Below, piece after piece: positions 1 to 64,000 of a DNA stretch of 64,000 nucleotides. The position numbers were made by a program, and so were the translations under genes. The stretch covers positions 2,848,001 through 2,912,000 of the forward strand of contig OY969706.1 in NCBI GenBank assembly GCA_963702095.1. Reading direction: 5' to 3'. This stretch comes from Candidatus Bathyarchaeota archaeon (GTDB taxonomy: Archaea; Thermoproteota; Bathyarchaeia; Bathyarchaeales; Bathycorpusculaceae). The notes beneath the pieces are model-generated. The model made no database searches and had not been told where the DNA came from. It was given only the letters and a program-made list of their open reading frames with translations. The first letter of the stretch is position 1; each line of letters begins with the position of its first letter.

Positions 1-297
1 TATTGTGTTTTCCCAGCCTGCGTATTTGTCTTCGAGGCGCAGTTTGGTAAAGCGTGTGGCTTCCATCGGCGGCACAGGGTAATACTTGAAGGGGCGGGTT
101 TCGCTGCTTTTGATCCAGCCTTTCTCTTTTAAGCTGTTTAGGACTTCATACATTTTGCTGTAGGGTACACTAGCTTGCTCGCTGACCTCCATCGCCGTCA
201 TCTCTCCGCCCTCAAGTAGAACTATGTAGGCGTCGATTTCGTAGGCGTTTAAGCCCATTTCACGTAGTGTGCTGCGAGTTTCCTCGTTTAATGCCAT
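1..297 (-). CDS. TrmB-family transcriptional regulator (partial, runs off window start)
   Basis: Hand translation from ATG at 297: MALNEETRSTLREMGLNAYEIDAYIVLLEGGEMTAMEVSEQASVPYSKMYEVLNSLKEKGWI, a typical TrmB N-terminal wHTH; absent from the ORF track because truncated. Confidence 0.85.
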   Translation of the reverse strand, partial: MALNEETRSTLREMGLNAYEIDAYIVLLEGGEMTAMEVSEQASVPYSKMYEVLNSLKEKGWIKSSETRPFKYYPVPPMEATRFTKLRLEDKYAGWENTI

Positions 298-403
298 GGT
301 TTTCCCCTCAATCACCGTAGGAAACGTTTGGAAACTTATTTATCATCACTCTACTCTTAAGCACTTCGACTATAACGCTTACACGTTAGAAGGCAAATCC
401 TGC

Positions 404-1894
404 ATGAAAGATATTAAACCGACAAGAAGCATCTGTCCCGAATGTCTAAAACCCCTCGACGCAACCATCTACGAGGACGAAGGCAAAGTCTTCATTAAAA
501 AAACGTGCCCAGAACACGGTTCCTTCAACGAGCTCTACTGGTCAGACTACGACCAATACGTCAGGGCCGAAAAATTCCGCAGCGAAGGCACAGGCGTGGA
601 GAATCCCCGCACAGAGAAGAAGCTCGGTTGCCCAAGCGACTGCGGTTTGTGCCCAGAACATCATTCCCACACTGCGTTGGCAATCATTGACGTAACTAAC
701 CGCTGTAACCTCAAATGCCCCGTCTGCTTCGCCAACGCAAACTACGCCGGCTACGTGTATGAACCCACTATGGAGCAGGTTGTGGGCATGCTTGAAAATC
801 TGCGCGCTACCAAACCTGTGCCGGCGCAGGCGCTTCAGTTCAGCGGCGGAGAACCCACTATCCGCAAAGAACTCCCCGACATGATCCGAAAAGCCAAAGA
901 ACTCGGCTTCAACCACGTCGAAGTCAACACCAACGGTTTACGTATCAGCCAAGACCTCGAGTACTGTAAGGAACTCAAAGAAGCAGGCGTCAGCACCATC
1001 TACCTCCAGTTCGACGGGTTAACTCCCGCCGTTTACAAGTACATACGCGGCGTCGACTTGCTTGACATAAAGATGAAGGCGATTGAGAACCTCCGCGCTG
1101 CAGGGTGGAACAGCGCTGTCTTGGTGGTCACACTGATTAAAGGCGTCAACGACGGCCAACTGGGCGACATAATAAACTTCGCCGCCAAAAACAGCGACGT
1201 AATCCGATGCATCAACATCCAACCAGTTTCGCTATGCGGGCGCTTGCCAGCTGACGAACGGGAAAAGATGCGTATCACCATCCCCGACTTCATGAAACGA
1301 ATCGAAGAACAAACAAATGGCGTCATCAAAGTTGACGACTTCTACCCTGTCCCCGTAGTGGTTCCTGTCTCTAAAGCTGTCGGCGCAATCAAAGACAAAC
1401 GCTACGTCGAATTCACAGCGCATCCACACTGTGGCATGGCAACCTTCGTTTTCATCGAGAACGGCAAAATCACACCTATCACACGCTACGGTAACATTGA
1501 CAAGTTCGTTGCGACCCTTCAAGGCGTCTACGACGATGCTTCCAAAGGAAACAAAAGCAAAGCCAAAATCCGCCTCGTGGGCGCAGGCAGACACATCAAA
1601 TTCAGTTTCCTACGCAAATACGTCCTCAAAGTATTGATGAACGGCGACTACAAATCGCTAGGCGACTTCGCCCGCTCCGCTGTGTTGATTTCATCGATGC
1701 ACTTCATGGACCCCTACAACTTTGACCTCGAACGGGTTAGCCGCTGTGTCATCCACTATGCTGTTCCAGACGGCCGCATCATACCCTTCTGCACTATGAA
1801 CTCCATCCATCGAGCCTCGGTTGAGAAGAAACTTGGCGTTCCCATCGAAGAATGGCAAAATAAACATAAGGTTGAAATAAGCCAGACAGTCTAG
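404..1894 (+). CDS. tes: Radical SAM tetraether lipid synthase (Tes / GDGT-MAS, MJ0619 family)
   Basis: N-terminal CPEC..CPEH and CPSDCGLCPEH metal sites, radical SAM motif CNLKCPVC, GGEPT, C-terminal HCG, MHFMDPYNFD, RCVIHY, PFCT; start moved to ATG 404 (MKDIK). Confidence 0.88.
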   Translation: MKDIKPTRSICPECLKPLDATIYEDEGKVFIKKTCPEHGSFNELYWSDYDQYVRAEKFRSEGTGVENPRTEKKLGCPSDCGLCPEHHSHTALAIIDVTNRCNLKCPVCFANANYAGYVYEPTMEQVVGMLENLRATKPVPAQALQFSGGEPTIRKELPDMIRKAKELGFNHVEVNTNGLRISQDLEYCKELKEAGVSTIYLQFDGLTPAVYKYIRGVDLLDIKMKAIENLRAAGWNSAVLVVTLIKGVNDGQLGDIINFAAKNSDVIRCINIQPVSLCGRLPADEREKMRITIPDFMKRIEEQTNGVIKVDDFYPVPVVVPVSKAVGAIKDKRYVEFTAHPHCGMATFVFIENGKITPITRYGNIDKFVATLQGVYDDASKGNKSKAKIRLVGAGRHIKFSFLRKYVLKVLMNGDYKSLGDFARSAVLISSMHFMDPYNFDLERVSRCVIHYAVPDGRIIPFCTMNSIHRASVEKKLGVPIEEWQNKHKVEISQTV

Positions 1895-1928
1895 ATGTTG
1901 GAATTAAAAATTTACTAAGGTGAAATTA

Positions 1929-2258
1929 ATGGGTGGAAAAAAGAAGCTTGGCATAAAGCAGATGGAGAAGCAGCAAGGAGACAAAGCAGCAGAGGATAGA
2001 GCGAAGAAGAAGGACGAGAAGAAATCCGGTCCGCCACAGAAGAAAACAACTATAGGCATCCTGCCTCCCGACGTTAAAGACCAAAAAATCGTTGCTGAAG
2101 TCAAAAAAATGAATGTCCTAACACCATACGCTGTTGCGACACGTTACGGCGTACGTCTCAGTGCAGCAAAAGACTTCCTCGAACAGTTGGAAGCCAACGG
2201 TGCAATCCAACTTGTCTCCGGAAGCCACAGCCTAAAAATCTACAAGCCAGCAGCCTAG
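1929..2258 (+). CDS. rps25e: 30S ribosomal protein S25e (eS25)
   Basis: Basic MGGKKK N-terminus and LTPYAVATRYGVRLSAAKDFLEQLE winged helix typical of eS25. Confidence 0.85.
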   Translation: MGGKKKLGIKQMEKQQGDKAAEDRAKKKDEKKSGPPQKKTTIGILPPDVKDQKIVAEVKKMNVLTPYAVATRYGVRLSAAKDFLEQLEANGAIQLVSGSHSLKIYKPAA

Positions 2259-2305
2259 CTGCTAAACTTTAATTTTATTTGGCGCGTATTTGGAGTTAAG
2301 CTGTT

Positions 2306-2779
2306 TTGAGTTTTCCCGAAAAAGTCTACACTGGCAAAGAAGTCAAAGTTGCCCGTGCCCTCGTTGAGCAAGGTTACCGGCATAACTTAGCGGTTAATGG
2401 TCAGTCAGATTTCACGTGGAAAGTTAAAGAAGCCCTTGAATACGTAAAAACCGCAGGTTACTACGATTACCTCCAAACCTACATCCGTGAAATCGTGGAA
2501 ATCGACGGCATGACCCAGCTGAGGCAGGCAGAAGTCGCCATCTGGGCTAACAAATTCGCCGTAGACAACCCCATAGACGCCGCCAGTTTGTTTATTCAAA
2601 AAGCCTTCAGTATGCAGGAGTACTTGCAGGGTAAACTCTACTATGGTGGCGTCGCAGAGAAACGCTCCATAGCTAAACGCATGGAATTCCTCGAAGTGCT
2701 CAAAGAGAAAACCGACAGCAAAGAAGTCAGGGAAGAATGTGAACGGCTGCTTTCTCTTTGGAGGGAAAGCTCGGTTTAG
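2306..2779 (+). CDS. Hypothetical protein
   Basis: 157-aa ORF with TTG start and normal composition, fills the gap between neighbours. Confidence 0.7.
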   Translation: MSFPEKVYTGKEVKVARALVEQGYRHNLAVNGQSDFTWKVKEALEYVKTAGYYDYLQTYIREIVEIDGMTQLRQAEVAIWANKFAVDNPIDAASLFIQKAFSMQEYLQGKLYYGGVAEKRSIAKRMEFLEVLKEKTDSKEVREECERLLSLWRESSV

Positions 2780-3169
2780 TTATGCCAGTACAACTTTGAT
2801 AGTTGAGCCGCTTTTAACTTGATTAAACAGGTCCAGGTTGCTTGTTATTTTCCCCAGTATGCTTACTGGACTGTAGGGTTGGGATTTGCCGTAGAAGACG
2901 CAGAGTGCGCCTCCCATTGGCCAAAATGCGATGGTACCCGTCTCAACCGTGGGTTTAGCTTTTTCTTCACCCATTTTTATGGGAATTTCAAAGTATACTT
3001 CTTCCTTATAGAGTGCCGCTCTGCCCTCCATTGGAAGCTTGCGTACGATGTAGTCTATGGTTCGTGGAGCCATGAACCTGACCAATTCGCCTTCTGCTTC
3101 GCCTAAACCTTCTATGAGGAACTTTATTTTAATGCGAGAGATGCCTTCATCGTTACTCAAACTCTTCAT
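2780..3169 (-). CDS. Cyclophilin-like fold protein (DUF369-like)
   Basis: EEVYFEIP..GTIAFWPMGGALCVFYGKSQPYSPVSILGKI signature. Confidence 0.8.
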   Translation of the reverse strand: MKSLSNDEGISRIKIKFLIEGLGEAEGELVRFMAPRTIDYIVRKLPMEGRAALYKEEVYFEIPIKMGEEKAKPTVETGTIAFWPMGGALCVFYGKSQPYSPVSILGKITSNLDLFNQVKSGSTIKVVLA

Positions 3170-3277
3170 ACCCCTTTACAGAAAACCACAAATTATGTGT
3201 GAATCAAAAAAGTATAGTGTGAAAGTGCAATTTAACCCTTACACTTTCATATACCCTATTTAGAGCTGTTGCTTTGT

Positions 3278-4387
3278 CTATAGAAGGCTCAGCACTGTCT
3301 CGCCGATGAACTCTACCTCTTGAGATGTGACTGCTGGATGAACTGGCAGCGAAAACACCTGTTTAGCTGCCTTCTCGGTTTCAGGCAATGCATGCGCATC
3401 GTAGTTATCGCGGTAATATGGCATCGTGTTTATCGGGTGGACGTAGTAGGCTTCTGCACCTATGCCTTTGGCTTTAAGGTCGTCTAGGAGCTTATTACGT
3501 TGGGCTTCAGTAGCGTCGATTAATCTGGCTGTGTAGAGGTACCAACTGTGCTGGCAACTCTCAGTTTCATAGGGCAAGACAAGTTTCTTGGATTTAGAGA
3601 GAATTCCAGTCAGTTGCTTAGCGTTCTCGCGGCGTTTAGCAACAAATGTAGGCAGCTTCTTCAACTGCACGATGCCGATTGCGGCTTCAAGCTCTGGCAA
3701 TCGGTAGTTGCTTCCCAACATCTCCGAGGCATACTTGGCTTTTTCACCATGAGTGCGAATCATACGTAGTTTCTCGTCTACCTCGTCGCTGTCGGTGGTG
3801 ACTACGCCGCCTTCGCCTGTCATCATGTTCTTGCTTGCATAGAGACTCCAGCATGCAGCATCAGAAAATGACCCAGCTGGCTTCCCAGCGTAGGTGGCGC
3901 CATGTGCCTGCGCAGCATCCTCAACCAGTGCCAAACCGTGTTTCTCCGCAATTTCCCGCATCGGCTTCATGTCAGCTGAGAAACCATACAGATCCACCGG
4001 CAGAATTGCCTTGGTTTTTTCGGTTATGGCTTCTTCGACTGCTGCTGGGGAGAGCGTGTAGGTTTTAGGGTTAATGTCTGCGAAGACTGGTCTTGCCCCG
4101 GCTAACGCGACTGCTTCAGCGGTGGCTACGAATGTGAAGCTGGGCACGATTACCTCGTCGTCCCGTTTGACGCCACAAGCCATGACTGCTGAGTGGAGCG
4201 CTGCGGTGCCTGTGTTCACGGCTACTGCGTGTTTGACGCCGGCTAATTGGGCGAAGAGTTTCTCAAACTCCAGAACTTTTGGTCCTGCGCCTAAGGCGTT
4301 GGTTACGGGTCCTTTGCGCATAACTTCAATGACTGCTTGGACTTCTGCTTCATCAGTGCTGGGTCTGTTAATCGGTATCATTTTCAT
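3278..4387 (-). CDS. DegT/DnrJ/EryC1/StrS PLP-dependent aminotransferase
   Basis: NTGTAALH, PSFTFVAT, VEDAAQAHGA, SLYASKNMMTGEGG motifs. Confidence 0.92.
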   Translation of the reverse strand: MKMIPINRPSTDEAEVQAVIEVMRKGPVTNALGAGPKVLEFEKLFAQLAGVKHAVAVNTGTAALHSAVMACGVKRDDEVIVPSFTFVATAEAVALAGARPVFADINPKTYTLSPAAVEEAITEKTKAILPVDLYGFSADMKPMREIAEKHGLALVEDAAQAHGATYAGKPAGSFSDAACWSLYASKNMMTGEGGVVTTDSDEVDEKLRMIRTHGEKAKYASEMLGSNYRLPELEAAIGIVQLKKLPTFVAKRRENAKQLTGILSKSKKLVLPYETESCQHSWYLYTARLIDATEAQRNKLLDDLKAKGIGAEAYYVHPINTMPYYRDNYDAHALPETEKAAKQVFSLPVHPAVTSQEVEFIGETVLSLL

Positions 4388-4582
4388 GGGTCTCCATTTA
4401 CAATAACTGGCCTCTTCTGGTATATTTCGATTATCGCCAAAACAAGTTAAAATTTGATTAACAATCAGGCTAGAGGAAGCCTGTTTATAAAAACGTTTTT
4501 CCTACTTTTGGGCGGTGACTGCACGGGTACAGTCACATACGCTAAACTATCACAGCGGCTACCCTCAGTTGAGGTTAATGTT

Positions 4583-4969
4583 GTGCTTGGAGAATTAATC
4601 GGTGAATTCACCGGCAAAAACACTGGTTACCGAGTTTTAAGCGACGGAAAAATTGAAACATCCAATCAAGGCGCAGGCAAAATCCTTGGCATGCAAGCCT
4701 TCATCATGTCCACCGCAGTTGCCACCATGGCAAACGGCATATTCATGGGAGAAGTCAACAGCCTCATAACACTCATGGACGGCAGAGGAGTAATGCTCAA
4801 AGGTAACGCGGTTAGTTGGCAGGGCGGCAAAGGCGGCGTCACCCGAGCGGCATCCATCCAGACAACCCAGTCAGAGAAACTGCAAAGGCTTGTCAAAACA
4901 GTTCTGGTGCATGAATACGAGACCGATGAGATGGGTAATTGGGTGGGCAAAATCTGGGAGTGGAAATAA
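4583..4969 (+). CDS. Hypothetical beta-rich protein
   Basis: Probable GTG start at 4583 (MLGELIGEFTGK...KIWEWK) inside ORF 4454-4969. Confidence 0.7.
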   Translation: MLGELIGEFTGKNTGYRVLSDGKIETSNQGAGKILGMQAFIMSTAVATMANGIFMGEVNSLITLMDGRGVMLKGNAVSWQGGKGGVTRAASIQTTQSEKLQRLVKTVLVHEYETDEMGNWVGKIWEWK

Positions 4970-6100
4970 CTACTCTACAGTTAACTCCTGCGTAATCTTG
5001 TAATCCGCTACAACCGTGACTCCGCGCTTCTTGAACTGGCAATCCAACTCCAAATCGCCCGTGTCAACCCTGAGGCTCTTGAGCCTGTCCAGCTTGCTCT
5101 TAGTCGCGATCACCACGATGTTGTCTAAGCCGACTTGCCAAATTACTTTGCTGCTGATTTGCTGATTGCCCCTGCCAAAAATGAAGCCTTGTCCGCCGAT
5201 GGGGGTAACGATGATTTTTGCGGGTTTGTCGCTGATTTTTTCGAGGATTTGTTTTTCGTTGACGTCTCTGGCGACTATTTGCTTGTGGAGGAAGAGGTCT
5301 ACTCCGAGCAACGTTTTTTTCTGGTCCAAGAGGTCGGCGACTGTTCGTGTGGTGGTTCCGGGGCCAACTATGTAGAGGGTGTCGGGTTGCATTTCTTCGA
5401 TGATGCAGACGGCGATGGCTGCTTGATTCTCCACTTCGTTTTCTGTGGTGGCGCTTTCCATCTTGTTGCCCTGGATAAGGTGCGGTTCAAAGGGGCTAAG
5501 CATGTAACCGTAGAGTTCTGCTGAGAGGTGCCCTTGGCGGAAAGCTTCTTCGTCGATATCCATAACTTCGGCTTCGCGGACAGGCAACCCGCCCCAGAGA
5601 AACTGGATGGCAACTCTTGCGGCGGCTTGCGGGCTGATGGCGAATAGAGCGCTATGCATCTTGACGCCCGTGGGCACTCCGAGCACTGGCAGTTTCATGT
5701 CAACGGCTTTTTGAATGTCGCGGGTGGTTCCGTCGCCGCCGCAGTAAACCAGCAAATCCACGCCCTCCTCGACGATGGCTTTGGCGATGGTTTGGGTGTC
5801 TTCGGGGGCGGTCTCGGTTTTTGCTTCACCGATGACTCTGCAGGTGTAGCCCTGTTTTTTTGCTTCGTTCTCACCCATTTCGCCTGCGCCTACGACCAGT
5901 TTGAGGTGGGCTTTGGCGGTGGCGATTTCTAATAAAAAAGTTTCCGCGCGCTGTGCAGCTATGGGTTTGGCGCCGAGTGCGATGGCTTGTTGTAGGATGG
6001 CTTTGCCGTCTGTGCCTTTAAGTCCGACGGCTCCGCCCATGCCTGCGACTGGGTTTACGATGAAGCCGATTGTTTTTTGGGGAATCGCTTGAGTTGTCAA
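4970..6100 (-). CDS. ATP-NAD/AcoX kinase family protein
   Basis: IVNPVAGMGG, GGDGTTRD, PTGVKMHS, GGQGFIFGRGNQQ motifs. Confidence 0.85.
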   Translation of the reverse strand: MTTQAIPQKTIGFIVNPVAGMGGAVGLKGTDGKAILQQAIALGAKPIAAQRAETFLLEIATAKAHLKLVVGAGEMGENEAKKQGYTCRVIGEAKTETAPEDTQTIAKAIVEEGVDLLVYCGGDGTTRDIQKAVDMKLPVLGVPTGVKMHSALFAISPQAAARVAIQFLWGGLPVREAEVMDIDEEAFRQGHLSAELYGYMLSPFEPHLIQGNKMESATTENEVENQAAIAVCIIEEMQPDTLYIVGPGTTTRTVADLLDQKKTLLGVDLFLHKQIVARDVNEKQILEKISDKPAKIIVTPIGGQGFIFGRGNQQISSKVIWQVGLDNIVVIATKSKLDRLKSLRVDTGDLELDCQFKKRGVTVVADYKITQELTVE

Positions 6101-6246
6101 GGGTTATGAGCCTCTGTAGTAAATAGGCGTGGGGGATTAATAAAAAGAAAAAATCGCTTTCCTCCACAGTTGTGCCTTTGCGGAAGAATTTGTCGGTCAC
6201 CATACCGTTCACCTTCAGGTTTGCTGCAAAAAAGGGGTGGGTTGAT

Positions 6247-6801
6247 TCATCGGCGGCGTATCCACCAGATGAACACTATTACGGCAGGGATTGCGAGGAT
6301 GGCTGCTATCCGGATCAGTATGGTCACCATGGAGCCGACGACGTAATCGATGTTCCAACTTGCAATCGCCGTGTTCCAGTAGCCGTCCACGTAGACTTTG
6401 ATGGCAAACGCGATGAAGAGCAACGGCGAAACTGCTCCTCCCGCACCAGACCGTTTTTTGCCTTTGGCGGATAGGGTGTACTGCCGTTTTTCTTCTTCGC
6501 TGATTCTCTTCCACCACAGCCAACCTACGCCTGCACCTACCGCTGCTGGAATACCGATTAGGACCAGCTCCCAAAAGATCGCGTAAAGAATGAACAGCAC
6601 GAGGTTGTTCATCGTCCAGAGGTTTAGACCCGATGGGACCAGCCCTGTTACCTGTGCGTTGCCTGTGAACCAGACAAAGACGTAGACGCCGCCTGCCGCC
6701 AGCAGTATTGCAGCTGCTATGAAAGCCGTGAAGGCACCCCAGTGCTTGCGAGTGAAGAGGCGCCAACCTGCGTCGGTTGAGATTTGGGTTGTTTGGGTCA
6801 T
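6247..6801 (-). CDS. Hypothetical membrane protein (about 4 TM)
   Basis: 184-aa ORF with several hydrophobic segments; 15 nt downstream of the DUF996 gene on the same strand. Confidence 0.75.
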   Translation of the reverse strand: MTQTTQISTDAGWRLFTRKHWGAFTAFIAAAILLAAGGVYVFVWFTGNAQVTGLVPSGLNLWTMNNLVLFILYAIFWELVLIGIPAAVGAGVGWLWWKRISEEEKRQYTLSAKGKKRSGAGGAVSPLLFIAFAIKVYVDGYWNTAIASWNIDYVVGSMVTILIRIAAILAIPAVIVFIWWIRRR

Positions 6802-6816
6802 GTTTTGCCGCTCCGT

Positions 6817-7455
6817 TTATGGTGTGGTTGCTGGTTGGGGTTGTTGTGCTGGTGGCTGCTGTGGGTACCCGTTTCCGTAGCCGTATCCGTTAGTGTAGGG
6901 CTGGTAGTCTTTGGGCTTCATGCTGGAGAAGCCTATTATGACGAATATCCACGAGACCAAGATCAGGAGCAAGCCGATACCAATTAGAGTCAGGTATGCT
7001 CCGACCATGAGCAGTGTTCCAGCGGTGGTAAATGCTGATTCGCCTGTCTTCTGTGCCAGTGTTTCATAGGCTTTCTTTAGGTGTGTTGCTGCCAGTACAT
7101 AGAATACGAATGCAATGACCAATCCGCTAACGATTGCAACTATGCCGCCTATGTTGCCTGCTGAGAATGCGAATGGCGCACCTGAGAGTAATCCTGTGAT
7201 TGCAAAGCTAACAACCCCAACGCCTATCGCTACTGCCGCCGCCATCACTGCGACTATGTAGTATTTGAGGCCGGTCCAAGCATTTTGGTTAATGCTTTCG
7301 TCTTGGTAGTAGTATGAGAGTTCTTTGGTTGCTTTAAGGAGTAGAACTATGCCGATTATGGCAAGTACCCATCCCACGGTTGGAACTGGACCAAGCATGA
7401 TAAGGATTGATCCTTCTATTGCCAGTGTTTTGCTGTATTGGAAGTTTACGTTCAT
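6817..7455 (-). CDS. DUF996-family membrane protein
   Basis: SKTLAIEGSIL, LSYYYQDESI, LAQKTGESAFTTAGTLLMVGA patterns and Pro/Gln-rich tail; start set at ATG 7455. Confidence 0.78.
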   Translation of the reverse strand: MNVNFQYSKTLAIEGSILIMLGPVPTVGWVLAIIGIVLLLKATKELSYYYQDESINQNAWTGLKYYIVAVMAAAVAIGVGVVSFAITGLLSGAPFAFSAGNIGGIVAIVSGLVIAFVFYVLAATHLKKAYETLAQKTGESAFTTAGTLLMVGAYLTLIGIGLLLILVSWIFVIIGFSSMKPKDYQPYTNGYGYGNGYPQQPPAQQPQPATTP

Positions 7456-7539
7456 TTTGTTTTGCCTCCGATTTTCCGATGCATCCACTATAGCTAATTC
7501 CTGATATAGCCCTAACATTTAGAAGCCTGACACTATCGT

Positions 7540-7567
7540 TTAGAGATGCAACTCTAAGGGTTAGAGT
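7540..7567. promoter_or_regulatory. Putative operator with three TTAGAG half-sites between divergent genes
   Basis: TTAGAG(7540)-N6-CTCTAA(7552) plus perfect ACTCTAA-GGG-TTAGAGT (7551-7567). Confidence 0.5.
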
Positions 7568-7671
7568 CCCAAAAAAAACGTTTTAAGCCACTTCTGGGCT
7601 GGAGCTATATGGTTTTGGGGGATTAGGTTTTTATTCTAAACTGGCAACTTAGCTCCATAAGGGGTTCGGCG

Positions 7672-8151
7672 TTGGCAACTAAATCTCGAGGCATAAACGC
7701 GGACATACAGTCACCGCGCACACGGCTGCTGTACTTAATTTACAGTGCGCCCAACAGCCGCATCAAAGCCGCCCCCGGAACCAAAAGCAGCATCAGCACC
7801 GCCCTAGGCTACAAGTCGGACGGGCACTTCCACTACGACTGGAACTACCTGCTCGGCGCAAACATGATTGAGGAGAAAAACGGTTACTACCAAGTCACCG
7901 ACACAGGCAAAAAAGAGTTTGCACTGTACTCTACTGCGAGTATGAGTAACTGGATAATGGTGATTATGGGCATAGCCATCGTTTCTTTCACTGTCGGACT
8001 GCATCTTGAGTTGCTGCCGGTTTGGAGTGTAGCGTTTTTCGGCGCCGCATTGATCATGGTGGGCGGCATGTTTTTGCTTGTGGGCAAAAAAGCTAAACCT
8101 AACCTCTCCAGCGAAGCCAAAGAACTACTAAAAGAACTAAACAGGCGCTAA
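7672..8151 (+). CDS. Putative membrane-anchored winged-helix regulator
   Basis: N-terminal wHTH-like region ending YLLGANMIEEKNGYYQVTDTGK, followed by two TM helices. Confidence 0.6.
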   Translation: MATKSRGINADIQSPRTRLLYLIYSAPNSRIKAAPGTKSSISTALGYKSDGHFHYDWNYLLGANMIEEKNGYYQVTDTGKKEFALYSTASMSNWIMVIMGIAIVSFTVGLHLELLPVWSVAFFGAALIMVGGMFLLVGKKAKPNLSSEAKELLKELNRR

Positions 8152-8186
8152 AAACAAAAAAGAAAGGTTTGGGGTGGTCTGCGTCC

Positions 8187-9608
8187 CTAGTAGGTTTCGC
8201 AGCCGATGTATTGCTTACTGACTTCGTTTAGCCATGGATAGAGCTTGCGCAATTTCTCCATGGACTCCGCGACTTTCTCCGCAGGGTACTCATATGGTTG
8301 CAAGCGACCGTTGAAGTATTCCTCGTAAGCAGACATGTCAAAGAACCCGTGACCCGTCAAAGCAAACAGCAAAGTTTTGGGTTCGTTGGCTTGTTTGCAT
8401 CGGAGTGCTTCATCGATTACGACTTTGATTGCATGGGAAGCTTCTGGCGAGGGGATGATGCCTTCGCTGCGGATGAACACTTTGGCGGCGTCGAAAGCAG
8501 CCACCTGGTTCACTGCGAGGGTGCTGATTTGGTGTTCCTTTGCTAGGGCACTGATGGTGGGTGCGATGCCGTGGTAGCGGAGTCCGCCTGCGTGGATGGG
8601 GGCTGGCATGAAGTCATGGCCCAAAGTGTGCATGGGCACCAGTGGGGTGAGTTTTGCGGTGTCGCCGTGGTCGTAGGTGTAGTAGCCACGGGTGACTTTG
8701 GGACATGCCGTGGGTTCGACGGCGATGAATTGGGTTTCTTTGGGTGCTTTCTTGCTGACTTTGTCGTAGTAGAAGGGCCAGTACAAGCCGCTGAAGCTGC
8801 TGCCGCCTCCTATGCAGCCGTAGACTGCGTCGGGGTAGTCTTCGACCATCGCCATCTGTTTCTGCGTTTCGAGTCCAGCGACGGTTTGGTGCATGCAAAC
8901 GTGGTTGAAGACGCTGCCGATGGTGTAGTTGGCTTTTTTGCCTGTTTTCTCGCTTTCCAAACTGTCCTCGACTGCTTCGCTGATTGCGATGCCTAAGCTG
9001 CCCTTGGTGTCTGGGTCTTCAGCTAAGATTTTTCTGCCTGCCGCGGTTCTGTTGCTGGGGCTGGCGATGCATTCTGCGCCGAAAGCGTTCATCATGGCTT
9101 TGCGGTAGGGTTTCTGGTCGAAGCTTGCGCGGACCATGTAGACTGTTGCTTCTAACCCAAACGTGTTAGCCGCAAACGAGAGTGCACTGCCCCATTGTCC
9201 GGCGCCGGTTTCGGTGGTGACGCGGGTGATGCCTTCTTTCATGTTGTAGTAGGCTTGGGGTACGGCGCTGTTGGCTTTGTGGCTGCCTGAGGGAGAGACG
9301 CCTTCGTATTTGTAGTAGATTTTCGCTGGAGTCTTGAGTGCTTTTTCTAGGCCTGTCGCCCGGAAGAGTGGGCTGGGTCTCCAGATCCTGTAGACTTCCC
9401 TTACTTCGTCGGGGATGTCTATCCAGCGTTCTTGGCTGATTTCTTGTCCGATGATTGCTTTGGGGAAAATTTTTGGTACTATGCCGACGCCTGGTTTGCC
9501 TGTTTCCGCTTCGATGAAGGGCGGCAGGGGGTGAGGTAGGTCGGGGGCTATGTTGTACCATTGTTTTGGTATGTCTGATTCTTTTAGTAGGATTTTTTTG
9601 TCTGGCAT
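8187..9608 (-). CDS. trpB2: TrpB2-type tryptophan synthase beta chain
   Basis: IPKQWYNI N-terminus, SGSHK PLP lysine, [18 protein letters not shown]. Confidence 0.92.
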
Positions 9609-9754
9609 TCAGTTCGCCTTTGCAGTGATCTGTTCTTGAAAGTTTTATTTAAGGCTTTTCTGTACAGAAATGTACGTGGTGGTTTGAGGAGCTGGTAAAC
9701 GCTAAACAACACATTTATACTTAGATGCACAGAACAATGCATCAGCGAGCTAAA

Positions 9755-10258
9755 ATGTGGAAGAAAATCGAAAGCCAACTCGGCAACTACCCCGAACGCC
9801 TAAAAGTCGCCAGAGTCCTCATCGAAAACGGCCTCAGCGCCCAAAATGACAAAATCTACCTCAACCAAATCGAAATTCCCCCTGTCAGAGTCGCCCGAGT
9901 CGCAGGCGTCGACCGCCGAACCGTCAACGAAACCCTCCACGCCATCCACGACAACCCCGAGTTGCGCATGATTTTCGAGGAAATCCGTCCCGCAGGCCAC
10001 AGCCTAAAAGAAATCGCTAAACACCTCAACCTAGGTGTGGTAGAAATCAGCGTAGTCAACGCCAGCTCCCCCGGCATCCTCTCCAGCGCCGCCGTGATAT
10101 TAAACAGGGCAGGTTTGAGTATACGCCAAGCCATCGTGGACGACCCTGAGCTGTCTCCTGAACCGAAGTTGACCTTTATTGTGGAACGCAAAATCCCCGG
10201 TGAACTCATCCCCGAGTTGCTAAGGATTCCAGGCGTCGCCAAAGTCTCTGTGTACTAG
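9755..10258 (+). CDS. HTH plus ACT amino-acid-binding regulator (COG2150-like)
   Basis: IEIPPVRVARVAGVDRRTV HTH and PGIL..LSIRQAIVDDPEL ACT domain. Confidence 0.8.
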   Translation: MWKKIESQLGNYPERLKVARVLIENGLSAQNDKIYLNQIEIPPVRVARVAGVDRRTVNETLHAIHDNPELRMIFEEIRPAGHSLKEIAKHLNLGVVEISVVNASSPGILSSAAVILNRAGLSIRQAIVDDPELSPEPKLTFIVERKIPGELIPELLRIPGVAKVSVY

Positions 10259-10416
10259 ACGTTAGGCGTATGTGTGCAAGAGCATGCTTCTTTGTAGCTA
10301 TGCTTGCACAGTAACAAGCTTTTATTAGCATTATCTACCTTTAGAGTTCCTGTAGCGTTTTATAATTCTTCGCCAGCCGTTTCTGGTCTGAATTTTTAGG
10401 GTAAGGCTATGTTGTA

Positions 10417-12861
10417 GTGAGTCAAAAAACCGTCACCACTGAGGAATCCAAAAAAACTTCTATCCAGGACCTCTTTAAGAAGCTATCCAGCAACGAAAAG
10501 GGGCTCTCCTCCAGCGAAGCGCAGCAGAGGCTCCAAAAATACGGTGCAAACGAAATAGTTGAGAAAAAAATTAGTCCAATTAGAAAGTTCCTCGGTTACT
10601 TCTGGGGGCCCATTCCATGGATGATTGAAGCCGCAGTTGTTATGTCAGCAGTTATTCAGCATTGGCCAGACTTTGCAATCATACTGGTGCTTTTGATGTT
10701 TAATGCTGTGGTGGGTTTCTGGCAGGAACGCAAAGCAGACGACGCCATCGAATTGCTCAAGCAGAAACTTGCGCCCAACGCGAGGGTTCTGCGTGATGGC
10801 AAATGGATTCAAAAACCATCCAAGGAGCTTGTACCGGGCGATGTAGTTCGGATTCGACTCGGTGATATTGTCCCTGCGGACGCTAAACTGGTGAAAGGCG
10901 ACTATATTCAGCTGGATCAATCAGCGCTAACTGGGGAATCTTTGCCTGTGGAGAAGCATGTGGATGATGTTGCATATTCGGGGTCGATTGCACGGCAAGG
11001 CGAGATGGATGGACTCGTCGTTACCACAGGCATGAATACTTTTTTTGGAAAAACCACAAAGCTAGTTGAGGAAGCAGGCACAGTTAGTCATTTCCAGAAG
11101 GCAGTCACCAAAATAGGCGATTACCTCATTGCCCTAGCAGGGATAATAGTATTCATCATAATCGTCGTAAGCCTCTTTAGAGGTGAAAGCCTCCTATCAA
11201 CCATCCAGTTCTCTTTGGTTTTAACCGTTGCAGCCATCCCCGCCGCATTACCGGCTGTGCTCTCAGTCACCTTAGCCTTAGGCGCCATTGCACTTTCCAA
11301 AAAAGAAGCCATCGTAAGCAAACTGGTTGCCATCGAAGAAATGGCTGGCGTCGACGTTTTATGCGCTGACAAAACAGGCACCATAACAAAAAATGAGTTA
11401 ACCGTCGGCAAATTACAGCCCCTGAAAGGCTACACAGAAAAAGATGTCTTGCTTTTTGGAATTTTGGCTTCAAGAGAAGAGGACCAAGACCCCATTGACA
11501 CTGCTATAATAGAGAAGGGGAAAAAAACAGAAGACATCCAAAAGAGCTTGAAAGATTACACGGTTCAAAAGTTTACGCCCTTTGACCCTGTCAGAAAACG
11601 TGCAGACGCCGAAGTAAAAACCAACAATGCGAAAACACTTGTAGTGTCCAAAGGCGCCCCGCAAGTGATACTATCCTTAGTAGCCAACAAAGATGAAATA
11701 GCATCTCAAATTAACAAGTACGTCGACGATTTTGCTTCAAACGGTTACCGTGCCCTAGGCGTCGCCGAAAAAGACCAAAACCAATGGCACTACGTGGGTT
11801 TAATTGCCCTATACGATCCGCCACGTGAAGATTCAGCTCAAACCATAAAAACCGCCGCTTCCATGGGCGTAAGCGTAAAGATGGTTACAGGCGACCATGA
11901 GGCGATTGCTAAAGAGATTGCTAGTGAAGTGGGTTTAGGGACAAACATCCAGACGGCTTCTTCTTTTCTAGAAAAGAGTGATGTTGATGCAGAAGCCGTA
12001 ATTGAGCAGGCTGATGGCTTCGCAGAAGTTTATCCTGAACATAAATTCCACATCGTAAAGTTGCTGCAAGCCAAAAACCACATCGTGGGAATGACTGGAG
12101 ACGGCGTTAACGATGCACCGGCGCTAAAAGAAGCTGATGCGGGGATAGCTGTGGCAGGAGCAACAGACGCTGCAAAATCCGCTGCTGCCATTGTACTTAC
12201 AAAACCAGGGCTATCCGTTATTATTGATGCATTAAAGCAGAGTCGTCAGATTTTTCAGCGGATGAATAATTACTCAATATACCGAATAGCTGAGACATTT
12301 CGTGTCCTGTTCTTTATAGCTGCAACAATTTTGGCTTTCGAATTCTTCCCAGTTACCGCACTTATGATTGTGTTGCTTGCTATTCTCAATGATTTACCGA
12401 TAATAACCATCGCATACGACAATGTACGTTATTCGCGGAGTCCCGAAAAATGGAGTATGCGCGTTATTGTGGGAATGGCTACTTTGCTGGGTACTCTTGG
12501 CGTCATAGAATCCTTTGCGCTATTCTATGTTGGGTATCAAGTGTTGGCTTTGCCCCCTGCGGTTCTCCAGTCGTTTATGTACCTCAAACTTTCCGTTGCA
12601 GGGCACCTGACAGTGCTTATGGCAAGAACTAAGGGTCCGTTTTGGTCAGTGAGACCCGCTACACCCTTACTGTTAGCGGTAATCTTCACACAGTTAACTG
12701 CCACGTTGCTTACTGTTTATGGTATTCTGTTGCCTGCGATGGGGTGGGCGTTGGCGGGGCTTGTCTGGGGCGAAGCGTTGCTGGCTTTCTTAATAATCGA
12801 CCAAATAAAAGTTCGGTTCTACAAGGTGCTTGATCATAGCGGCGTAACTTGGACCCAGTAG
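10417..12861 (+). CDS. Plasma-membrane proton-efflux P-type ATPase (P3A)
   Basis: FWGPIPWMIE, TGES, DKTGT, MVTGDH, MTGDGVNDAPALK, IAYD motifs. Confidence 0.93.
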   Translation: MSQKTVTTEESKKTSIQDLFKKLSSNEKGLSSSEAQQRLQKYGANEIVEKKISPIRKFLGYFWGPIPWMIEAAVVMSAVIQHWPDFAIILVLLMFNAVVGFWQERKADDAIELLKQKLAPNARVLRDGKWIQKPSKELVPGDVVRIRLGDIVPADAKLVKGDYIQLDQSALTGESLPVEKHVDDVAYSGSIARQGEMDGLVVTTGMNTFFGKTTKLVEEAGTVSHFQKAVTKIGDYLIALAGIIVFIIIVVSLFRGESLLSTIQFSLVLTVAAIPAALPAVLSVTLALGAIALSKKEAIVSKLVAIEEMAGVDVLCADKTGTITKNELTVGKLQPLKGYTEKDVLLFGILASREEDQDPIDTAIIEKGKKTEDIQKSLKDYTVQKFTPFDPVRKRADAEVKTNNAKTLVVSKGAPQVILSLVANKDEIASQINKYVDDFASNGYRALGVAEKDQNQWHYVGLIALYDPPREDSAQTIKTAASMGVSVKMVTGDHEAIAKEIASEVGLGTNIQTASSFLEKSDVDAEAVIEQADGFAEVYPEHKFHIVKLLQAKNHIVGMTGDGVNDAPALKEADAGIAVAGATDAAKSAAAIVLTKPGLSVIIDALKQSRQIFQRMNNYSIYRIAETFRVLFFIAATILAFEFFPVTALMIVLLAILNDLPIITIAYDNVRYSRSPEKWSMRVIVGMATLLGTLGVIESFALFYVGYQVLALPPAVLQSFMYLKLSVAGHLTVLMARTKGPFWSVRPATPLLLAVIFTQLTATLLTVYGILLPAMGWALAGLVWGEALLAFLIIDQIKVRFYKVLDHSGVTWTQ

Positions 12862-12912
12862 GCGCAGGTTAAGATTAAAAACTTAAGAAGCACAATGTAC
12901 CTCTTTTTGTAT

Positions 12913-14124
12913 ATGGATATTTTGAAGGATTATTCGGGCATCACCAGTGACCATGACTTATTGAGTATCCAGCAAAAAGCCGACAAACTCTCTGGCAAAC
13001 ACATAGTCTGCATAAACTCCACCTATCAAGGAGGTGGAGTCGCTGAAATCCTAGACAGCATCGTGATTCTGCTCAACGAGTTAGGGGTAGAGGTAGGGTG
13101 GCGAATACTGCATGGCAGCCCCGACTTTTTCACCGTAACAAAAAAATTCCACAACGCCTTACAGGGAGAAAAAATCAATTTTTCCGAGCAGAAAAAAGAC
13201 GTGTACTATGACGCGAACAAGCGTTTCTCGATTTTCACCCACCTAGACGACCATGACTTAATTATGATACATGACCCCCAGCCCTTGCCGCTGATAGATT
13301 TTTACGATAAAAAGCAACCTTGGATTTTCAGATGCCACATCGATCTCACAGCACCCAACCCCGACGTTTGGAATTACCTCAAACAATTCATCGCCAAATA
13401 CGATCACTTCATAGTTTCACTGGAACAATACAAACAGAATCTCCCCGTCCCCCAGAGTGTTGTTTACCCAGCGATCGATCCGCTTTCCTCCAAAAACAAA
13501 GACGTCTCGGACCGCGACATCGACAAGTACCTGCAGAAATACGGCGTCGATAGAGACCGCCCCATCATCACGCAGGTTTCAAGGTTTGATAAGTGGAAAG
13601 ACCCTCTGGGAGTTTTAGATGTTTTCCAAATGGTTAGAAGCAAAATTGACTGCCAACTTGTCCTCTTAGGCTCCCTGGCAACCGACGACCCCGAGGGACA
13701 GAAAATATTCCAGAAAGTGGAGGAAAAAGCCAAGAAATCCCTCTACGAAAACGACATCAAACTGGTCTTGGCGGAAAACAACTTTTTAGTCAATTGCCTA
13801 CAGCGGGCGTCCTCGGTTGTGGTGCAGAAATCGCTCCGCGAAGGCTTTGGGTTGACTGTTTCAGAGGCGCTCTACAAGGGCACCCCCGTGGTAGCCTCAA
13901 ACGTAGGCGGCATCCCCCAGCAGGTAATCGACGGTTACAATGGTTTTCTGCATGACCCCAAAGACTACGGCGGCTTCAGCAAAAGCATAATAAAAATAAT
14001 AAAAGATCCCTCTTTGAGGGTGCAGTTGGGTAGAAACGGATGTGAGCATGTTAAGAAAAACTTCTTGATAACTCGGCTCATAGATGATTGGTTAACCCTC
14101 TTTGAAGGCATGCTATGCAAGTAG
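12913..14124 (+). CDS. treT: Trehalose synthase TreT-like GT4 glycosyltransferase
   Basis: NSTYQGGGVAEIL, HDPQPL, FRCHID, QVSRFDKWKDP, EGFGLTVSEA. Confidence 0.85.
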   Translation: MDILKDYSGITSDHDLLSIQQKADKLSGKHIVCINSTYQGGGVAEILDSIVILLNELGVEVGWRILHGSPDFFTVTKKFHNALQGEKINFSEQKKDVYYDANKRFSIFTHLDDHDLIMIHDPQPLPLIDFYDKKQPWIFRCHIDLTAPNPDVWNYLKQFIAKYDHFIVSLEQYKQNLPVPQSVVYPAIDPLSSKNKDVSDRDIDKYLQKYGVDRDRPIITQVSRFDKWKDPLGVLDVFQMVRSKIDCQLVLLGSLATDDPEGQKIFQKVEEKAKKSLYENDIKLVLAENNFLVNCLQRASSVVVQKSLREGFGLTVSEALYKGTPVVASNVGGIPQQVIDGYNGFLHDPKDYGGFSKSIIKIIKDPSLRVQLGRNGCEHVKKNFLITRLIDDWLTLFEGMLCK

Positions 14125-14207
14125 TGGGTGCGTGGTGCGCAAAAAAGGTTTTTAAGAGCCTAAAACTGTTTACTAAGCAAGCGTGTTTCTTGTTTGGAGG
14201 AAATGTA

Positions 14208-16673
14208 ATGAATAATTCTGAGTTAATTTTGTGGTTTGACGATGTAACAATCAAAGATGTGCCACGGGTCGGCGGCAAAAACGCTTCGCTAGGCGAAATG
14301 ATTAGGTCAATACGAAAAGAAGGCATCCGCATACCCAACGGATTTGCCACCACCGCCCAGCTCTACTGGGAACTAGTCGACAAAAACGGTTTGAGAGAAA
14401 AGATTGAACCGCTCCTGCAAGCGCTTGTCAAGGGCGAAAAACCCCTCCGAGAAGTCGGAGCCGCCATCCGACAGTTGTTCCTTAATGCAGAGTTCCCCGA
14501 AGAGATCAATCAAGCAATCACCGAGGCATACGACAAGTTATGTGAGCGTTACGGCGTAAAAGACGTGGATGTCGCGGTTAGGAGCAGCGCAACAGCCGAA
14601 GACCTTCCCAGCGCAAGCTTCGCGGGGCAACAGGAGAGCTACCTAAACATCCGTGGCAAAACGCAGCTACTGGAAGCGTGCAAAAAATGTTTCGCCTCGC
14701 TGTTCACGGACCGCGCCATAACCTACCGCACCGCGCAGGGATTTGAGCACATGAAAGTAGCGCTTTCCATCGGCATAATGAAGATGGTCCGCTCCGACAA
14801 AGCCGGTAGTGGCGTCATGTTCACACTGGATACTGAAACAGGTTTCCCCAAAACCATTATCATCAACGCAGGCTTGGGATTAGGCGAATATATCGTTAAA
14901 GGCGTAGTTAACCCCGACCGCTACGTCGTGTTTAAGCCGCCGCTTGGCGACCCCAAGATGGTTCCGATCTTGGAGAAGGCGGTTGGCACCAAAGAGAGGA
15001 AACTCGTGTACTCTGATGGCGGTGCAGACGACACAACCAAGAACGTGGAGACAACGCCAGAGGAGCGGGAAGCCTTCGTTCTATCCGATGAAGAGGTTTT
15101 GCAGTTGGCACGGTGGGGTCTGCGCATCGAGGAGCATTACAAGCGGCCCATGGATATTGAATGGGCAAAAGACGGCGAGACCAACGAGCTCTATATTGTG
15201 CAGGCGCGTCCTGAAACCGTGCAGAGCCAAGTCAAAGAATCCAGCGGCTTAATGAGCTACACCCTCAAAGAGAAGGGCAAAGAGTTGATCGAGGGCATCA
15301 GCATCGGACAAGCCATCGCCACAGGCGAAGTATGTAAGATTCTCGACGCCAAAAACATCGACCAATTCAAAAAAGGCGCCATATTGGTCACAAAGATGAC
15401 GGACCCCGACTGGGTAACCATCATGAAAGAAGCCGCCGGCATCATAACCGATTATGGCGGACGCACCTCGCATGCGGCTATTGTGAGTCGTGAACTGGGC
15501 ATTCCCGCGATTGTGGGTACGGAGCGAGCCACGGAGGTGTTGCAGCCTGACCAGGCGGTGACCATGTCCTGCGCCGAAGGAGAAACCGGGCATGTGTACG
15601 AGGGGATTTTGAAGTTTGAGAAGACCAAAGTTTCATTCGAAGGCATACCCAAAACCAAAACGGAGATCATGATGAACATGGCCAGCCCCGACGCCGCGTA
15701 CCGCTGGTGGCGGTTGCCCTGTGAAGGCATCGGCTTAGCCCGCATGGAATTCATAATCAACAACATCATAAAAATCCACCCCATGGCACTCGTCAAATTT
15801 AACACCCTAAAAGACCAAGACACCATCAGCCGCATAAACCAACTCACCAAAGGCTACCAAGACAAAACCGAGTACTTCGTCGACAACCTTGCCAAAGGAA
15901 TCGCCCGCATCGCCTCCGCACAGTATCCCTACCCCGTCATCGTACGCATGAGCGACTTCAAAACCAACGAATACGCCAACCTCATAGGTGGCAAAGACTT
16001 TGAACCCAAAGAAGACAACCCCATGCTCGGGTTTAGGGGCGCCAGCAGATACTATAGCGACCGCTACAGAGAAGGCTTCGCACTGGAATGCCGGGCGATT
16101 AAACGTGCCCGCGAACAAATCGGGTTGACCAACGTGGTGGTGATGATTCCCTTCTGCCGAACAATAGATGAAGCCCAAAAAGTCATCGCCGTGATGGCTG
16201 AAAACGGCATCGAACGCGGCAAAAACGGGTTTGAAGTCTACGTTATGGCGGAAATCCCCTCCAACATCATCTTGGCGGATAAGTTTTCGGATTTCTTCGA
16301 CGGCTTCTCCGTAGGCTCAAACGACCTGACCCAACTGGTGCTGGGCATCGACCGCGACTCCTCAGAACTTGCCTACCTCTTCGACGAACGCAACGAGGCT
16401 GTAAAAGACGCCATAAAAACACTCATCCAAACCGCCCACGCCCATATCCCACGCCGGAAAGTCGGCATCTGCGGCCAAGCCCCAAGCGACTACCCCGACT
16501 TCGCCGCTTACCTCGTCAGATTGGGCATCGACAGCATCTCAGTTAACCCCGATAGCGTCATAGAAGTCAAAAAACGCGTGGCAGAAACAGAAAAAGAGTT
16601 GCCGCAGCAAAAAGACCGCTTGGAAGCTGTGGACGTGCAGCCGCCAATCAACAGACAATACAGCGACACCTAA
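14208..16673 (+). CDS. ppsA: Phosphoenolpyruvate synthase (pyruvate, water dikinase)
   Basis: VGGKNASLGEM, AVRSSATAEDLP, GGRTSHAAIVSRELG phospho-His, NPMLGFRGA, GSNDLTQL; GGAGG upstream of ATG 14208. Confidence 0.95.
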   Translation: MNNSELILWFDDVTIKDVPRVGGKNASLGEMIRSIRKEGIRIPNGFATTAQLYWELVDKNGLREKIEPLLQALVKGEKPLREVGAAIRQLFLNAEFPEEINQAITEAYDKLCERYGVKDVDVAVRSSATAEDLPSASFAGQQESYLNIRGKTQLLEACKKCFASLFTDRAITYRTAQGFEHMKVALSIGIMKMVRSDKAGSGVMFTLDTETGFPKTIIINAGLGLGEYIVKGVVNPDRYVVFKPPLGDPKMVPILEKAVGTKERKLVYSDGGADDTTKNVETTPEEREAFVLSDEEVLQLARWGLRIEEHYKRPMDIEWAKDGETNELYIVQARPETVQSQVKESSGLMSYTLKEKGKELIEGISIGQAIATGEVCKILDAKNIDQFKKGAILVTKMTDPDWVTIMKEAAGIITDYGGRTSHAAIVSRELGIPAIVGTERATEVLQPDQAVTMSCAEGETGHVYEGILKFEKTKVSFEGIPKTKTEIMMNMASPDAAYRWWRLPCEGIGLARMEFIINNIIKIHPMALVKFNTLKDQDTISRINQLTKGYQDKTEYFVDNLAKGIARIASAQYPYPVIVRMSDFKTNEYANLIGGKDFEPKEDNPMLGFRGASRYYSDRYREGFALECRAIKRAREQIGLTNVVVMIPFCRTIDEAQKVIAVMAENGIERGKNGFEVYVMAEIPSNIILADKFSDFFDGFSVGSNDLTQLVLGIDRDSSELAYLFDERNEAVKDAIKTLIQTAHAHIPRRKVGICGQAPSDYPDFAAYLVRLGIDSISVNPDSVIEVKKRVAETEKELPQQKDRLEAVDVQPPINRQYSDT

Positions 16674-17104
16674 TCCATCGGCAACAATAGCGTTAAACGT
16701 AGTGTTGGCTGGGGGACAGGCGAATGAGCTCTCAATGGGTCCTGCTAGTGCCCGATTGCAATTCGCTGTTCACTGCTGTTTGCACTATGGCTTGTGCTGA
16801 AAACGCACTGGTTGCATATTGGTTTCCACGGGAAGCGCGCCTCTGGGTGCTTTTTTCGCCATCATATTAGGCTCCAAATATCAGATGTATGCACAAATCA
16901 GTAGAGGGAGGGTTCCTGTGCGGTGGGAAGGTGCGTTTTACGCATTTGTGTTGGCACGCAGAATCCTATATAGAGGGATAAGGTTCTTTTGGTGGAGTGA
17001 GTAGCCATTAAATGTTGGAAATTACCCGCTTTTGTAGGGGAGGGCGGTTGTGGCTGAGCAACAAGTGCTGTTTATTTGCTGAGCCTTTTTCGAGCGCAAA
17101 CGAG

Positions 17105-17285
17105 ATATGCTTTCACATCCATATCGCGGCGGCTTCAAAATGGAGCCATGCAGGCGTGTGGAGAAAAACCGATATCCCACACCAAAACAGACGCCAAAAC
17201 CATTGCAACCGCAAAAAGCAACCGTGTCCAATTCCTGTCTTGTGACAATTCTAAAACTGCCACACCCACATATAGAGAGAAACAC
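17105..17285 (+). repeat. Dispersed intergenic element, family 1, copy A
   Basis: GTGTGG-N15-CCACAC at 17156-17182 and GCCACACCCACATA at 17259-17272; aligns along its length with the reverse complement of 43207-43385. Confidence 0.85.
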
Positions 17286-17331
17286 AAAACAGTTAACTAG
17301 TAAAACAGAAAACAAAAGAAAAATGGCTCGT

Positions 17332-17574
17332 TTAAGCCAGCCATTTTAGGGGTATATCTTGGAAGGTGCCATCGGGCAACGTGCGCCGAATGGTGATTGG
17401 CAAAATGTTTGCGTCCAACTCGGATAGCGCGATGTCTATGGGGTTGGTGTTTTCTTGTGCATCTACCAAGATTGGGGCTCCCATCGAGATCTGCAGTGCG
17501 CGTGCACCGACGATTCTTGCTTTCTCGAAGCGAGTGACTTTTGGTGGTCCAACATTGATTGTTTTTTCTTGCAT
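17332..17574 (-). CDS. rpoK: DNA-directed RNA polymerase subunit Rpo6 (K)
   Basis: [28 protein letters not shown]. Confidence 0.95.
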
Positions 17575-17575
17575 A

Positions 17576-19228
17576 CTACATCATTCCGCCTGGCATACCG
17601 CCCATGCCGCCTCCCGGTGGCATCGGAGGAGCCTTCATCTTCGCAACAGAAATCACGTCATCGATCTTTAGTATCATCGCGGCTGCCTCGTTGGCTGACT
17701 TTATGATTTGCTTCTTAACCGCAAGCGGCTCGTAAACACCAAGCTTCGACATGTCCTCGACTTTACCCGAAGCAACGTTTATGCCCGCCCAAGTCTGGCC
17801 TTTCTCGTGGCTGGACCGCAACTCAGTAAGCAAGTTCACAGGGTCTAAACCAGCGTTCTCAGCCAAAGTCGTCGCAATCTCCTCGAGTGAATCCGCGAAA
17901 ACACGCACCGCCAACTGCTCACGACCCGGCAAAGTCTGCGCATACTTGCGCAGCACACCTGCCATTTCCATTTCAGGAGCAGCTCCCCCAGCGACTACAA
18001 GTGGTTCTTCGATGAGATCACGTACGACGCAGAGCGCGTCGTGGATGCTGCGTTCAGCTTCAGCGATTAAGCGTTGGTTGCCGCCGCGTATTAGGAGTGT
18101 GACGGATTTGGGGTTTTTGCATCCTTCGATATAGGTCATTTTATCGTCGCCAGTCTTGCGTTCTTCAACGAGGTCTGCTTTGCCGAGGTCCGTTGCTGTG
18201 AGGGCGTTTATGTTGCTGACGATTTTTCCGCCTGTAGCTCGAGCCAGTTTTTCCATGTCAGATTTTTTGGCACGTCGAATGGCGATTACGCTTTTTCTGG
18301 CGAGGAAGTGCTGGACCATGTCGTCGATGCCTTTTTGGCAGACCACAACGTTGGCGCCGCTGGCTAATACCTTGTCGACCATGGCTTTTAGGAGGGCTTC
18401 TTCTTCTTTTAGGAAAGCCTCGATCTGCGCGGGGTTTTCAATGTTGATTTTAGCGTCTAACTCGGGCTTTTCGTTTTCAAGTGAAGCGTCCAGTAAGGCG
18501 ATTTTGGCTTTTTCGACGCGTTTGGGCATGCCGCTGTGTACGATTTCCTTGTCTAAAACGATGCCGTTGATTAGTTGGGTGTCTGCGAGGGATTCACCGG
18601 TTTTCTTCTCAACTTTGACGTCGTCAACGTCTGCTCTGTAGCCCATGTCTGTTTTTTCTGCGACTGAGAGCATGGCTTTGACTGTGATGTCGGCTAGGAA
18701 TTCTTTGTGTTCAGAAACGATTTTGCTGCCCATTGCTGTTGAGGCGGCTTTTTTTAGGAAATCAGGTTTGGTGGGGTCTATTGGGATGGCGATTTTGTCC
18801 AGTGTAGCCAGCGCTTTTTCAGCGGCTTGCTTGTAGCCCTCAATGATTACTGTTGGGTGAACGTTTCGGTCGATCAGTTCCTCGGCGCGGCCCAGAAGTT
18901 CACCGGCGACGATGACGCTTGTGGTTGTGCCGTCGCCTGCTTCTTTGTCCTGTGTCTTGGCGACTTCAACCATCATCTTGGCGGCTGGATGCTGGATGTC
19001 CATTTCGTCAAGGATTGTTTTACCGTCGTTTGTGATTGTGACGTCTCCGAAGCCGTCGACGAGCATCTTATCCATGCCCTTTGGTCCAAGTGCGCTTCGG
19101 ACTGATTCAGCGACAACTTTGGCGGCCAAAATGTTTCCATGTTGGGCGTCTCTTCCGCGGTTGCGGTTTGAGCCTTCCCTTAAAACCATAATGGGGATTC
19201 CGCCTGCTGAAGTTGGTGATGTTGACAA
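17576..19228 (-). CDS. ths: Thermosome (group II chaperonin) subunit
   Basis: [22 protein letters not shown]-rich C-terminus. Confidence 0.96.
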
Positions 19229-19389
19229 ACCTTATAAACCTCCATTAATGCGAACAACAACATGATATGCTTAACCATATAAGTTTTTCTAGGCACGCCA
19301 CGTTGATACAGGCACAACAGAGCGGTTTTGGCAGGGTTTAGCGGCTTTTTGCGGCGAATGCAGGTTTGTGTGGCGGCAGAGGACGGCTT

Positions 19390-19600
19390 TTTGTTGCTCT
19401 CAGCGCTCTCCCCCCGTCTTCTGCGGTTTGTCTCTTTATGTGGGTGTGGCGTTTTATGGGGCCCACAAGACAGCTTATGGGGCAAGCTCCGTTTTGGGGT
19501 TGTGATGTTTTTATTTGACTATTTGGGTGTGGGATATGGGTTTTTCTCCACACACCATACATGGTTCCATGCAGGGGCGCACGGGATGTGTGTGTTTAAG
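19390..19600 (-). repeat. Dispersed intergenic element, family 1, copy B
   Basis: GTGTGG-N15-CCACAC at 19527-19553; 25-nt exact match of 19427-19451 to 43207-43231. Confidence 0.85.
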
Positions 19601-19782
19601 CATGTATCAACTAGTTTTTTAGCGTCATTTAGCGTCATCTATTGAGGCGCAGATAACCTGGTTAGCCGAATGCCGCATAAAACAGAAGGCGGTTACAACC
19701 AAAACACAAAGACCCCCAAAGAGGACCATCTTGGCAAGCAAAGACTCTATCTTGCGCTGTATTGCCCCATCTAACTGGAGGT

Positions 19783-20259
19783 TTAACGAGGTATTTGTCC
19801 GACCTTGCTATCTTTCTCCGTCACTCTTAAAGCGTACAGCTTTTTGTATAGATAGCCAATAACTATTCCAAGAGCAAGAATCCTTAGTACGTTAAACAAT
19901 AAGCCGATGAGAAAGTAACGCATAGGATCACTATTTGGCGTGAGAAAATGTGCAGGAACTTCAAGTAGGATTTCGGCAAGAATTAGGGCGATGAGACTTA
20001 ATATCACTGATTTTAGAATTGGGTTTCTTGTCGGAATCCTATTTGGAAATCGAAGCAAGAAAAAGCTGACGCCAAACCCGATAATCAAACCACCCACCAA
20101 AGCTTCAAGAAGCATTGGAAAATAAGAAATTGAAACACCCGCTCTATACTCCGCCGCAATGGGGGTGAGAGAAATTGCAAAGTTTGTTACCCCGAAGGCT
20201 AACCCCCCGGCGAGCGCCAGTACTAGCATTTTTCTCCAGATTTCTTTTGATTGGGTCAT
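19783..20259 (-). CDS. Hypothetical membrane protein (about 4 TM)
   Basis: 158-aa hydrophobic ORF with GGAGG upstream. Confidence 0.75.
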   Translation of the reverse strand: MTQSKEIWRKMLVLALAGGLAFGVTNFAISLTPIAAEYRAGVSISYFPMLLEALVGGLIIGFGVSFFLLRFPNRIPTRNPILKSVILSLIALILAEILLEVPAHFLTPNSDPMRYFLIGLLFNVLRILALGIVIGYLYKKLYALRVTEKDSKVGQIPR

Positions 20260-20289
20260 CTTTTTCCTCCCTTTTCTAATTTAGCCCTT

Positions 20290-20990
20290 CTATTTCTGTT
20301 CCTTAACAGCCATAATCAAAAGCCACAGCATAAGAGCAATTTCGGCAATGAAGCTAATCACATTTCCCGGATAAGCTAACGTCGGGTAGTCGGGGAGAAG
20401 GAAACCCTGCAAAAACCAACTCATATTACCGAAGAAATCAAGAATCAACAATATGCCCAAAAATTTAGGAAGGAAGCCGGATTTGTAAACTAAGTAGCCA
20501 AGGGGAAGTAACCACGCGCTAAAGAATATCTGGGCGATTAGAAACCCGTTTGTGTATAAATTGAGAGATGCCATTGCCATGGCTTGCAGTTGACCTGTTT
20601 GAAATACGTTTAAGTAATTAGCTCCGCTCAAAAACTGAACGGCAGCAAATAGATTTAGCGCATTAATACACTCTACAGCGACACCGCCCAAGTTTAGTAG
20701 CAGGAAAAGCAGAGCTAGGTTTTTGTTAACTGGTTTTAACAACAAATATAGAGCCCATGCCGCCAGAAGGAAAAACACTGCAGATACTAGCTCGGTTACA
20801 AAACCAACCCTGAATAGCTCCGGAGAAGCTACAATATTACTAGCTCGTCGCCGCTGCATCCCCATCTACAATAAATGTTCCACGAACATATGAGGCTAAG
20901 ACAGTTGTTAATATGAAAATGAGGTAGAAAAAACCCGCCATTCTTGCGGTCCTGCGTGGCGTTTGATCTGCGATTTGTTGTGTCGTTTCA
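20290..20990 (-). pseudogene. DUF4386-family membrane protein, +1 frameshift at about 20845 (possibly a sequencing error); start approximate
   Basis: Upstream frame TARMAGFFYLIFI..IVDGDAAAT joins ASNIVASPELFR if one base is removed. Confidence 0.7.
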
Positions 20991-21213
20991 ATTCCTCTGA
21001 TTAGCGTTTTTTGTTAATCGGGTTATTACGCATTTAAGCTTATGTGTCAAATATATTATCGTAGGTTGTTATTGGCTCGTTTTTTTAACAGAACTGCGAT
21101 TAGATACACGCTTGATGTAGTCGTCAGCGCATGGTTTGGCTGTAGACCTGAAACAGTTAGCGGAGACAATTTATTGATAGTTTTTTTAAGCAAGTTATAC
21201 CTTCAGATCTAAC

Positions 21214-21378
21214 TGTGGCGAGAAAAAAGCTAAAGACAAAGTAGCAAAAAAACGTTGTGAGACTCCAAAAAAGCAGATCAGCTTTCTTGATTTAGTAGGG
21301 AGCGGTGCAGGCGAAGCCTCCGTTGAAGAAGTAAATAAGATGCTGGATGAAATGAGAGCTGAAAAGGCGATTAATTAG
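21214..21378 (+). pseudogene. Possible antitoxin C-terminal remnant
   Basis: Open frame ..KKQISFLDLVGSGAGEASVEEVNKMLDEMRAEKAIN* without a clear start codon. Confidence 0.3.
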
Positions 21379-21844
21379 CCCTTTTCTGTTCTGCTTGCGC
21401 CAGTGTTTTTGTGATTTGCTTCCAATGTGCTCCTTGCCAGTAGATTTGTCCGCAGTTGGGGCACCGCCAAAACTGGTCGTAGTATGTGTAGGTGTTGGGC
21501 TTTAGCTGGTCTTTTAATTCTTCTTTTGTGGCTGCTTTGATGGGGGTGTTGCAGATGGGGCAATACGCCTTATCCATGTCAATCTCCAATACCAGCCCGA
21601 ACCGCCGTGTAACCTCCGCCAATCGATCCGACTCGGTTTTGCCCTCAACAAAAAACGCCTCCAGTCCCCGTGTGATGGCGCGTTTGTAGAGTTCAAGATC
21701 CCTCGTCAACAGCGCACGCTCTTCCGCCTTCGCCAAACGTAGAAGCTCATCATCGACCAACTTTACCGAATAAACAACGTCGTGTCCCATCATGCGTAGC
21801 CAACGCGCCAGCTTCCCCAGCATGGCATCAGCTAAAAACTTCAA
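21371..21844 (-). CDS. Mut7-C RNase (PIN-like plus Zn ribbon)
   Basis: FLADAMLGKLARWLRMMG, LLTRD, CPICN, CPNCGQIYWQGAHW. Confidence 0.9.
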   Translation of the reverse strand: MKFLADAMLGKLARWLRMMGHDVVYSVKLVDDELLRLAKAEERALLTRDLELYKRAITRGLEAFFVEGKTESDRLAEVTRRFGLVLEIDMDKAYCPICNTPIKAATKEELKDQLKPNTYTYYDQFWRCPNCGQIYWQGAHWKQITKTLAQAEQKRAN

Positions 21845-23187
21845 ACGCTACCTCCACCGACGATTGCGCCTACACCGCCTTTCGCCACTATTTCGTCGTC
21901 TTCGTAGACGACTGTGCCGTTGACGATGGTTTTGGCGACTTTGCCATAGAGGTCCCAGCCGTTGTAGGGGCTGAATTTGGCTTTGGATTTGAATTTGGAG
22001 GCGTTGATTTTGAATTGACGGTTATAGTCGATGATGGTGAGGTCTGCGTTTTTGCCTGCTTCGAGGTGGCCGCGGCTGGTTAAGCCGTAGATTTCTGCTG
22101 GTTTCTCAGCGAGTAGGGAGACAACTTGGTTAATTGTCAACTTGCGCTTTCTAACCATTGTCAACATCAGCGGCAGAGTCGTTTCCAGTCCGGGCACACC
22201 CACTTTGACGTCCCATATGCTGGCAGCTGACTTCTCCTCGATTGCGTGTGGCGCATGGTCGGAGCCGATGGTATCCACTGTGCTGTCTTCGATGCCCTTC
22301 CACAGTGCATCAACGTGGGTTCGGTCGCGTAGAGGCGGCGCAATAAGCAGCATGGAGCCTTGACGTAGCAATTCGTCGCTTGAAAGCATCAGATGGTCGG
22401 GCGTCACTTCACAGGTGACTTTTCTCTCTGCCTTTTTGGCCTCTGCAATTGCCGCCAGCCCTTCTTTGCTGGTGACGTGGCAGAAATGCAGCCGTACATC
22501 TGTTTCCTCGCTGGCTTTGAGTAGGCGCTGGATGGCTCGAAGTTCAACGGTTTCGTTGTGGGCTCGCAGGTAATCGGCTGTGGCGGTTTTTTGCTTTTTC
22601 TTGAGGTTTCCCTCACTCGCTACTATCATCGCGTGATCCTCCGCGTGCACTGCAACGAGGGCTTTCTGTTCGGCAGCGGCTTTGAGGGCTTCTCTTATGA
22701 CTGCATCATCGTCTACGTTTACTCCACCAGTTTGGTTGCCCATGAAAAACTTGAAGGCAACCGCGCCTTCGCCGATAACCTCTTTGATTTCGGGCAGGGT
22801 CTTTGGGAACTCGGAGTAGAAGCCGACGTTTACGAGGAGTTGGCGCCTGGCGGTTTGAATGCGATTGCGAAGGGTTTTGGCGCTCATGGTCGTGGGGTCG
22901 TTGTTGGGCATATCCAAAACTGTGGTAAATCCGCCAGCTGCAGCCGCTGAGGTGCCTGTGGAGAAGTCCTCTTTGTAGGCTCTGCCCTCATCCCGCAAGT
23001 GTACATGCTCATCGATTAACCCCGGAAGAACAAGCAAACCATGCAAGTCGGTTTTGGCGTCGGCTTGGGGCATGTGGGTTTCTCTGCCGATTTTCTGTAT
23101 TTTTCCTTCTTCGACGGCGATGCCGCAGTCTACGATTTGACCTTTGAGGTAGGCTTTGGCGTTTAGGAGGACAGAATCAACGATCAA
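21841..23187 (-). CDS. pyrC: Dihydroorotase-family amidohydrolase
   Basis: PGLIDEHVHLRD, GGFTTVLDMPN, GSDHAPH, SKAKFSPY. Confidence 0.85.
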   Translation of the reverse strand: MIVDSVLLNAKAYLKGQIVDCGIAVEEGKIQKIGRETHMPQADAKTDLHGLLVLPGLIDEHVHLRDEGRAYKEDFSTGTSAAAAGGFTTVLDMPNNDPTTMSAKTLRNRIQTARRQLLVNVGFYSEFPKTLPEIKEVIGEGAVAFKFFMGNQTGGVNVDDDAVIREALKAAAEQKALVAVHAEDHAMIVASEGNLKKKQKTATADYLRAHNETVELRAIQRLLKASEETDVRLHFCHVTSKEGLAAIAEAKKAERKVTCEVTPDHLMLSSDELLRQGSMLLIAPPLRDRTHVDALWKGIEDSTVDTIGSDHAPHAIEEKSAASIWDVKVGVPGLETTLPLMLTMVRKRKLTINQVVSLLAEKPAEIYGLTSRGHLEAGKNADLTIIDYNRQFKINASKFKSKAKFSPYNGWDLYGKVAKTIVNGTVVYEDDEIVAKGGVGAIVGGGSV

Positions 23188-23255
23188 GGCGGTTCACTGT
23201 ATGCAATAGCGGGTGGTTTACTAAAAAAGGTTATTTGCCCAAAAACGGGCGACTC

Positions 23256-24734
23256 TTAGCCTTTGACGACTGCGATGGGTACTAAACGGGCGACTTTAGT
23301 GGCGATGCCCAGAGTGTCGCTGACTTCGGCGACTATGTCCACGTTCTTGTATGCTGCGTCCGCTTCTTCTGCCAACACGGATGCGCTGGCTGCTCGGACG
23401 GTTATACCCCGTTTTTCGAGGCTGCTTTTAACGTCTGCGCCCCAGAACTGCCTTTTCGCCGCTGAACGACTCATCATGCGACCGGCGCCGTGTGCAGTGG
23501 AGCCAAATGTGAGTTCCATGGCTTTCTGTGTGCCCACAAGCACCCATGAACTGGTACCCATGCTGCCCGGAATCAAAACGGGCTGCCCTTCACTGCGGTA
23601 ATCCTCGGGGACTGCTTCATGCCCCGGTGGAAACGCGCGGGTGGCGCCTTTGCGGTGGACCCAGACTTTTCGGTTGACGCCGTCTATGTCGTGGGTTTCC
23701 ACCTTGGCGATGTTGTGGGCGACGTCGTAGACGAGGTTTAATCCGAATTTTTCGGGGTCCGTACCGTAGACCTGCTGGAAGCTCTGGCGAACCCAGTGCA
23801 TAATCGCCTGTCGATTGCAAAACGCGTAGTTGACGGCGCATGCCATGGCTTCGATGTAGTCTTTGGCTTCGGGGCTGCTGCCGGGTGCACAGGCTAATTC
23901 GCGGTCAGGCAAGGTGATCTTGTATTTTTGGACGGCGTGTTCCATGACGCGGAGGTAGTCGCTGCAGACTTGGTGTCCGTAGCCGCGGCTGCCGCAGTGA
24001 ATCATGACGGTGACTTGGCCTTCATGGGTTAATCCGAAGGCTTTAGCGGTTTTGGGGTTGAGGATTTTGTCGACTTTCTGGATTTCCAAGAAGTGGTTGC
24101 CGCTGCCCAAGGTGCCAATCTGCGATAATCCCCGGCTTTTGGCTGTGTGTGAGACTTTGTCGGGGTTGGCGTTTTTCATCTGGCCGTTTTCTTCGCAGTG
24201 TTTGGCGTCTTCTGCCCAGCCTAATCCTTGGTCGATTAGCCACTGGACGCCTTCGACGGCTAAGGTGTCTAAGTCGCGGTTGGATACGGTTAGGTCTTTT
24301 CGGCGGCTTCCTAAACCGGAGGGAACATTGCGGAAGATGGCTTCGGCGAGCGGCGCAAGTTTGGGTCGGATGTCTTTGTCGGTGACGTTGGTGGCGAGCA
24401 GGCGGACTCCACAGTTTATGTCATAGCCGACGCCGCCGGGGCTGATGACACCTTCGGTGTAGTCGGTGGCTGCGACGCCTCCGATGGGGAACCCGTAGCC
24501 TTCATGTCCGTCGGGCAACGTTATGGCGTGTTTGTAGATGCCAGGTAACTGGGCGACGTTGCTGCACTGCCAAAGGGTGCGGTCAGTTTTCATCTTGTCT
24601 AGCAGTGCCTGGTTTGCAAAAACCATGCCTGGAACCCGCATCGCTGGTTTGTACTTAGGAATCTGCCACATGCAATCGTTAACTTTCTCTAGTGGAACCC
24701 GTTCGGGAGTTGCTCTGCTTTCACTTTCACCCAA
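23256..24734 (-). CDS. rtcB: RNA-splicing ligase RtcB
   Basis: LPDGHEGYGFPIGG, GYDINCG, GTLGSGNHF, HCGSRG, HNIAK, HGAGR; no intein. Confidence 0.96.
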   Translation of the reverse strand: MGESESRATPERVPLEKVNDCMWQIPKYKPAMRVPGMVFANQALLDKMKTDRTLWQCSNVAQLPGIYKHAITLPDGHEGYGFPIGGVAATDYTEGVISPGGVGYDINCGVRLLATNVTDKDIRPKLAPLAEAIFRNVPSGLGSRRKDLTVSNRDLDTLAVEGVQWLIDQGLGWAEDAKHCEENGQMKNANPDKVSHTAKSRGLSQIGTLGSGNHFLEIQKVDKILNPKTAKAFGLTHEGQVTVMIHCGSRGYGHQVCSDYLRVMEHAVQKYKITLPDRELACAPGSSPEAKDYIEAMACAVNYAFCNRQAIMHWVRQSFQQVYGTDPEKFGLNLVYDVAHNIAKVETHDIDGVNRKVWVHRKGATRAFPPGHEAVPEDYRSEGQPVLIPGSMGTSSWVLVGTQKAMELTFGSTAHGAGRMMSRSAAKRQFWGADVKSSLEKRGITVRAASASVLAEEADAAYKNVDIVAEVSDTLGIATKVARLVPIAVVKG

Positions 24735-24779
24735 AATCTTTCACCTTGCAACACAGAAGAGTTGCAGATTATAAAATGT

Positions 24780-25700
24780 TTATGACTGTTCTTTAGCCAA
24801 CTTTGTCTTGGCGTATTCGACGAAGCCACGGACACAGTTTTCCAGCACTGTCTTCTTGTAAATGGGGTGGTCTTTGACGTAGGTCTGTATTTGTGTCATA
24901 ACTGGGTCAGCTTTGATTATGTCGTCGCGGATTTGCTCGAGGGATTTGTTGGCTTTGACGCCTGCTTCGGCAACATTTGCCCAGAGTTGAAGCTGCACCT
25001 TGTAGGCTTTGAGGCGCTCGATGGCGTGGTCTGCTTTGCCGAAATGGCTAAAGTAGAGTGCCGTAGGCTGTAGGGCAATGAGTTTATCAAGCGACGCCAA
25101 CGCGGATTCAAGATAAAACGGAGGCGGCGTAGTCGGAACCACCACCCCGCATTCTGGCAGGTAGGTGCCTGCGGCGTCGCCGGGAAACACTCCGCAGTTA
25201 AAAGGCTCCTGAAAACTGAGGTTGTGCGAGGCATGCCCCAAGGTTTCGGTAACCAGAAGCTTGTTGCCGCCGCCCAGGTCGATGTTGCCCTCGGTCATGG
25301 TGATTATGCGGTCCTTGGGGACAGGTTCGGGTTTGCCGAAGACTTCGCTGACGTAGCCAAGCACTGCCTGCGAGGAAGGCCACAACCGTTCGGGGTCGAT
25401 TAGGTGGGGTGCGCCGCGTAGGTGCACGATGACTTTGGCGTTTGGCAGCGACTTGAGTAATGTGCCTGCTCCGCCGCCGTGGTCAAGGTGAACATGGGTA
25501 ACCGCCACGTACTGGACTAATTCAGGTTTAATATTTAGTTCCTGCAGGGCACTGAGGAGCCGCGGCACCGAATTGGTCTGCCTAGACTCCACAAGCAAAG
25601 GGGTTTCGCCGCACAGGATGTAGCTGCATATGAGTTGTTTGATGCCGCCTGTTTCAAGTTCAACTTGGTAGAGGTTTCTTCCAATTTGCTTGGTATGCAT
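24780..25700 (-). CDS. Metallo-beta-lactamase-fold hydrolase
   Basis: THVHLDHGGG, GHASH, GDAAG, HFG motifs; start set at ATG 25700. Confidence 0.88.
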   Translation of the reverse strand: MHTKQIGRNLYQVELETGGIKQLICSYILCGETPLLVESRQTNSVPRLLSALQELNIKPELVQYVAVTHVHLDHGGGAGTLLKSLPNAKVIVHLRGAPHLIDPERLWPSSQAVLGYVSEVFGKPEPVPKDRIITMTEGNIDLGGGNKLLVTETLGHASHNLSFQEPFNCGVFPGDAAGTYLPECGVVVPTTPPPFYLESALASLDKLIALQPTALYFSHFGKADHAIERLKAYKVQLQLWANVAEAGVKANKSLEQIRDDIIKADPVMTQIQTYVKDHPIYKKTVLENCVRGFVEYAKTKLAKEQS

Positions 25701-25832
25701 AATGGTTCGCCAGAATAATGGTGAAAGAGTATTTTGAAGCATAAACTTTTCCACCAAAAATCCACAAAAAAGATCTCTAAATTTCCCAAAGTTGCTGAGT
25801 CGGTTTACCTAATGCCTGACTGTTGAAGGTAA

Positions 25833-26387
25833 TTATTCTGCTTCTTGAGATAGCCCTTCTTTTTCGGAAAGTGAAATCGGCGGAATTCCTTTATTGACCG
25901 GAATTTCCTTTAGAGTCATAGAGGCTGCTTTTTTGGTTTGTGCGTTTGCCCACAAATCAAGAGCCAACATGATTAAGTAGGGAATGGCTAAGTATAATCC
26001 TGCCAAAAAGGGGTTACTTAAAAATGCTACAACAGTGAACAACTGCGTAATGTCAAATTGAGTGTAGGTCAAAAGTAAGCCCTGTATTGAAAGCGCCAAA
26101 ACAGCCAATATCAAGCAAACCGTGTATTGGACTAAAATGCTTCTCTTTTTGCCCAAAAGCAACGCGGGAATAACAGAAGATAAAACAAAGATCCAAGTAA
26201 AGGCGTAAATAAAAACAATCAAGTCGATGTTTTGGCTGATCCATAATGCTACGGTTGGAGAGACATAGTTAACGTAGACTGCTACGGTTTTAACGGCGGT
26301 ATCAGTAAATAATTGGTAAGTTACGGTTAATATCCATGAAATAGATAAATACACGGGAGTCAAAACACCCGCTTTAATTTCAAGCAC
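25833..26387 (-). CDS. Hypothetical membrane protein
   Basis: 184-aa ORF with about 4 hydrophobic segments. Confidence 0.7.
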   Translation of the reverse strand: MLEIKAGVLTPVYLSISWILTVTYQLFTDTAVKTVAVYVNYVSPTVALWISQNIDLIVFIYAFTWIFVLSSVIPALLLGKKRSILVQYTVCLILAVLALSIQGLLLTYTQFDITQLFTVVAFLSNPFLAGLYLAIPYLIMLALDLWANAQTKKAASMTLKEIPVNKGIPPISLSEKEGLSQEAE

Positions 26388-26534
26388 TCTCCTAGGGATA
26401 CTTACTTAAAACCGAGTGATAGTATTCTTATCAATCTGGCACTTAATAACATATGTGACTACTCACCAACTACAACAGAAGGCTGTATTTCATTCAGTAA
26501 GTAGCCATGATAGTTTAATTTAAAGTATTCACGT

Positions 26535-27734
26535 CTAAACTACGCAATTGTTGGCTGCTGGGTCATCCGCTTTTGGCTCTTGAACAGCTTTTCTTCCAGC
26601 AACAAAAGGAATGATTAGAGAAACAATTAACGTCGCAACAATCACTAAAGAGAAACCCGCCTCACTCAAGAAACCTTCGCTTAAAGCTACCGTTGCGATA
26701 ACTATGCCGATGGCACCTTTCCCCCCAAGAATACCCGCCAACTGTTTAGGAACCAAATCCACCTTAGATAAGACTCTTTTTGAGGTAAGATAAGTCAAAG
26801 AAACCCCCACACCCAACGCTATTGCTATGAGCAAAGCCATGCCGACATAGAAAAGGTAGTCTATCCCAGACAACATCACTTCAACCCCTGCAAAACCAAA
26901 GAAGAGGGGAACAAAGAAAATACTATTCATGGTGGAAAGCGTCTGAGAAATTCTGTCACAAGCTTTTCTTCCAATCAAGCCATCATGTAAAAATAACCCT
27001 GCAAAGAAAGCGCCTAAAATATAGCTCAGACCAATGTTTTGGAAGACAGCTGAAATGAGTAGGGCAATAACGATTAGTAAGGCAAACGCAAAGTCTTGTC
27101 TCTTGAAAAATTTTCCCGCTCGGGCTAAAAATTTTTGGAATAATTCTGGTTTTCGATTTAACAAGAAATCTGAGACAGCATAGAAGCCTATGAAAAGGCA
27201 AACTTCAAGTGAAATTTTCTATTGGTCTTAAAATTCCTGCAAGGAAAATAAACGCTAACACATCCGATATAGTGACAGGCGCAAGCATAATTTGTCCAGC
27301 GGTTGTTTTGATCAGGTTATACTGCCAAATAAGAACGGAAACTATGGAAAGTGAAGGCACAGCAATTGCCAGGGCAAGGACAAAAATCTCTGAAGTGCCG
27401 AAAGGAAAGATAAGCAGCGCTATAAGCACCATCAAAACCAGTGGAATCAAAAAACTGGTAATTGAGATCAAAGAGGCAACTCGGAGTCTTCCCTGTATCA
27501 TTTGTGTTTTCATTTCAAAGCCGATATGAAATATTATGAAGAACAAAGCGATTGATGAGATGGCTCTTAAGGGGTCGTCGGCAACGACTAAGCCAAGCAG
27601 AGAGGGACCAATTATCATTCCGCTTAGGATTTCTCCAACAACCGAGGGAAGGCGAAAACGCTCGAAAAGTTCACCCAATAAGATTGCGGCGGCTAGAACA
27701 ATGAGGATATCGGTTATAATGCTAACGGTTCCAC
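26535..27734 (-). pseudogene. Cation:proton antiporter (CPA2/Kef-type), indels at about 27216 and 27730 (possibly sequencing errors)
   Basis: ORFs 27205-27678 (LPSVVGEILSGMIIGPSLLG) and 26535-27164 (LGAFFAGL, FFVPLFF) are consecutive halves of one protein. Confidence 0.8.
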
Positions 27735-27867
27735 GTGAATCGTTATTACTCTGGTAAAGGGCTATTTCTTATTTGTGACCGTAAATACAGGCATTATTTG
27801 ATCTGAACGTAAGAATTAATTTATACACCTACGGAACCTTAGTAATGAAAACTGTGGGTAGAATATT

Positions 27868-28215
27868 ATGGCTGTCTTTTCAGTATCAACCTATGTTGTT
27901 AAACCCGACAAGCGCAAAGAGCATACAGCTTGGGGCAAGGCTCTTGTTGCATCCATGAAGGAGCAACCTGGACTGTTTAAGGAAGTTAGGAGCCTTCGTG
28001 TGCTTAGCCAAAAAGACGGCGACACCAGAAGATACCTTGCCATCTGGGAATTCAAAAACCAAGCAGACCTCAAAAACTGGCGCAAGAAGCTTCAAAAACT
28101 CAAGGAAGGAACTGATTTAACCTCCGATTTCCCGTCTCTGATAGAGCCCGACACTTTTTCAAACAACACATGGAAACCTGTCAAGTCAATGCGGAGAGTG
28201 CACCCTTCCCAGTAG
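27868..28215 (+). CDS. Small protein, possible dimeric alpha-beta barrel (ABM-like)
   Basis: TYVVKPDKRKEH..RYLAIWEFKNQADL pattern. Confidence 0.55.
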   Translation: MAVFSVSTYVVKPDKRKEHTAWGKALVASMKEQPGLFKEVRSLRVLSQKDGDTRRYLAIWEFKNQADLKNWRKKLQKLKEGTDLTSDFPSLIEPDTFSNNTWKPVKSMRRVHPSQ

Positions 28216-28299
28216 CAAGACCCAGAAGAAACAGTGCAGACAACAAACCTTAATTATCAAATCCTTTCTAAAACAAGCAATTAACAGGTGAAAAATTAA

Positions 28300-28953
28300 G
28301 TGAAAGCTATTATCTTTGGTGCGCCAGGCGCGGGGAAAGGCACGTATTCCTCGAGGCTGCAGGCTAAGCTTGGCGTCGACGTTATCGCCATGGGAGACAT
28401 TTTCCGTGAATCCGTTAAACAGGACTCTGCTTTGGGCAGAAAAGTCAAAAGCTACGTTGAAAAGGGCGCTTTGGTCCCAGACGACGTAGTCGTGGAAGTC
28501 CTAAAAGACCGCTTGGCAAAAGTGCCCAAGGGCAAAGGTTTTATCCTCGACGGGTTCCCACGCACCATCGAACAAGCCAAAACCTTGGAAGGCATCACCA
28601 AAATCGACGTTATCCTGCAACTCGACGTCCCAGACGAAATCATCATCCAACGCCTCAGCTCCAGACGCATTTGCAAGAAATGCGGCGAAGTCTACAACAT
28701 CCGCTTCTTAAAACCCAAAGTGGAAGGCGTCTGCGACAAATGCGGAGGCGAACTCTACCAACGTGCAGACGACAACCCTGAAGTCATCAAAAATCGCTTA
28801 CAAGTCTACAAGGACCAGACTGAACCGTTGATCGAATACTACAAGGAAAAGAATGTTCCCTTCGTCGTCAGCGGCACTAAAACGCTGGATTCGCCGCCTG
28901 ACCCAATGGTCGCCAAGATGCTAGATGACCTAAAGAAATTGGGCATCAGCTAA
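28300..28953 (+). CDS. adk: Adenylate kinase (long, Zn-lid type)
   Basis: GAPGAGKGT, GFILDGFPRT, CKKC..CDKC lid, QRADD. Confidence 0.95.
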   Translation: MKAIIFGAPGAGKGTYSSRLQAKLGVDVIAMGDIFRESVKQDSALGRKVKSYVEKGALVPDDVVVEVLKDRLAKVPKGKGFILDGFPRTIEQAKTLEGITKIDVILQLDVPDEIIIQRLSSRRICKKCGEVYNIRFLKPKVEGVCDKCGGELYQRADDNPEVIKNRLQVYKDQTEPLIEYYKEKNVPFVVSGTKTLDSPPDPMVAKMLDDLKKLGIS

Positions 28954-29417
28954 ATATCAAGGATAAACTCCAAGATCACCCGTTCGGGTTCGCGAATAAC
29001 AACCATAAGGTGGTAGGTTACCGCTTTCACCCCGACTTTTTGAGGGTGTTTTTTGGGGTCAAACTTTTCTCCCCACACCTTCGCTTTGAACTTGAAGGTT
29101 TCAGCGGTTTCTTTCCAATCGCTAATTCCAAATCGACTGTAGAGCATGCCTTCGGTTTCAAATTTTACCAACAGAGCCTCAAGCCAATTGTAGAGCAAAG
29201 CATACTGATCTTCAGCTTCTACCTCTAAGGACTCCTCGGTGGTCTGGGCGATTTCGGTGCTGTCCGTCATCGTTTCAAACATGGCCAAAGCCGCGTTCTG
29301 GTAGGCTTCTTCCATATTAACTCCATGCGCACGAACGTAGACGTCGGCGGTGTGCTCCAGAAACTCAAATTTACCCGCAAATTTGTCGGGTTGCGTTTTT
29401 TTGTCCTGTTTGCTCAT
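28950..29417 (-). CDS. Archease
   Basis: FEFLEHTADV, GEKFDPKKH, VKAVTYH, C-terminal LDI; start ATG 29417. Confidence 0.93.
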   Translation of the reverse strand: MSKQDKKTQPDKFAGKFEFLEHTADVYVRAHGVNMEEAYQNAALAMFETMTDSTEIAQTTEESLEVEAEDQYALLYNWLEALLVKFETEGMLYSRFGISDWKETAETFKFKAKVWGEKFDPKKHPQKVGVKAVTYHLMVVIREPERVILEFILDI

Positions 29418-29481
29418 GCCCAGTAACCTGCTTAAGAACAAGAGGAGTGCGAGGTAAAAACAGTTTCCCCCAAAAAAACGG

Positions 29482-29943
29482 TTAGAGCCTGCTAATCTTT
29501 TCGAGTGCAAGGTAGCTTTCTACTACCGAGCAGATCAGTTTATGGCAAACTTTTTCGAACGCCTTGTTTTCACGTGCCTTGGCCGCCTGCGCTGGATCAG
29601 ATAAGTCATATCCAAAGAGGTCTCCACACATTACGGTGCCATGCTGCTTCTCAAACTGCTTAAACAGGGCCTTAGCAGCGGCGTAAGCCTCTGCACGTTT
29701 CTCAACGCCAACCTCGTTGGTGCCATATTTTATGCCGACTGCCATTAATCCGCCTGTTAATGCACCGCAGACTGAACCACACCTTCCTATGCCGCCGCCA
29801 AACCCAGTGGCAATCTTGGGTATAAGCTCATTTTTGCTTTGGGGATCAATGTGCTCTGCCAATGTTAACAGGACACTCTGTGCGCAGTTGTAGCCGCCTC
29901 GAAAGTAAGTCACGGCTTTTTGGCATAGCTCTTCGTTTGACAT
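29482..29943 (-). CDS. C-GCAxxG-C-C family redox protein
   Basis: YNCAQSV, GFGGGIG, VCGALTG and two distal Cys. Confidence 0.88.
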   Translation of the reverse strand: MSNEELCQKAVTYFRGGYNCAQSVLLTLAEHIDPQSKNELIPKIATGFGGGIGRCGSVCGALTGGLMAVGIKYGTNEVGVEKRAEAYAAAKALFKQFEKQHGTVMCGDLFGYDLSDPAQAAKARENKAFEKVCHKLICSVVESYLALEKISRL

Positions 29944-29956
29944 GGTTTTGGCTTCG

Positions 29957-31000
29957 CTAGAAGTATTTGGTGGCTTTCTCTATGGCTGTAGCGGTGAGTT
30001 TGGCGCAGTTTTCGATGTCTTTTAAGTTTAGGATGCCGACGGGGCTGTGAATGTAGCGGGTGGGGATGGAGATGTTTCCGCTTGGAATCCCCTGCCTTGT
30101 GAGGCTTATGCGTGCGGCGTCAGTGCTGCCCAATAAGCCAGATTCGATTTGGAACGGAATCTTTTCTTTTTCCGCCGTTTCGGTGAGCCACCGCAAAATT
30201 TTGGGGTGAGTAATCAAGCCGGAGTCGCTAATGGTGAGTGCCGGTCCCTTGCCCATTTTTACGCTTGTATCGTATTCCCGTACGCCTGGCACGTCGCCTG
30301 CGATGGTTACGTCCAACGCAATTGCTAAGTCGGGGTCAACGCCGAAAGCCGCCACAGCTGCCCCACGCAACCCCACCTCTTCCTGCACAGTGCCCACAGC
30401 GCAGACAGTGCACTCGGTTTTTTGCAGCAGTTTCATGGCTTCAACCATGACTACGCATCCAGCGCGGTTATCAAACGCTTTACCCATCGCCACATCGCCG
30501 CCCAACTTGGCATATTGGACGTTAAACGCGATTGGGTCGCCGACTGCCACACCCATTTTGACCGCGTCTTCTTTGCTTTCTGCGCCGATGTCTATGAAGA
30601 GGTCGTCGAAGGTGATGATTTTTTTGCGTTCCTCCTCTTTCTGGATATGTGGAGGCTTGGAGCCGATGACACCCTGGTACGCGGTTTCTCTGGTGTAGAC
30701 AACGACCCTCTGTGCGGGTAAGATGCGGTCGTCGATGCCGCCCATTTTGCTGAATTGTATGAAGCCTTCTTTGGTTAGGGTTTTCACCATTAACCCGACT
30801 TCATCCATATGTGCCGCCAACATGATTTTGGGGGCTTTAGCTGCGCCTTTTTTGATGGCTATGACGTTTTCCATTCGGTCAAATTGGATTTCGTCTGCGT
30901 AGGGCTTTAGCATTTCTGCGAGGAGGTCTCGGACTTGGGTTTCTCTGCCCGTGACTCCGCAGGCGTTTGAAAGTTTCTCTAAGTTCTGGTTCAACGACAA
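29957..31000 (-). CDS. M42-family (TET) aminopeptidase
   Basis: AAHMDEVG, KAFDNRAG, QEEVGLRGA, LDVT, RYIHSP. Confidence 0.93.
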   Translation of the reverse strand: MSLNQNLEKLSNACGVTGRETQVRDLLAEMLKPYADEIQFDRMENVIAIKKGAAKAPKIMLAAHMDEVGLMVKTLTKEGFIQFSKMGGIDDRILPAQRVVVYTRETAYQGVIGSKPPHIQKEEERKKIITFDDLFIDIGAESKEDAVKMGVAVGDPIAFNVQYAKLGGDVAMGKAFDNRAGCVVMVEAMKLLQKTECTVCAVGTVQEEVGLRGAAVAAFGVDPDLAIALDVTIAGDVPGVREYDTSVKMGKGPALTISDSGLITHPKILRWLTETAEKEKIPFQIESGLLGSTDAARISLTRQGIPSGNISIPTRYIHSPVGILNLKDIENCAKLTATAIEKATKYF

Positions 31001-31094
31001 ATCCGTGTGCCTTCTGTTTGTGTGGGGTAAGGTGAGAGATGTTAATTATTAAACGGTTACGGTTGGGTCATCATAGGCGGAGAGTGCAACATGC

Positions 31095-31211
31095 GCTTGT
31101 AGTTTACTCCACATCTAGACCGCAATACGTTTCCGTTGCAGAACGCAAAACAAAGCCGTCCGCCAAGTCCGCTGGTAGATGATGAGTAAGGGGCGCTCTG
31201 CCTTCATCTAA
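31095..31211 (-). repeat. Dispersed intergenic element, family 2, copy F
   Basis: Minus strand: TTAGATGAAG-N17-CATCATCTAC C, 49-nt spacer, TGCGGTCTAGATGTGGAGTAAACTACAAGC. Confidence 0.8.
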
Positions 31212-31343
31212 CAATAGAACAACTAAAAGCTCGAAATTTTGATCCGCTGTTATAGGACATAGCGAGATTGCGCCTAAATTAGGCTGTGGTAAAGTTAAAT
31301 AGCACATATCCCCAGTTAGAGAATTAACCCACAGTGACCCCAA

Positions 31344-32633
31344 ATGTTAGATATCAAGCTTATCCGCGAAAACCCCGCGCTTGTCAGAGAAAACTTGGCG
31401 AAACGCAACAGCCCCGAATGCCTCCAAATGCTCGACGACCTAATCGCCCTCGACAAAGATTGGCGCCTAAACAACACCAAACTAAACGACCTCCGACACG
31501 ACCGCAAACAATGCACCATAGAAATCGCTAAACTAAAAAAAGCCGGCAAAGAAGCCGACGACGAAGTCTACAAGGCACAGGATATCGACCAAAAAATCAA
31601 ATTGATAGAGAAACAAGTCAGCGCGCAAGAAACAAAAATCCGCACTTATCTGCTCACCTTGCCCAACCTCCTTGACCCCACAGTGCCCTATGGCAAAGAC
31701 TCAAACGACAACGTCACAGTCAAAAAATGGGGCACCATCCCCCAGTTCACCTTCCCAGTGAAAAACCACATTGACCTCGCCATTGCGCTTGATCAAGTGG
31801 ACATGGAGCGGGCGGGCAAAGTGGCTGGTGCACGGTTTTTCTACCTCAAAAACGACGTAGCCAGACTTGACATGGCACTCATGTGTTTCGCCATCGACGA
31901 ACTCTCCAAGAAAGGCTACAGTGCAATAGTTCCGCCCTACCTTATGACGCGGGAAGCTTATGAAGGCGTGACTTCACTGGCGGATTTCGCAGATGTCCTC
32001 TACAAGGTGGAAGGCGAAGACCTCTACTTAATCGCCACCAGCGAGCACCCGATGGCAGCCATGTACATGAATGAAACCCTCAAACAAAACGACCTCCCAA
32101 TCAAGTTGGCGGGGGTAAGCACCTGTTTCCGCAAAGAAGCAGGTGCACACGGAAAAGACACCCGTGGCATCTTCCGCACCCACCAATTCAACAAGATCGA
32201 GCAATTCATTTTCTGCATGCCTGAGGACTCTGTTGGGCTGCATGAGGAACTGCTTGAAAACGCCGAGGGCATAGTCCAGAAACTCGGATTGGCTTACAGG
32301 GTGGTTAACGTCTGCACAGGCGACATAGGCACTGTAGCAGCCAAAAAATACGACATAGAAGCTTGGATGCCGGCGCAGGGAGATTACCGCGAAGTGGTCT
32401 CCTGCAGCAACTGCACCGACTACCAGGCACGCCGCTTAAACATCAAATACCGCCTAAAAGAAGGCGCACCCCCGCTGGGCCCAGTCCATACGCTGAACTC
32501 AACCGCTGTGGCAACTGGCAGAACCATCGTAGCTATCTTGGAAAACAACCAGAATGAGGATGGCTCCGTAACTGTTCCTGAAGTGCTAAGAAAATACATG
32601 AGCAACATCGAGAAGATAACAGCTAAACACTAA
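31344..32633 (+). CDS. serS: Serine--tRNA ligase
   Basis: MLDIKLIR, ATSEHP, FRKEAG..GIFRTHQFNK, SCSNCTDYQARRL, HTLNST. Confidence 0.97.
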   Translation: MLDIKLIRENPALVRENLAKRNSPECLQMLDDLIALDKDWRLNNTKLNDLRHDRKQCTIEIAKLKKAGKEADDEVYKAQDIDQKIKLIEKQVSAQETKIRTYLLTLPNLLDPTVPYGKDSNDNVTVKKWGTIPQFTFPVKNHIDLAIALDQVDMERAGKVAGARFFYLKNDVARLDMALMCFAIDELSKKGYSAIVPPYLMTREAYEGVTSLADFADVLYKVEGEDLYLIATSEHPMAAMYMNETLKQNDLPIKLAGVSTCFRKEAGAHGKDTRGIFRTHQFNKIEQFIFCMPEDSVGLHEELLENAEGIVQKLGLAYRVVNVCTGDIGTVAAKKYDIEAWMPAQGDYREVVSCSNCTDYQARRLNIKYRLKEGAPPLGPVHTLNSTAVATGRTIVAILENNQNEDGSVTVPEVLRKYMSNIEKITAKH

Positions 32634-32681
32634 ACCCTCTCTGTTGCATCAGTAAATCGACCGCTGGTTTGTTTTTCTTTA

Positions 32682-32799
32682 GTTGTTGTTGACGAAAACC
32701 CTCTATACACAACAACAACCAGCAGGCTGCCCTACAAGTTGCTTTTTGTTTAGTGCCAAAGCCTCTGGCTGCAGGCTGGTTGTGGAGCAAACCTCAAGC
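32682..32799 (+). repeat. Dispersed intergenic element, family 2, copy D
   Basis: GTTGTTGTTG-N18-CAACAACAAC C, 49-nt spacer, TGCAGGCTGGTTGTGGAGCAAACCTCAAGC. Confidence 0.88.
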
Positions 32800-32836
32800 A
32801 GAACAGACCCTTTAAGCAATAAAAACAACGAATGTC

Positions 32837-34444
32837 TTAATGCCTGCGCATCCTGAAGTAAACCAGCAAACCCGCGCCTATGACTACCGCTAATGCAATA
32901 CCAACGGCTACAACTGTGGCTGTCGGAAAAGGCTCTTGTATGGTAAACGTCTGTGTTTCTGAGATACCCATGTTTCCATAGGTATCATTAGCATAGACTA
33001 CAATGCTGTGCGAGCCTGCTGAGAGCCCAGTTAACGTGGTGTTACCTGTTATGGTGACGTTTTGCTGCCCATCAAGACTGTAGCCTGTCCAGTTGAGTGG
33101 TTTGTTTCCGGTGAATGTTATCGAGATATTGCTTTCAGTGTTTGTCTTGACTGACAGTGGTGAAACATGAATTTCGGGCGGGGTATTTTGTAGCAGATAT
33201 GTGCCAGTAGTGAATGGTTGCATAAGTGGGTACCTGTCTACGTTCTTTAGGTCGAGTTGATGATACCATGTTTTTAGCACGTAGGGGGTGTTGACTATTC
33301 CTGTGTTGTCTATTTCAGTAGCGTTGGGATACCTATCGCAGTAATCGCTCCAGTAGTTACCCCCAAATGGATAGCCGTCATCCCAAACGTTAACTGGCTC
33401 GGCTGAATCAATGGTTGCGGTTTCAGCTTGGACGTCGTTGTTGATGAAATTGTTGTGGTAGATGGTGTTGTTCGAAACACCCCATATCATTACTCCCTTA
33501 GAATTCCCTTCAATTTGATTTCTCGTAATGACATTATTTTGGCCCGCAAAGAAATCTATACCTATATCGTTATTCGTCAGGTTATTTCCAGTTACTACGT
33601 TTGAATTTCCAGAAATACCGATCCCGGCGCTTGGTGAGCTAAGAGAGTAAAAGTTGTTGCCCGTTTGAGTTATCGTGTTATTAGCGATAACATTAAACTT
33701 TCCGCCAACTATTATACCAAACCAGCCGCCCACAATTGTAAGGTCTGTTACAGTTACATTTGATGCTTCACTTAATGAAAGTGTATAGACATTTCCTGGG
33801 CTGCTTCCACCATAAACTAGAGAATAGCCATTCCCTTTGAGCACTATGTTATCTTTATTCACTGTTATTCTTCCTGTTATGTTGTTTGTCAAAGAATAGA
33901 TGTTGCCGTTTTGTTGGATGGATACGTTTGAGGGGTTTATGCTTTCATCGGCGTTGATGGTGATTTCAAGCGGAGGCGTATAAGGGGTTTGGGGCATGGT
34001 GTTGGGATTGGGAATAACTGTATATGTTGTTTGGGTTTCAGAAGGAAGATAGGTTACTCCATTTTCAAATGTTTTGCCAAGAAATCTTGCCTTAAGCGTC
34101 CATGTGCCCACTGCCGAAGTTAAGTCAGTGTATAAGCCGCCAGTTCTATTGCCGCCGGGGCTGAAATTAACTGCAATATTTTTTTCGGTGCCGTCAGGCT
34201 GTATGGCGGTGAAGGCAAAGTTGGTGAAGTAATCATGCTCATTTGGTGGAGCAGGGTTTATTGCCAAGCCAACGTTCGCTATAGTGCCGACAGCAACAGA
34301 ATTTGTACCGAATGATAAAATAGTTAACGATATGGACGTTTTTACGTACGATTGAGCGCCAACAGATGCAGGAGCAATTATTATTAGAACTAAATTTAGA
34401 ACTAACAGAATGATTAGGACCGGGAGGGGAACATTTTTTTTCAT
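32837..34444 (-). CDS. Surface protein with NosD/CASH parallel beta-helix and C-terminal TM anchor
   Basis: Signal peptide, Asn-rich beta-helix repeats, NNTIYHNNF, GGNYWSDY, DRYPLM, C-terminal TM with basic tail. Confidence 0.85.
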   Translation of the reverse strand: MKKNVPLPVLIILLVLNLVLIIIAPASVGAQSYVKTSISLTILSFGTNSVAVGTIANVGLAINPAPPNEHDYFTNFAFTAIQPDGTEKNIAVNFSPGGNRTGGLYTDLTSAVGTWTLKARFLGKTFENGVTYLPSETQTTYTVIPNPNTMPQTPYTPPLEITINADESINPSNVSIQQNGNIYSLTNNITGRITVNKDNIVLKGNGYSLVYGGSSPGNVYTLSLSEASNVTVTDLTIVGGWFGIIVGGKFNVIANNTITQTGNNFYSLSSPSAGIGISGNSNVVTGNNLTNNDIGIDFFAGQNNVITRNQIEGNSKGVMIWGVSNNTIYHNNFINNDVQAETATIDSAEPVNVWDDGYPFGGNYWSDYCDRYPNATEIDNTGIVNTPYVLKTWYHQLDLKNVDRYPLMQPFTTGTYLLQNTPPEIHVSPLSVKTNTESNISITFTGNKPLNWTGYSLDGQQNVTITGNTTLTGLSAGSHSIVVYANDTYGNMGISETQTFTIQEPFPTATVVAVGIALAVVIGAGLLVYFRMRRH

Positions 34445-34652
34445 GCTATCAACCTCTTAACTAATGCGTATACTGAAAAGTTTGTTTAAGCTTGCGTATC
34501 TCCCTCATGTTTGTTACTTCATTCAGGTCTATGGTATTCAAGGGTTTTTCAAGGAGCATTTTTGAGAGACCTCATCGAAATTCTTCTTTTTTAGTGAAAC
34601 TGACGGTATAAAAATAAAAAAGGGAAAATTTTAGCCTAGTCAGCGATCGCAT

Positions 34653-37479
34653 TTACCATACCAAATTGTAGTATGCAGTTAGTATTTTGGGGGAAGTGAC
34701 GGGTATTGATTGACCGTTGTAGTAGTAATTTCCATTTTGGTCTATGAAACAGCTAAAGACAGCATACATGGTAGGCATGCCCGGAAGCTGAAATGAATTT
34801 GTGACGGTCACTATATGGCTGCCAGAAGTTACGGCGATACTAATAGGGGCTGTTCCAACCGGATTTGGATTGTCAACCCAAACATAAGGATTCAGTTGAA
34901 TCCAGCCACCGAGAGTAGCCTGTACGCTTAATGTGTTCCCGATAGTTACATATGTTGAGCTGTCACGGGTTAACCCAGTACTGCTATGTGCCCTAGCTGT
35001 AACCGTATAAACGTTTGGTGAGGTATACGTGTGAGTAGTTGCTGGCGTCCAACCCGAATCGTCGCCGTAATTAAACTCAAAACTTAAGCTATGGCCACAG
35101 GGGTCTATAGAAGGAGATGCTGAGAATTGGTATTCATGGTATGTAACGCCGGGATAAGGTACGTTGTGACTTATGGATGGTGTGCTAATGTAATCGGGGC
35201 TGCCTAGATCTTAGGCGTATGTTACCATTTCCATAAACAGCCATTCTGCTTGCTATTCTTGTCCCGTTGATGCTGTCCAGATATGGCCAATGTGCGACAA
35301 ATCCAACACAGAGGGCCGTATCTCTAAACAGTTGAGTGTTAAAGCAATCCTGTGAGGCAGAATTTAAGGCCGAATTCACCGTTTCGTGACAATCAAGGGC
35401 ATGGTAATAGAAAGCATGAACAAAGTCGTAGTAGGTTGCAGTTGTATTAGACCAAAAGTTGTCTATCGGTAATGCTAGAGCTGGAGAACCCCAAGGAAAG
35501 CCGATGTAACAATATCCGCTAGTCTCGTCTGGATTTTTATAGCCCTCGTTAGGTATACCTGTTGCGTTATGAGTCCAAGCATAAGGCATACCTATAGGTG
35601 CACCAGAATTCGGGTAAGGATTTGCACCATATTGTCCGTTGCCGATAAGGTGTGGCGGTGGCTCGTTCGGAGGAGGATCAAGATTTTGTAGATCGGTCTT
35701 ACCTGACATGCATGCACTTATGAATGAGAAGTAGTTGTTGCTTGTTGAAGTTGCGGCATATATTTGGTAGTCAAACACATCATTGATTGGATCATTCTCG
35801 CCTGCTGTAGCCCCGCAGAGCATAAAGTGAAACTCGGTCGGATAGTTTTGCCAGTTTGGTATCTGTAGGTTTTGACTCAGCGGTGGTTGACTTACATTAT
35901 TTGGTAATCCTATTCCGTGGTCAAACCAGATTGTAGCAGTACCTATATGGGTTTGTTCGTGGGATTGGGTGGATGATAAAACAGCACTTGGGGTAGTACC
36001 GCTTGAGGGTTGATGGTTATAGTGGTCATATCCATGATTATAGAACCTGCTATCAATGTATGCACTAAGGTCACGTTGAGCGTCAATTTCTCCTTGTGTA
36101 TGAGGGTTAGGATATGAAGGTGAGATCGCTGGGTGCGTGTCAGCCCATATATCAACACTTCCGTCCGTTGCACTAGCTGTCGCGGCTGTTGATGCTAAAG
36201 CTAATATTGCCGCTATGAATAGCAAAAGGCAAAACGCTAATCCGCTGCTTTTACGCATTTTGGGTATAGTTAAAGAATGACGAAGCCAAGGTTTCTCTTG
36301 AGTCAACAAGAACAGAATAGCGATAACTATAAACGTCATCGAAACGGCTGGTATCCATATGTCTGAAAAACCGTTCGCCGTACTGGATACTTGAATGTCC
36401 ATCTTAGAGCTTTCAGCGATTGTAGCGACCTTTGCGTTTGCTGGCAGAGGTAAAGTGGAATATACTTCCTGTCTGTCTCTGACTTGTCCAGTATCAGCCC
36501 AGACACCTACATGAATTCCGTAAACTTTTCCGGGGTAATACTTGTCTAAGCCAACTCCGATACTCCAAATTGGATATAGTGTTAAGGGATTGCTGTTTCG
36601 TGCATTAGAAGCATTGCCTGCTTTTTCGAAGAATAGGTTAGCAACGATCGGTTCTGTTACGTTAAAATTATTGATTAAAGATTGTTGGCTATCCGTGCCC
36701 ACTTTCCAAGAGAAGGTTTTCGCATTTTGTATAGCTATGGCTTCGGCTTGGTGTTTAGAAAGCTTTACAGTAGTGCTACCTATCGGGTATAGATTCCAAT
36801 TATCAATGAAACCTTTTAAGAAGCCATCCTTGTAACTCAAGGATACGCATTTACAATCAGCGTCAATTCCATCGGACGTGTATGACCAAGTAAACGTTGT
36901 GATGTTATCTATGGTTGAATTGCCTGTAAGTGCTTCAATTTTAAAGTGCATGTTGCCAATAGTAGTTGTTGAATTCTTGGTCGCGTCAATCCCCTTCAAT
37001 GTTGAGACAAGTTGACCATAGAATGGGTCTGCTGAATATTCTTGATAGTTAAGTAGGAAAAATATAGCCTTCTGGACTGACATCACTGATATTAAGGATT
37101 CGTCAAATGTTGAAGCAACTTTTGATGGTAACGCCTGTATCTTATCCCAGCGAGAGTCTTCAAGTACACTCATAATCTGCAATGATCCCTGGGTAAAAGT
37201 TGCTTGAATTTCTGCAGTGTCTCCAAGACAAAAAAGGCTATAACGAACATTTTCTGTTGGCAAAATTCCCAGATATGTATCGCTTGGGTTTACGGTTGTA
37301 ATGGCATTATATTGTGTTAGGTTAAAGCCAGCCACTTTATCAATCATGCTCAGCCCTTTTTCTACAGAATCTGTTGGTTTTGCTTGCGCGCTTGGCGTAA
37401 TGGTATAGATACTAGAAATCGCCAGAATTATTAAGCAAATTGTTAGGAGTAAAAGCTTTCGCCTAAAATTCCTTACCAT
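34653..37479 (-). CDS. Large membrane-tethered surface protein with caspase/gingipain-like and PKD domains; +1 frameshift at about 35196
   Basis: ORF 35185-37479 continues, after removing one C of a C4 run, into DYISTPSI..FNYGDDSGW..HTYTSPNVYTVTARAH (PKD-like) up to TAA at 34653. Confidence 0.7.
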
Positions 37480-37894
37480 TTTTTATTTTCTCCTTTTTTT
37501 ATATGTGCAGCTCTTATCTTCTTTACCGCCTTACCAGTAGGTTGTATTTACTTATCAAATATTACATATTTGATTATTTAAAAACGAAACTAAGATTTGC
37601 GCAAAAATGGGTGAAAAATGTCATTTTATAAAAATATGGTGATTAAATTAGTCGAATAGTTGCGATTCTATTACTACTTTTTAACATTTTTATGCATGAT
37701 TTTATGAAAAGAGTCCTGTAGAGCGTCTTGTATCAGCCAAGAGGCTTGATAAATCTAATCAGCGGAGATGGTTCCATTAGCTGTTCCTGAAGTTTTGAGC
37801 AAATACATGCGGCTACAGAGAGAAAATAGCCAAGAAACGCTAAAAGTTTTAATATGGGCTTGAGAATCTTCTGGGTCGTCTCGGAGAAATAAGT

Positions 37895-38572
37895 TTGTCA
37901 ACAAAATCCGCCAAGCACATACGCGACAAATGGCGCGCTAAATCATGGTACATGGTAGTTGCGCCTTCGTTTTTCGGCAACATAGAGTTAGGCAGCATTC
38001 CAGCTCAAGACGAAAAAATGTTAATCGGCAGAGTCGTAGAAGCAACCCTCTATGACATAACAGGTGACTTTTCACATCATTACCTCAAAATGTTCTTCCA
38101 AATCAACATCATAGAAGGCAAAACCGCCCGAACCCTCTTCAAAGGACACGAATACTCTCGTGACTACCTAAGAAGCCTCGTGCGCAGAAGAACCACAAAG
38201 GTAGATGGCTTATTCAACCTCACAACAAAAGACGGCTACAAACTCCGAATATCCGTTTCAGCCCTGACACTCTCACGCATAAAGACTTCACAGGAAAAAA
38301 TCATCCGCGACATGATGGAAAAAATCATCCGCGACAAAGCCGCAGCCCTCACACTCGACCAGTTCGTACAGGAAATGGTGTTGGGCAAAATCGCCTCAGA
38401 CATCTACAACCAAGCCAAACTCATAGCGCCACTACGCCACGTCGGCATACGCAAATCCAAACTCATCAAAGCCCCAGAAGGCGCCGCCAATGTAGCACCA
38501 ATACCACTCGCCCCAGTCGAAGAGGCAGTTGAGGAAGAAGTCGAAGAAGAAGAGCCAGCCCCAGTAGAATAA
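37895..38572 (+). CDS. rps3ae: 30S ribosomal protein S3ae (eS1)
   Basis: DKWRAKSWY..APSFF, SRDYLRSLVRR, PLRHVGIRKSKL. Confidence 0.95.
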   Translation: MSTKSAKHIRDKWRAKSWYMVVAPSFFGNIELGSIPAQDEKMLIGRVVEATLYDITGDFSHHYLKMFFQINIIEGKTARTLFKGHEYSRDYLRSLVRRRTTKVDGLFNLTTKDGYKLRISVSALTLSRIKTSQEKIIRDMMEKIIRDKAAALTLDQFVQEMVLGKIASDIYNQAKLIAPLRHVGIRKSKLIKAPEGAANVAPIPLAPVEEAVEEEVEEEEPAPVE

Positions 38573-38652
38573 ACAACCTTTTCCACTCTTCATTTTTGGT
38601 GCAAAAGGTTTATTCTTATTTCATCCAGTTTACATACGGGAGAGCGGTGACT

Positions 38653-39574
38653 TTGAAAGTTACGGCGTTAGCAGGCGGAGTAGGCGCAGCCAGATTCTTA
38701 ACAGGCCGTCACACGTTTAATCAAAGAAGACGACCTCACAGTAGTCGTTAACACAGGCGACGACATAGAACTCTTCGGTTTACACATCTCCCCAGACATC
38801 GACATAGTCACCTACACGTTGGCGGGCATCGTGGATGAAGAGAAAGGCTGGGGCATCAGAGGCGACACCTTCCACTGCCTCAGCATGCTAAAAACCCGAG
38901 GCGCCGACACATGGTTTAACCTTGGCGACCGCGACTTAGCCACCCACATCTACCGAACCGACCGCCTAAGACAAGGCTTCACGCTCTCAGAGGTTACAGC
39001 TGAAATCGCCAAAGCAGTGGGGCTAAAAGCCAAGATACTGCCGATGAGCAACAACAAATTCGTAACAAGAATAACCACAAAAGACGGCTCCATGCATTTT
39101 GAAGAATACTTTGTGAAGCGGCAGTATAGAGACGAAGTTTTAGGCATAGACCTCGTGGGTGCAGAAACCGCTAAGCCTTCCCCGGGTGTTTTGGAGGCGG
39201 TTTTTGATGCGGATTTGGTAATTGTTTGTCCAAGCAACCCCGTAGTCAGCGTCGGCACCATCCTCTCAGTCAGCGGCGTCAGAGACGTGCTTAGGCGGAC
39301 GGATGCACGGGTGGTGGCGGTCAGCCCGATTGTGGCGGGGTCTCCGCTTAAGGGTCCAGCGGATAAGATGATGCGGTGGCCGGGCGTTGAAGTTTCAGCT
39401 TTCGGCGTTGCTGGTCTCTACTCGGATTTCATCGATGCTATAGTGATCGATTCTAAAGATGCTGCTTGCAAGGATCGAATTGAAAAGCTGGGTTTGAGGG
39501 TCGCCGTAACTAATACGGTGATGGCTACTTTGGAGGATAAGGTTTCTTTGGCTAAGGCTGTCTTGGAAAGCTAA
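38653..39574 (+). CDS. cofD: 2-phospho-L-lactate transferase CofD; +1 frameshift at about 38707
   Basis: TTG start MKVTALAGGVGAARFLTG joins VVVNTGDD..ISPDID, LGDRD, PSNPVVS, GPADKMM. Confidence 0.85.
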
Positions 39575-39665
39575 CGGTTCAATATAGAATAAGGTGGCAT
39601 CTATAGATTATATGGGTACAATAAATAGGGCAGACAGGGGCTTCTTTATTTAACGTGCAACGGAC

Positions 39666-39740
39666 ATGCCAAACAAGAAAATAAAGAAACGGCGTGCAAA
39701 AGTTGAAGTTGAAACAGCATGGTACTTCAACCATGTTTAA
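39666..39740 (+). CDS. Candidate microprotein, 24 aa
   Basis: MPNKKIKKRRAKVEVETAWYFNHV with TTTATTTA just upstream. Confidence 0.3.
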   Translation: MPNKKIKKRRAKVEVETAWYFNHV

Positions 39741-39762
39741 ACAGGTAGAGTGAGGGGAAAGT

Positions 39763-39858
39763 ATGTTGAAACAGGAAACGGGTAGTAGTAAGCAAGCGAA
39801 AGCTAAGGACTCAGACCTTATCGATTGGGTTTTAGCTATAGATGCCTGCATCAAATAA
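39763..39858 (+). CDS. Candidate microprotein, 31 aa
   Basis: MLKQETGSSKQAKAKDSDLIDWVLAIDACIK preceded by SD-like GTGAGGGG. Confidence 0.35.
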   Translation: MLKQETGSSKQAKAKDSDLIDWVLAIDACIK

Positions 39859-39978
39859 ACAAGGTAGAATACCGCCAAAAAGGTCAAAGAACAGAGTATT
39901 CCTTCTCCGAGTGTACAATTATTAAAGATAAGGGTTATATCTTCAAGCTTAATATTGGATTATTAAACCGGAGCTGGT

Positions 39979-40650
39979 ATGATGGAGAAAAAAAGTTACG
40001 ACTGGTTTGAACAACGCCGAAAAACCAGAGGCTTAGAACTCGCTCATGAACAAATAACAAAAGCATTCGACACAGTGACTTTACTACAGAAAGCAACCAA
40101 ATCCTTCGCAGACAAAAACTATAAAGAAACCAAAAAATACATTGAAAACCTCTACAAAGCCGAAGAAGAAGTCGACCAACTTCGAACAGACACCTTCATG
40201 GAACTATCTAAAGGTGCAGCGCTTGTTTCAGATTACAGAGAAGACCTTCTGCACCTGGTTAAACGGTTAGACACCTTAGCAGACCATGCGAAGGATGCTG
40301 CCCGATGCCTCGAAATGCTAGGAGAAACCGAGATTCCGACAGAACTTTCCGATAAAACCGTATTCATGGCTTCTAAACTCGTTGAAACCGCCCAGACCCT
40401 GCGGAACAGCATTGAGAAAATCTCTTCAGCACCCAATGAAGCCATCCGTGAAGCCAAGAAAGTCGGCGAAATAGAACACTCCATCGATGTAGAATACCTC
40501 AAAGTCAAAAGCTTATTCGTCAAATACGGCGTGGGCATGAACTGTGGAGCCATGGTCATATTCGACGACCTAATAGAGTTCATCGAGCAAGCCGCAGACA
40601 TGTGTGCGGATACAGCAGACTACATTTTGGTTCTCTCAAACAGAGAATAA
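39979..40650 (+). CDS. DUF47 / PhoU-like phosphate transport regulator
   Basis: EEEVDQLR, REDLLHLVKRLDTLAD, IEHSID, IEQAADMCADTAD duplicated helical motifs. Confidence 0.85.
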   Translation: MMEKKSYDWFEQRRKTRGLELAHEQITKAFDTVTLLQKATKSFADKNYKETKKYIENLYKAEEEVDQLRTDTFMELSKGAALVSDYREDLLHLVKRLDTLADHAKDAARCLEMLGETEIPTELSDKTVFMASKLVETAQTLRNSIEKISSAPNEAIREAKKVGEIEHSIDVEYLKVKSLFVKYGVGMNCGAMVIFDDLIEFIEQAADMCADTADYILVLSNRE

Positions 40651-40751
40651 ACTTTCTTTTCTTCTCACTTTTTGGGCACCCTAAGGTTTGCTGTTCATAT
40701 TTTCGTAAATTTAATATTGAATGAAACATGGGATTGCTTGTAAGGATAGAG

Positions 40752-43117
40752 ATGAAAACTGCACCCGCACTTCTAGTGGTTCTGCTCTTCTCAGTAACGC
40801 TATCACTCACTCTACCAGCCGCTTCTGCCAGTACCAACACAAGCGTAGGTTGGCCTATGTTTCGCCATGACCTCTCAAATAGCGGTTACACAAACAGTAG
40901 CCTTCAAGCCAACTCCGCTGAACTCCTCTGGCGTTTCCCCACAAGCGCCTCAGTCCTATCTTCGCCTGCAATAAGCGACGGCTTAGTATTCTTCGGTTGC
41001 AAAGACTGCCACATCTACTGCGTCAATGCTACCACAGGCGAACTGTCGTGGCGTTTTCCAACAGGGCACGAAGTTAACTCTTCGCCTGCAGTCTACGAGG
41101 GCTGTGTCTATGTGGGCTGTGATGATGGCTGGGTTTACTGCATGAACATCTCTACTGGGATGCCGGTTTGGATTATGTGGGCTGGGGGGTATGTGCGGTC
41201 GTCTCCTGCAGTGGTGGACGGTCGGGTTTTCATCGGTTCAGGTAGCCATGATGTCCTCTGCTACAATGCCTCAGATGGAGCCCTTATCTGGCGGTACCCC
41301 ACCTCGTTGCGGGTGGATTCTTCGCCGGCAGTTGTAGACGGCGTGGTGTATGTTGCATGCGACGACTATCACCTCTACGCCCTCAACGCTTCCACGGGAG
41401 AAAAAATCTGGAGCCAATACACCGGCAGCAACCAAAACTCCCCCTGCATAAGTAACGGGTACATCTACATCGGAGCCTACAACGGCTGGGTTACCTGCGT
41501 AGATGCCTCCACTGGCACGCGGGTTTGGACAACCCAAACAGGCGACACCGTGGGCTCTTCCGCCGCTGCGGCTTATGGGCGAATCTACGTGGGCTCAGAA
41601 GATGGCAGCATCTACTGCCTAAATGCATCTGACGGCGCTAAGCTTTGGCAGACCAAAACCGGCTATTGGGTGTGGTCTTCGCCCGCAGTCGCCAACGGCT
41701 ACCTATTCGTGGGCTCCCAAGACTACCATCTCTATTGCCTCGACGCATACACTGGAGCAGAAAAATGGAATTACCGTGCCGACTGCATCATCGACTCCTC
41801 CCCCAGCATTGTGGGAGACACACTTTATTTTGGCTCCCACGACTATCACCTCTACGCATTCCGCCTAACCGCTACAGCCTCTCAGCAAACAGCAGTTAAT
41901 AATCCATTAGCTTGGTCCACAATCGTCTTTGACATACTCTTCTGTGCGGTTTGGGCAGCTGTCCTCTTATTTCTCATCCGTTACCTCTACGCCAACCGCA
42001 GAGTGCTTCAAACAATACGGCCTATAACTGGGCGTTGCTCGATTGAACAATGGTTCTCAGCCAACATTAACCTACTCGCTGGTTTAGTCATCATTGTTTT
42101 CATCGTTGTTTGCTATTTGAACCTCAATGGTGCGCCGCTCTGGGCTGCAGACGAAAAAACCTACAGCCAAATCGCCTATCATACCGTTAGAAGCGGAGAC
42201 TATTTTATCCCATGGGTTAACGGGGAACCCGCGGTTTGGGTTGGCAAGCCGCCGCTTCTACTGTGGCTGATATCGGTGTCCTATCAGGCGTTGGGCGTTA
42301 ACACTTTTTCCACTCGAGTTTGGCTTCCACTGTTTGGAGCAGGCGCATTGGCGGTAACATATTTTTTGGGCAAAAAACTCTACAACGCCAAAGTCGGGTT
42401 GCTTTCCATGGTGGTTTTGGGCACTTTCACCACTTTCTATGCGTTTGCAACCCATGCCATGACCGATGTCCCTTTGATTTTCTTTATGCTGGCAAGCATC
42501 TACTGCATGCTCCAAAGCCGAGAAAAAACAAATCACACTTTCAGATATGCTATTTTGGGAGGGGCCTTTTTGGGTTGGCGTTGATGACAAAGCAGCTTGA
42601 AGCCCTGCTGATTCCGATGATACTGCTACTCTACTTTGTCTTTGCTAAACAGGTACGGTTTGTATTCTCCAAGCAGGTGGGTGCTTCTTTGGGTACAGCT
42701 GCAGCCATATTTGTTCCATGGGTGGTCTACATGAACTATCTTTCCAAGGACTTCTGGAACTGCTACTTCGTATATAACAACCTCTCAAGACTAACCAACC
42801 CCATTGAAGGTCACACCCAAGGCTACCTCTTCTATTTCCAGTATCTGTTGACTAATGAGACTGTTTGGGCACTGCTTTTGCCCTTTGCACTTGGACTATG
42901 CATCTATATGGCTGCGGTTAAACGTTCCAAGCCTGATATGCTGGTGCTGGTTTGGGCGACAATTGTGCTGGTGGCATTTACGTTGGCGCAAACCAAAATC
43001 TACTGGTACATATTGCCCGCGTTACCTGCTTTCGCATTTGCCATAGCCAACTTGCTCTATTACACTGCAACAAGAATCCACCTGCACAGAACCAAAGAAA
43101 AGAATGCATCACCCTGA
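40752..43117 (+). CDS. PQQ-like beta-propeller fused to an ArnT/PMT-type (GT-C) glycosyltransferase; frameshift at about 42570
   Basis: Signal peptide, WPMFRHD, eight SSPAV..G..W repeats, then DEKTY, KPPL, TDVP; ORF 42320-43117 supplies GLALMTK..WYILPALP. Confidence 0.8.
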
Positions 43118-43157
43118 ATTTCTCGCTAATCCCTCTCGTAGGTTAAAAGCAGAAGGT

Positions 43158-43385
43158 TTGTTGCTCTGCCGCATCCTCTCTTCCCCTATAAAAGGGCAAA
43201 ATCGGCTTTGTCTCTTTATGTGGGTGTGGCGGTTTATAGGGTGCCACAAGAAGGCAGGTGGGGGCGGTTGCTTTTTGGGTTTGCATTGTTTTTTGGTGCC
43301 TGTTTCGGTGTGGGATATGCGTTTTCTTCCACACGCGGTACATGGCTCTATGTTGAAGCGGGTTGTATATGGATGTGAAGCAACA
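43158..43385 (-). repeat. Dispersed intergenic element, family 1, copy C
   Basis: GTGTGG-N15-CCACAC at 43308-43334, conserved block 43207-43231, tail TTGTTGCTC at 43158. Confidence 0.85.
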
Positions 43386-43487
43386 TACAGAACCAAAAAA
43401 ACAAACACACTTTCACTGATATTTGGATTGAATCGGTAAACCCTTTTGTTTTAATTAAAATATTTGAGCTGTCCAATTAGGTAACGT

Positions 43488-44339
43488 ATGTTTGATTTCC
43501 TAGTCTACGTCGCCGCCGTTGCCTCCCTCATCGCCGCATTAGTTTACATCCGCTCGATGTTTAGGGGGCAGACTAAACCCAACAGGGTAACCTGGTTCAT
43601 GTGGTGTGTTGCCCCGTTTGTGGCGACTGCAGCCTCTCTATCCAGCGGTGCAAGCCTAGCCGCCCTGCCTGTCTTCATGTCGGGGTTTGGTCCATTACTC
43701 ATATTTACCGCGTCGTTTTTTAGCAAAAAAGCATACTGGAAACTTTCATCCTTCGACTATGCCTGCGGCGCCTTCTCTGGATTAGCCCTTATTCTATGGT
43801 ACATAACCAGCAACCCAAATGTGGCAATCGGTTTTGCTATAGTAAGCGACGCATCTGCGGCTATCCCCACCCTAATCAAGGCATGGCGTAACCCCGAATC
43901 AGAATCTATCTGGCCCTACCTCGTCGGCTTATTTGCTCCGATGACAAGCTTTCTTGTTGCACCTGCCTGGTTTTTCTCGGCATTGGCGTTCCCCGTCTAT
44001 CTGGTAGCGATAAATGTGTTGCTTGTTGCTTCAGTATCTAAAGGACGATTAGCTCATAATAGTTTGAAAAGAAACTCCGCCAATAAACCAACCAAAATAG
44101 CAACAACCACAACCGCAATAACGAAACGTGGCCCCGCCGCTTTGACGCTCTGTATGAGTCGAAGCCCAATAGCCACAAACAAGGAAAGAACAACCCCTGC
44201 CAAAATGGACGTAGTTATGGGTACTTCAGGATACAAGATTACGCCGACAAGCGGCACTATCAAAACAGGCAGAATTAAGCTGGGCATAATCAAAGACCAC
44301 TTGCCTGTCCATAGCATCCCAACACCACAGGTCTGTTAA
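43488..44339 (+). CDS. Hypothetical membrane protein (C-terminal about 95 aa probably spurious)
   Basis: Hydrophobic first about 185 aa (TKPNRVTW, PTLIKAWRNPESE); the tail overlaps an opposite-strand ORF. Confidence 0.65.
   Translation: MFDFLVYVAAVASLIAALVYIRSMFRGQTKPNRVTWFMWCVAPFVATAASLSSGASLAALPVFMSGFGPLLIFTASFFSKKAYWKLSSFDYACGAFSGLALILWYITSNPNVAIGFAIVSDASAAIPTLIKAWRNPESESIWPYLVGLFAPMTSFLVAPAWFFSALAFPVYLVAINVLLVASVSKGRLAHNSLKRNSANKPTKIATTTTAITKRGPAALTLCMSRSPIATNKERTTPAKMDVVMGTSGYKITPTSGTIKTGRIKLGIIKDHLPVHSIPTPQVC
44054..44317 (-). CDS. Small membrane protein (about 3 TM)
   Basis: 87-aa hydrophobic ORF directly downstream of 44336-45310. Confidence 0.6.
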   Translation of the reverse strand: MLWTGKWSLIMPSLILPVLIVPLVGVILYPEVPITTSILAGVVLSLFVAIGLRLIQSVKAAGPRFVIAVVVVAILVGLLAEFLFKLL

Positions 44340-45310
44340 CCCTCTTTATTCTTAAGGGTTTCCAGAATAGGAGGTTTATGCTTGAAGAGCAGCGGCAAAC
44401 CCACCGTTGGAATCGACAGCACCCATAAGTTAAGGTTTCCTAGGAACCACAAGTACCAGTAGCTCCACGTTTCATCTTTTCCAAAGAAAATCCATGTGAG
44501 GTAATTGATAAGGTGGAGCAAGCCCAATGCGGTAATGATGGCGCCGACTGTTTGAACATTTAGTTTTTCTATGTTTTCTGTTCCAATGGATTTTTTGGTG
44601 AAGTAAGCAGTAAAGATGGTTAATGCAAGCATTCCAAACGCTGTTAGAGCGAAACTGAACAGGTTTTCTGGGTAAGCCAAATACTGGGTTCCCTGCCGCA
44701 GTATGGTTGATACCCAAATGGCAGTGCTGGTAAGCCAAAACACCAAAATGTAAACCGTGCCCGCAATCAACCCCCATTTTATTGCTCCCTTCACTGGTTT
44801 GTTGGGGCCCAATTCGTGGGATAGCTTGAACAAAGCAATGGGGATAACAATGGATTCTATCAGAAGAGGCAAGGCGTAGATTAAAATGGAATTAAAAATT
44901 GGCAGCGTCGAGATGTGACCGTTGACACGCCAAATGGTGAAGCCAACCGTGGAAGATAACGTCAGAACGGCGGTAGTTAGCAGCCCCAGCCAGTAAAAGG
45001 CTTCCCCAATCAAAACCAGCCTTAAAAGCTTCTTTACCCTCTGAGTTGAAAGCCCCTTCCTTACTAAGTAGAGTATGGCTCCTCCAAAGGCGATGGCGCT
45101 GGCAACGAGTCTGGCGGCGACTCCGATGGCTGCCGAAACGTCTTCAGCAAAAATAATTTGCCGCAGGGAGCCGCCGAAGGATTCCCATTCGCCAACCCAC
45201 GAAAGGTTAAACATGGCGTGGACGGTTAATAGGAAATAAGCAGTGGCGACTATGAGGAACCCAATGTTGAGCGGTGAGTAGACGTTTGGCTTTGTCATTG
45301 TGCTTAGCAA
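44336..45310 (-). CDS. Hypothetical multi-pass membrane protein
   Basis: 324-aa ORF with about 8 hydrophobic segments. Confidence 0.75.
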   Translation of the reverse strand: MLSTMTKPNVYSPLNIGFLIVATAYFLLTVHAMFNLSWVGEWESFGGSLRQIIFAEDVSAAIGVAARLVASAIAFGGAILYLVRKGLSTQRVKKLLRLVLIGEAFYWLGLLTTAVLTLSSTVGFTIWRVNGHISTLPIFNSILIYALPLLIESIVIPIALFKLSHELGPNKPVKGAIKWGLIAGTVYILVFWLTSTAIWVSTILRQGTQYLAYPENLFSFALTAFGMLALTIFTAYFTKKSIGTENIEKLNVQTVGAIITALGLLHLINYLTWIFFGKDETWSYWYLWFLGNLNLWVLSIPTVGLPLLFKHKPPILETLKNKEG

Positions 45311-45350
45311 GCATTTAGAAGCTAAGTGCTTTTATTTTTTTGGTTGGGGA

Positions 45351-45429
45351 TGGCGGGCCCGGAGGGATTTGAACCCTCGATCTCCGGCTCCGCAGGCCGG
45401 TGTAATAATCCGTACTATACAACAGGCCC
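45351..45429 (-). tRNA. tRNA-Arg(GCG), intron-less, CCA encoded
   Basis: GGGCCTG/CGGGCCC acceptor stem, CCGGC-CTGCGGA-GCCGG anticodon arm, GAGGG-TTCAAAT-CCCTC T arm, GCCA end. Confidence 0.93.
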
Positions 45430-45629
45430 ACCTGTCTTTTGCCCCAAAAAATTTGAGGCAGAAATAGGTAATACGGTGCTTGAACTTAAGAATAGTGGTA
45501 CATAAAAAACAGAGCTAACTCCACAAGGTTAGAAACGCCGTTTAGACTTCAAGTAAATTATATTAGCCAACAAACAGTAGCCTACTTGGTGAAGTTGAAC
45601 TGGCATATGGTATACGCACGAGAAAGCCA

Positions 45630-47006
45630 GTGCTGTTCTCCATCGTTTTAGTGGTTCTTCTGCTGGCTACTCAACCTCCGCCGGCGACTTCTGCGCAAAT
45701 CTGGAACTCCGACAGCAACGGCAGCAACAATTCCGCCTACGATGGCAATGGCACTATCCAAATCGACGCTCCAAAAGGTACCTGGTCCATGTATTACACT
45801 GCACTGCCGCAGAATTGGCGAAGCTTCAATGTATCCGTAGATGTTAACGCTCAGGACCTGCAGGGCTTCTACGTTATCGCTAAGGGCGATCTTCCTCTTG
45901 TCGGCGAAACCGATGATTTAACCTGCGGCATAGGTCCCTATTCTGATGATGGAGGAGGCGCACTCTCGACTTCTGCAACATTTGGAAATCATACAAGCGC
46001 CGCACACTTGAACTTTGATTTGATTCAAACAAACACTTGGTATACTCTTGTTATCAGTTTAGACTTGCAGCAGAATTTCTTCAGGCTTATAATGTTTAAC
46101 GCAAGCGGCACTTACCTGGGCGGTTCTTCAGGTGGAATAGATCCTGAAATTCTTGCGTCAATCAGTCAACTGAAGTATGTCGGGTTTGGCGCTGGCTTAA
46201 ACGGCGGCAGCTACACCGTCCGCAACGTAAAATTAGTAACTGATCCGCCCCTGCCTGAAACCGATCCATCAAACGTGCTATTGACGTCAATGCTTTCGTT
46301 TTCTTGCCAAAGCTCGGTGATCAATAGTTCACAGTTCAAAGTGGACGTTAAAGGTAACATAACTCTAGATGGAGTACCGCTATCCAACGCTCAAATTCTC
46401 TTCTCCTACAGTATCGGCAACGGAACCGTATGGAACGACATAGCCTCAGTGTACTCGGATGCAATGGGCAACTATTCCTTGATGTGGCTGCCTACTGAAG
46501 CGGGAACTTACCTGCTGCGGGGCACCTACAACGGAAACGCAACAGTACCAGCGGCAAGCAAAACGGTCAGTTTCGCCCTCTTGCCCTATGAACATAAAAG
46601 CATATTCTCCGTAACCTCAAACTCAACCATCTCTAGCTTCGCCTTCAACTCCACGGCCAACCAGATAAGCCTCTCAGTAACGGGTCCCAACGGAACCCAA
46701 GGCTATACAGAAATAACCATACCCAAGTCTATGCTGCTTGATGCTTCAAACCTCCAAGTAAGCCTCGACGGTGCAGAGGTGAGCTATACAGTTCAAGAGC
46801 AAGGGGACATATGGGTAATCTCCTTAAACTATCACCATAGCTCTCACCAAATAACTGTAGCTTTGAACTCGGAGAGCTCAAATCGCATCGAAGGACTCCC
46901 ACCCCAACTAGTCTACATAGTACTGGCTTTAGTAGTGATTGCAACTGCTACAGCATTGGCAGTTCTGTTTGTTATGACCCGCAGAAAAAACAGCGGTGGG
47001 CTTTAG
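45630..47006 (+). CDS. Secreted surface protein with Ig-like domain and C-terminal TM anchor
   Basis: Signal peptide, beta-rich body, SNSTISSFAFNS..YHHSSH C-terminal domain, TM followed by RRK. Confidence 0.75.
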   Translation: MLFSIVLVVLLLATQPPPATSAQIWNSDSNGSNNSAYDGNGTIQIDAPKGTWSMYYTALPQNWRSFNVSVDVNAQDLQGFYVIAKGDLPLVGETDDLTCGIGPYSDDGGGALSTSATFGNHTSAAHLNFDLIQTNTWYTLVISLDLQQNFFRLIMFNASGTYLGGSSGGIDPEILASISQLKYVGFGAGLNGGSYTVRNVKLVTDPPLPETDPSNVLLTSMLSFSCQSSVINSSQFKVDVKGNITLDGVPLSNAQILFSYSIGNGTVWNDIASVYSDAMGNYSLMWLPTEAGTYLLRGTYNGNATVPAASKTVSFALLPYEHKSIFSVTSNSTISSFAFNSTANQISLSVTGPNGTQGYTEITIPKSMLLDASNLQVSLDGAEVSYTVQEQGDIWVISLNYHHSSHQITVALNSESSNRIEGLPPQLVYIVLALVVIATATALAVLFVMTRRKNSGGL

Positions 47007-48625
47007 GTTTGGCTTTTGTTTAGCACCCTCTCAAGAGCTGCAATCACGTTGTCTTTGCCCATGGCTAAAACGTATGGTCCCAGCTTTGGACCCTGCGGCG
47101 CACCCATCAACACTGAATAGAGCACTCTAAAGAAGGCGCCGGGTTTGATGCCGTTGTTTTTGGCTGCTTGGAAGATGGCGTTTTGGATTTTGTCTGGGTC
47201 ATCCTCTGTTTTCAGTTGCGTAACCAGCTCCAAGATGGCTTTGCGTTCTTCCACGGATAGTTCCACGTTGGTTTCTTTGATATCCTCAAAGTCCCTTGTC
47301 CAATTTTGGGCGAACTGTATGCGTTGCTGTAGGGCGGCGTCGATGACTTGGCCTTTTTGGAGGTAGCCGTAGCTTTGCAGTTTCTCTGCGACGTAGTCGT
47401 TTATGCATTCTTTGGGCGCCATTTTAACCAGGAACGCCATGAGGTTGTAGGGGGTGTGGATGCTGGGTTTAGAGGGCGGTTTCATGACATAGCAGTATTG
47501 GTAGATTCCTTTGAGGCGGATGGCTTCTTTTTCGCTGGGCTGTTTCTTGCCAAAGTAGACGTCTTCGAGGTCGTCTAGTTCATTCATGTACGAGGGGATG
47601 TCGGAGACGTCGAGTGAACGTGTGCCTACAAACCGTTTAAGCATAAGAAGCAAAAGCGACTGCGGCGAACCATAGTTGAACCAGACCTGCGGCGTGAACA
47701 CGTTGCCCGCGGACTTGCTGATTTTTTTGCCGCCCTTATCGAGGAACATTTCGTATTTGGCGTGGCTGGGCGGTTCGAACTGGAGGACTTCGCGGCAGAT
47801 GCGGTCGTTTATGCGCACGGAGTCGGCGATGTCTTTGCCGTAGGCTTCAAAGCGGATGTCGAGTGCTTTCCAGCGGGCGGCGAATTCGCTTTTCCATGTT
47901 AGTTTGCCCTGTCCGCTTTTGATGTCTACTTCGCCTTCGTAGCCGCAGCCGGGGATTAGTTTGCCCCTGATTTCGAGTCCTTCGCATTTGTATGTGACTT
48001 TGTCGGTTTTGGGGTCGAATTTGTAGGCGCGGGTCGTGTAGAGATGACCGCAGTTTTCGCAGACAGCAAAAAACGGCAGAACTTCACTGTAGGTTTCCTG
48101 TCCCACCTCCTCTTTGATGATTTCGCCGACCTGTTTGGCGTTGGTTAGGAGGGTTCTGATTTCGTTTAGCAGCAACCCCTTTTTGTAAACTTCGTTAGCG
48201 GAATAGTACTTGTATTCGATGCCGCATTTGTCCAGCGCCTCAAGCAGTAGGCTGCTCATGTGTTTGCCGTAGCTTTCGTGGCAGCCGAACGGGTCAGGGA
48301 TTGTGGAGACGGAGTAACCGAGGTATTTTTCTAAACCTTGAGCGATGTCGGCTGGTAAGCCTGCGGGGACTTTGCGTAAGCCGTCTTTGTCGTCGCAGAA
48401 GGCAACCAACTCTGAGTTGCAACCTAGGTTTTTAAGCGCCAAAGTAACCGCGTAGCTGCGGCTGGCGTCGCCTAAGCTGCCGATGTGCGGAAAACCTGAG
48501 GCGCCCAAACCCATTTCCGTGCGGACTCTGCTCATGTCTCGCTTCAGCGATTGTTCCCGCTCGATGACTTTTTTTGCCATCATGTCGTACCATGTGCCTA
48601 AACCGACGATAGTTTCATCGCTCAT
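47003..48625 (-). CDS. lysS: Lysine--tRNA ligase, class I
   Basis: GASGFPHIGS (HIGH), KISKSAGN (KMSKS), EAYGKD, QGPKLG. Confidence 0.95.
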   Translation of the reverse strand: MSDETIVGLGTWYDMMAKKVIEREQSLKRDMSRVRTEMGLGASGFPHIGSLGDASRSYAVTLALKNLGCNSELVAFCDDKDGLRKVPAGLPADIAQGLEKYLGYSVSTIPDPFGCHESYGKHMSSLLLEALDKCGIEYKYYSANEVYKKGLLLNEIRTLLTNAKQVGEIIKEEVGQETYSEVLPFFAVCENCGHLYTTRAYKFDPKTDKVTYKCEGLEIRGKLIPGCGYEGEVDIKSGQGKLTWKSEFAARWKALDIRFEAYGKDIADSVRINDRICREVLQFEPPSHAKYEMFLDKGGKKISKSAGNVFTPQVWFNYGSPQSLLLLMLKRFVGTRSLDVSDIPSYMNELDDLEDVYFGKKQPSEKEAIRLKGIYQYCYVMKPPSKPSIHTPYNLMAFLVKMAPKECINDYVAEKLQSYGYLQKGQVIDAALQQRIQFAQNWTRDFEDIKETNVELSVEERKAILELVTQLKTEDDPDKIQNAIFQAAKNNGIKPGAFFRVLYSVLMGAPQGPKLGPYVLAMGKDNVIAALERVLNKSQT

Positions 48626-48720
48626 AACAGGTTGCCTTCTGCCAAATGACTATGCGAGGGTATAGAAAAATGTTTAGAACCAAAAGCTTCTGGTGACTTA
48701 AGAGGTTGGTTTTTTCGTTA

Positions 48721-48838
48721 GTTGTTGTTGGCATAAACCGCCTATACTCAACAACAACCTGCGGGTTTTGAGGCAGCGCCTGTTTTGAGGGCGGGTTGTA
48801 GGGTGGATTGCAGGCTGGTTGTGGAGCAAACCACAAGC
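48721..48838 (+). repeat. Dispersed intergenic element, family 2, copy E
   Basis: GTTGTTGTTG-N18-CAACAACAAC C, 49-nt spacer, TGCAGGCTGGTTGTGGAGCAAACCACAAGC (29/30 identical to copy D). Confidence 0.88.
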
Positions 48839-48911
48839 TCGGTGGTGGTCTATAGTTGCGTTAGACTCTTATTCTACACACATGCTAACATGACTGTGTA
48901 GGTGGGGGTCT

Positions 48912-49140
48912 ATGGGTACACAAAATAGCGCTGCCATTCAAGCCATTAGACTTTGGAAAATAGAAAAAGAAACCCTGCGAGAAATGGCTAAATCTAAAGT
49001 GGATTTAGAGGCACGGCTCCAGAACTGGATTAGTTCAGACATTTCTATAATATCACCCGACTTCCTCCTATCGGTCGAGAAGTCCCCACTGACTTTGGAG
49101 GATACATCGATATTCTTTGCATGCATGAGAACGGCACATC
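48912..49140 (+). pseudogene. Truncated, frameshifted NucS/DUF91-like PD-(D/E)xK endonuclease
   Basis: DLEARLQNWI..ISPDFL, then after a shift at about 49068 IGREVPTDFGGYIDILCMHENG; the expected IELK motif is missing. Confidence 0.7.
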
Positions 49141-49241
49141 GGAAAAAATGGCTTGCTATTGCCTCAGCTTATGTTTTGCCTCACTTGAAGTTGGCAGAAA
49201 ATTATTAAGTGCGACCCTGCATTAGTGTGACTGTGGTTTAG

Positions 49242-49463
49242 TTGTCCCGTGCACGGATTAAACGTAAATGCCAAGTCACCATCCCCCAAGAACTCCGCAA
49301 AGAATTCGGATTAGAAGAAGGCACAATCATAGAATTCACCAAAGAAGACGACAAAATAGTAATCAAGCCACTGCCACCCTTAGAACCCGGCGAAGCCGTC
49401 GGCGAAGAAGAATTCAAAAAAATCCTATCTGAACTCGACGAGCGCCGGAGAAATTGGCGTTGA
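49242..49463 (+). CDS. AbrB/MazE-type antitoxin (VapB-like)
   Basis: QVTIPQELRKEFGLEEG..IVIKP; overlaps the PIN gene by 10 nt. Confidence 0.88.
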   Translation: MSRARIKRKCQVTIPQELRKEFGLEEGTIIEFTKEDDKIVIKPLPPLEPGEAVGEEEFKKILSELDERRRNWR

Positions 49464-49858
49464 CAGGCGTAGCTGACACTCGCCTCCTGTTTTTTATGGA
49501 ATTGCCTTCCACCCCCGAAATGGGAAGAAAAACCAGAGACTTCTTTGAAAAGGAACTCAGATCAACCCTTTTAGTTCCCACCGTTGTGTTAGCTGAATTC
49601 ATAGAGATCGCTGGAGCAAGAATCGGCGAAGAAGCAGCCAAAACACGGATACGCTCGCTAAAAGAACGCGGACTACGAATCGTACCCTTCGATGAACCGC
49701 ATGCCCTCAAAACTGGGAACCTACTTCTCTCAAACAAAAAAGTACCCCTCGCCGACGCCATAATCGCATCATACGTTAAAAACGGCGAAGCGGACTATGT
49801 ACTAAGCGATGACCAGCACTTCAAAACCCTAAATGTAAAAACTAAATGGATAACCTAA
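49454..49858 (+). CDS. PIN-domain toxin (VapC-like)
   Basis: VADT, VLAEF, LADAIIA, SDDQHF acidic PIN residues. Confidence 0.88.
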   Translation: MALTGVADTRLLFFMELPSTPEMGRKTRDFFEKELRSTLLVPTVVLAEFIEIAGARIGEEAAKTRIRSLKERGLRIVPFDEPHALKTGNLLLSNKKVPLADAIIASYVKNGEADYVLSDDQHFKTLNVKTKWIT

Positions 49859-49894
49859 AACGGCTCAAAAGATAGGGAAGAAAAGAAAAAGGAG

Positions 49895-50233
49895 CTATTT
49901 GCGTTGGAGTGCCGCTGCAATCGCCAATGCGGCGACAACCAGCAGTATCACCACGACTGAGTAGAGCCAATTGAAGCTAAACAGGAACCATGCTCCACCC
50001 ACCGCAACCGCGACCAGTCCCAACGCCATGGTGCTAAACGGGCTGCGCTCATACATGCCGACTTTGCCCATCCGAATCAAACCCAACACCACGAACCAGA
50101 GCCCGTTGAGCAGGAAAATCACTGGCACAATCAGCGTCCAATCCATCAGCCCCGCCACGTAGAGCAGCACAGCTACTACTATGGTGAGGAAGAAGACGCC
50201 GATTGTAAGCAGTTGTCGATTGCTATCATTCAT
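49895..50233 (-). CDS. Small 4-TM membrane protein
   Basis: Start ATG 50233 (MNDSNRQ), four hydrophobic helices, last gene of the SPFH operon. Confidence 0.75.
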   Translation of the reverse strand: MNDSNRQLLTIGVFFLTIVVAVLLYVAGLMDWTLIVPVIFLLNGLWFVVLGLIRMGKVGMYERSPFSTMALGLVAVAVGGAWFLFSFNWLYSVVVILLVVAALAIAAALQRK

Positions 50234-50244
50234 TGCTGGTGGTC

Positions 50245-51225
50245 CTAAGCGATTTTTTCTCCGCATTCTGGGCAGAACTTGCTGTTGGCGGGGATGGATT
50301 TGCCGCATTTGGGGCATGTCATGGCTTGCTGGCTTGGCGGGGTAAGGTTGGTTCCGCAGTTGGGGCAGAATTTGCTGGTCGCTGGCACTTTTTCTCCGCA
50401 TTTGGGGCAGATCACTAGTGCCGCTGCTGGAGCTGCTTGGGGTGCGCCCATTTGGTTCATGACCTGTGGGATAAGCACCATGCCTGCGCCGAGTGCGCCT
50501 GCGCCGCCTCCACCTTGTCCGAGGCTTGCCGCTGCGCTCTTGACTGTTTCCATGCGTAGCACGTCGCCGGCTGGGGTTTGGCCTGTTTTGAGCCAGAAGA
50601 GGCGTTCACGGTACTCGGGTGTGGTGTCGATGCCTTCGAATCTTAGGTCGGTTAGTTCGATGCCGACGCGTTTGAAGTAGTCGATGAGTGTGTTTTTGAC
50701 GATTATGCTGGTTTCGTCTAGGCGTGTGAAGACGGTGACGAGGTCGTAGTGGCTGAGTTCGTCGATGATTTTCTCGTTTAGGAAGCCGCGGAGGAAGTCG
50801 TTGACGTCCTGGGTGGTGTAGGCTTGTTGTCCGCCGATGACTTCGTTGACAAACAGGGTGGCGTCTTTTACTTTAAACCAGAACTGCCCATAAACCTGCA
50901 GCGGAGCGAGTTCGGTGGTTTGTGCACGTGTGCCCCATTTTCCCGCGAAGATTTTAGTGCTGATAAACAATACGGTGGCTTTGAACGGTTTGTTGCCACC
51001 GTAGCCTGCCAGTCGGGTGAGTAGGCTTGTAAGCAGGGGGAGGTTGAGGGTGGTTAGGGTGTGTCTTCCAGCTTCGAATATGTCGTAGGCTTTGCCGTCG
51101 CGGAAGAACACGGCTATCTGGTATTCGCGGACAATCAACTGGGCACCCCATGTGATGTCTTCGTTGGGGTACCGCCAAACTATATCTTCTGGGCCTGCAG
51201 TGGGCCATTCAATTACTTGCGGCAT
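50245..51225 (-). CDS. SPFH/Band-7 protein with C-terminal double zinc ribbons (YdjI-like)
   Basis: GAQLIVREYQIAVFFRDG..GRHTLTTLNLP, KWGT; four CPxCG motifs. Confidence 0.85.
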   Translation of the reverse strand: MPQVIEWPTAGPEDIVWRYPNEDITWGAQLIVREYQIAVFFRDGKAYDIFEAGRHTLTTLNLPLLTSLLTRLAGYGGNKPFKATVLFISTKIFAGKWGTRAQTTELAPLQVYGQFWFKVKDATLFVNEVIGGQQAYTTQDVNDFLRGFLNEKIIDELSHYDLVTVFTRLDETSIIVKNTLIDYFKRVGIELTDLRFEGIDTTPEYRERLFWLKTGQTPAGDVLRMETVKSAAASLGQGGGGAGALGAGMVLIPQVMNQMGAPQAAPAAALVICPKCGEKVPATSKFCPNCGTNLTPPSQQAMTCPKCGKSIPANSKFCPECGEKIA

Positions 51226-51764
51226 TACGCTGTCACTCCTAAGATTGCTTCTTGCCTTTTATCAAACGTATCCTCAAGCATGTCCACTTTGTCGTTTACG
51301 CCTTGGACTTTGTCTTTGAGGTTTGAGTAGTCACCGCCTACCAGCTGGGTTTTTAGGCTATCCACTGCGTCGGTGAGTGTGTTGACGCCGTCGAGGAGCC
51401 CGTTGTCGTAGGCTATCATGCGGTCAAGGTTTTCCTCTTTGATTTTAACTATGTCAAAGAAGCCGCTGTACCCGTAGGAGGCATGGTTAACTTTTTCTGT
51501 TATGCGGTCCATCTTAGCCACTAAGCGGTCAACGTTGGTTAATACGTCGAAGTAACGTTTATCCGCTATTCTCTGAGAAATCAACCTGACGTTGTCTTTA
51601 TCTCTGGAGAGTTTGAGGTAAAGATGGTTGCGGATTAGTTTGTCTGATTCACGGCGGAGTTCCTTCTCTTTGTAGCCTCGGAACCCTGGAAGTGCAGCCG
51701 CGATGCGTTCTGAAAGCCTCATTTGGCTTTTCGCTTGGGCATATACATCTTTATTTTCGCTCAT
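51225..51764 (-). CDS. Helical hypothetical protein
   Basis: LPGFRGYKEKELRRESDKLIR..YGYSGFFD; coiled-coil-like; stop overlaps the SPFH start. Confidence 0.75.
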   Translation of the reverse strand: MSENKDVYAQAKSQMRLSERIAAALPGFRGYKEKELRRESDKLIRNHLYLKLSRDKDNVRLISQRIADKRYFDVLTNVDRLVAKMDRITEKVNHASYGYSGFFDIVKIKEENLDRMIAYDNGLLDGVNTLTDAVDSLKTQLVGGDYSNLKDKVQGVNDKVDMLEDTFDKRQEAILGVTA

Positions 51765-51833
51765 TTCCCGTTTCCTCCAATATTTGCATTCCGTTATAAA
51801 AAGGGGCTTGCTATTAAACGTTTTTAAAGCAGT

Positions 51834-52577
51834 TTAGAACTTGGAATTGGGGATGTCGCCCCGAAGAACCATGCCCGCTGAGCCGTCAACCAGCATCTGG
51901 TAATTGTTGCCCTTGTACTCATACTTGATGAACCACACAGGCGCATGCAAATACACCATCTGCTTAAGGTCCACAGTCGTGGTTTCCTCAATAATGCGAT
52001 CAATGTCCTGCTGCAACAGGAACCGGTGATGCTCCTCAATCTGTTGTCTAGCCAACTCCAACGCTTGATCCCGCTCCATTTCACTGTTGAGCAGTTTAGC
52101 GAAGCCTTCGATTTTGCGGAAGTCATAGGGAACCTTGCCCGCCAACGGAACATCATAGGCTCGGGTGGGAAAATCAGAAGCCTGCCTAGCCAGCACCAGC
52201 CAATTGTACTCTTTTTTGATCTGGCCTTCTTTGGTGATGGCGGGGGTAATACGTTCAAAGATGCCCTTGTACTGGGTTGTGGCTTCAACAGTGACCACCC
52301 AAAACGGCAGATACATCAGGGTTTTCTCGGTGACCTTAGCTTTTTTGGCGAGGTCGCCTGGTTTCATGAAGCCTGAACGCATCCAATCACGGATCAACCC
52401 CTCGATCTGCTCGGGGCTGTAGCGGTTTAGGAGCACGGAATGCTCGAAGTTGAAGGCTTGACCGGTTTCGATGACGGTTGTGAAGCCGCAGTACTTGCAG
52501 GTTGCTATGAGTTCGCCTGGCTTAAACTCTACAGGAGCCCCACAATGCGAACACCGAATATTTTCAGCCACAGCCAT
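51834..52577 (-). CDS. Zn-ribbon protein (YdjG-like)
   Basis: CSHCGA..CKYCG, YLPFW and APVW..Y..VDG motifs. Confidence 0.7.
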   Translation of the reverse strand: MAVAENIRCSHCGAPVEFKPGELIATCKYCGFTTVIETGQAFNFEHSVLLNRYSPEQIEGLIRDWMRSGFMKPGDLAKKAKVTEKTLMYLPFWVVTVEATTQYKGIFERITPAITKEGQIKKEYNWLVLARQASDFPTRAYDVPLAGKVPYDFRKIEGFAKLLNSEMERDQALELARQQIEEHHRFLLQQDIDRIIEETTTVDLKQMVYLHAPVWFIKYEYKGNNYQMLVDGSAGMVLRGDIPNSKF

Positions 52578-52581
52578 AGGG

Positions 52582-53967
52582 TTATGCCTTCAACGGTTTC
52601 TCTCGTTTGAGGATTTCTCTGGCAACAATGACGCCTGAAGCGGAGGCTTGGATTAAGCCGCGGGTGACGCCTGCGCCATCCCCGATTGTAAACATGTTCT
52701 GAACCTTGGTTTCCAACGCATTGTTTAGTTGTAAATGGCTGCTGTAGAATTTGACTTCCACGCCATAGAGCAAGGTTTCAGGTGAAGCCACTCCCGGAGA
52801 GATCTTGTCGAGTGCCTCAAGCATCTCGCGGATGTCAACTAAGTAGCGGTAGGGCAAAACGAAGCTCAAATCACCAGGAGTAGCGTTTCTGAGGGTGGGC
52901 GTCAATACGCTGTGGGATATGCGTTCAGGTGTGCTGCGTCTGCCATGGTTGAGGTCGCCTAGCCGCTGCACCATGACGCCGCCGCTGAGCAAGTTACTGA
53001 GGCGGGCGATGTATTTGCCATAGGCGATTGGTTCTTTGAAGGGTTCAGTGAACTGGGTGCTGACAAGTATTGCGAAGTTGGTGTTGTGGGTTTTGGTTTC
53101 TGCTTGGCTGCCGCCGTTGACGGTTAAGACGCCGTCGTAGGATTCTGTTGTGACTTCACCGTATGGCGAGACACAGAAAGTGCGGACTTGGTCGTCAAAT
53201 GACCGTGAGAAATAAACGAGTTTAGGCTCGTAGAGGATTTTGGTAAGTTTCTCCATAACTGACGCCAGCAACTCGACGCGGACACCTATGTCGACGGGGT
53301 TGTTGACGGTTTTTAACCCGCGGATTTGGGCTTCGGTTTGCAGCCATTCGGCGCCGCCTCTGCCGGGGGCGATGATGACGTATTTGCCCATGATTTTTTC
53401 GCCGCTGACCGTTTCGACGCCTTGGATGATGTGGTCTTCGGCGATGAGTCCTTTTACTTCGGTTTTGGGCAGAAAAGTGATTTTACCCTCAAGGTATTTG
53501 CGCATCTCTTTGAGAACGTCGAGGCAGCGGTCAGTTCCCATGTGGCGGACTTCTTGCTTGATAAGTTTGAGCCCCGCCAATGAAGCTTGACGCTCAATTT
53601 CGTCGACTTCTGCGTTTTCGCCGCCGTAGACTTCTTTGCTGGCGCCGAATTTTATGTAGACATCGTCGCAGTACTTGACGAGTTTTTCGAGTTCTTTGGT
53701 TGAGATGTACTGGTTTAGCCAGCCGCCTACTTCTGTGGATAGGGTTAGTTTGCCGTCGCTGTAGGCGCCTGCTCCGCCCCAGCCGGATAGTACCGCGCAT
53801 GGTTCGCAGTGGAGGCATTCAAAACCCCGTTTGCTGGGGCATTTGCGTTTGTCTATGTCTGCGCCTCGGTCGATGACTAGTACGTTGAGGTTTGCGTTTT
53901 CGGTTAGTTCTAGTGCTGAGAAGATGCCTGCTGGACCTGCGCCCACGATGATAACGTCGTATTTCAA
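52582..53967 (-). CDS. FAD-dependent oxidoreductase (COG2509-like)
   Basis: GAGPAG, GWGGAGAYSDGKL, DIGVRVE, GDGAGVTRG. Confidence 0.88.
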   Translation of the reverse strand: MKYDVIIVGAGPAGIFSALELTENANLNVLVIDRGADIDKRKCPSKRGFECLHCEPCAVLSGWGGAGAYSDGKLTLSTEVGGWLNQYISTKELEKLVKYCDDVYIKFGASKEVYGGENAEVDEIERQASLAGLKLIKQEVRHMGTDRCLDVLKEMRKYLEGKITFLPKTEVKGLIAEDHIIQGVETVSGEKIMGKYVIIAPGRGGAEWLQTEAQIRGLKTVNNPVDIGVRVELLASVMEKLTKILYEPKLVYFSRSFDDQVRTFCVSPYGEVTTESYDGVLTVNGGSQAETKTHNTNFAILVSTQFTEPFKEPIAYGKYIARLSNLLSGGVMVQRLGDLNHGRRSTPERISHSVLTPTLRNATPGDLSFVLPYRYLVDIREMLEALDKISPGVASPETLLYGVEVKFYSSHLQLNNALETKVQNMFTIGDGAGVTRGLIQASASGVIVAREILKREKPLKA

Positions 53968-54124
53968 AGGAACTTTCCCCTCTGGAACCCAGAATTACAT
54001 GCAAAGGGTTGGATATATTTGTTGGTGCCTTTTGCTTGGAAGAAACGGTTTATGCATATGTATCCTGCAGATATATCTTAAAAACATTTAATACCCTAAA
54101 GCATCCACATACAAAAGACGCAAC

Positions 54125-54595
54125 ATGGCAACACCCCAAAACAGCCAAAACATGGACAACCTCATCAGCGACTTCAGCCGCTTCTACATCCTAACCATAC
54201 TCTATGAAGGACCCACCCACGGCTACAGCATCATAAGCCAATTCAAACGCCGAGTCAAAAAAGAAATCAGCCCCAGCCTTGTCTATCCTTTTCTGCAGAA
54301 ACTCGAAGAAAAAGGCTACGTCAAACACACAGTGGAACCCGTCGGCGAGAAGGAACGCAAAATCTTCGAGTTAACCGACCAAGGCAAAGCCCTCTGCACC
54401 CGCCTGTTTAAGCGGTTCGCAGAACTCGTCTCCATCGCCATCCAACCAAGCCTCGACGTGTGTGCCCACTGCGGCTGCAAAGTCTATGAAGGCGCATACC
54501 GCGAAGTCATCGACGGAGTGGCAATGGCGTTCTGCTGCACCCACTGCGCAGCCTCATACAGACAATGCAAAACGTCCGGTGCGCCTGCAACTTAG
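54125..54595 (+). CDS. PadR-family regulator with C-terminal Cys-rich TRASH-like domain
   Basis: PTHGYSII..SLVYPFLQKLEEKGY..RKIFELTDQG, then CAHCGC..FCCTHCA. Confidence 0.85.
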   Translation: MATPQNSQNMDNLISDFSRFYILTILYEGPTHGYSIISQFKRRVKKEISPSLVYPFLQKLEEKGYVKHTVEPVGEKERKIFELTDQGKALCTRLFKRFAELVSIAIQPSLDVCAHCGCKVYEGAYREVIDGVAMAFCCTHCAASYRQCKTSGAPAT

Positions 54596-54746
54596 ATTAG
54601 AAATCGGCTGGGTTACTAACGCTGCTACTGAAATAGGTAACCGATTAAATTCGTTTATTTGCGATATTATTTTCTTTAATTCCTGAAGAATTAGGGTAAA
54701 CCCTTAAGTTGTAAAGATATTTCTCTTAAACGCCTAGTGAAAATAA

Positions 54747-55559
54747 ATGTTCCACGATGAGGACATTAAGGCTTTAACCTTCTTGGGGCTAACAAACCTT
54801 CAGGCAAGAGTTTACCTTTCCCTAGTTAACGGAACAACTGTAACAGCAAAGAAAATCGCAAATAATGCTGAGGTTGCTCGTCAGGATGTCTACCGAATAG
54901 TAGCGGAGCTGGAGTCCCTGAGCTTAATAGAAAAGGTAATCTCTATTCCAACCAAGTACAGAGCTGTTCCGATGGAAGATGCGGTAGATATTTTGCTTGG
55001 CCGTAAACAAAAAGAAAGCCTTGAATTGATGCTTAAGGCAGCTCAATTAAATAACCGCTATAAAACTGGCAAAACAGACTCATCGCATGAAGATGACACC
55101 CACTATGTTTTGATACCTCCAAAAGAGTCATTTATAAAAAAATCCAAAGATTTCTATGATAATTCTACCAACTATATAGAGATCTTTACAACTGTTGAAA
55201 GGATGCGCGCCGCTATTAGGATTTTTCAAGATGACTACGAAAAGGCTTTTCAGAGAGGGGTGACGGTAAGGTGCCTAATCGGAAGAGCAATGGACCAGCA
55301 AACAATCGACGAACAAGATTTACCTCATAATCCACATTTTAGCTGTAATTTCATTACGGTTCCACCTAAGCTCTTAACACCCTTTACAATTTGGGACCGA
55401 AAAGAATTATTTGTCGTGACAACAGAAAAAGAAAAAATCTACCAATCACAAAATCTATGGACGAATAATTGTCTCTTAATAGAGGTATTTCTCAATTACT
55501 TTGAAATGCTATGGAAAACTCGATCACACTTTAATCAGCCCCCGCATCAAAAGGGTTAA
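54747..55559 (+). CDS. TrmB-family transcriptional regulator
   Basis: LGLTNLQARVYLSL..VARQDVYRIVAELESLSLIEK and C-terminal IWDRKE..YFEMLW. Confidence 0.88.
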   Translation: MFHDEDIKALTFLGLTNLQARVYLSLVNGTTVTAKKIANNAEVARQDVYRIVAELESLSLIEKVISIPTKYRAVPMEDAVDILLGRKQKESLELMLKAAQLNNRYKTGKTDSSHEDDTHYVLIPPKESFIKKSKDFYDNSTNYIEIFTTVERMRAAIRIFQDDYEKAFQRGVTVRCLIGRAMDQQTIDEQDLPHNPHFSCNFITVPPKLLTPFTIWDRKELFVVTTEKEKIYQSQNLWTNNCLLIEVFLNYFEMLWKTRSHFNQPPHQKG

Positions 55560-55788
55560 CTGACAACCGATTTTTGCCTGGATTGTTGCTTCATGACGCA
55601 TTTTAAAGTGAAAGCTTAATTCCTTGCTGCCTTAGATGGAAACCGATAAACCACCAAACTGAGTTCTTGCTTACTGTCGTCTTTTTCGCTTAAGTATCTA
55701 GCTTACCTGTCAGCAACTCAACTTACGACTAGCCTTTAAATCCCATTTCAGTCGCATTGTCGTCTTACATATAATGGAGAAAATAAAA

Positions 55789-58492
55789 ATGCAAACAAAA
55801 TTTAACTCAAAAACTACCGTAATTGCAATGCTAGCTTTACTGATGATTTCTATGTTACCCTTTGCTTTCGCTCAGGTTCCTGTTCCGGCTGATTCCCATG
55901 TGCCATCATATCCATACCTTAACGTTGCCCCTAACCCCGCAGGCGTTGGCCAAACAGTCACCCTCAACATGTTCCTTGCCGTACCACAACTAAGCAGCGA
56001 ACCCGCAACGAACTTCACCATAATAGAAACAACACCCCACGGAGAGACTAAGACTTTAGGCCCATTCAAATCTGATGCCACCGGCGGCACCTACACAACA
56101 ATCGTTCCCGATACAACCGGCAACTACACGTTCCAATTCTTCTACGGCGGACAAACCCTAACCGGCGTCGCGGAACAAGGTGCAAGCTCCCGATCACAGT
56201 ATGCAGGCGTCATCGTTGACCCAAGCCACACTGATGTAAAAACACTCGTTGTACAGGAAGAAGCTATACCATCCAGTTCATACCCTATAACTCCGCTGCC
56301 AAACAACTACTGGGAAACACCAATTACCGCTGAGAACGTTCAAAACTGGTACGCTATTGGCGGACCTTGGCTCGGATACGGCTCAGTTACTTTCGCTTCA
56401 ACTGGCGGCTATAACGCTACTGGCAACTACAACCCATACACCCAATCTGTGATGTCTGGCCACGTTCTCTGGACAAAAGTCTGGGCAAGCGGCGGCGCAA
56501 CAGGCGGCGACCTCGGCGGAACTGAGAGCAGCAACTACTGGTCAACTTCACAGTACTGGCCAAAGTACGCACCAGTTATCATGAACGGCATAATGTACTC
56601 CACCCATTACACTGAAACTACAGGATACTCAGCAGGCATTGATGCAGTCAACTTATACACTGGAGAAACGTTGTGGACCATAAACACTACTAGCATACTG
56701 CGCGGCGGCATGAATGTTCAATGGAAAACACTAAACGCCTACGGTGCAATCGGACCATACATTTGGACCACTGGCAATCTACCTGCATCTGACACTGGCG
56801 GAACAGCATATAATACCATACCTCGTTCAACACAATTCAACATGTACTCAGCCTTAACCGGACAGTACGTGGAGAGTGTTGTTAACGGAACTAACCCAAC
56901 CTTTACCACTGACGAAAACGGCAACATGATCGGCTACTATATCAACAGCACAGTCGGCACAATGAACACCTGGGGACCAGTCGAAGTAGACGGCACCCAA
57001 CACTCCAGAGGCGCAGTAGCCATCACTGCAACTCAACCTGTCTTATGCTGCTTTAACATGTCGCAGGCAATTAGCATCATTAATCCAACTACACAAGCTC
57101 GCAGCAACAGTTGGGGCTGGGCTCCAGCACTAAACACTGCAATCGACTTCGGCCGCGGTGTTATGTGGGCAGTACCAGTGTTCAACAACATCTCAGACGC
57201 AATAATCAGTCCAGCACTTGCAATCAACGGCATAACTGACAACGCAGTAGTCCTGACTGGAGGTTTCACCGTCGGACAAGGCTCCGGAGGAGAAACAAAC
57301 GGCTGGCTAGTTGTTGGCGCACAAGATGCAACCACAGGCGCACAATTATGGTGCAAGAACTTCACCTCCCAAGACACATCAACTTTGCTGCCCTTCACAA
57401 GAACACAAATGCAAATCCAAGACGGATACTGGATTAACGCTAACATGTACAACTGGGATATCGTTGCCATTAACGCACGCTCAGGCACTCAAGCATGGAC
57501 CGCAAACCTCGCAGGCGACAACGGTGCAGAACCAAACCACTACGACATATTCAACCTCAAAACCTGGAATGGCCCCGGCATAATCTACTTTGAAGGCTTC
57601 GGTGGAGACATCTGGGCTTTCGACTCAAGCAACGGACACCAATTATGGTACACTAATACAACCAAACTCTTCGGTGACCCAGGAACAGAAACTCCCTATG
57701 GCATATGGCCACTATGGGTGTTTAACTGCGCATGTGCATCCAACGATGTATCATACTGGGCTGTTGGCCACGAATACAACCCACCGCTATTCCACGGCGC
57801 ACAACTATTCGGATTAAACAACACTGACGGCTCACTAGTTTGGAGCACACTCGACATGTCCGTGACTTCCACATCAATCGCATACGGAGTCATGCTATCA
57901 CTCAACGCATATGACAACCAACTCTACGCTTTCGGCAGAGGACCAAGCGCTATGACAGTCGATGCTCCTAGTGTCGGTGTTTCCACAGCTACTCCAATAG
58001 TTATCTCAGGTACAATCACTGATGTCTCTGCAGGCGCTTCTCAGAGTGTAGTCGCTAAGAACTTCCCCAACGGTTTGCCATGTGTCTCAGATGAGAGTCA
58101 GAGCCACTTTATGGAAGCCGTGTACCAGCAGCAGCCAATGCCATACGACACTACCGGTGTTCCAGTTACCATAAACGTCGTTGACAGCAACGGAAACTAT
58201 CGTGAAATCGGCCAAACCACTTCAGTCGACGGAACATTCGCCTACACTTGGACTCCTGACATTCCAGGCAGCTATGAAGTCGTTGCTAGCTTTGCAGGTT
58301 CCAACTCGTACTATCCATCCTCAGCTATTGGCGCACTTCTATGCCAGTGATGCAGTAACACCGCAACCGACAACTGAGGGCGCAACGGGCTTTGCTACTA
58401 CTAGTGACTTGATGATGTATATTGCAGCAGCAGTCGTTGCTATCATTATTGCAGTTGCAGTCGCTACAGTGCTTATCTTAAGAAAACACTAA
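55789..58492 (+). CDS. Large secreted PQQ-like beta-propeller surface protein with C-terminal TM; +1 frameshift at about 58330
   Basis: Signal peptide, APNPAGVGQTV, PLPNNYWETPI, propeller Trp repeats, YDNQLYAFGRGPS; the anchor lies in ORF 58181-58492. Confidence 0.82.
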
Positions 58493-58509
58493 ACAGTAAA
58501 CAAACAATC

Positions 58510-58528
58510 TTTCCCTTTTCCTTTTTTT
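58510..58528 (+). terminator. Oligo-T pyrimidine tract terminator
   Basis: TTTCCCTTTTCCTTTTTTT 17 nt after the stop codon. Confidence 0.6.
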
Positions 58529-58548
58529 GGAAAACAAAACACTGGAAA

Positions 58549-58658
58549 AATGGGCTGAGTGGGCTCTGGAATAAAACTAACATAGTCGCGGATAAGAATG
58601 GTTACGTGCATTTCCATTCTTTTCTCCCTAAGCTTTCCAGAGCCCCAGCAAACTCATT
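58549..58658 (+). ncRNA. Candidate structured RNA: long hairpin closed by a bulge-helix-bulge motif
   Basis: GCTG/CAGC helix, AGT and AAA bulges, 11-bp stem GGGCTCTGGAA/TTCCAGAGCCC, inner AAGAATGG/CCATTCTT stem. Confidence 0.4.
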
Positions 58659-58789
58659 GCAAGAAATGTTTAAGCTAAACTTGCTTTTCAGCTAAGAGTA
58701 TTATACCTTCATATAGAAAAGACTTAAAAACGATCACTCTCAAAATATGTAAACTTCACATTCGGGATACTGCTCAAGGAGAGAGACTA

Positions 58790-59248
58790 ATGAACGAAAA
58801 AAAACTATCTTTAATGCTGCTGCTTATTTTAATAACGGTTGCTCTAACCCTATCCTTAACCGCTTACGCAGCCACACAAACTACGCTTTCTGCGAGCGTT
58901 CCCTCTTCAGGAGCGATTAAAAAAAGCGTAAATCTTGAACTCTACACCGATAGCGCTTGCAAAAACGTCCTCAACAACATCGCCTGGGGCGACTTTACCC
59001 CCGGTTCAAATGCAACTCAAACAATCTACATAAAAAATACTGGTAGTCATGCTTTTTTAACGTTAACTATGTCTACTTATGATTGGACTCCACGGAGTAC
59101 TAATGCGGTAATTACTGTATCGTGGAACCAAGAAGGCACAAGACTATCTCCCGGACAAGTAGTTGCGGCTGTAATTACCACATCGGTTTCCTCAAACATC
59201 ATGGATACTTCAGACTTCAGTTTTATACTATGCATAAACGGTGCCTAA
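58790..59248 (+). CDS. Small secreted beta-rich protein
   Basis: AAGGAG SD, signal peptide, Ig-like IAWG..PG..IYIKNTG pattern. Confidence 0.75.
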   Translation: MNEKKLSLMLLLILITVALTLSLTAYAATQTTLSASVPSSGAIKKSVNLELYTDSACKNVLNNIAWGDFTPGSNATQTIYIKNTGSHAFLTLTMSTYDWTPRSTNAVITVSWNQEGTRLSPGQVVAAVITTSVSSNIMDTSDFSFILCINGA

Positions 59249-59253
59249 ACAGC

Positions 59254-59387
59254 CTTCATAGTCAGGATGTTTAATTAGTTTCACAGGTGACAAATCCCTG
59301 TTAACACTCGGGGTTATCCCGACCTGACTGAAGTCCACTGCACAATATCAACAAACAATCGACTAGTCTTTTATGGCTTCTATGAAG
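59254..59387. other. Multi-stem intergenic structure
   Basis: CTTCATAG/CTATGAAG, GTCAGG/CCTGAC, ACAGG/CCTGT and TCGGG/CCCGA nested stems. Confidence 0.3.
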
Positions 59388-59594
59388 TTAAAGTGGCAAA
59401 ATCTCCCGCTTCCCCTTTTTTCGTATTAGTTATCAGTAACCTATCATTCGGGGGAACATGCCCTATTTTGTGATGTCACCCGCATACCTTCTCTTTATTA
59501 ATGCTTAACAAGATAGTTTAGAAATTTTTCAAGAGCCTCAGCAAACCCTTTGGCTAAAATGCTATATACTAGCTGGGTTTAAAAGGGCAAGATA

Positions 59595-60824
59595 ATGAAT
59601 TCAGAGAATCGTTTAGAACACAAGGCTTACAAGGTGCAACTGCTACTTCCCACATTAATCCTCAGTTCGTTTCTGGAATTCACTGGTACTGTTCTTCTTA
59701 GTACGCTCTTAGTAGACATAGCATCGTCATTGAAGGTTCCAATCGGAACAGCAAGCCAACTTGCCCTTGTTTGCAGTTTCTTGTTTCTCATAATGGGCTT
59801 AGTCATGAGCGCCTTAAGCATCAGGTTCAGACATAAATCGCTATTCCTTTTGGGAGTGGCAATCATAAGCATTGGGTCATTAGTCTTTTTCTTGGCCCCA
59901 AACCTCGCCACGGCGCTGCTGTCACAACTACTCATGGGAACAGGTAGCGTAATTCACGCCATCATGACTTTTTCCTTAGTCGGGGACCTCCTGCCCTTGG
60001 AAAAGAGGGGATGGGCAATCGGGTTGATAATTTCCACTCAGTTTTTAGCATTTGCCTTTTTTGCACCATTATCTGGCTTTATTGGGGGTATCGCAGGGTG
60101 GCGCTCCGTGCTACTCTTTTTCATTTTTCCCCTTTCCATTACCTGCTTCGTTTTAGGCTTAATTGTTATTCCCTCAAAGTCGCACCAAGACCCGAGTCCC
60201 CCAATCTCTGAATATTCAAAAGCTTTTAAGAAAATCTTCTCTAACAAATCCGCAGTAGGTTGCCTTGCAGGGACGACCCTTTTATTGATTTTAGATGCAA
60301 TTACTTTTTACGCAGTGTCATTTTACAGAATAACCTTTTCGCTTCCTCCCATAATGGGTGGCATGTTCTCATCTGCTGCAGCAGTCGGAGGGATATTCGG
60401 AGCGATAGGCGGTGGTAAATTAATTAATAGCTGGGGCAGAAAACCTCTTGCTATCACAGCAGCATTCATTGCAGGAGTCTTGACTATAGCGTTCACCTTT
60501 ATACCGGATATTAGAGTTTCCGTAGCCTTTTGGGAGCTATCAGCGTTTTCAGTAGCAGTAGCAGGTACGTCACTTACAAGCTTAACTCTTGAGCAAGTTC
60601 CAGAGTTCAGGGCATCGATGATGTCTATTTCCAGGGCGTTCGCGGGCTTAGGTGCTGTTTTGAGTTTTACTATCGGCGGGTTGGTGCTAAACCTTTCCGC
60701 TAACAACTTTCAACTCTTGATGACTATTATCGGCGCCTCGGGCGTAACTTTAGCAATAGTTCTCCTTTTATTTTCGAGGGACACGCCGAAAAAGCTGCAG
60801 CATACTAAAAATTCGGTTCATTAG
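59595..60824 (+). CDS. MFS transporter
   Basis: About 12 TM, EKRGWAIG, GWRSV, GGKLINSWGRK motif-A-like sequence. Confidence 0.88.
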   Translation: MNSENRLEHKAYKVQLLLPTLILSSFLEFTGTVLLSTLLVDIASSLKVPIGTASQLALVCSFLFLIMGLVMSALSIRFRHKSLFLLGVAIISIGSLVFFLAPNLATALLSQLLMGTGSVIHAIMTFSLVGDLLPLEKRGWAIGLIISTQFLAFAFFAPLSGFIGGIAGWRSVLLFFIFPLSITCFVLGLIVIPSKSHQDPSPPISEYSKAFKKIFSNKSAVGCLAGTTLLLILDAITFYAVSFYRITFSLPPIMGGMFSSAAAVGGIFGAIGGGKLINSWGRKPLAITAAFIAGVLTIAFTFIPDIRVSVAFWELSAFSVAVAGTSLTSLTLEQVPEFRASMMSISRAFAGLGAVLSFTIGGLVLNLSANNFQLLMTIIGASGVTLAIVLLLFSRDTPKKLQHTKNSVH

Positions 60825-60899
60825 TCACTTACTTTCAGGGATAAAAATGCAAACCTTCGTCCGATACGATCAATTATTTTGAAAAACTTTTTCCTTGTT

Positions 60900-61880
60900 C
60901 TATATCGTTGAACTCCAATACTGCCTAAAAGGGAAAATGCATTCTGAAATGCCAGTTAACCGCATATCTAATTTCCCAAAGTCAGGTAGATCTACTATAT
61001 TCTTTTGAATTGCAAGGAAATGTTCAATGTCTCTCACGAAGGCAAAAAGGTGTAGATCATAGTCTCCAGAGGTTGCAGTCATGAAATAAATGTCCGGAAC
61101 TTGTGCGAGAATATTCATTGCTTCAATTGAATCCCTTGTCGATTTTAGTCTGATTCGAGTTTCCATCTGGCAGGTGTAACCTAGTTTTTTTGGATTTATT
61201 TGAATTAACGTATTAATAGTGCCGCTTTTTTTAAGCTCTCTGTACCTTCTTATAACGGTGTCTGTAGCAACTCCAATTTCTTTGGCAATAGTACTGAAAG
61301 GCACACGACTGTTCTGACTTAGTTTATCAATTATCTGAGTATCTATTTCATCAAGTTCACTCCGGCATGTGCCGCTCGTTGAGAGTGATTGCTTCTTGCA
61401 AACATTATCTTTCAAACCTGCGAAAATTCCAAACGATAAGTTCCACGGGATACTTTTTACGGCACCAGTCCAAATGTATGACCTTAGTCTTCCGGCAGTA
61501 AGTTTCGCCAACAGCATTTTTAATTCTTCTATTTCCGACAGGTTCCTCATTGCAACAAAAACTTCAATATCGCCCTTATCGGGATGATTAAATATGGCCT
61601 GAAACCTATGCGCTTGGTTCTTTAACCGTTCGTGCATTAAGTCGCTATCTATATAATAGTCCGCTAGTAAAAACTCAGTAAAGGCTTGAAACCCTTGATG
61701 GCGACGTTCAACTTGGGTTGTTGCACCGACAATAATTCCCTCTCTTTTCATTTCTCCATAACGCTTTTGAACTGCGTTCCTTGAGATTCCAATCTCGCAT
61801 GCAATATCAGAGAAATCTTTTCGACCATCTCTTAACAAGTCGTGAAGTATCTTTGCATCAATTTCATCAATCGTTCGCAT
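60900..61880 (-). CDS. Tandem (duplicated) Lrp/AsnC-family regulator
   Basis: Two HTH-RAM units: IDEIDAKILHDLLRDGRKDFSDIA and LDEIDTQIIDKLSQNSRVPFSTIA..SGDYDL. Confidence 0.88.
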   Translation of the reverse strand: MRTIDEIDAKILHDLLRDGRKDFSDIACEIGISRNAVQKRYGEMKREGIIVGATTQVERRHQGFQAFTEFLLADYYIDSDLMHERLKNQAHRFQAIFNHPDKGDIEVFVAMRNLSEIEELKMLLAKLTAGRLRSYIWTGAVKSIPWNLSFGIFAGLKDNVCKKQSLSTSGTCRSELDEIDTQIIDKLSQNSRVPFSTIAKEIGVATDTVIRRYRELKKSGTINTLIQINPKKLGYTCQMETRIRLKSTRDSIEAMNILAQVPDIYFMTATSGDYDLHLFAFVRDIEHFLAIQKNIVDLPDFGKLDMRLTGISECIFPFRQYWSSTI

Positions 61881-62217
61881 AAAGGCGCACGTATTCCCTG
61901 CGTTTGCTTATTATATGTTTTCCTAAAGGTAATGCAGCCTCTATTTAAGACCTACGTCACAATTAATTCCCAGTTATCACGGAAACATCCTGTTAAAAAG
62001 TTCGGGCCATTCTCGAAAGTCAGAAAGAACATAGGGTGTCAAAAAACTCGTCCTTTTGATACGTAGTACAAAAAACCTTTTTTTCGTTAATTGTAATTTT
62101 TTTTTAGTTAATAGGGCTCATTTTTCGATTAAATTCAGTGAATTCCAAAAATTTTATATACACGGTAAAAAGCTACAGTATTCTTCACGCAAAAAACACA
62201 AAAAGGAAAAAACAAAA

Positions 62218-64000
62218 ATGTTATCAACTCTACCTATAAGATCCGACAAAAAAAGCAGAACTGACAATTTACACAAGCTCTCAGTGACCACGTTAATTCT
62301 ATTATTAAGCGTCTCTATGCCTAGCGATGATGCCGATCAGTAATGCTACAGATTATACATCATCTTACCCATCGTACACGTACATAGATGTCGAGCCAAA
62401 ACTAGTAGGTGTCGGCCAGACTCTTACCGTCGCTTACTGGCTTGCAGATGCACCGCCATCGCCTTTTAGATACGAAGGAATTACAATAGTTGTAACTAAA
62501 CCTGACAATTCAACCGAAAAAATATCAACTACACAAACAGACACCGTTGGCGCAGGCTACATACAATATACACCTAAAACAACCGGCACCTACACATTCA
62601 AAGCAATCTTCCCCGGACAAGAAATGAACATAACCACAACCACATACAGCCTCCCACCCGGTTTTTACTACTTTGAACCATCCGAAAGCAGCACAAGATC
62701 AGCGACAGTACAAGAAGACCAAGTTCAATCAAGCCCAGAAACACCCCTTCCATCAAACTACTGGACAAACCCAATTAGTGCCGAAAACAGGGCCTGGTCA
62801 CAAATATCCGGCGACTGGCTCCAAGCGCCATTCATGCCTGGCTCATCAAATTTCAACCTTTACACTGCAGCTCCGGACTCAGCACACATAATGTGGACGA
62901 AATCAGTAACTCAAGGCGGAATAGCAGACGGATCATTAGGCTGGGGCGAAGCTTACTACACCGGAATTCCCTATGAAAACCCCTTAAGCCCCCCAGTGAT
63001 CATAAGCGGACGACTATACTACAATGAATTTTCATCGAACTCGCTAACCGGCGTTATATGCGTAGACCTAAGAACAGGAGAAGAAATATGGCGAAACGAT
63101 TCTATGCCTCGAATATCGCGCGGCCAAGTGTTCAATTTCGACGGAGATAGCCACCACGGCGCTTCGGCATACTTATGGAGCGTAGGTACAACCAGTTGGC
63201 AATTGTCTGATGCCTTCTCAGGGAGACAACTAGCCACTTTAGTAAACACCACTTCACAGACGGCATCATACGGTGCCATATCTGCTGGATCAGGAACCTT
63301 TGCATATGGTCCAAATGGAGAACTACTGATGTACATTCTTGATGGTCAAAACGACAGACTAACCATGTGGAATTCGACGTTAGTTTTCTACACTGATGCC
63401 TCAAACTGGCGTATCTATGGAACATATGACTGGACCAAAGGAATACAATGGAGCGTAACCATACCTCATGTGACTGGACAAACGTTAAGCCACCTTGACT
63501 ATAATACCGGAGTGATACTTGCCGAATCATCAGTTGCTTCCCCAACTTTCACACACATAGGATACAGTACGGAAACAGGTGAACGCATATGGATTCAAAA
63601 CAGGACAGGATATGATTACGGCTTTGGCGGACCAGACATACCTGGACTCCTAACAAATTTTGCTCCATGCCACACACTAGCTGACGGAGTATACGTCGTC
63701 TTCCACAAGCAAACTGCAACGTTCGTAGCCTTCGACGCCAAAACTGGAAACTACCTCTGGACCACAGATTCTCTGATGGAATATACCGACAGTGACTACA
63801 CATCGTACGATTGGTCTCCAAAAATTGCATACGGAACCCTTTACGTTACAGGATTCAGTGGCAGTGTATATGCATTTAACCTTACAACTGGAGCGAATAT
63901 ATGGAGCTTTAATCAACCAAGCAGCGGATTCGATACACCTTACGGAAGCTGGAACTGCATTGACGGAGTCATGATAGCCGACAATAAAGTATATGTACCC
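62218..64000 (+). CDS. Second PQQ-like beta-propeller surface protein (partial); +1 frameshift at about 62307
   Basis: After removing one A: ..ASLCLAMMPISNA..VEPKLVGVGQTLTV..PLPSNYWTNPISAENR..SAHIMWTK; paralogue of 55789-58492, apparently open to the window end. Confidence 0.8.

Follow-up and report, generated by a model that had tools for sequence, protein, structure and literature searches.

Three short repeats beside the aminoacyl-tRNA synthetase genes lysS and serS of a Bathyarchaeota genome, here called D, E and F, are members of an undescribed, lineage-specific family of non-coding repeats, which is probably (probability about 0.65) a non-autonomous mobile element of the MITE or REP kind. 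The family consists of ~180 copies of a ~131-nt unit, which make up ~0.75% of the 2.94-Mb genome, a single contig. Its known range is part of one Bathyarchaeia genus, and the adjacency of D, E and F to aminoacyl-tRNA synthetase genes is a coincidence. The three copies lie in a 64,000-nt stretch of this genome, referred to below as the window.

Bathyarchaeia are abundant and uncultured, and to our knowledge their mobile DNA has barely been described. A full-text literature search found no paper pairing Bathyarchaeota or Bathyarchaeia with MITE terms, and Bathyarchaeia go unmentioned in the main text of two large archaeal IS/MITE surveys. A family of ~180 copies at breakpoints and in promoter-proximal spacers breaks assemblies. 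It can mislead the prediction of RNA motifs and regulatory elements, the apparent synthetase link being an example, and it is a marker for strain-level evolution in the lineage. Because it combines strict length, hairpin-version swaps at one locus and the lack of a recognisable transposase, the family is a good place to look for a new mobilising enzyme.

The copies in the window

The preliminary description of this DNA gave the hairpin as GTTGTTGTTG-N18-CAACAACAAC in D and E and as TTAGATGAAG-N17-CATCATCTAC in F, and both were found as described. In all three copies the hairpin is followed by one C and then by a 49-nt spacer, whose positions 24-28 read TTTTG (alignment columns 77-81, which are invariant). 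The reported identities of the 30-nt block, 29/30 for D and E and 24/30 for F and E, were reproduced. D, E and F align without gaps over 141 columns, and their similarity is far beyond chance. The distances to the genes were borne out as well: E has its 5' end 85 nt away from the start of lysS, F has its 5' end 122 nt away from the start of serS, and D starts 39 nt past the serS stop. The features are collected in Table 1. The Family 1 copy ends with a related tail, CAGAACCAAA..ACTGATA.

Table 1. Repeat copies and associated features, in window positions (CM, covariance-model score).
Feature	Position	Strand	Remarks
Copy D, subfamily A	32668..32808	+	CM 146.2 bits; nhmmer match at genome 2880672-2880802
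D, T-run/CTTTAG	32672-32681	+	
D, hairpin arms	32682-32691, 32710-32719	+	
D, single C	32720	+	
D, 49-nt spacer	32721-32769	+	oligo-T (entered as TTTTT) in spacer 24-28 region
D, 30-nt block	32770-32799	+	tail AGAACAG to ~32806
Copy E, subfamily A	48707..48847	+	CM 146.1 bits
E, hairpin arms	48721-48730, 48749-48758	+	
E, spacer	48760-48808	+	
E, block	48809-48838	+	
Copy F, subfamily B	31086..31226	-	CM 130.5 bits; arms AGATGAAG / CATCATCT with mismatches
Inverted-repeat motif TATAACAGCGGATCAAAATTT	31233..31253	-	directly 5' of F, pointing into F; PWM consensus CCCCCTTTAACAGTAGATCAAAATTT
Degenerate inverted-repeat motif TCTGTTGCATCAGTAAATCGA	32640..32660	+	5' of D; by eye, below PWM threshold
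Family 1 copy (different repeat family)	43150..43420	+	starts with module P GTTGCTCTGCCG..CTTCCCCTAT

Copy number and placement

Where three copies had been claimed, the genome holds about 180. An nhmmer search seeded with D, E and F returned 182 matches, 164 of them near full length, and the genome-wide covariance-model scan that had been proposed as a check gave at least 150. The 164 near-full-length copies are the basis of most counts below; a set of 168 was used for spacer and strand counts. The copies are mostly old, with a median nearest-neighbour identity of 0.79 and a twin at 90% identity or more for only 15 of the 164.

The proposed link to aminoacyl-tRNA synthetase genes was not upheld. 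The copies are merely intergenic (147/164, allowing up to 60 nt of overlap with crude ORFs) and follow no orientation rule, the upstream gene pointing the same way in 74 of the 147 intergenic cases and the opposite way in 73. Convergent spacers are over-represented, with 45/147 copies against a background of 229/1098. Along the chromosome 78 copies are on the plus and 90 on the minus strand, with a runs-test z of -0.4, no switch along the contig and no apparent bias between replication arms. A copy stands upstream of lysS in only 5 of 80 related species, one also being found at E's position in the sister genome G007, and after serS in only 1 of 10 relatives examined. The synthetase association was rejected on these placement statistics and on this rarity at lysS and serS of relatives. 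Rearrangement breakpoints were located at copies of the family.

Architecture of the unit

In the unit, a T-run with CTAG or CTATAG and a triplet-repeat hairpin are followed by the 49-nt spacer and the 30-nt block, which ends in CAAGCAGAAC. There are two hairpin subfamilies, A and B, between which three stem pairs switch from T-A to A-T while staying 86-96% paired. The spacer is exactly 49 nt long in 150/168 copies at a mean identity of 0.54, and 131/168 have TTTTG or TTTTT at one and the same place in it. Thus the family is a dispersed element in which hairpin pairing and spacing are kept while the sequence varies, as the preliminary description had put it.

Its suggestion of a structured non-coding RNA was not supported. 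Folding energies gave z-scores of -1.81 to +0.31 against shuffled sequence (six strands), and helix-like covariation was absent within the subfamilies. Hairpin 1 has 44 double changes against 13.7 in shuffles (0/500), an excess that is due to the subfamily split; the same A/B split dominates mutual information across the copies. The arms still pair at 70-78% when slid by 3. RNAalifold, run on the 164 copies and on each subfamily, found essentially no consensus structure; mean pair probabilities are low owing to slippage of the triplet arms and to alternative pairing of the 3' arm with the 3' block. No helices were found in the spacer. In Rfam the window gives only a tRNA. The best permissive matches over the copies had E-values of 2.2-3.5 and scored 13-18 bits, where the family cut-offs are 41-60.

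The copies might alternatively be a decayed or live family of small protein-coding genes, the first of which the preliminary description had named as a possible refutation. Of 125 ungapped copies, 65 are free of stops in one frame and 8-26 in the other five, and a slight three-base periodicity is seen in column entropy (0.89, 1.02, 1.08). However, pN/pS in the best frame is 0.88, within the 0.79-1.07 of the five control frames, and conservation is not highest at the second codon position. There is no common start or stop; TAA occurs at codon 5 in 22 copies and a stop at codon 40 in 12. The two subfamilies would read VVV..QQQ and EEE..HHL, following base pairing rather than protein chemistry. 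At this level of testing a coding origin, decayed or live, is rejected as extremely improbable.

Inverted-repeat motif and shared ends

An inward-facing inverted-repeat motif of ~25 bp (..TTTAACAGTAGATCAAAATTT..) brackets the unit in about one third of the copies, and an outer module, CTGTTGCTCTGCCG..CTCCCCTCCCC, is sometimes present as well. A simple regular expression for the inverted repeat did no better than chance and a PWM was used instead. At a threshold of 14 bits, at which most copies lack the motif, the PWM had 134 matches in the genome on both strands, against ~24 expected. Around the cores of the 182 nhmmer matches, 30 inward-facing motifs were found on the 5' side and 29 on the 3' side, and 3 faced outward. 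Complete motif-core-motif units (n=10) measure 180-219 bp. Since two thirds of the copies have no motif at the threshold, the motif need not be the end of the element; it may instead be a module of its own or a favoured target.

Other repeats have the same ends. Module P stands before the family of D, E and F (Family 2), before Family 1 and before a third family, and at least two other repeat families of the genome share the ends of the D/E/F family. Target-site duplications were sought and none was detected: the longest word common to both flanks averaged 5.68 against 5.65 in mismatched-flank controls (n=164), and inspection by eye of 15 motif-bounded units showed none.

Our reading of the family as mobile would have the element mobilised in trans, by an enzyme whose recognition sites are the shared ends, the two conserved blocks at their fixed distance, or both. 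Movement of this kind would account for a spacing that stays constant although the sequence of the spacer diverges at a roughly neutral rate. The preferred guess is a DDE-type route, cut-and-paste or copy-in, acting through the inverted repeats. Ectopic recombination between copies also occurs.

Distribution and polymorphism among relatives

Of 36 further genomes of the genus, 17 had matches and 19 had none. The counts per genome are at least 53, at least 53, 41, 38, 25 and 18, and then fall from 6 to 1. Among genomes of other genera 1/24 had a match, a marginal one (E 7.9e-4).

The comparison of orthologous loci for empty sites, also proposed earlier, yielded filled and empty sites between this genome (G000) and G007. 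At locus L080 G007 has a motif-core-motif unit where G000 has an unrelated stretch of 44 nt. At L115 G007 has such a unit between module P and the body of a Family 1 copy, and it is absent from G000. Neither empty site is a clean single-event junction. At four shared positions the copy belongs to subfamily A in G007 and to subfamily B in G000; at one of them, L082, both flanks are orthologous at 85-89% identity.

At 21 positional orthologues the conserved columns are 0.80-0.98 identical in every case, while synonymous sites differ by 0.43-0.45 (pS); the test is biased in that only recognisable copies are compared. Six of the 21 keep their own spacer, with variable-column identities of 0.69-0.89 against a 99th percentile of 0.66 for paralogues. 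A possible alternative account of the conserved columns, and of indels being nearly absent, is selection acting on the copies in place.

Such selection is the basis of a second reading, in which the host maintains the element as a family of small-RNA genes or as an array of DNA sites for a chromosomal protein. In the small-RNA version a promoter-like, T-rich/CTATAG 5' end would be followed by a conserved handle, a guide-like variable stretch and an internal oligo-T stop; in the site-array version a chromosomal protein would need two blocks at a fixed distance. The near-constant length of a spacer of low identity, the oligo-T at one spacer position and the orthologue comparison, with conserved columns kept in 21/21, all fit. 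So does the 5' end, TTTTTCTATAG, which resembles the TATA-like part of the conserved lysS promoter, CATTTTTCTATAC. However, the copies have no orientation preference relative to genes, their fold is no better than that of shuffled sequence, and the element is dispensable, as its absence from 19/36 congeners indicates; the support from orthologues carries the bias towards recognisable copies. Judged from spacing, a TATA box at the T-run would place the transcript start inside the hairpin loop. Spacers taken as guides had best off-family genome scores with a median of 30.2 and a maximum of 42.1 (28.2 and 38.2 when shuffled), with nothing convincing among them, and the genome has no Cas12/TnpB-type partner. 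Host maintenance is unlikely. It is likewise doubtful that the family is more than selfish DNA, kept by selection as blocks exactly 49 nt apart that are read by a non-canonical protein, or as dispersed guide-like RNA genes; the reader protein might be a factor that organises the chromosome, or a recombinase of a type not seen among known transposases. If true, the small-RNA version, with handle, variable stretch and oligo-T stop, would be a dispersed guide-like RNA family in Bathyarchaeia.

Comparison with known elements

Prokaryotic MITEs are exemplified by SM1-SM4 of Sulfolobus. Like them, the Bathyarchaeia family is short (a 131-nt core, ~200 bp with motifs) and non-coding, with many dispersed intergenic copies and subfamilies; it is patchy among close relatives, has inverted-repeat motifs common to several families and shows insertion polymorphism. 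It differs in the absence of a detected target-site duplication, in having the inverted motif in only about a third of its copies, in lacking an autonomous IS with the same ends in the six genomes examined, and in an unusually invariant internal length.

The Correia elements of Neisseria are high-copy repeats of ~100-150 bp with inverted ends, inserted near genes, and we know of no cognate transposase in their host genome. By this description the two families are alike in copy number, size, position near genes and want of a transposase, and the motif-bearing Bathyarchaeia copies may share the inverted ends. Correia elements are bacterial, however, and are defined by 26-bp TIRs and a TA duplication, unlike the Bathyarchaeia family as described here.

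The ends of IS200/IS605 elements and PATEs have subterminal hairpins and no terminal duplication, and the Bathyarchaeia unit resembles them in both respects. It differs in that its genome has neither TnpA nor TnpB, its copies have no strand bias, and the local IS200, found in the related genome G034, has different hairpins.

REP and REPIN sequences (bioRxiv 10.1101/2021.07.10.451892) are hairpin-bearing intergenic repeats that can persist vertically over the long term. The Bathyarchaeia family, with old copies that still keep their key blocks, resembles them in this. Unlike REP/REPIN-RAYT systems, the genome has no Y1 or RAYT gene, and the unit does not have the form of two short palindromes in inverted orientation.

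Search for a mobilising enzyme

No multi-copy transposase was found in the genome, and a Pfam search detected no Y1 (PF01797), TnpB, IS110, IS4/5 or IS630. An autonomous IS with the ends of the family was not found in any of six genomes examined.

These searches bear on a third reading, in which an HUH (Y1) enzyme mobilises the unit as a single-stranded DNA hairpin element, with the 5' hairpin and the 3' mini-hairpin acting as left and right ends. The unit would then be REP/REPIN-RAYT-like or else a miniature IS200/IS605 end pair (PATE). The hairpins do lie close to both ends of the unit, the 5' hairpin is altered by compensatory swaps, no target duplication was detected and most copies are without inverted terminal repeats; by analogy with REPINs, long-lived copies could fit the observed age. 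However, the HUH target proposed in the preliminary description did not find its enzyme: Y1 is absent from this genome and from 4 of 5 element-rich relatives, and TnpB from all 6 genomes tested. A copy beside a TnpA/RAYT gene had been suggested as a further sign, and the sole IS200 tnpA, that of G034, is flanked by unrelated GC-rich hairpins at which the covariance model scores only 8.3 bits. Orientation is random (78 and 90 copies, as above), and in the subfamily B stem A.A and T.T mismatches are frequent and show no covariation. In the 3' mini-hairpin the middle pair can form in 62% of copies, where a hand estimate from base frequencies gives an expectation of 58.5%. Movement by an HUH enzyme is quite unlikely.

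Candidate partners for the trans-mobilised element preferred here were also rejected. IS630 occurs in 19 of 86 genomes of the genus, none of them element-rich, and its ends are unrelated. The genome has IS6-like DDE+SWIM genes, two intact copies (53% identity) and four fragments, whose ends do not match those of the family; the gene does not co-occur with the element, being present in 8/17 element-positive and 9/19 element-negative genomes. A 2.47-kb region between two motif matches holds radical-SAM and CitG genes and is not an IS. Viral carriers were sought as well, and one viral contig had a 19-nt chance match and no full copy. A transposase fragment lies ~480 nt upstream of a 3' half-copy with the motif and is a lead only.

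Family size and architecture

Copies D, E and F, the three repeats found in the window, belong to what is probably (about two chances in three) an undescribed MITE/REP-like family of mobile repeats, lineage-specific and non-autonomous. The three align without gaps across 141 columns. Reading and alignment of the sequences upheld the preliminary description of their architecture. The hairpin is GTTGTTGTTG-N18-CAACAACAAC in D and E and TTAGATGAAG-N17-CATCATCTAC in F. It is followed by one C, then a 49-nt spacer of mostly differing sequence in which positions 24-28 read TTTTG, and a 30-nt block that is identical at 29/30 positions between D and E and at 24/30 between F and E. The view that these are the only three copies failed. 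With D, E and F as seeds, nhmmer matches in the genome numbered 175, 181 and then 182 over three iterations, 164 of the last set being close to full length, and a covariance model built from the same copies gave at least 150 matches. The window lies within a single 2,937,366-bp contig; the family occupies ~0.75% of the genome and is evenly spread along the chromosome.

The consensus unit (~131 nt) consists, in order, of a T-run with CTAG or CTATAG after it, a hairpin whose arms are triplet repeats, CCAGC with a spacer that contains another T-run, and TTGCAGGCTGGTTGTGG-loop-CCACAAGCAGAAC. Subfamily A (57 of 164 copies) has the arms GTTGTTGTTG / CAACAACAAC and subfamily B (101 copies) the arms AGAWGAAG.. 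/ CTCWTCWTCT; six copies were assigned to neither. Three stem pairs that are T-A in A are A-T in B, and are paired in 86-96% overall. Two others are paired in A and mostly A.A or T.T in B, without covariation inside B. Across 88 copies from several genomes, double-sided changes in the hairpin occupied 44 cells compared with 13.7 +/- 3.2 in shuffled data (0/500). Since the arms consist of triplet repeats, 70-78% of the hairpin cells still pair when the partner is slid by three columns. In the 3' mini-hairpin the 88 copies showed a single double change, and 62% of copies have the middle pair formed, close to the 58.5% expected by hand calculation from base frequencies. Of 168 copies, 150 have a spacer of exactly 49 nt and 10 one of 48 nt, with TTTTG (87 copies) or TTTTT (44) at the same place. 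The mean pairwise identity of the spacer is 0.54 and no stacked covariation was seen within it.

Coding and RNA tests

One frame is stop-free in 65 of 125 ungapped copies. A protein-coding gene was rejected since the pN/pS of this stop-poor frame (0.88) is like that of the other five (0.79-1.07), no common start or stop was found in it across copies, and it would read VVV..QQQ in one subfamily and EEE..HHL in the other. A known RNA family was also rejected: Rfam at gathering thresholds found only tRNA in the window, and the best permissive match to the copies had an E of 2.2. Folding z-scores of D, E and F on either strand were -0.15, +0.31, +0.26, +0.01, -1.81 and +0.05, and the minimum-energy folds of E and F do not use the proposed hairpin.

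Genomic placement

Placement was read from a crude ORF map, in which 2647 ORFs (100 aa or longer) take up 81% of the genome. By this map, 147 of the 164 copies are intergenic. In 74 of these the element and its upstream gene share an orientation and in 73 they are opposed; for the gene downstream the numbers are 59 and 88. Convergent spacers hold 45 of the 147 copies and make up 229 of 1098 long background spacers. Plus copies (78) and minus copies (90) do not segregate by chromosome arm (runs z -0.4).

The suggested association with aminoacyl-tRNA synthetase genes did not hold up in comparison with relatives. Directly after serS, 9 of the 10 relatives read have a conserved promoter and the next gene; a copy is present there in the sister genome G007 only, inverted relative to D. 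The site upstream of lysS is occupied by a copy in 5 of 80 related species. In the source genome G000, ~5 kb of extra DNA, with copy D at its left edge, separates serS from the gene that is its immediate downstream neighbour in relatives. The sequence GGGTATAGAAAAATGTTTAGAGCCAAAA upstream of lysS is strongly conserved in 11/11 species aligned and is presumably the lysS promoter seen from the other strand. In G007 a near copy of this stretch is also present beyond the element.

Ends and shared modules

Sorting of the flanks yielded a ~25-bp inverted-repeat motif (PWM consensus CCCCCTTTAACAGTAGATCAAAATTT) with 134 matches in the genome versus 12 when one strand was scanned after shuffling. Of the 134, 30 adjoin a core on its 5' side and 29 on its 3' side, in every case pointing inward; 3 point outward and 72 are elsewhere. 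Ten motif-core-motif units of 180-219 bp were found, and two thirds of the copies have no motif at the threshold used. No target-site duplication was detectable at the copies. The family was therefore not filed as a textbook MITE, from which it differs in lacking a duplication and in having inverted repeats in a minority of copies only.

Some copies have a further module, P (CTGTTGCTCTGCCG-N6-CTCCCCTCCCC), beyond the motif, and it also stands at the start of Family 1, a different repeat family, and of a third family. Such shared ends with unrelated insides resemble MITE families driven by one enzyme; the lack of a detectable duplication, and of the motif in most copies, speaks against this. 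Upstream of Family 1 are module P and a TATA-like CCCCTATAAAAGG, and its window copy has an open frame of ~80 codons from ATGTGGGTG. Family 1 is very abundant in G007 and two other related genomes, G005 and G014 (many matches to query 13208-13358).

Search for a partner enzyme

All-against-all comparison of the crude ORFs of G000 found no multi-copy transposase, and no Pfam match to Y1, TnpB, IS630, IS110 or IS4/5 was present. Because it has no Y1 enzyme in G000 and no strand bias, the element differs from REP/IS200-like elements and was not filed with them. Of 86 genus genomes, 19 carry IS630; it was rejected as partner, being absent from all element-rich genomes and having unrelated ends. 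IS200 tnpA, found in one of five element-rich relatives, was rejected as its hairpins are unrelated to those of the element. TnpB is missing from all five, and IS4/5-type genes are present in two of them.

Two IS6-like DDE transposase genes (53% identical) and four fragments are present in G000, with no recognisable ends and no inverted ends. Of 36 congeners, 17 have homologues (8 of 17 element-positive genomes versus 9 of 19 element-negative), and these DDE and SWIM genes are possibly domesticated. Palindromic GTATATAC-type repeats lie upstream of a G007 homologue. One of the fragments precedes a 3' half-copy with motif by ~480 nt, a lead and not evidence. Two patterns searched in a viral collection gave no full copy of the element.

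Distribution and turnover

Element matches are present in 17 of 36 other genomes of the genus (at least 53, at least 53, 41, 38, 25, 18, 6, 5, 3, 3, 2, 2 and five singletons) and absent from 19. Among the 24 genomes that represent other genera of this order, one had a marginal match. Full-text searching found no literature on Bathyarchaeota or Bathyarchaeia with MITEs. The main texts of surveys of archaeal IS and prokaryotic MITEs do not mention Bathyarchaeia, and their supplementary MITE lists may include the group (PMC13343696, PMC11602168).

The flanks of 40 G007 copies and of L059, the locus orthologous to E, were mapped onto G000. Beside a G000 copy were 21 G007 copies, five via both flanks. 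At locus L080, an unrelated stretch of 44 nt in G000 stands where G007 has motif-core-motif. At L115, motif-core-motif is inserted between module P and the Family 1 body in G007 and is absent in G000. Four shared positions hold subfamily A in G007 and B in G000, among them L082, where both flanks are orthologous (85% and 89%). At L093 (G007 C19:12898-14438) a subfamily A copy and then a B copy stand in direct tandem, 9 nt apart; G000 has the B copy only. The two flanks of several G007 copies are far apart or inverted in G000, and such copies therefore mark rearrangement breakpoints.

Synonymous differences between G000 and G007 are 0.43 (serS) and 0.45 (lysS) per site. In a comparison biased toward recognisable copies, the identity of positional orthologues is 0.17-0.89 over the 35 most variable columns (6 of 21 at 0.69 or above; paralogue background mean 0.37, 99th percentile 0.66) and 0.80-0.98 over 48 conserved columns. 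Set against the synonymous rate, these identities indicate that the variable parts drift approximately neutrally or get replaced. With the same bias, either active copies renew the conserved blocks and the length, or selection maintains them in place. Most copies are old, since median nearest-neighbour identity is 0.79 and a twin of at least 90% identity exists for only 15 of the 164. Blocks conserved at old loci, and the strict 49-nt spacing, would fit a reading that we consider improbable, in which the host maintains the copies for some role or they form a family of small RNAs of a guide-like kind. The spacers had no convincing targets elsewhere in G000.

Other features of the genome

Three paralogous T4-type terminase large-subunit genes suggest several proviruses or virus-derived regions. 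The largest paralogue cluster of G000 comprises 11 proteins of ~890 aa with PQQ-like beta-propeller and filamin-type repeats.

Coordinates of features in the window and in the source genome (G000)
Feature	Position	Strand	Remark
M42 peptidase	window 29957-31000	-	neighbour gene
Inverted-repeat motif at copy F	window 31233-31253		
Class II seryl-tRNA synthetase (serS)	window 31344-32633	+	neighbour gene
Extra DNA	window ~32640-37786		
NosD/beta-helix protein	window 32837-34444	-	inside extra DNA
764-aa ORF	window 35185-37479	-	no Pfam match; inside extra DNA
Family 1 repeat	window 43150-43420	+	..TTTCTCTTTATGTGGGTGTGGCGGTTTA..GGGTGCCACAAGA..
Class I lysyl-tRNA synthetase (lysS)	window 47003-48625	-	neighbour gene
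GGGTATAGAAAAATGTTTAGAGCCAAAA stretch	window 48626-48690		
Family 1, further copies	G000 380682, 471740, 968842, 363627, 1971078		
IS6-like DDE transposase genes (PF13610)	G000:C1:1962820-1963947, 1161831-1162919	-	N-terminal SWIM zinc finger
IS6-like gene fragments, four	G000 1195097, 845260, 1149651, 430054		
Terminase large subunit	G000:C1:1090399-1091847, 1210465-1211913		
Terminase large subunit	G000:C1:2735002-2736447		adjoins 3'-half copy of element
~890-aa PQQ-like/filamin family	G000 2279478-2282147, 1294910-1297630		examples of 11 loci
TFB (TFIIB) paralogues, four	G000 2106728, 253493, 2921494, 577929		at least 50% identity
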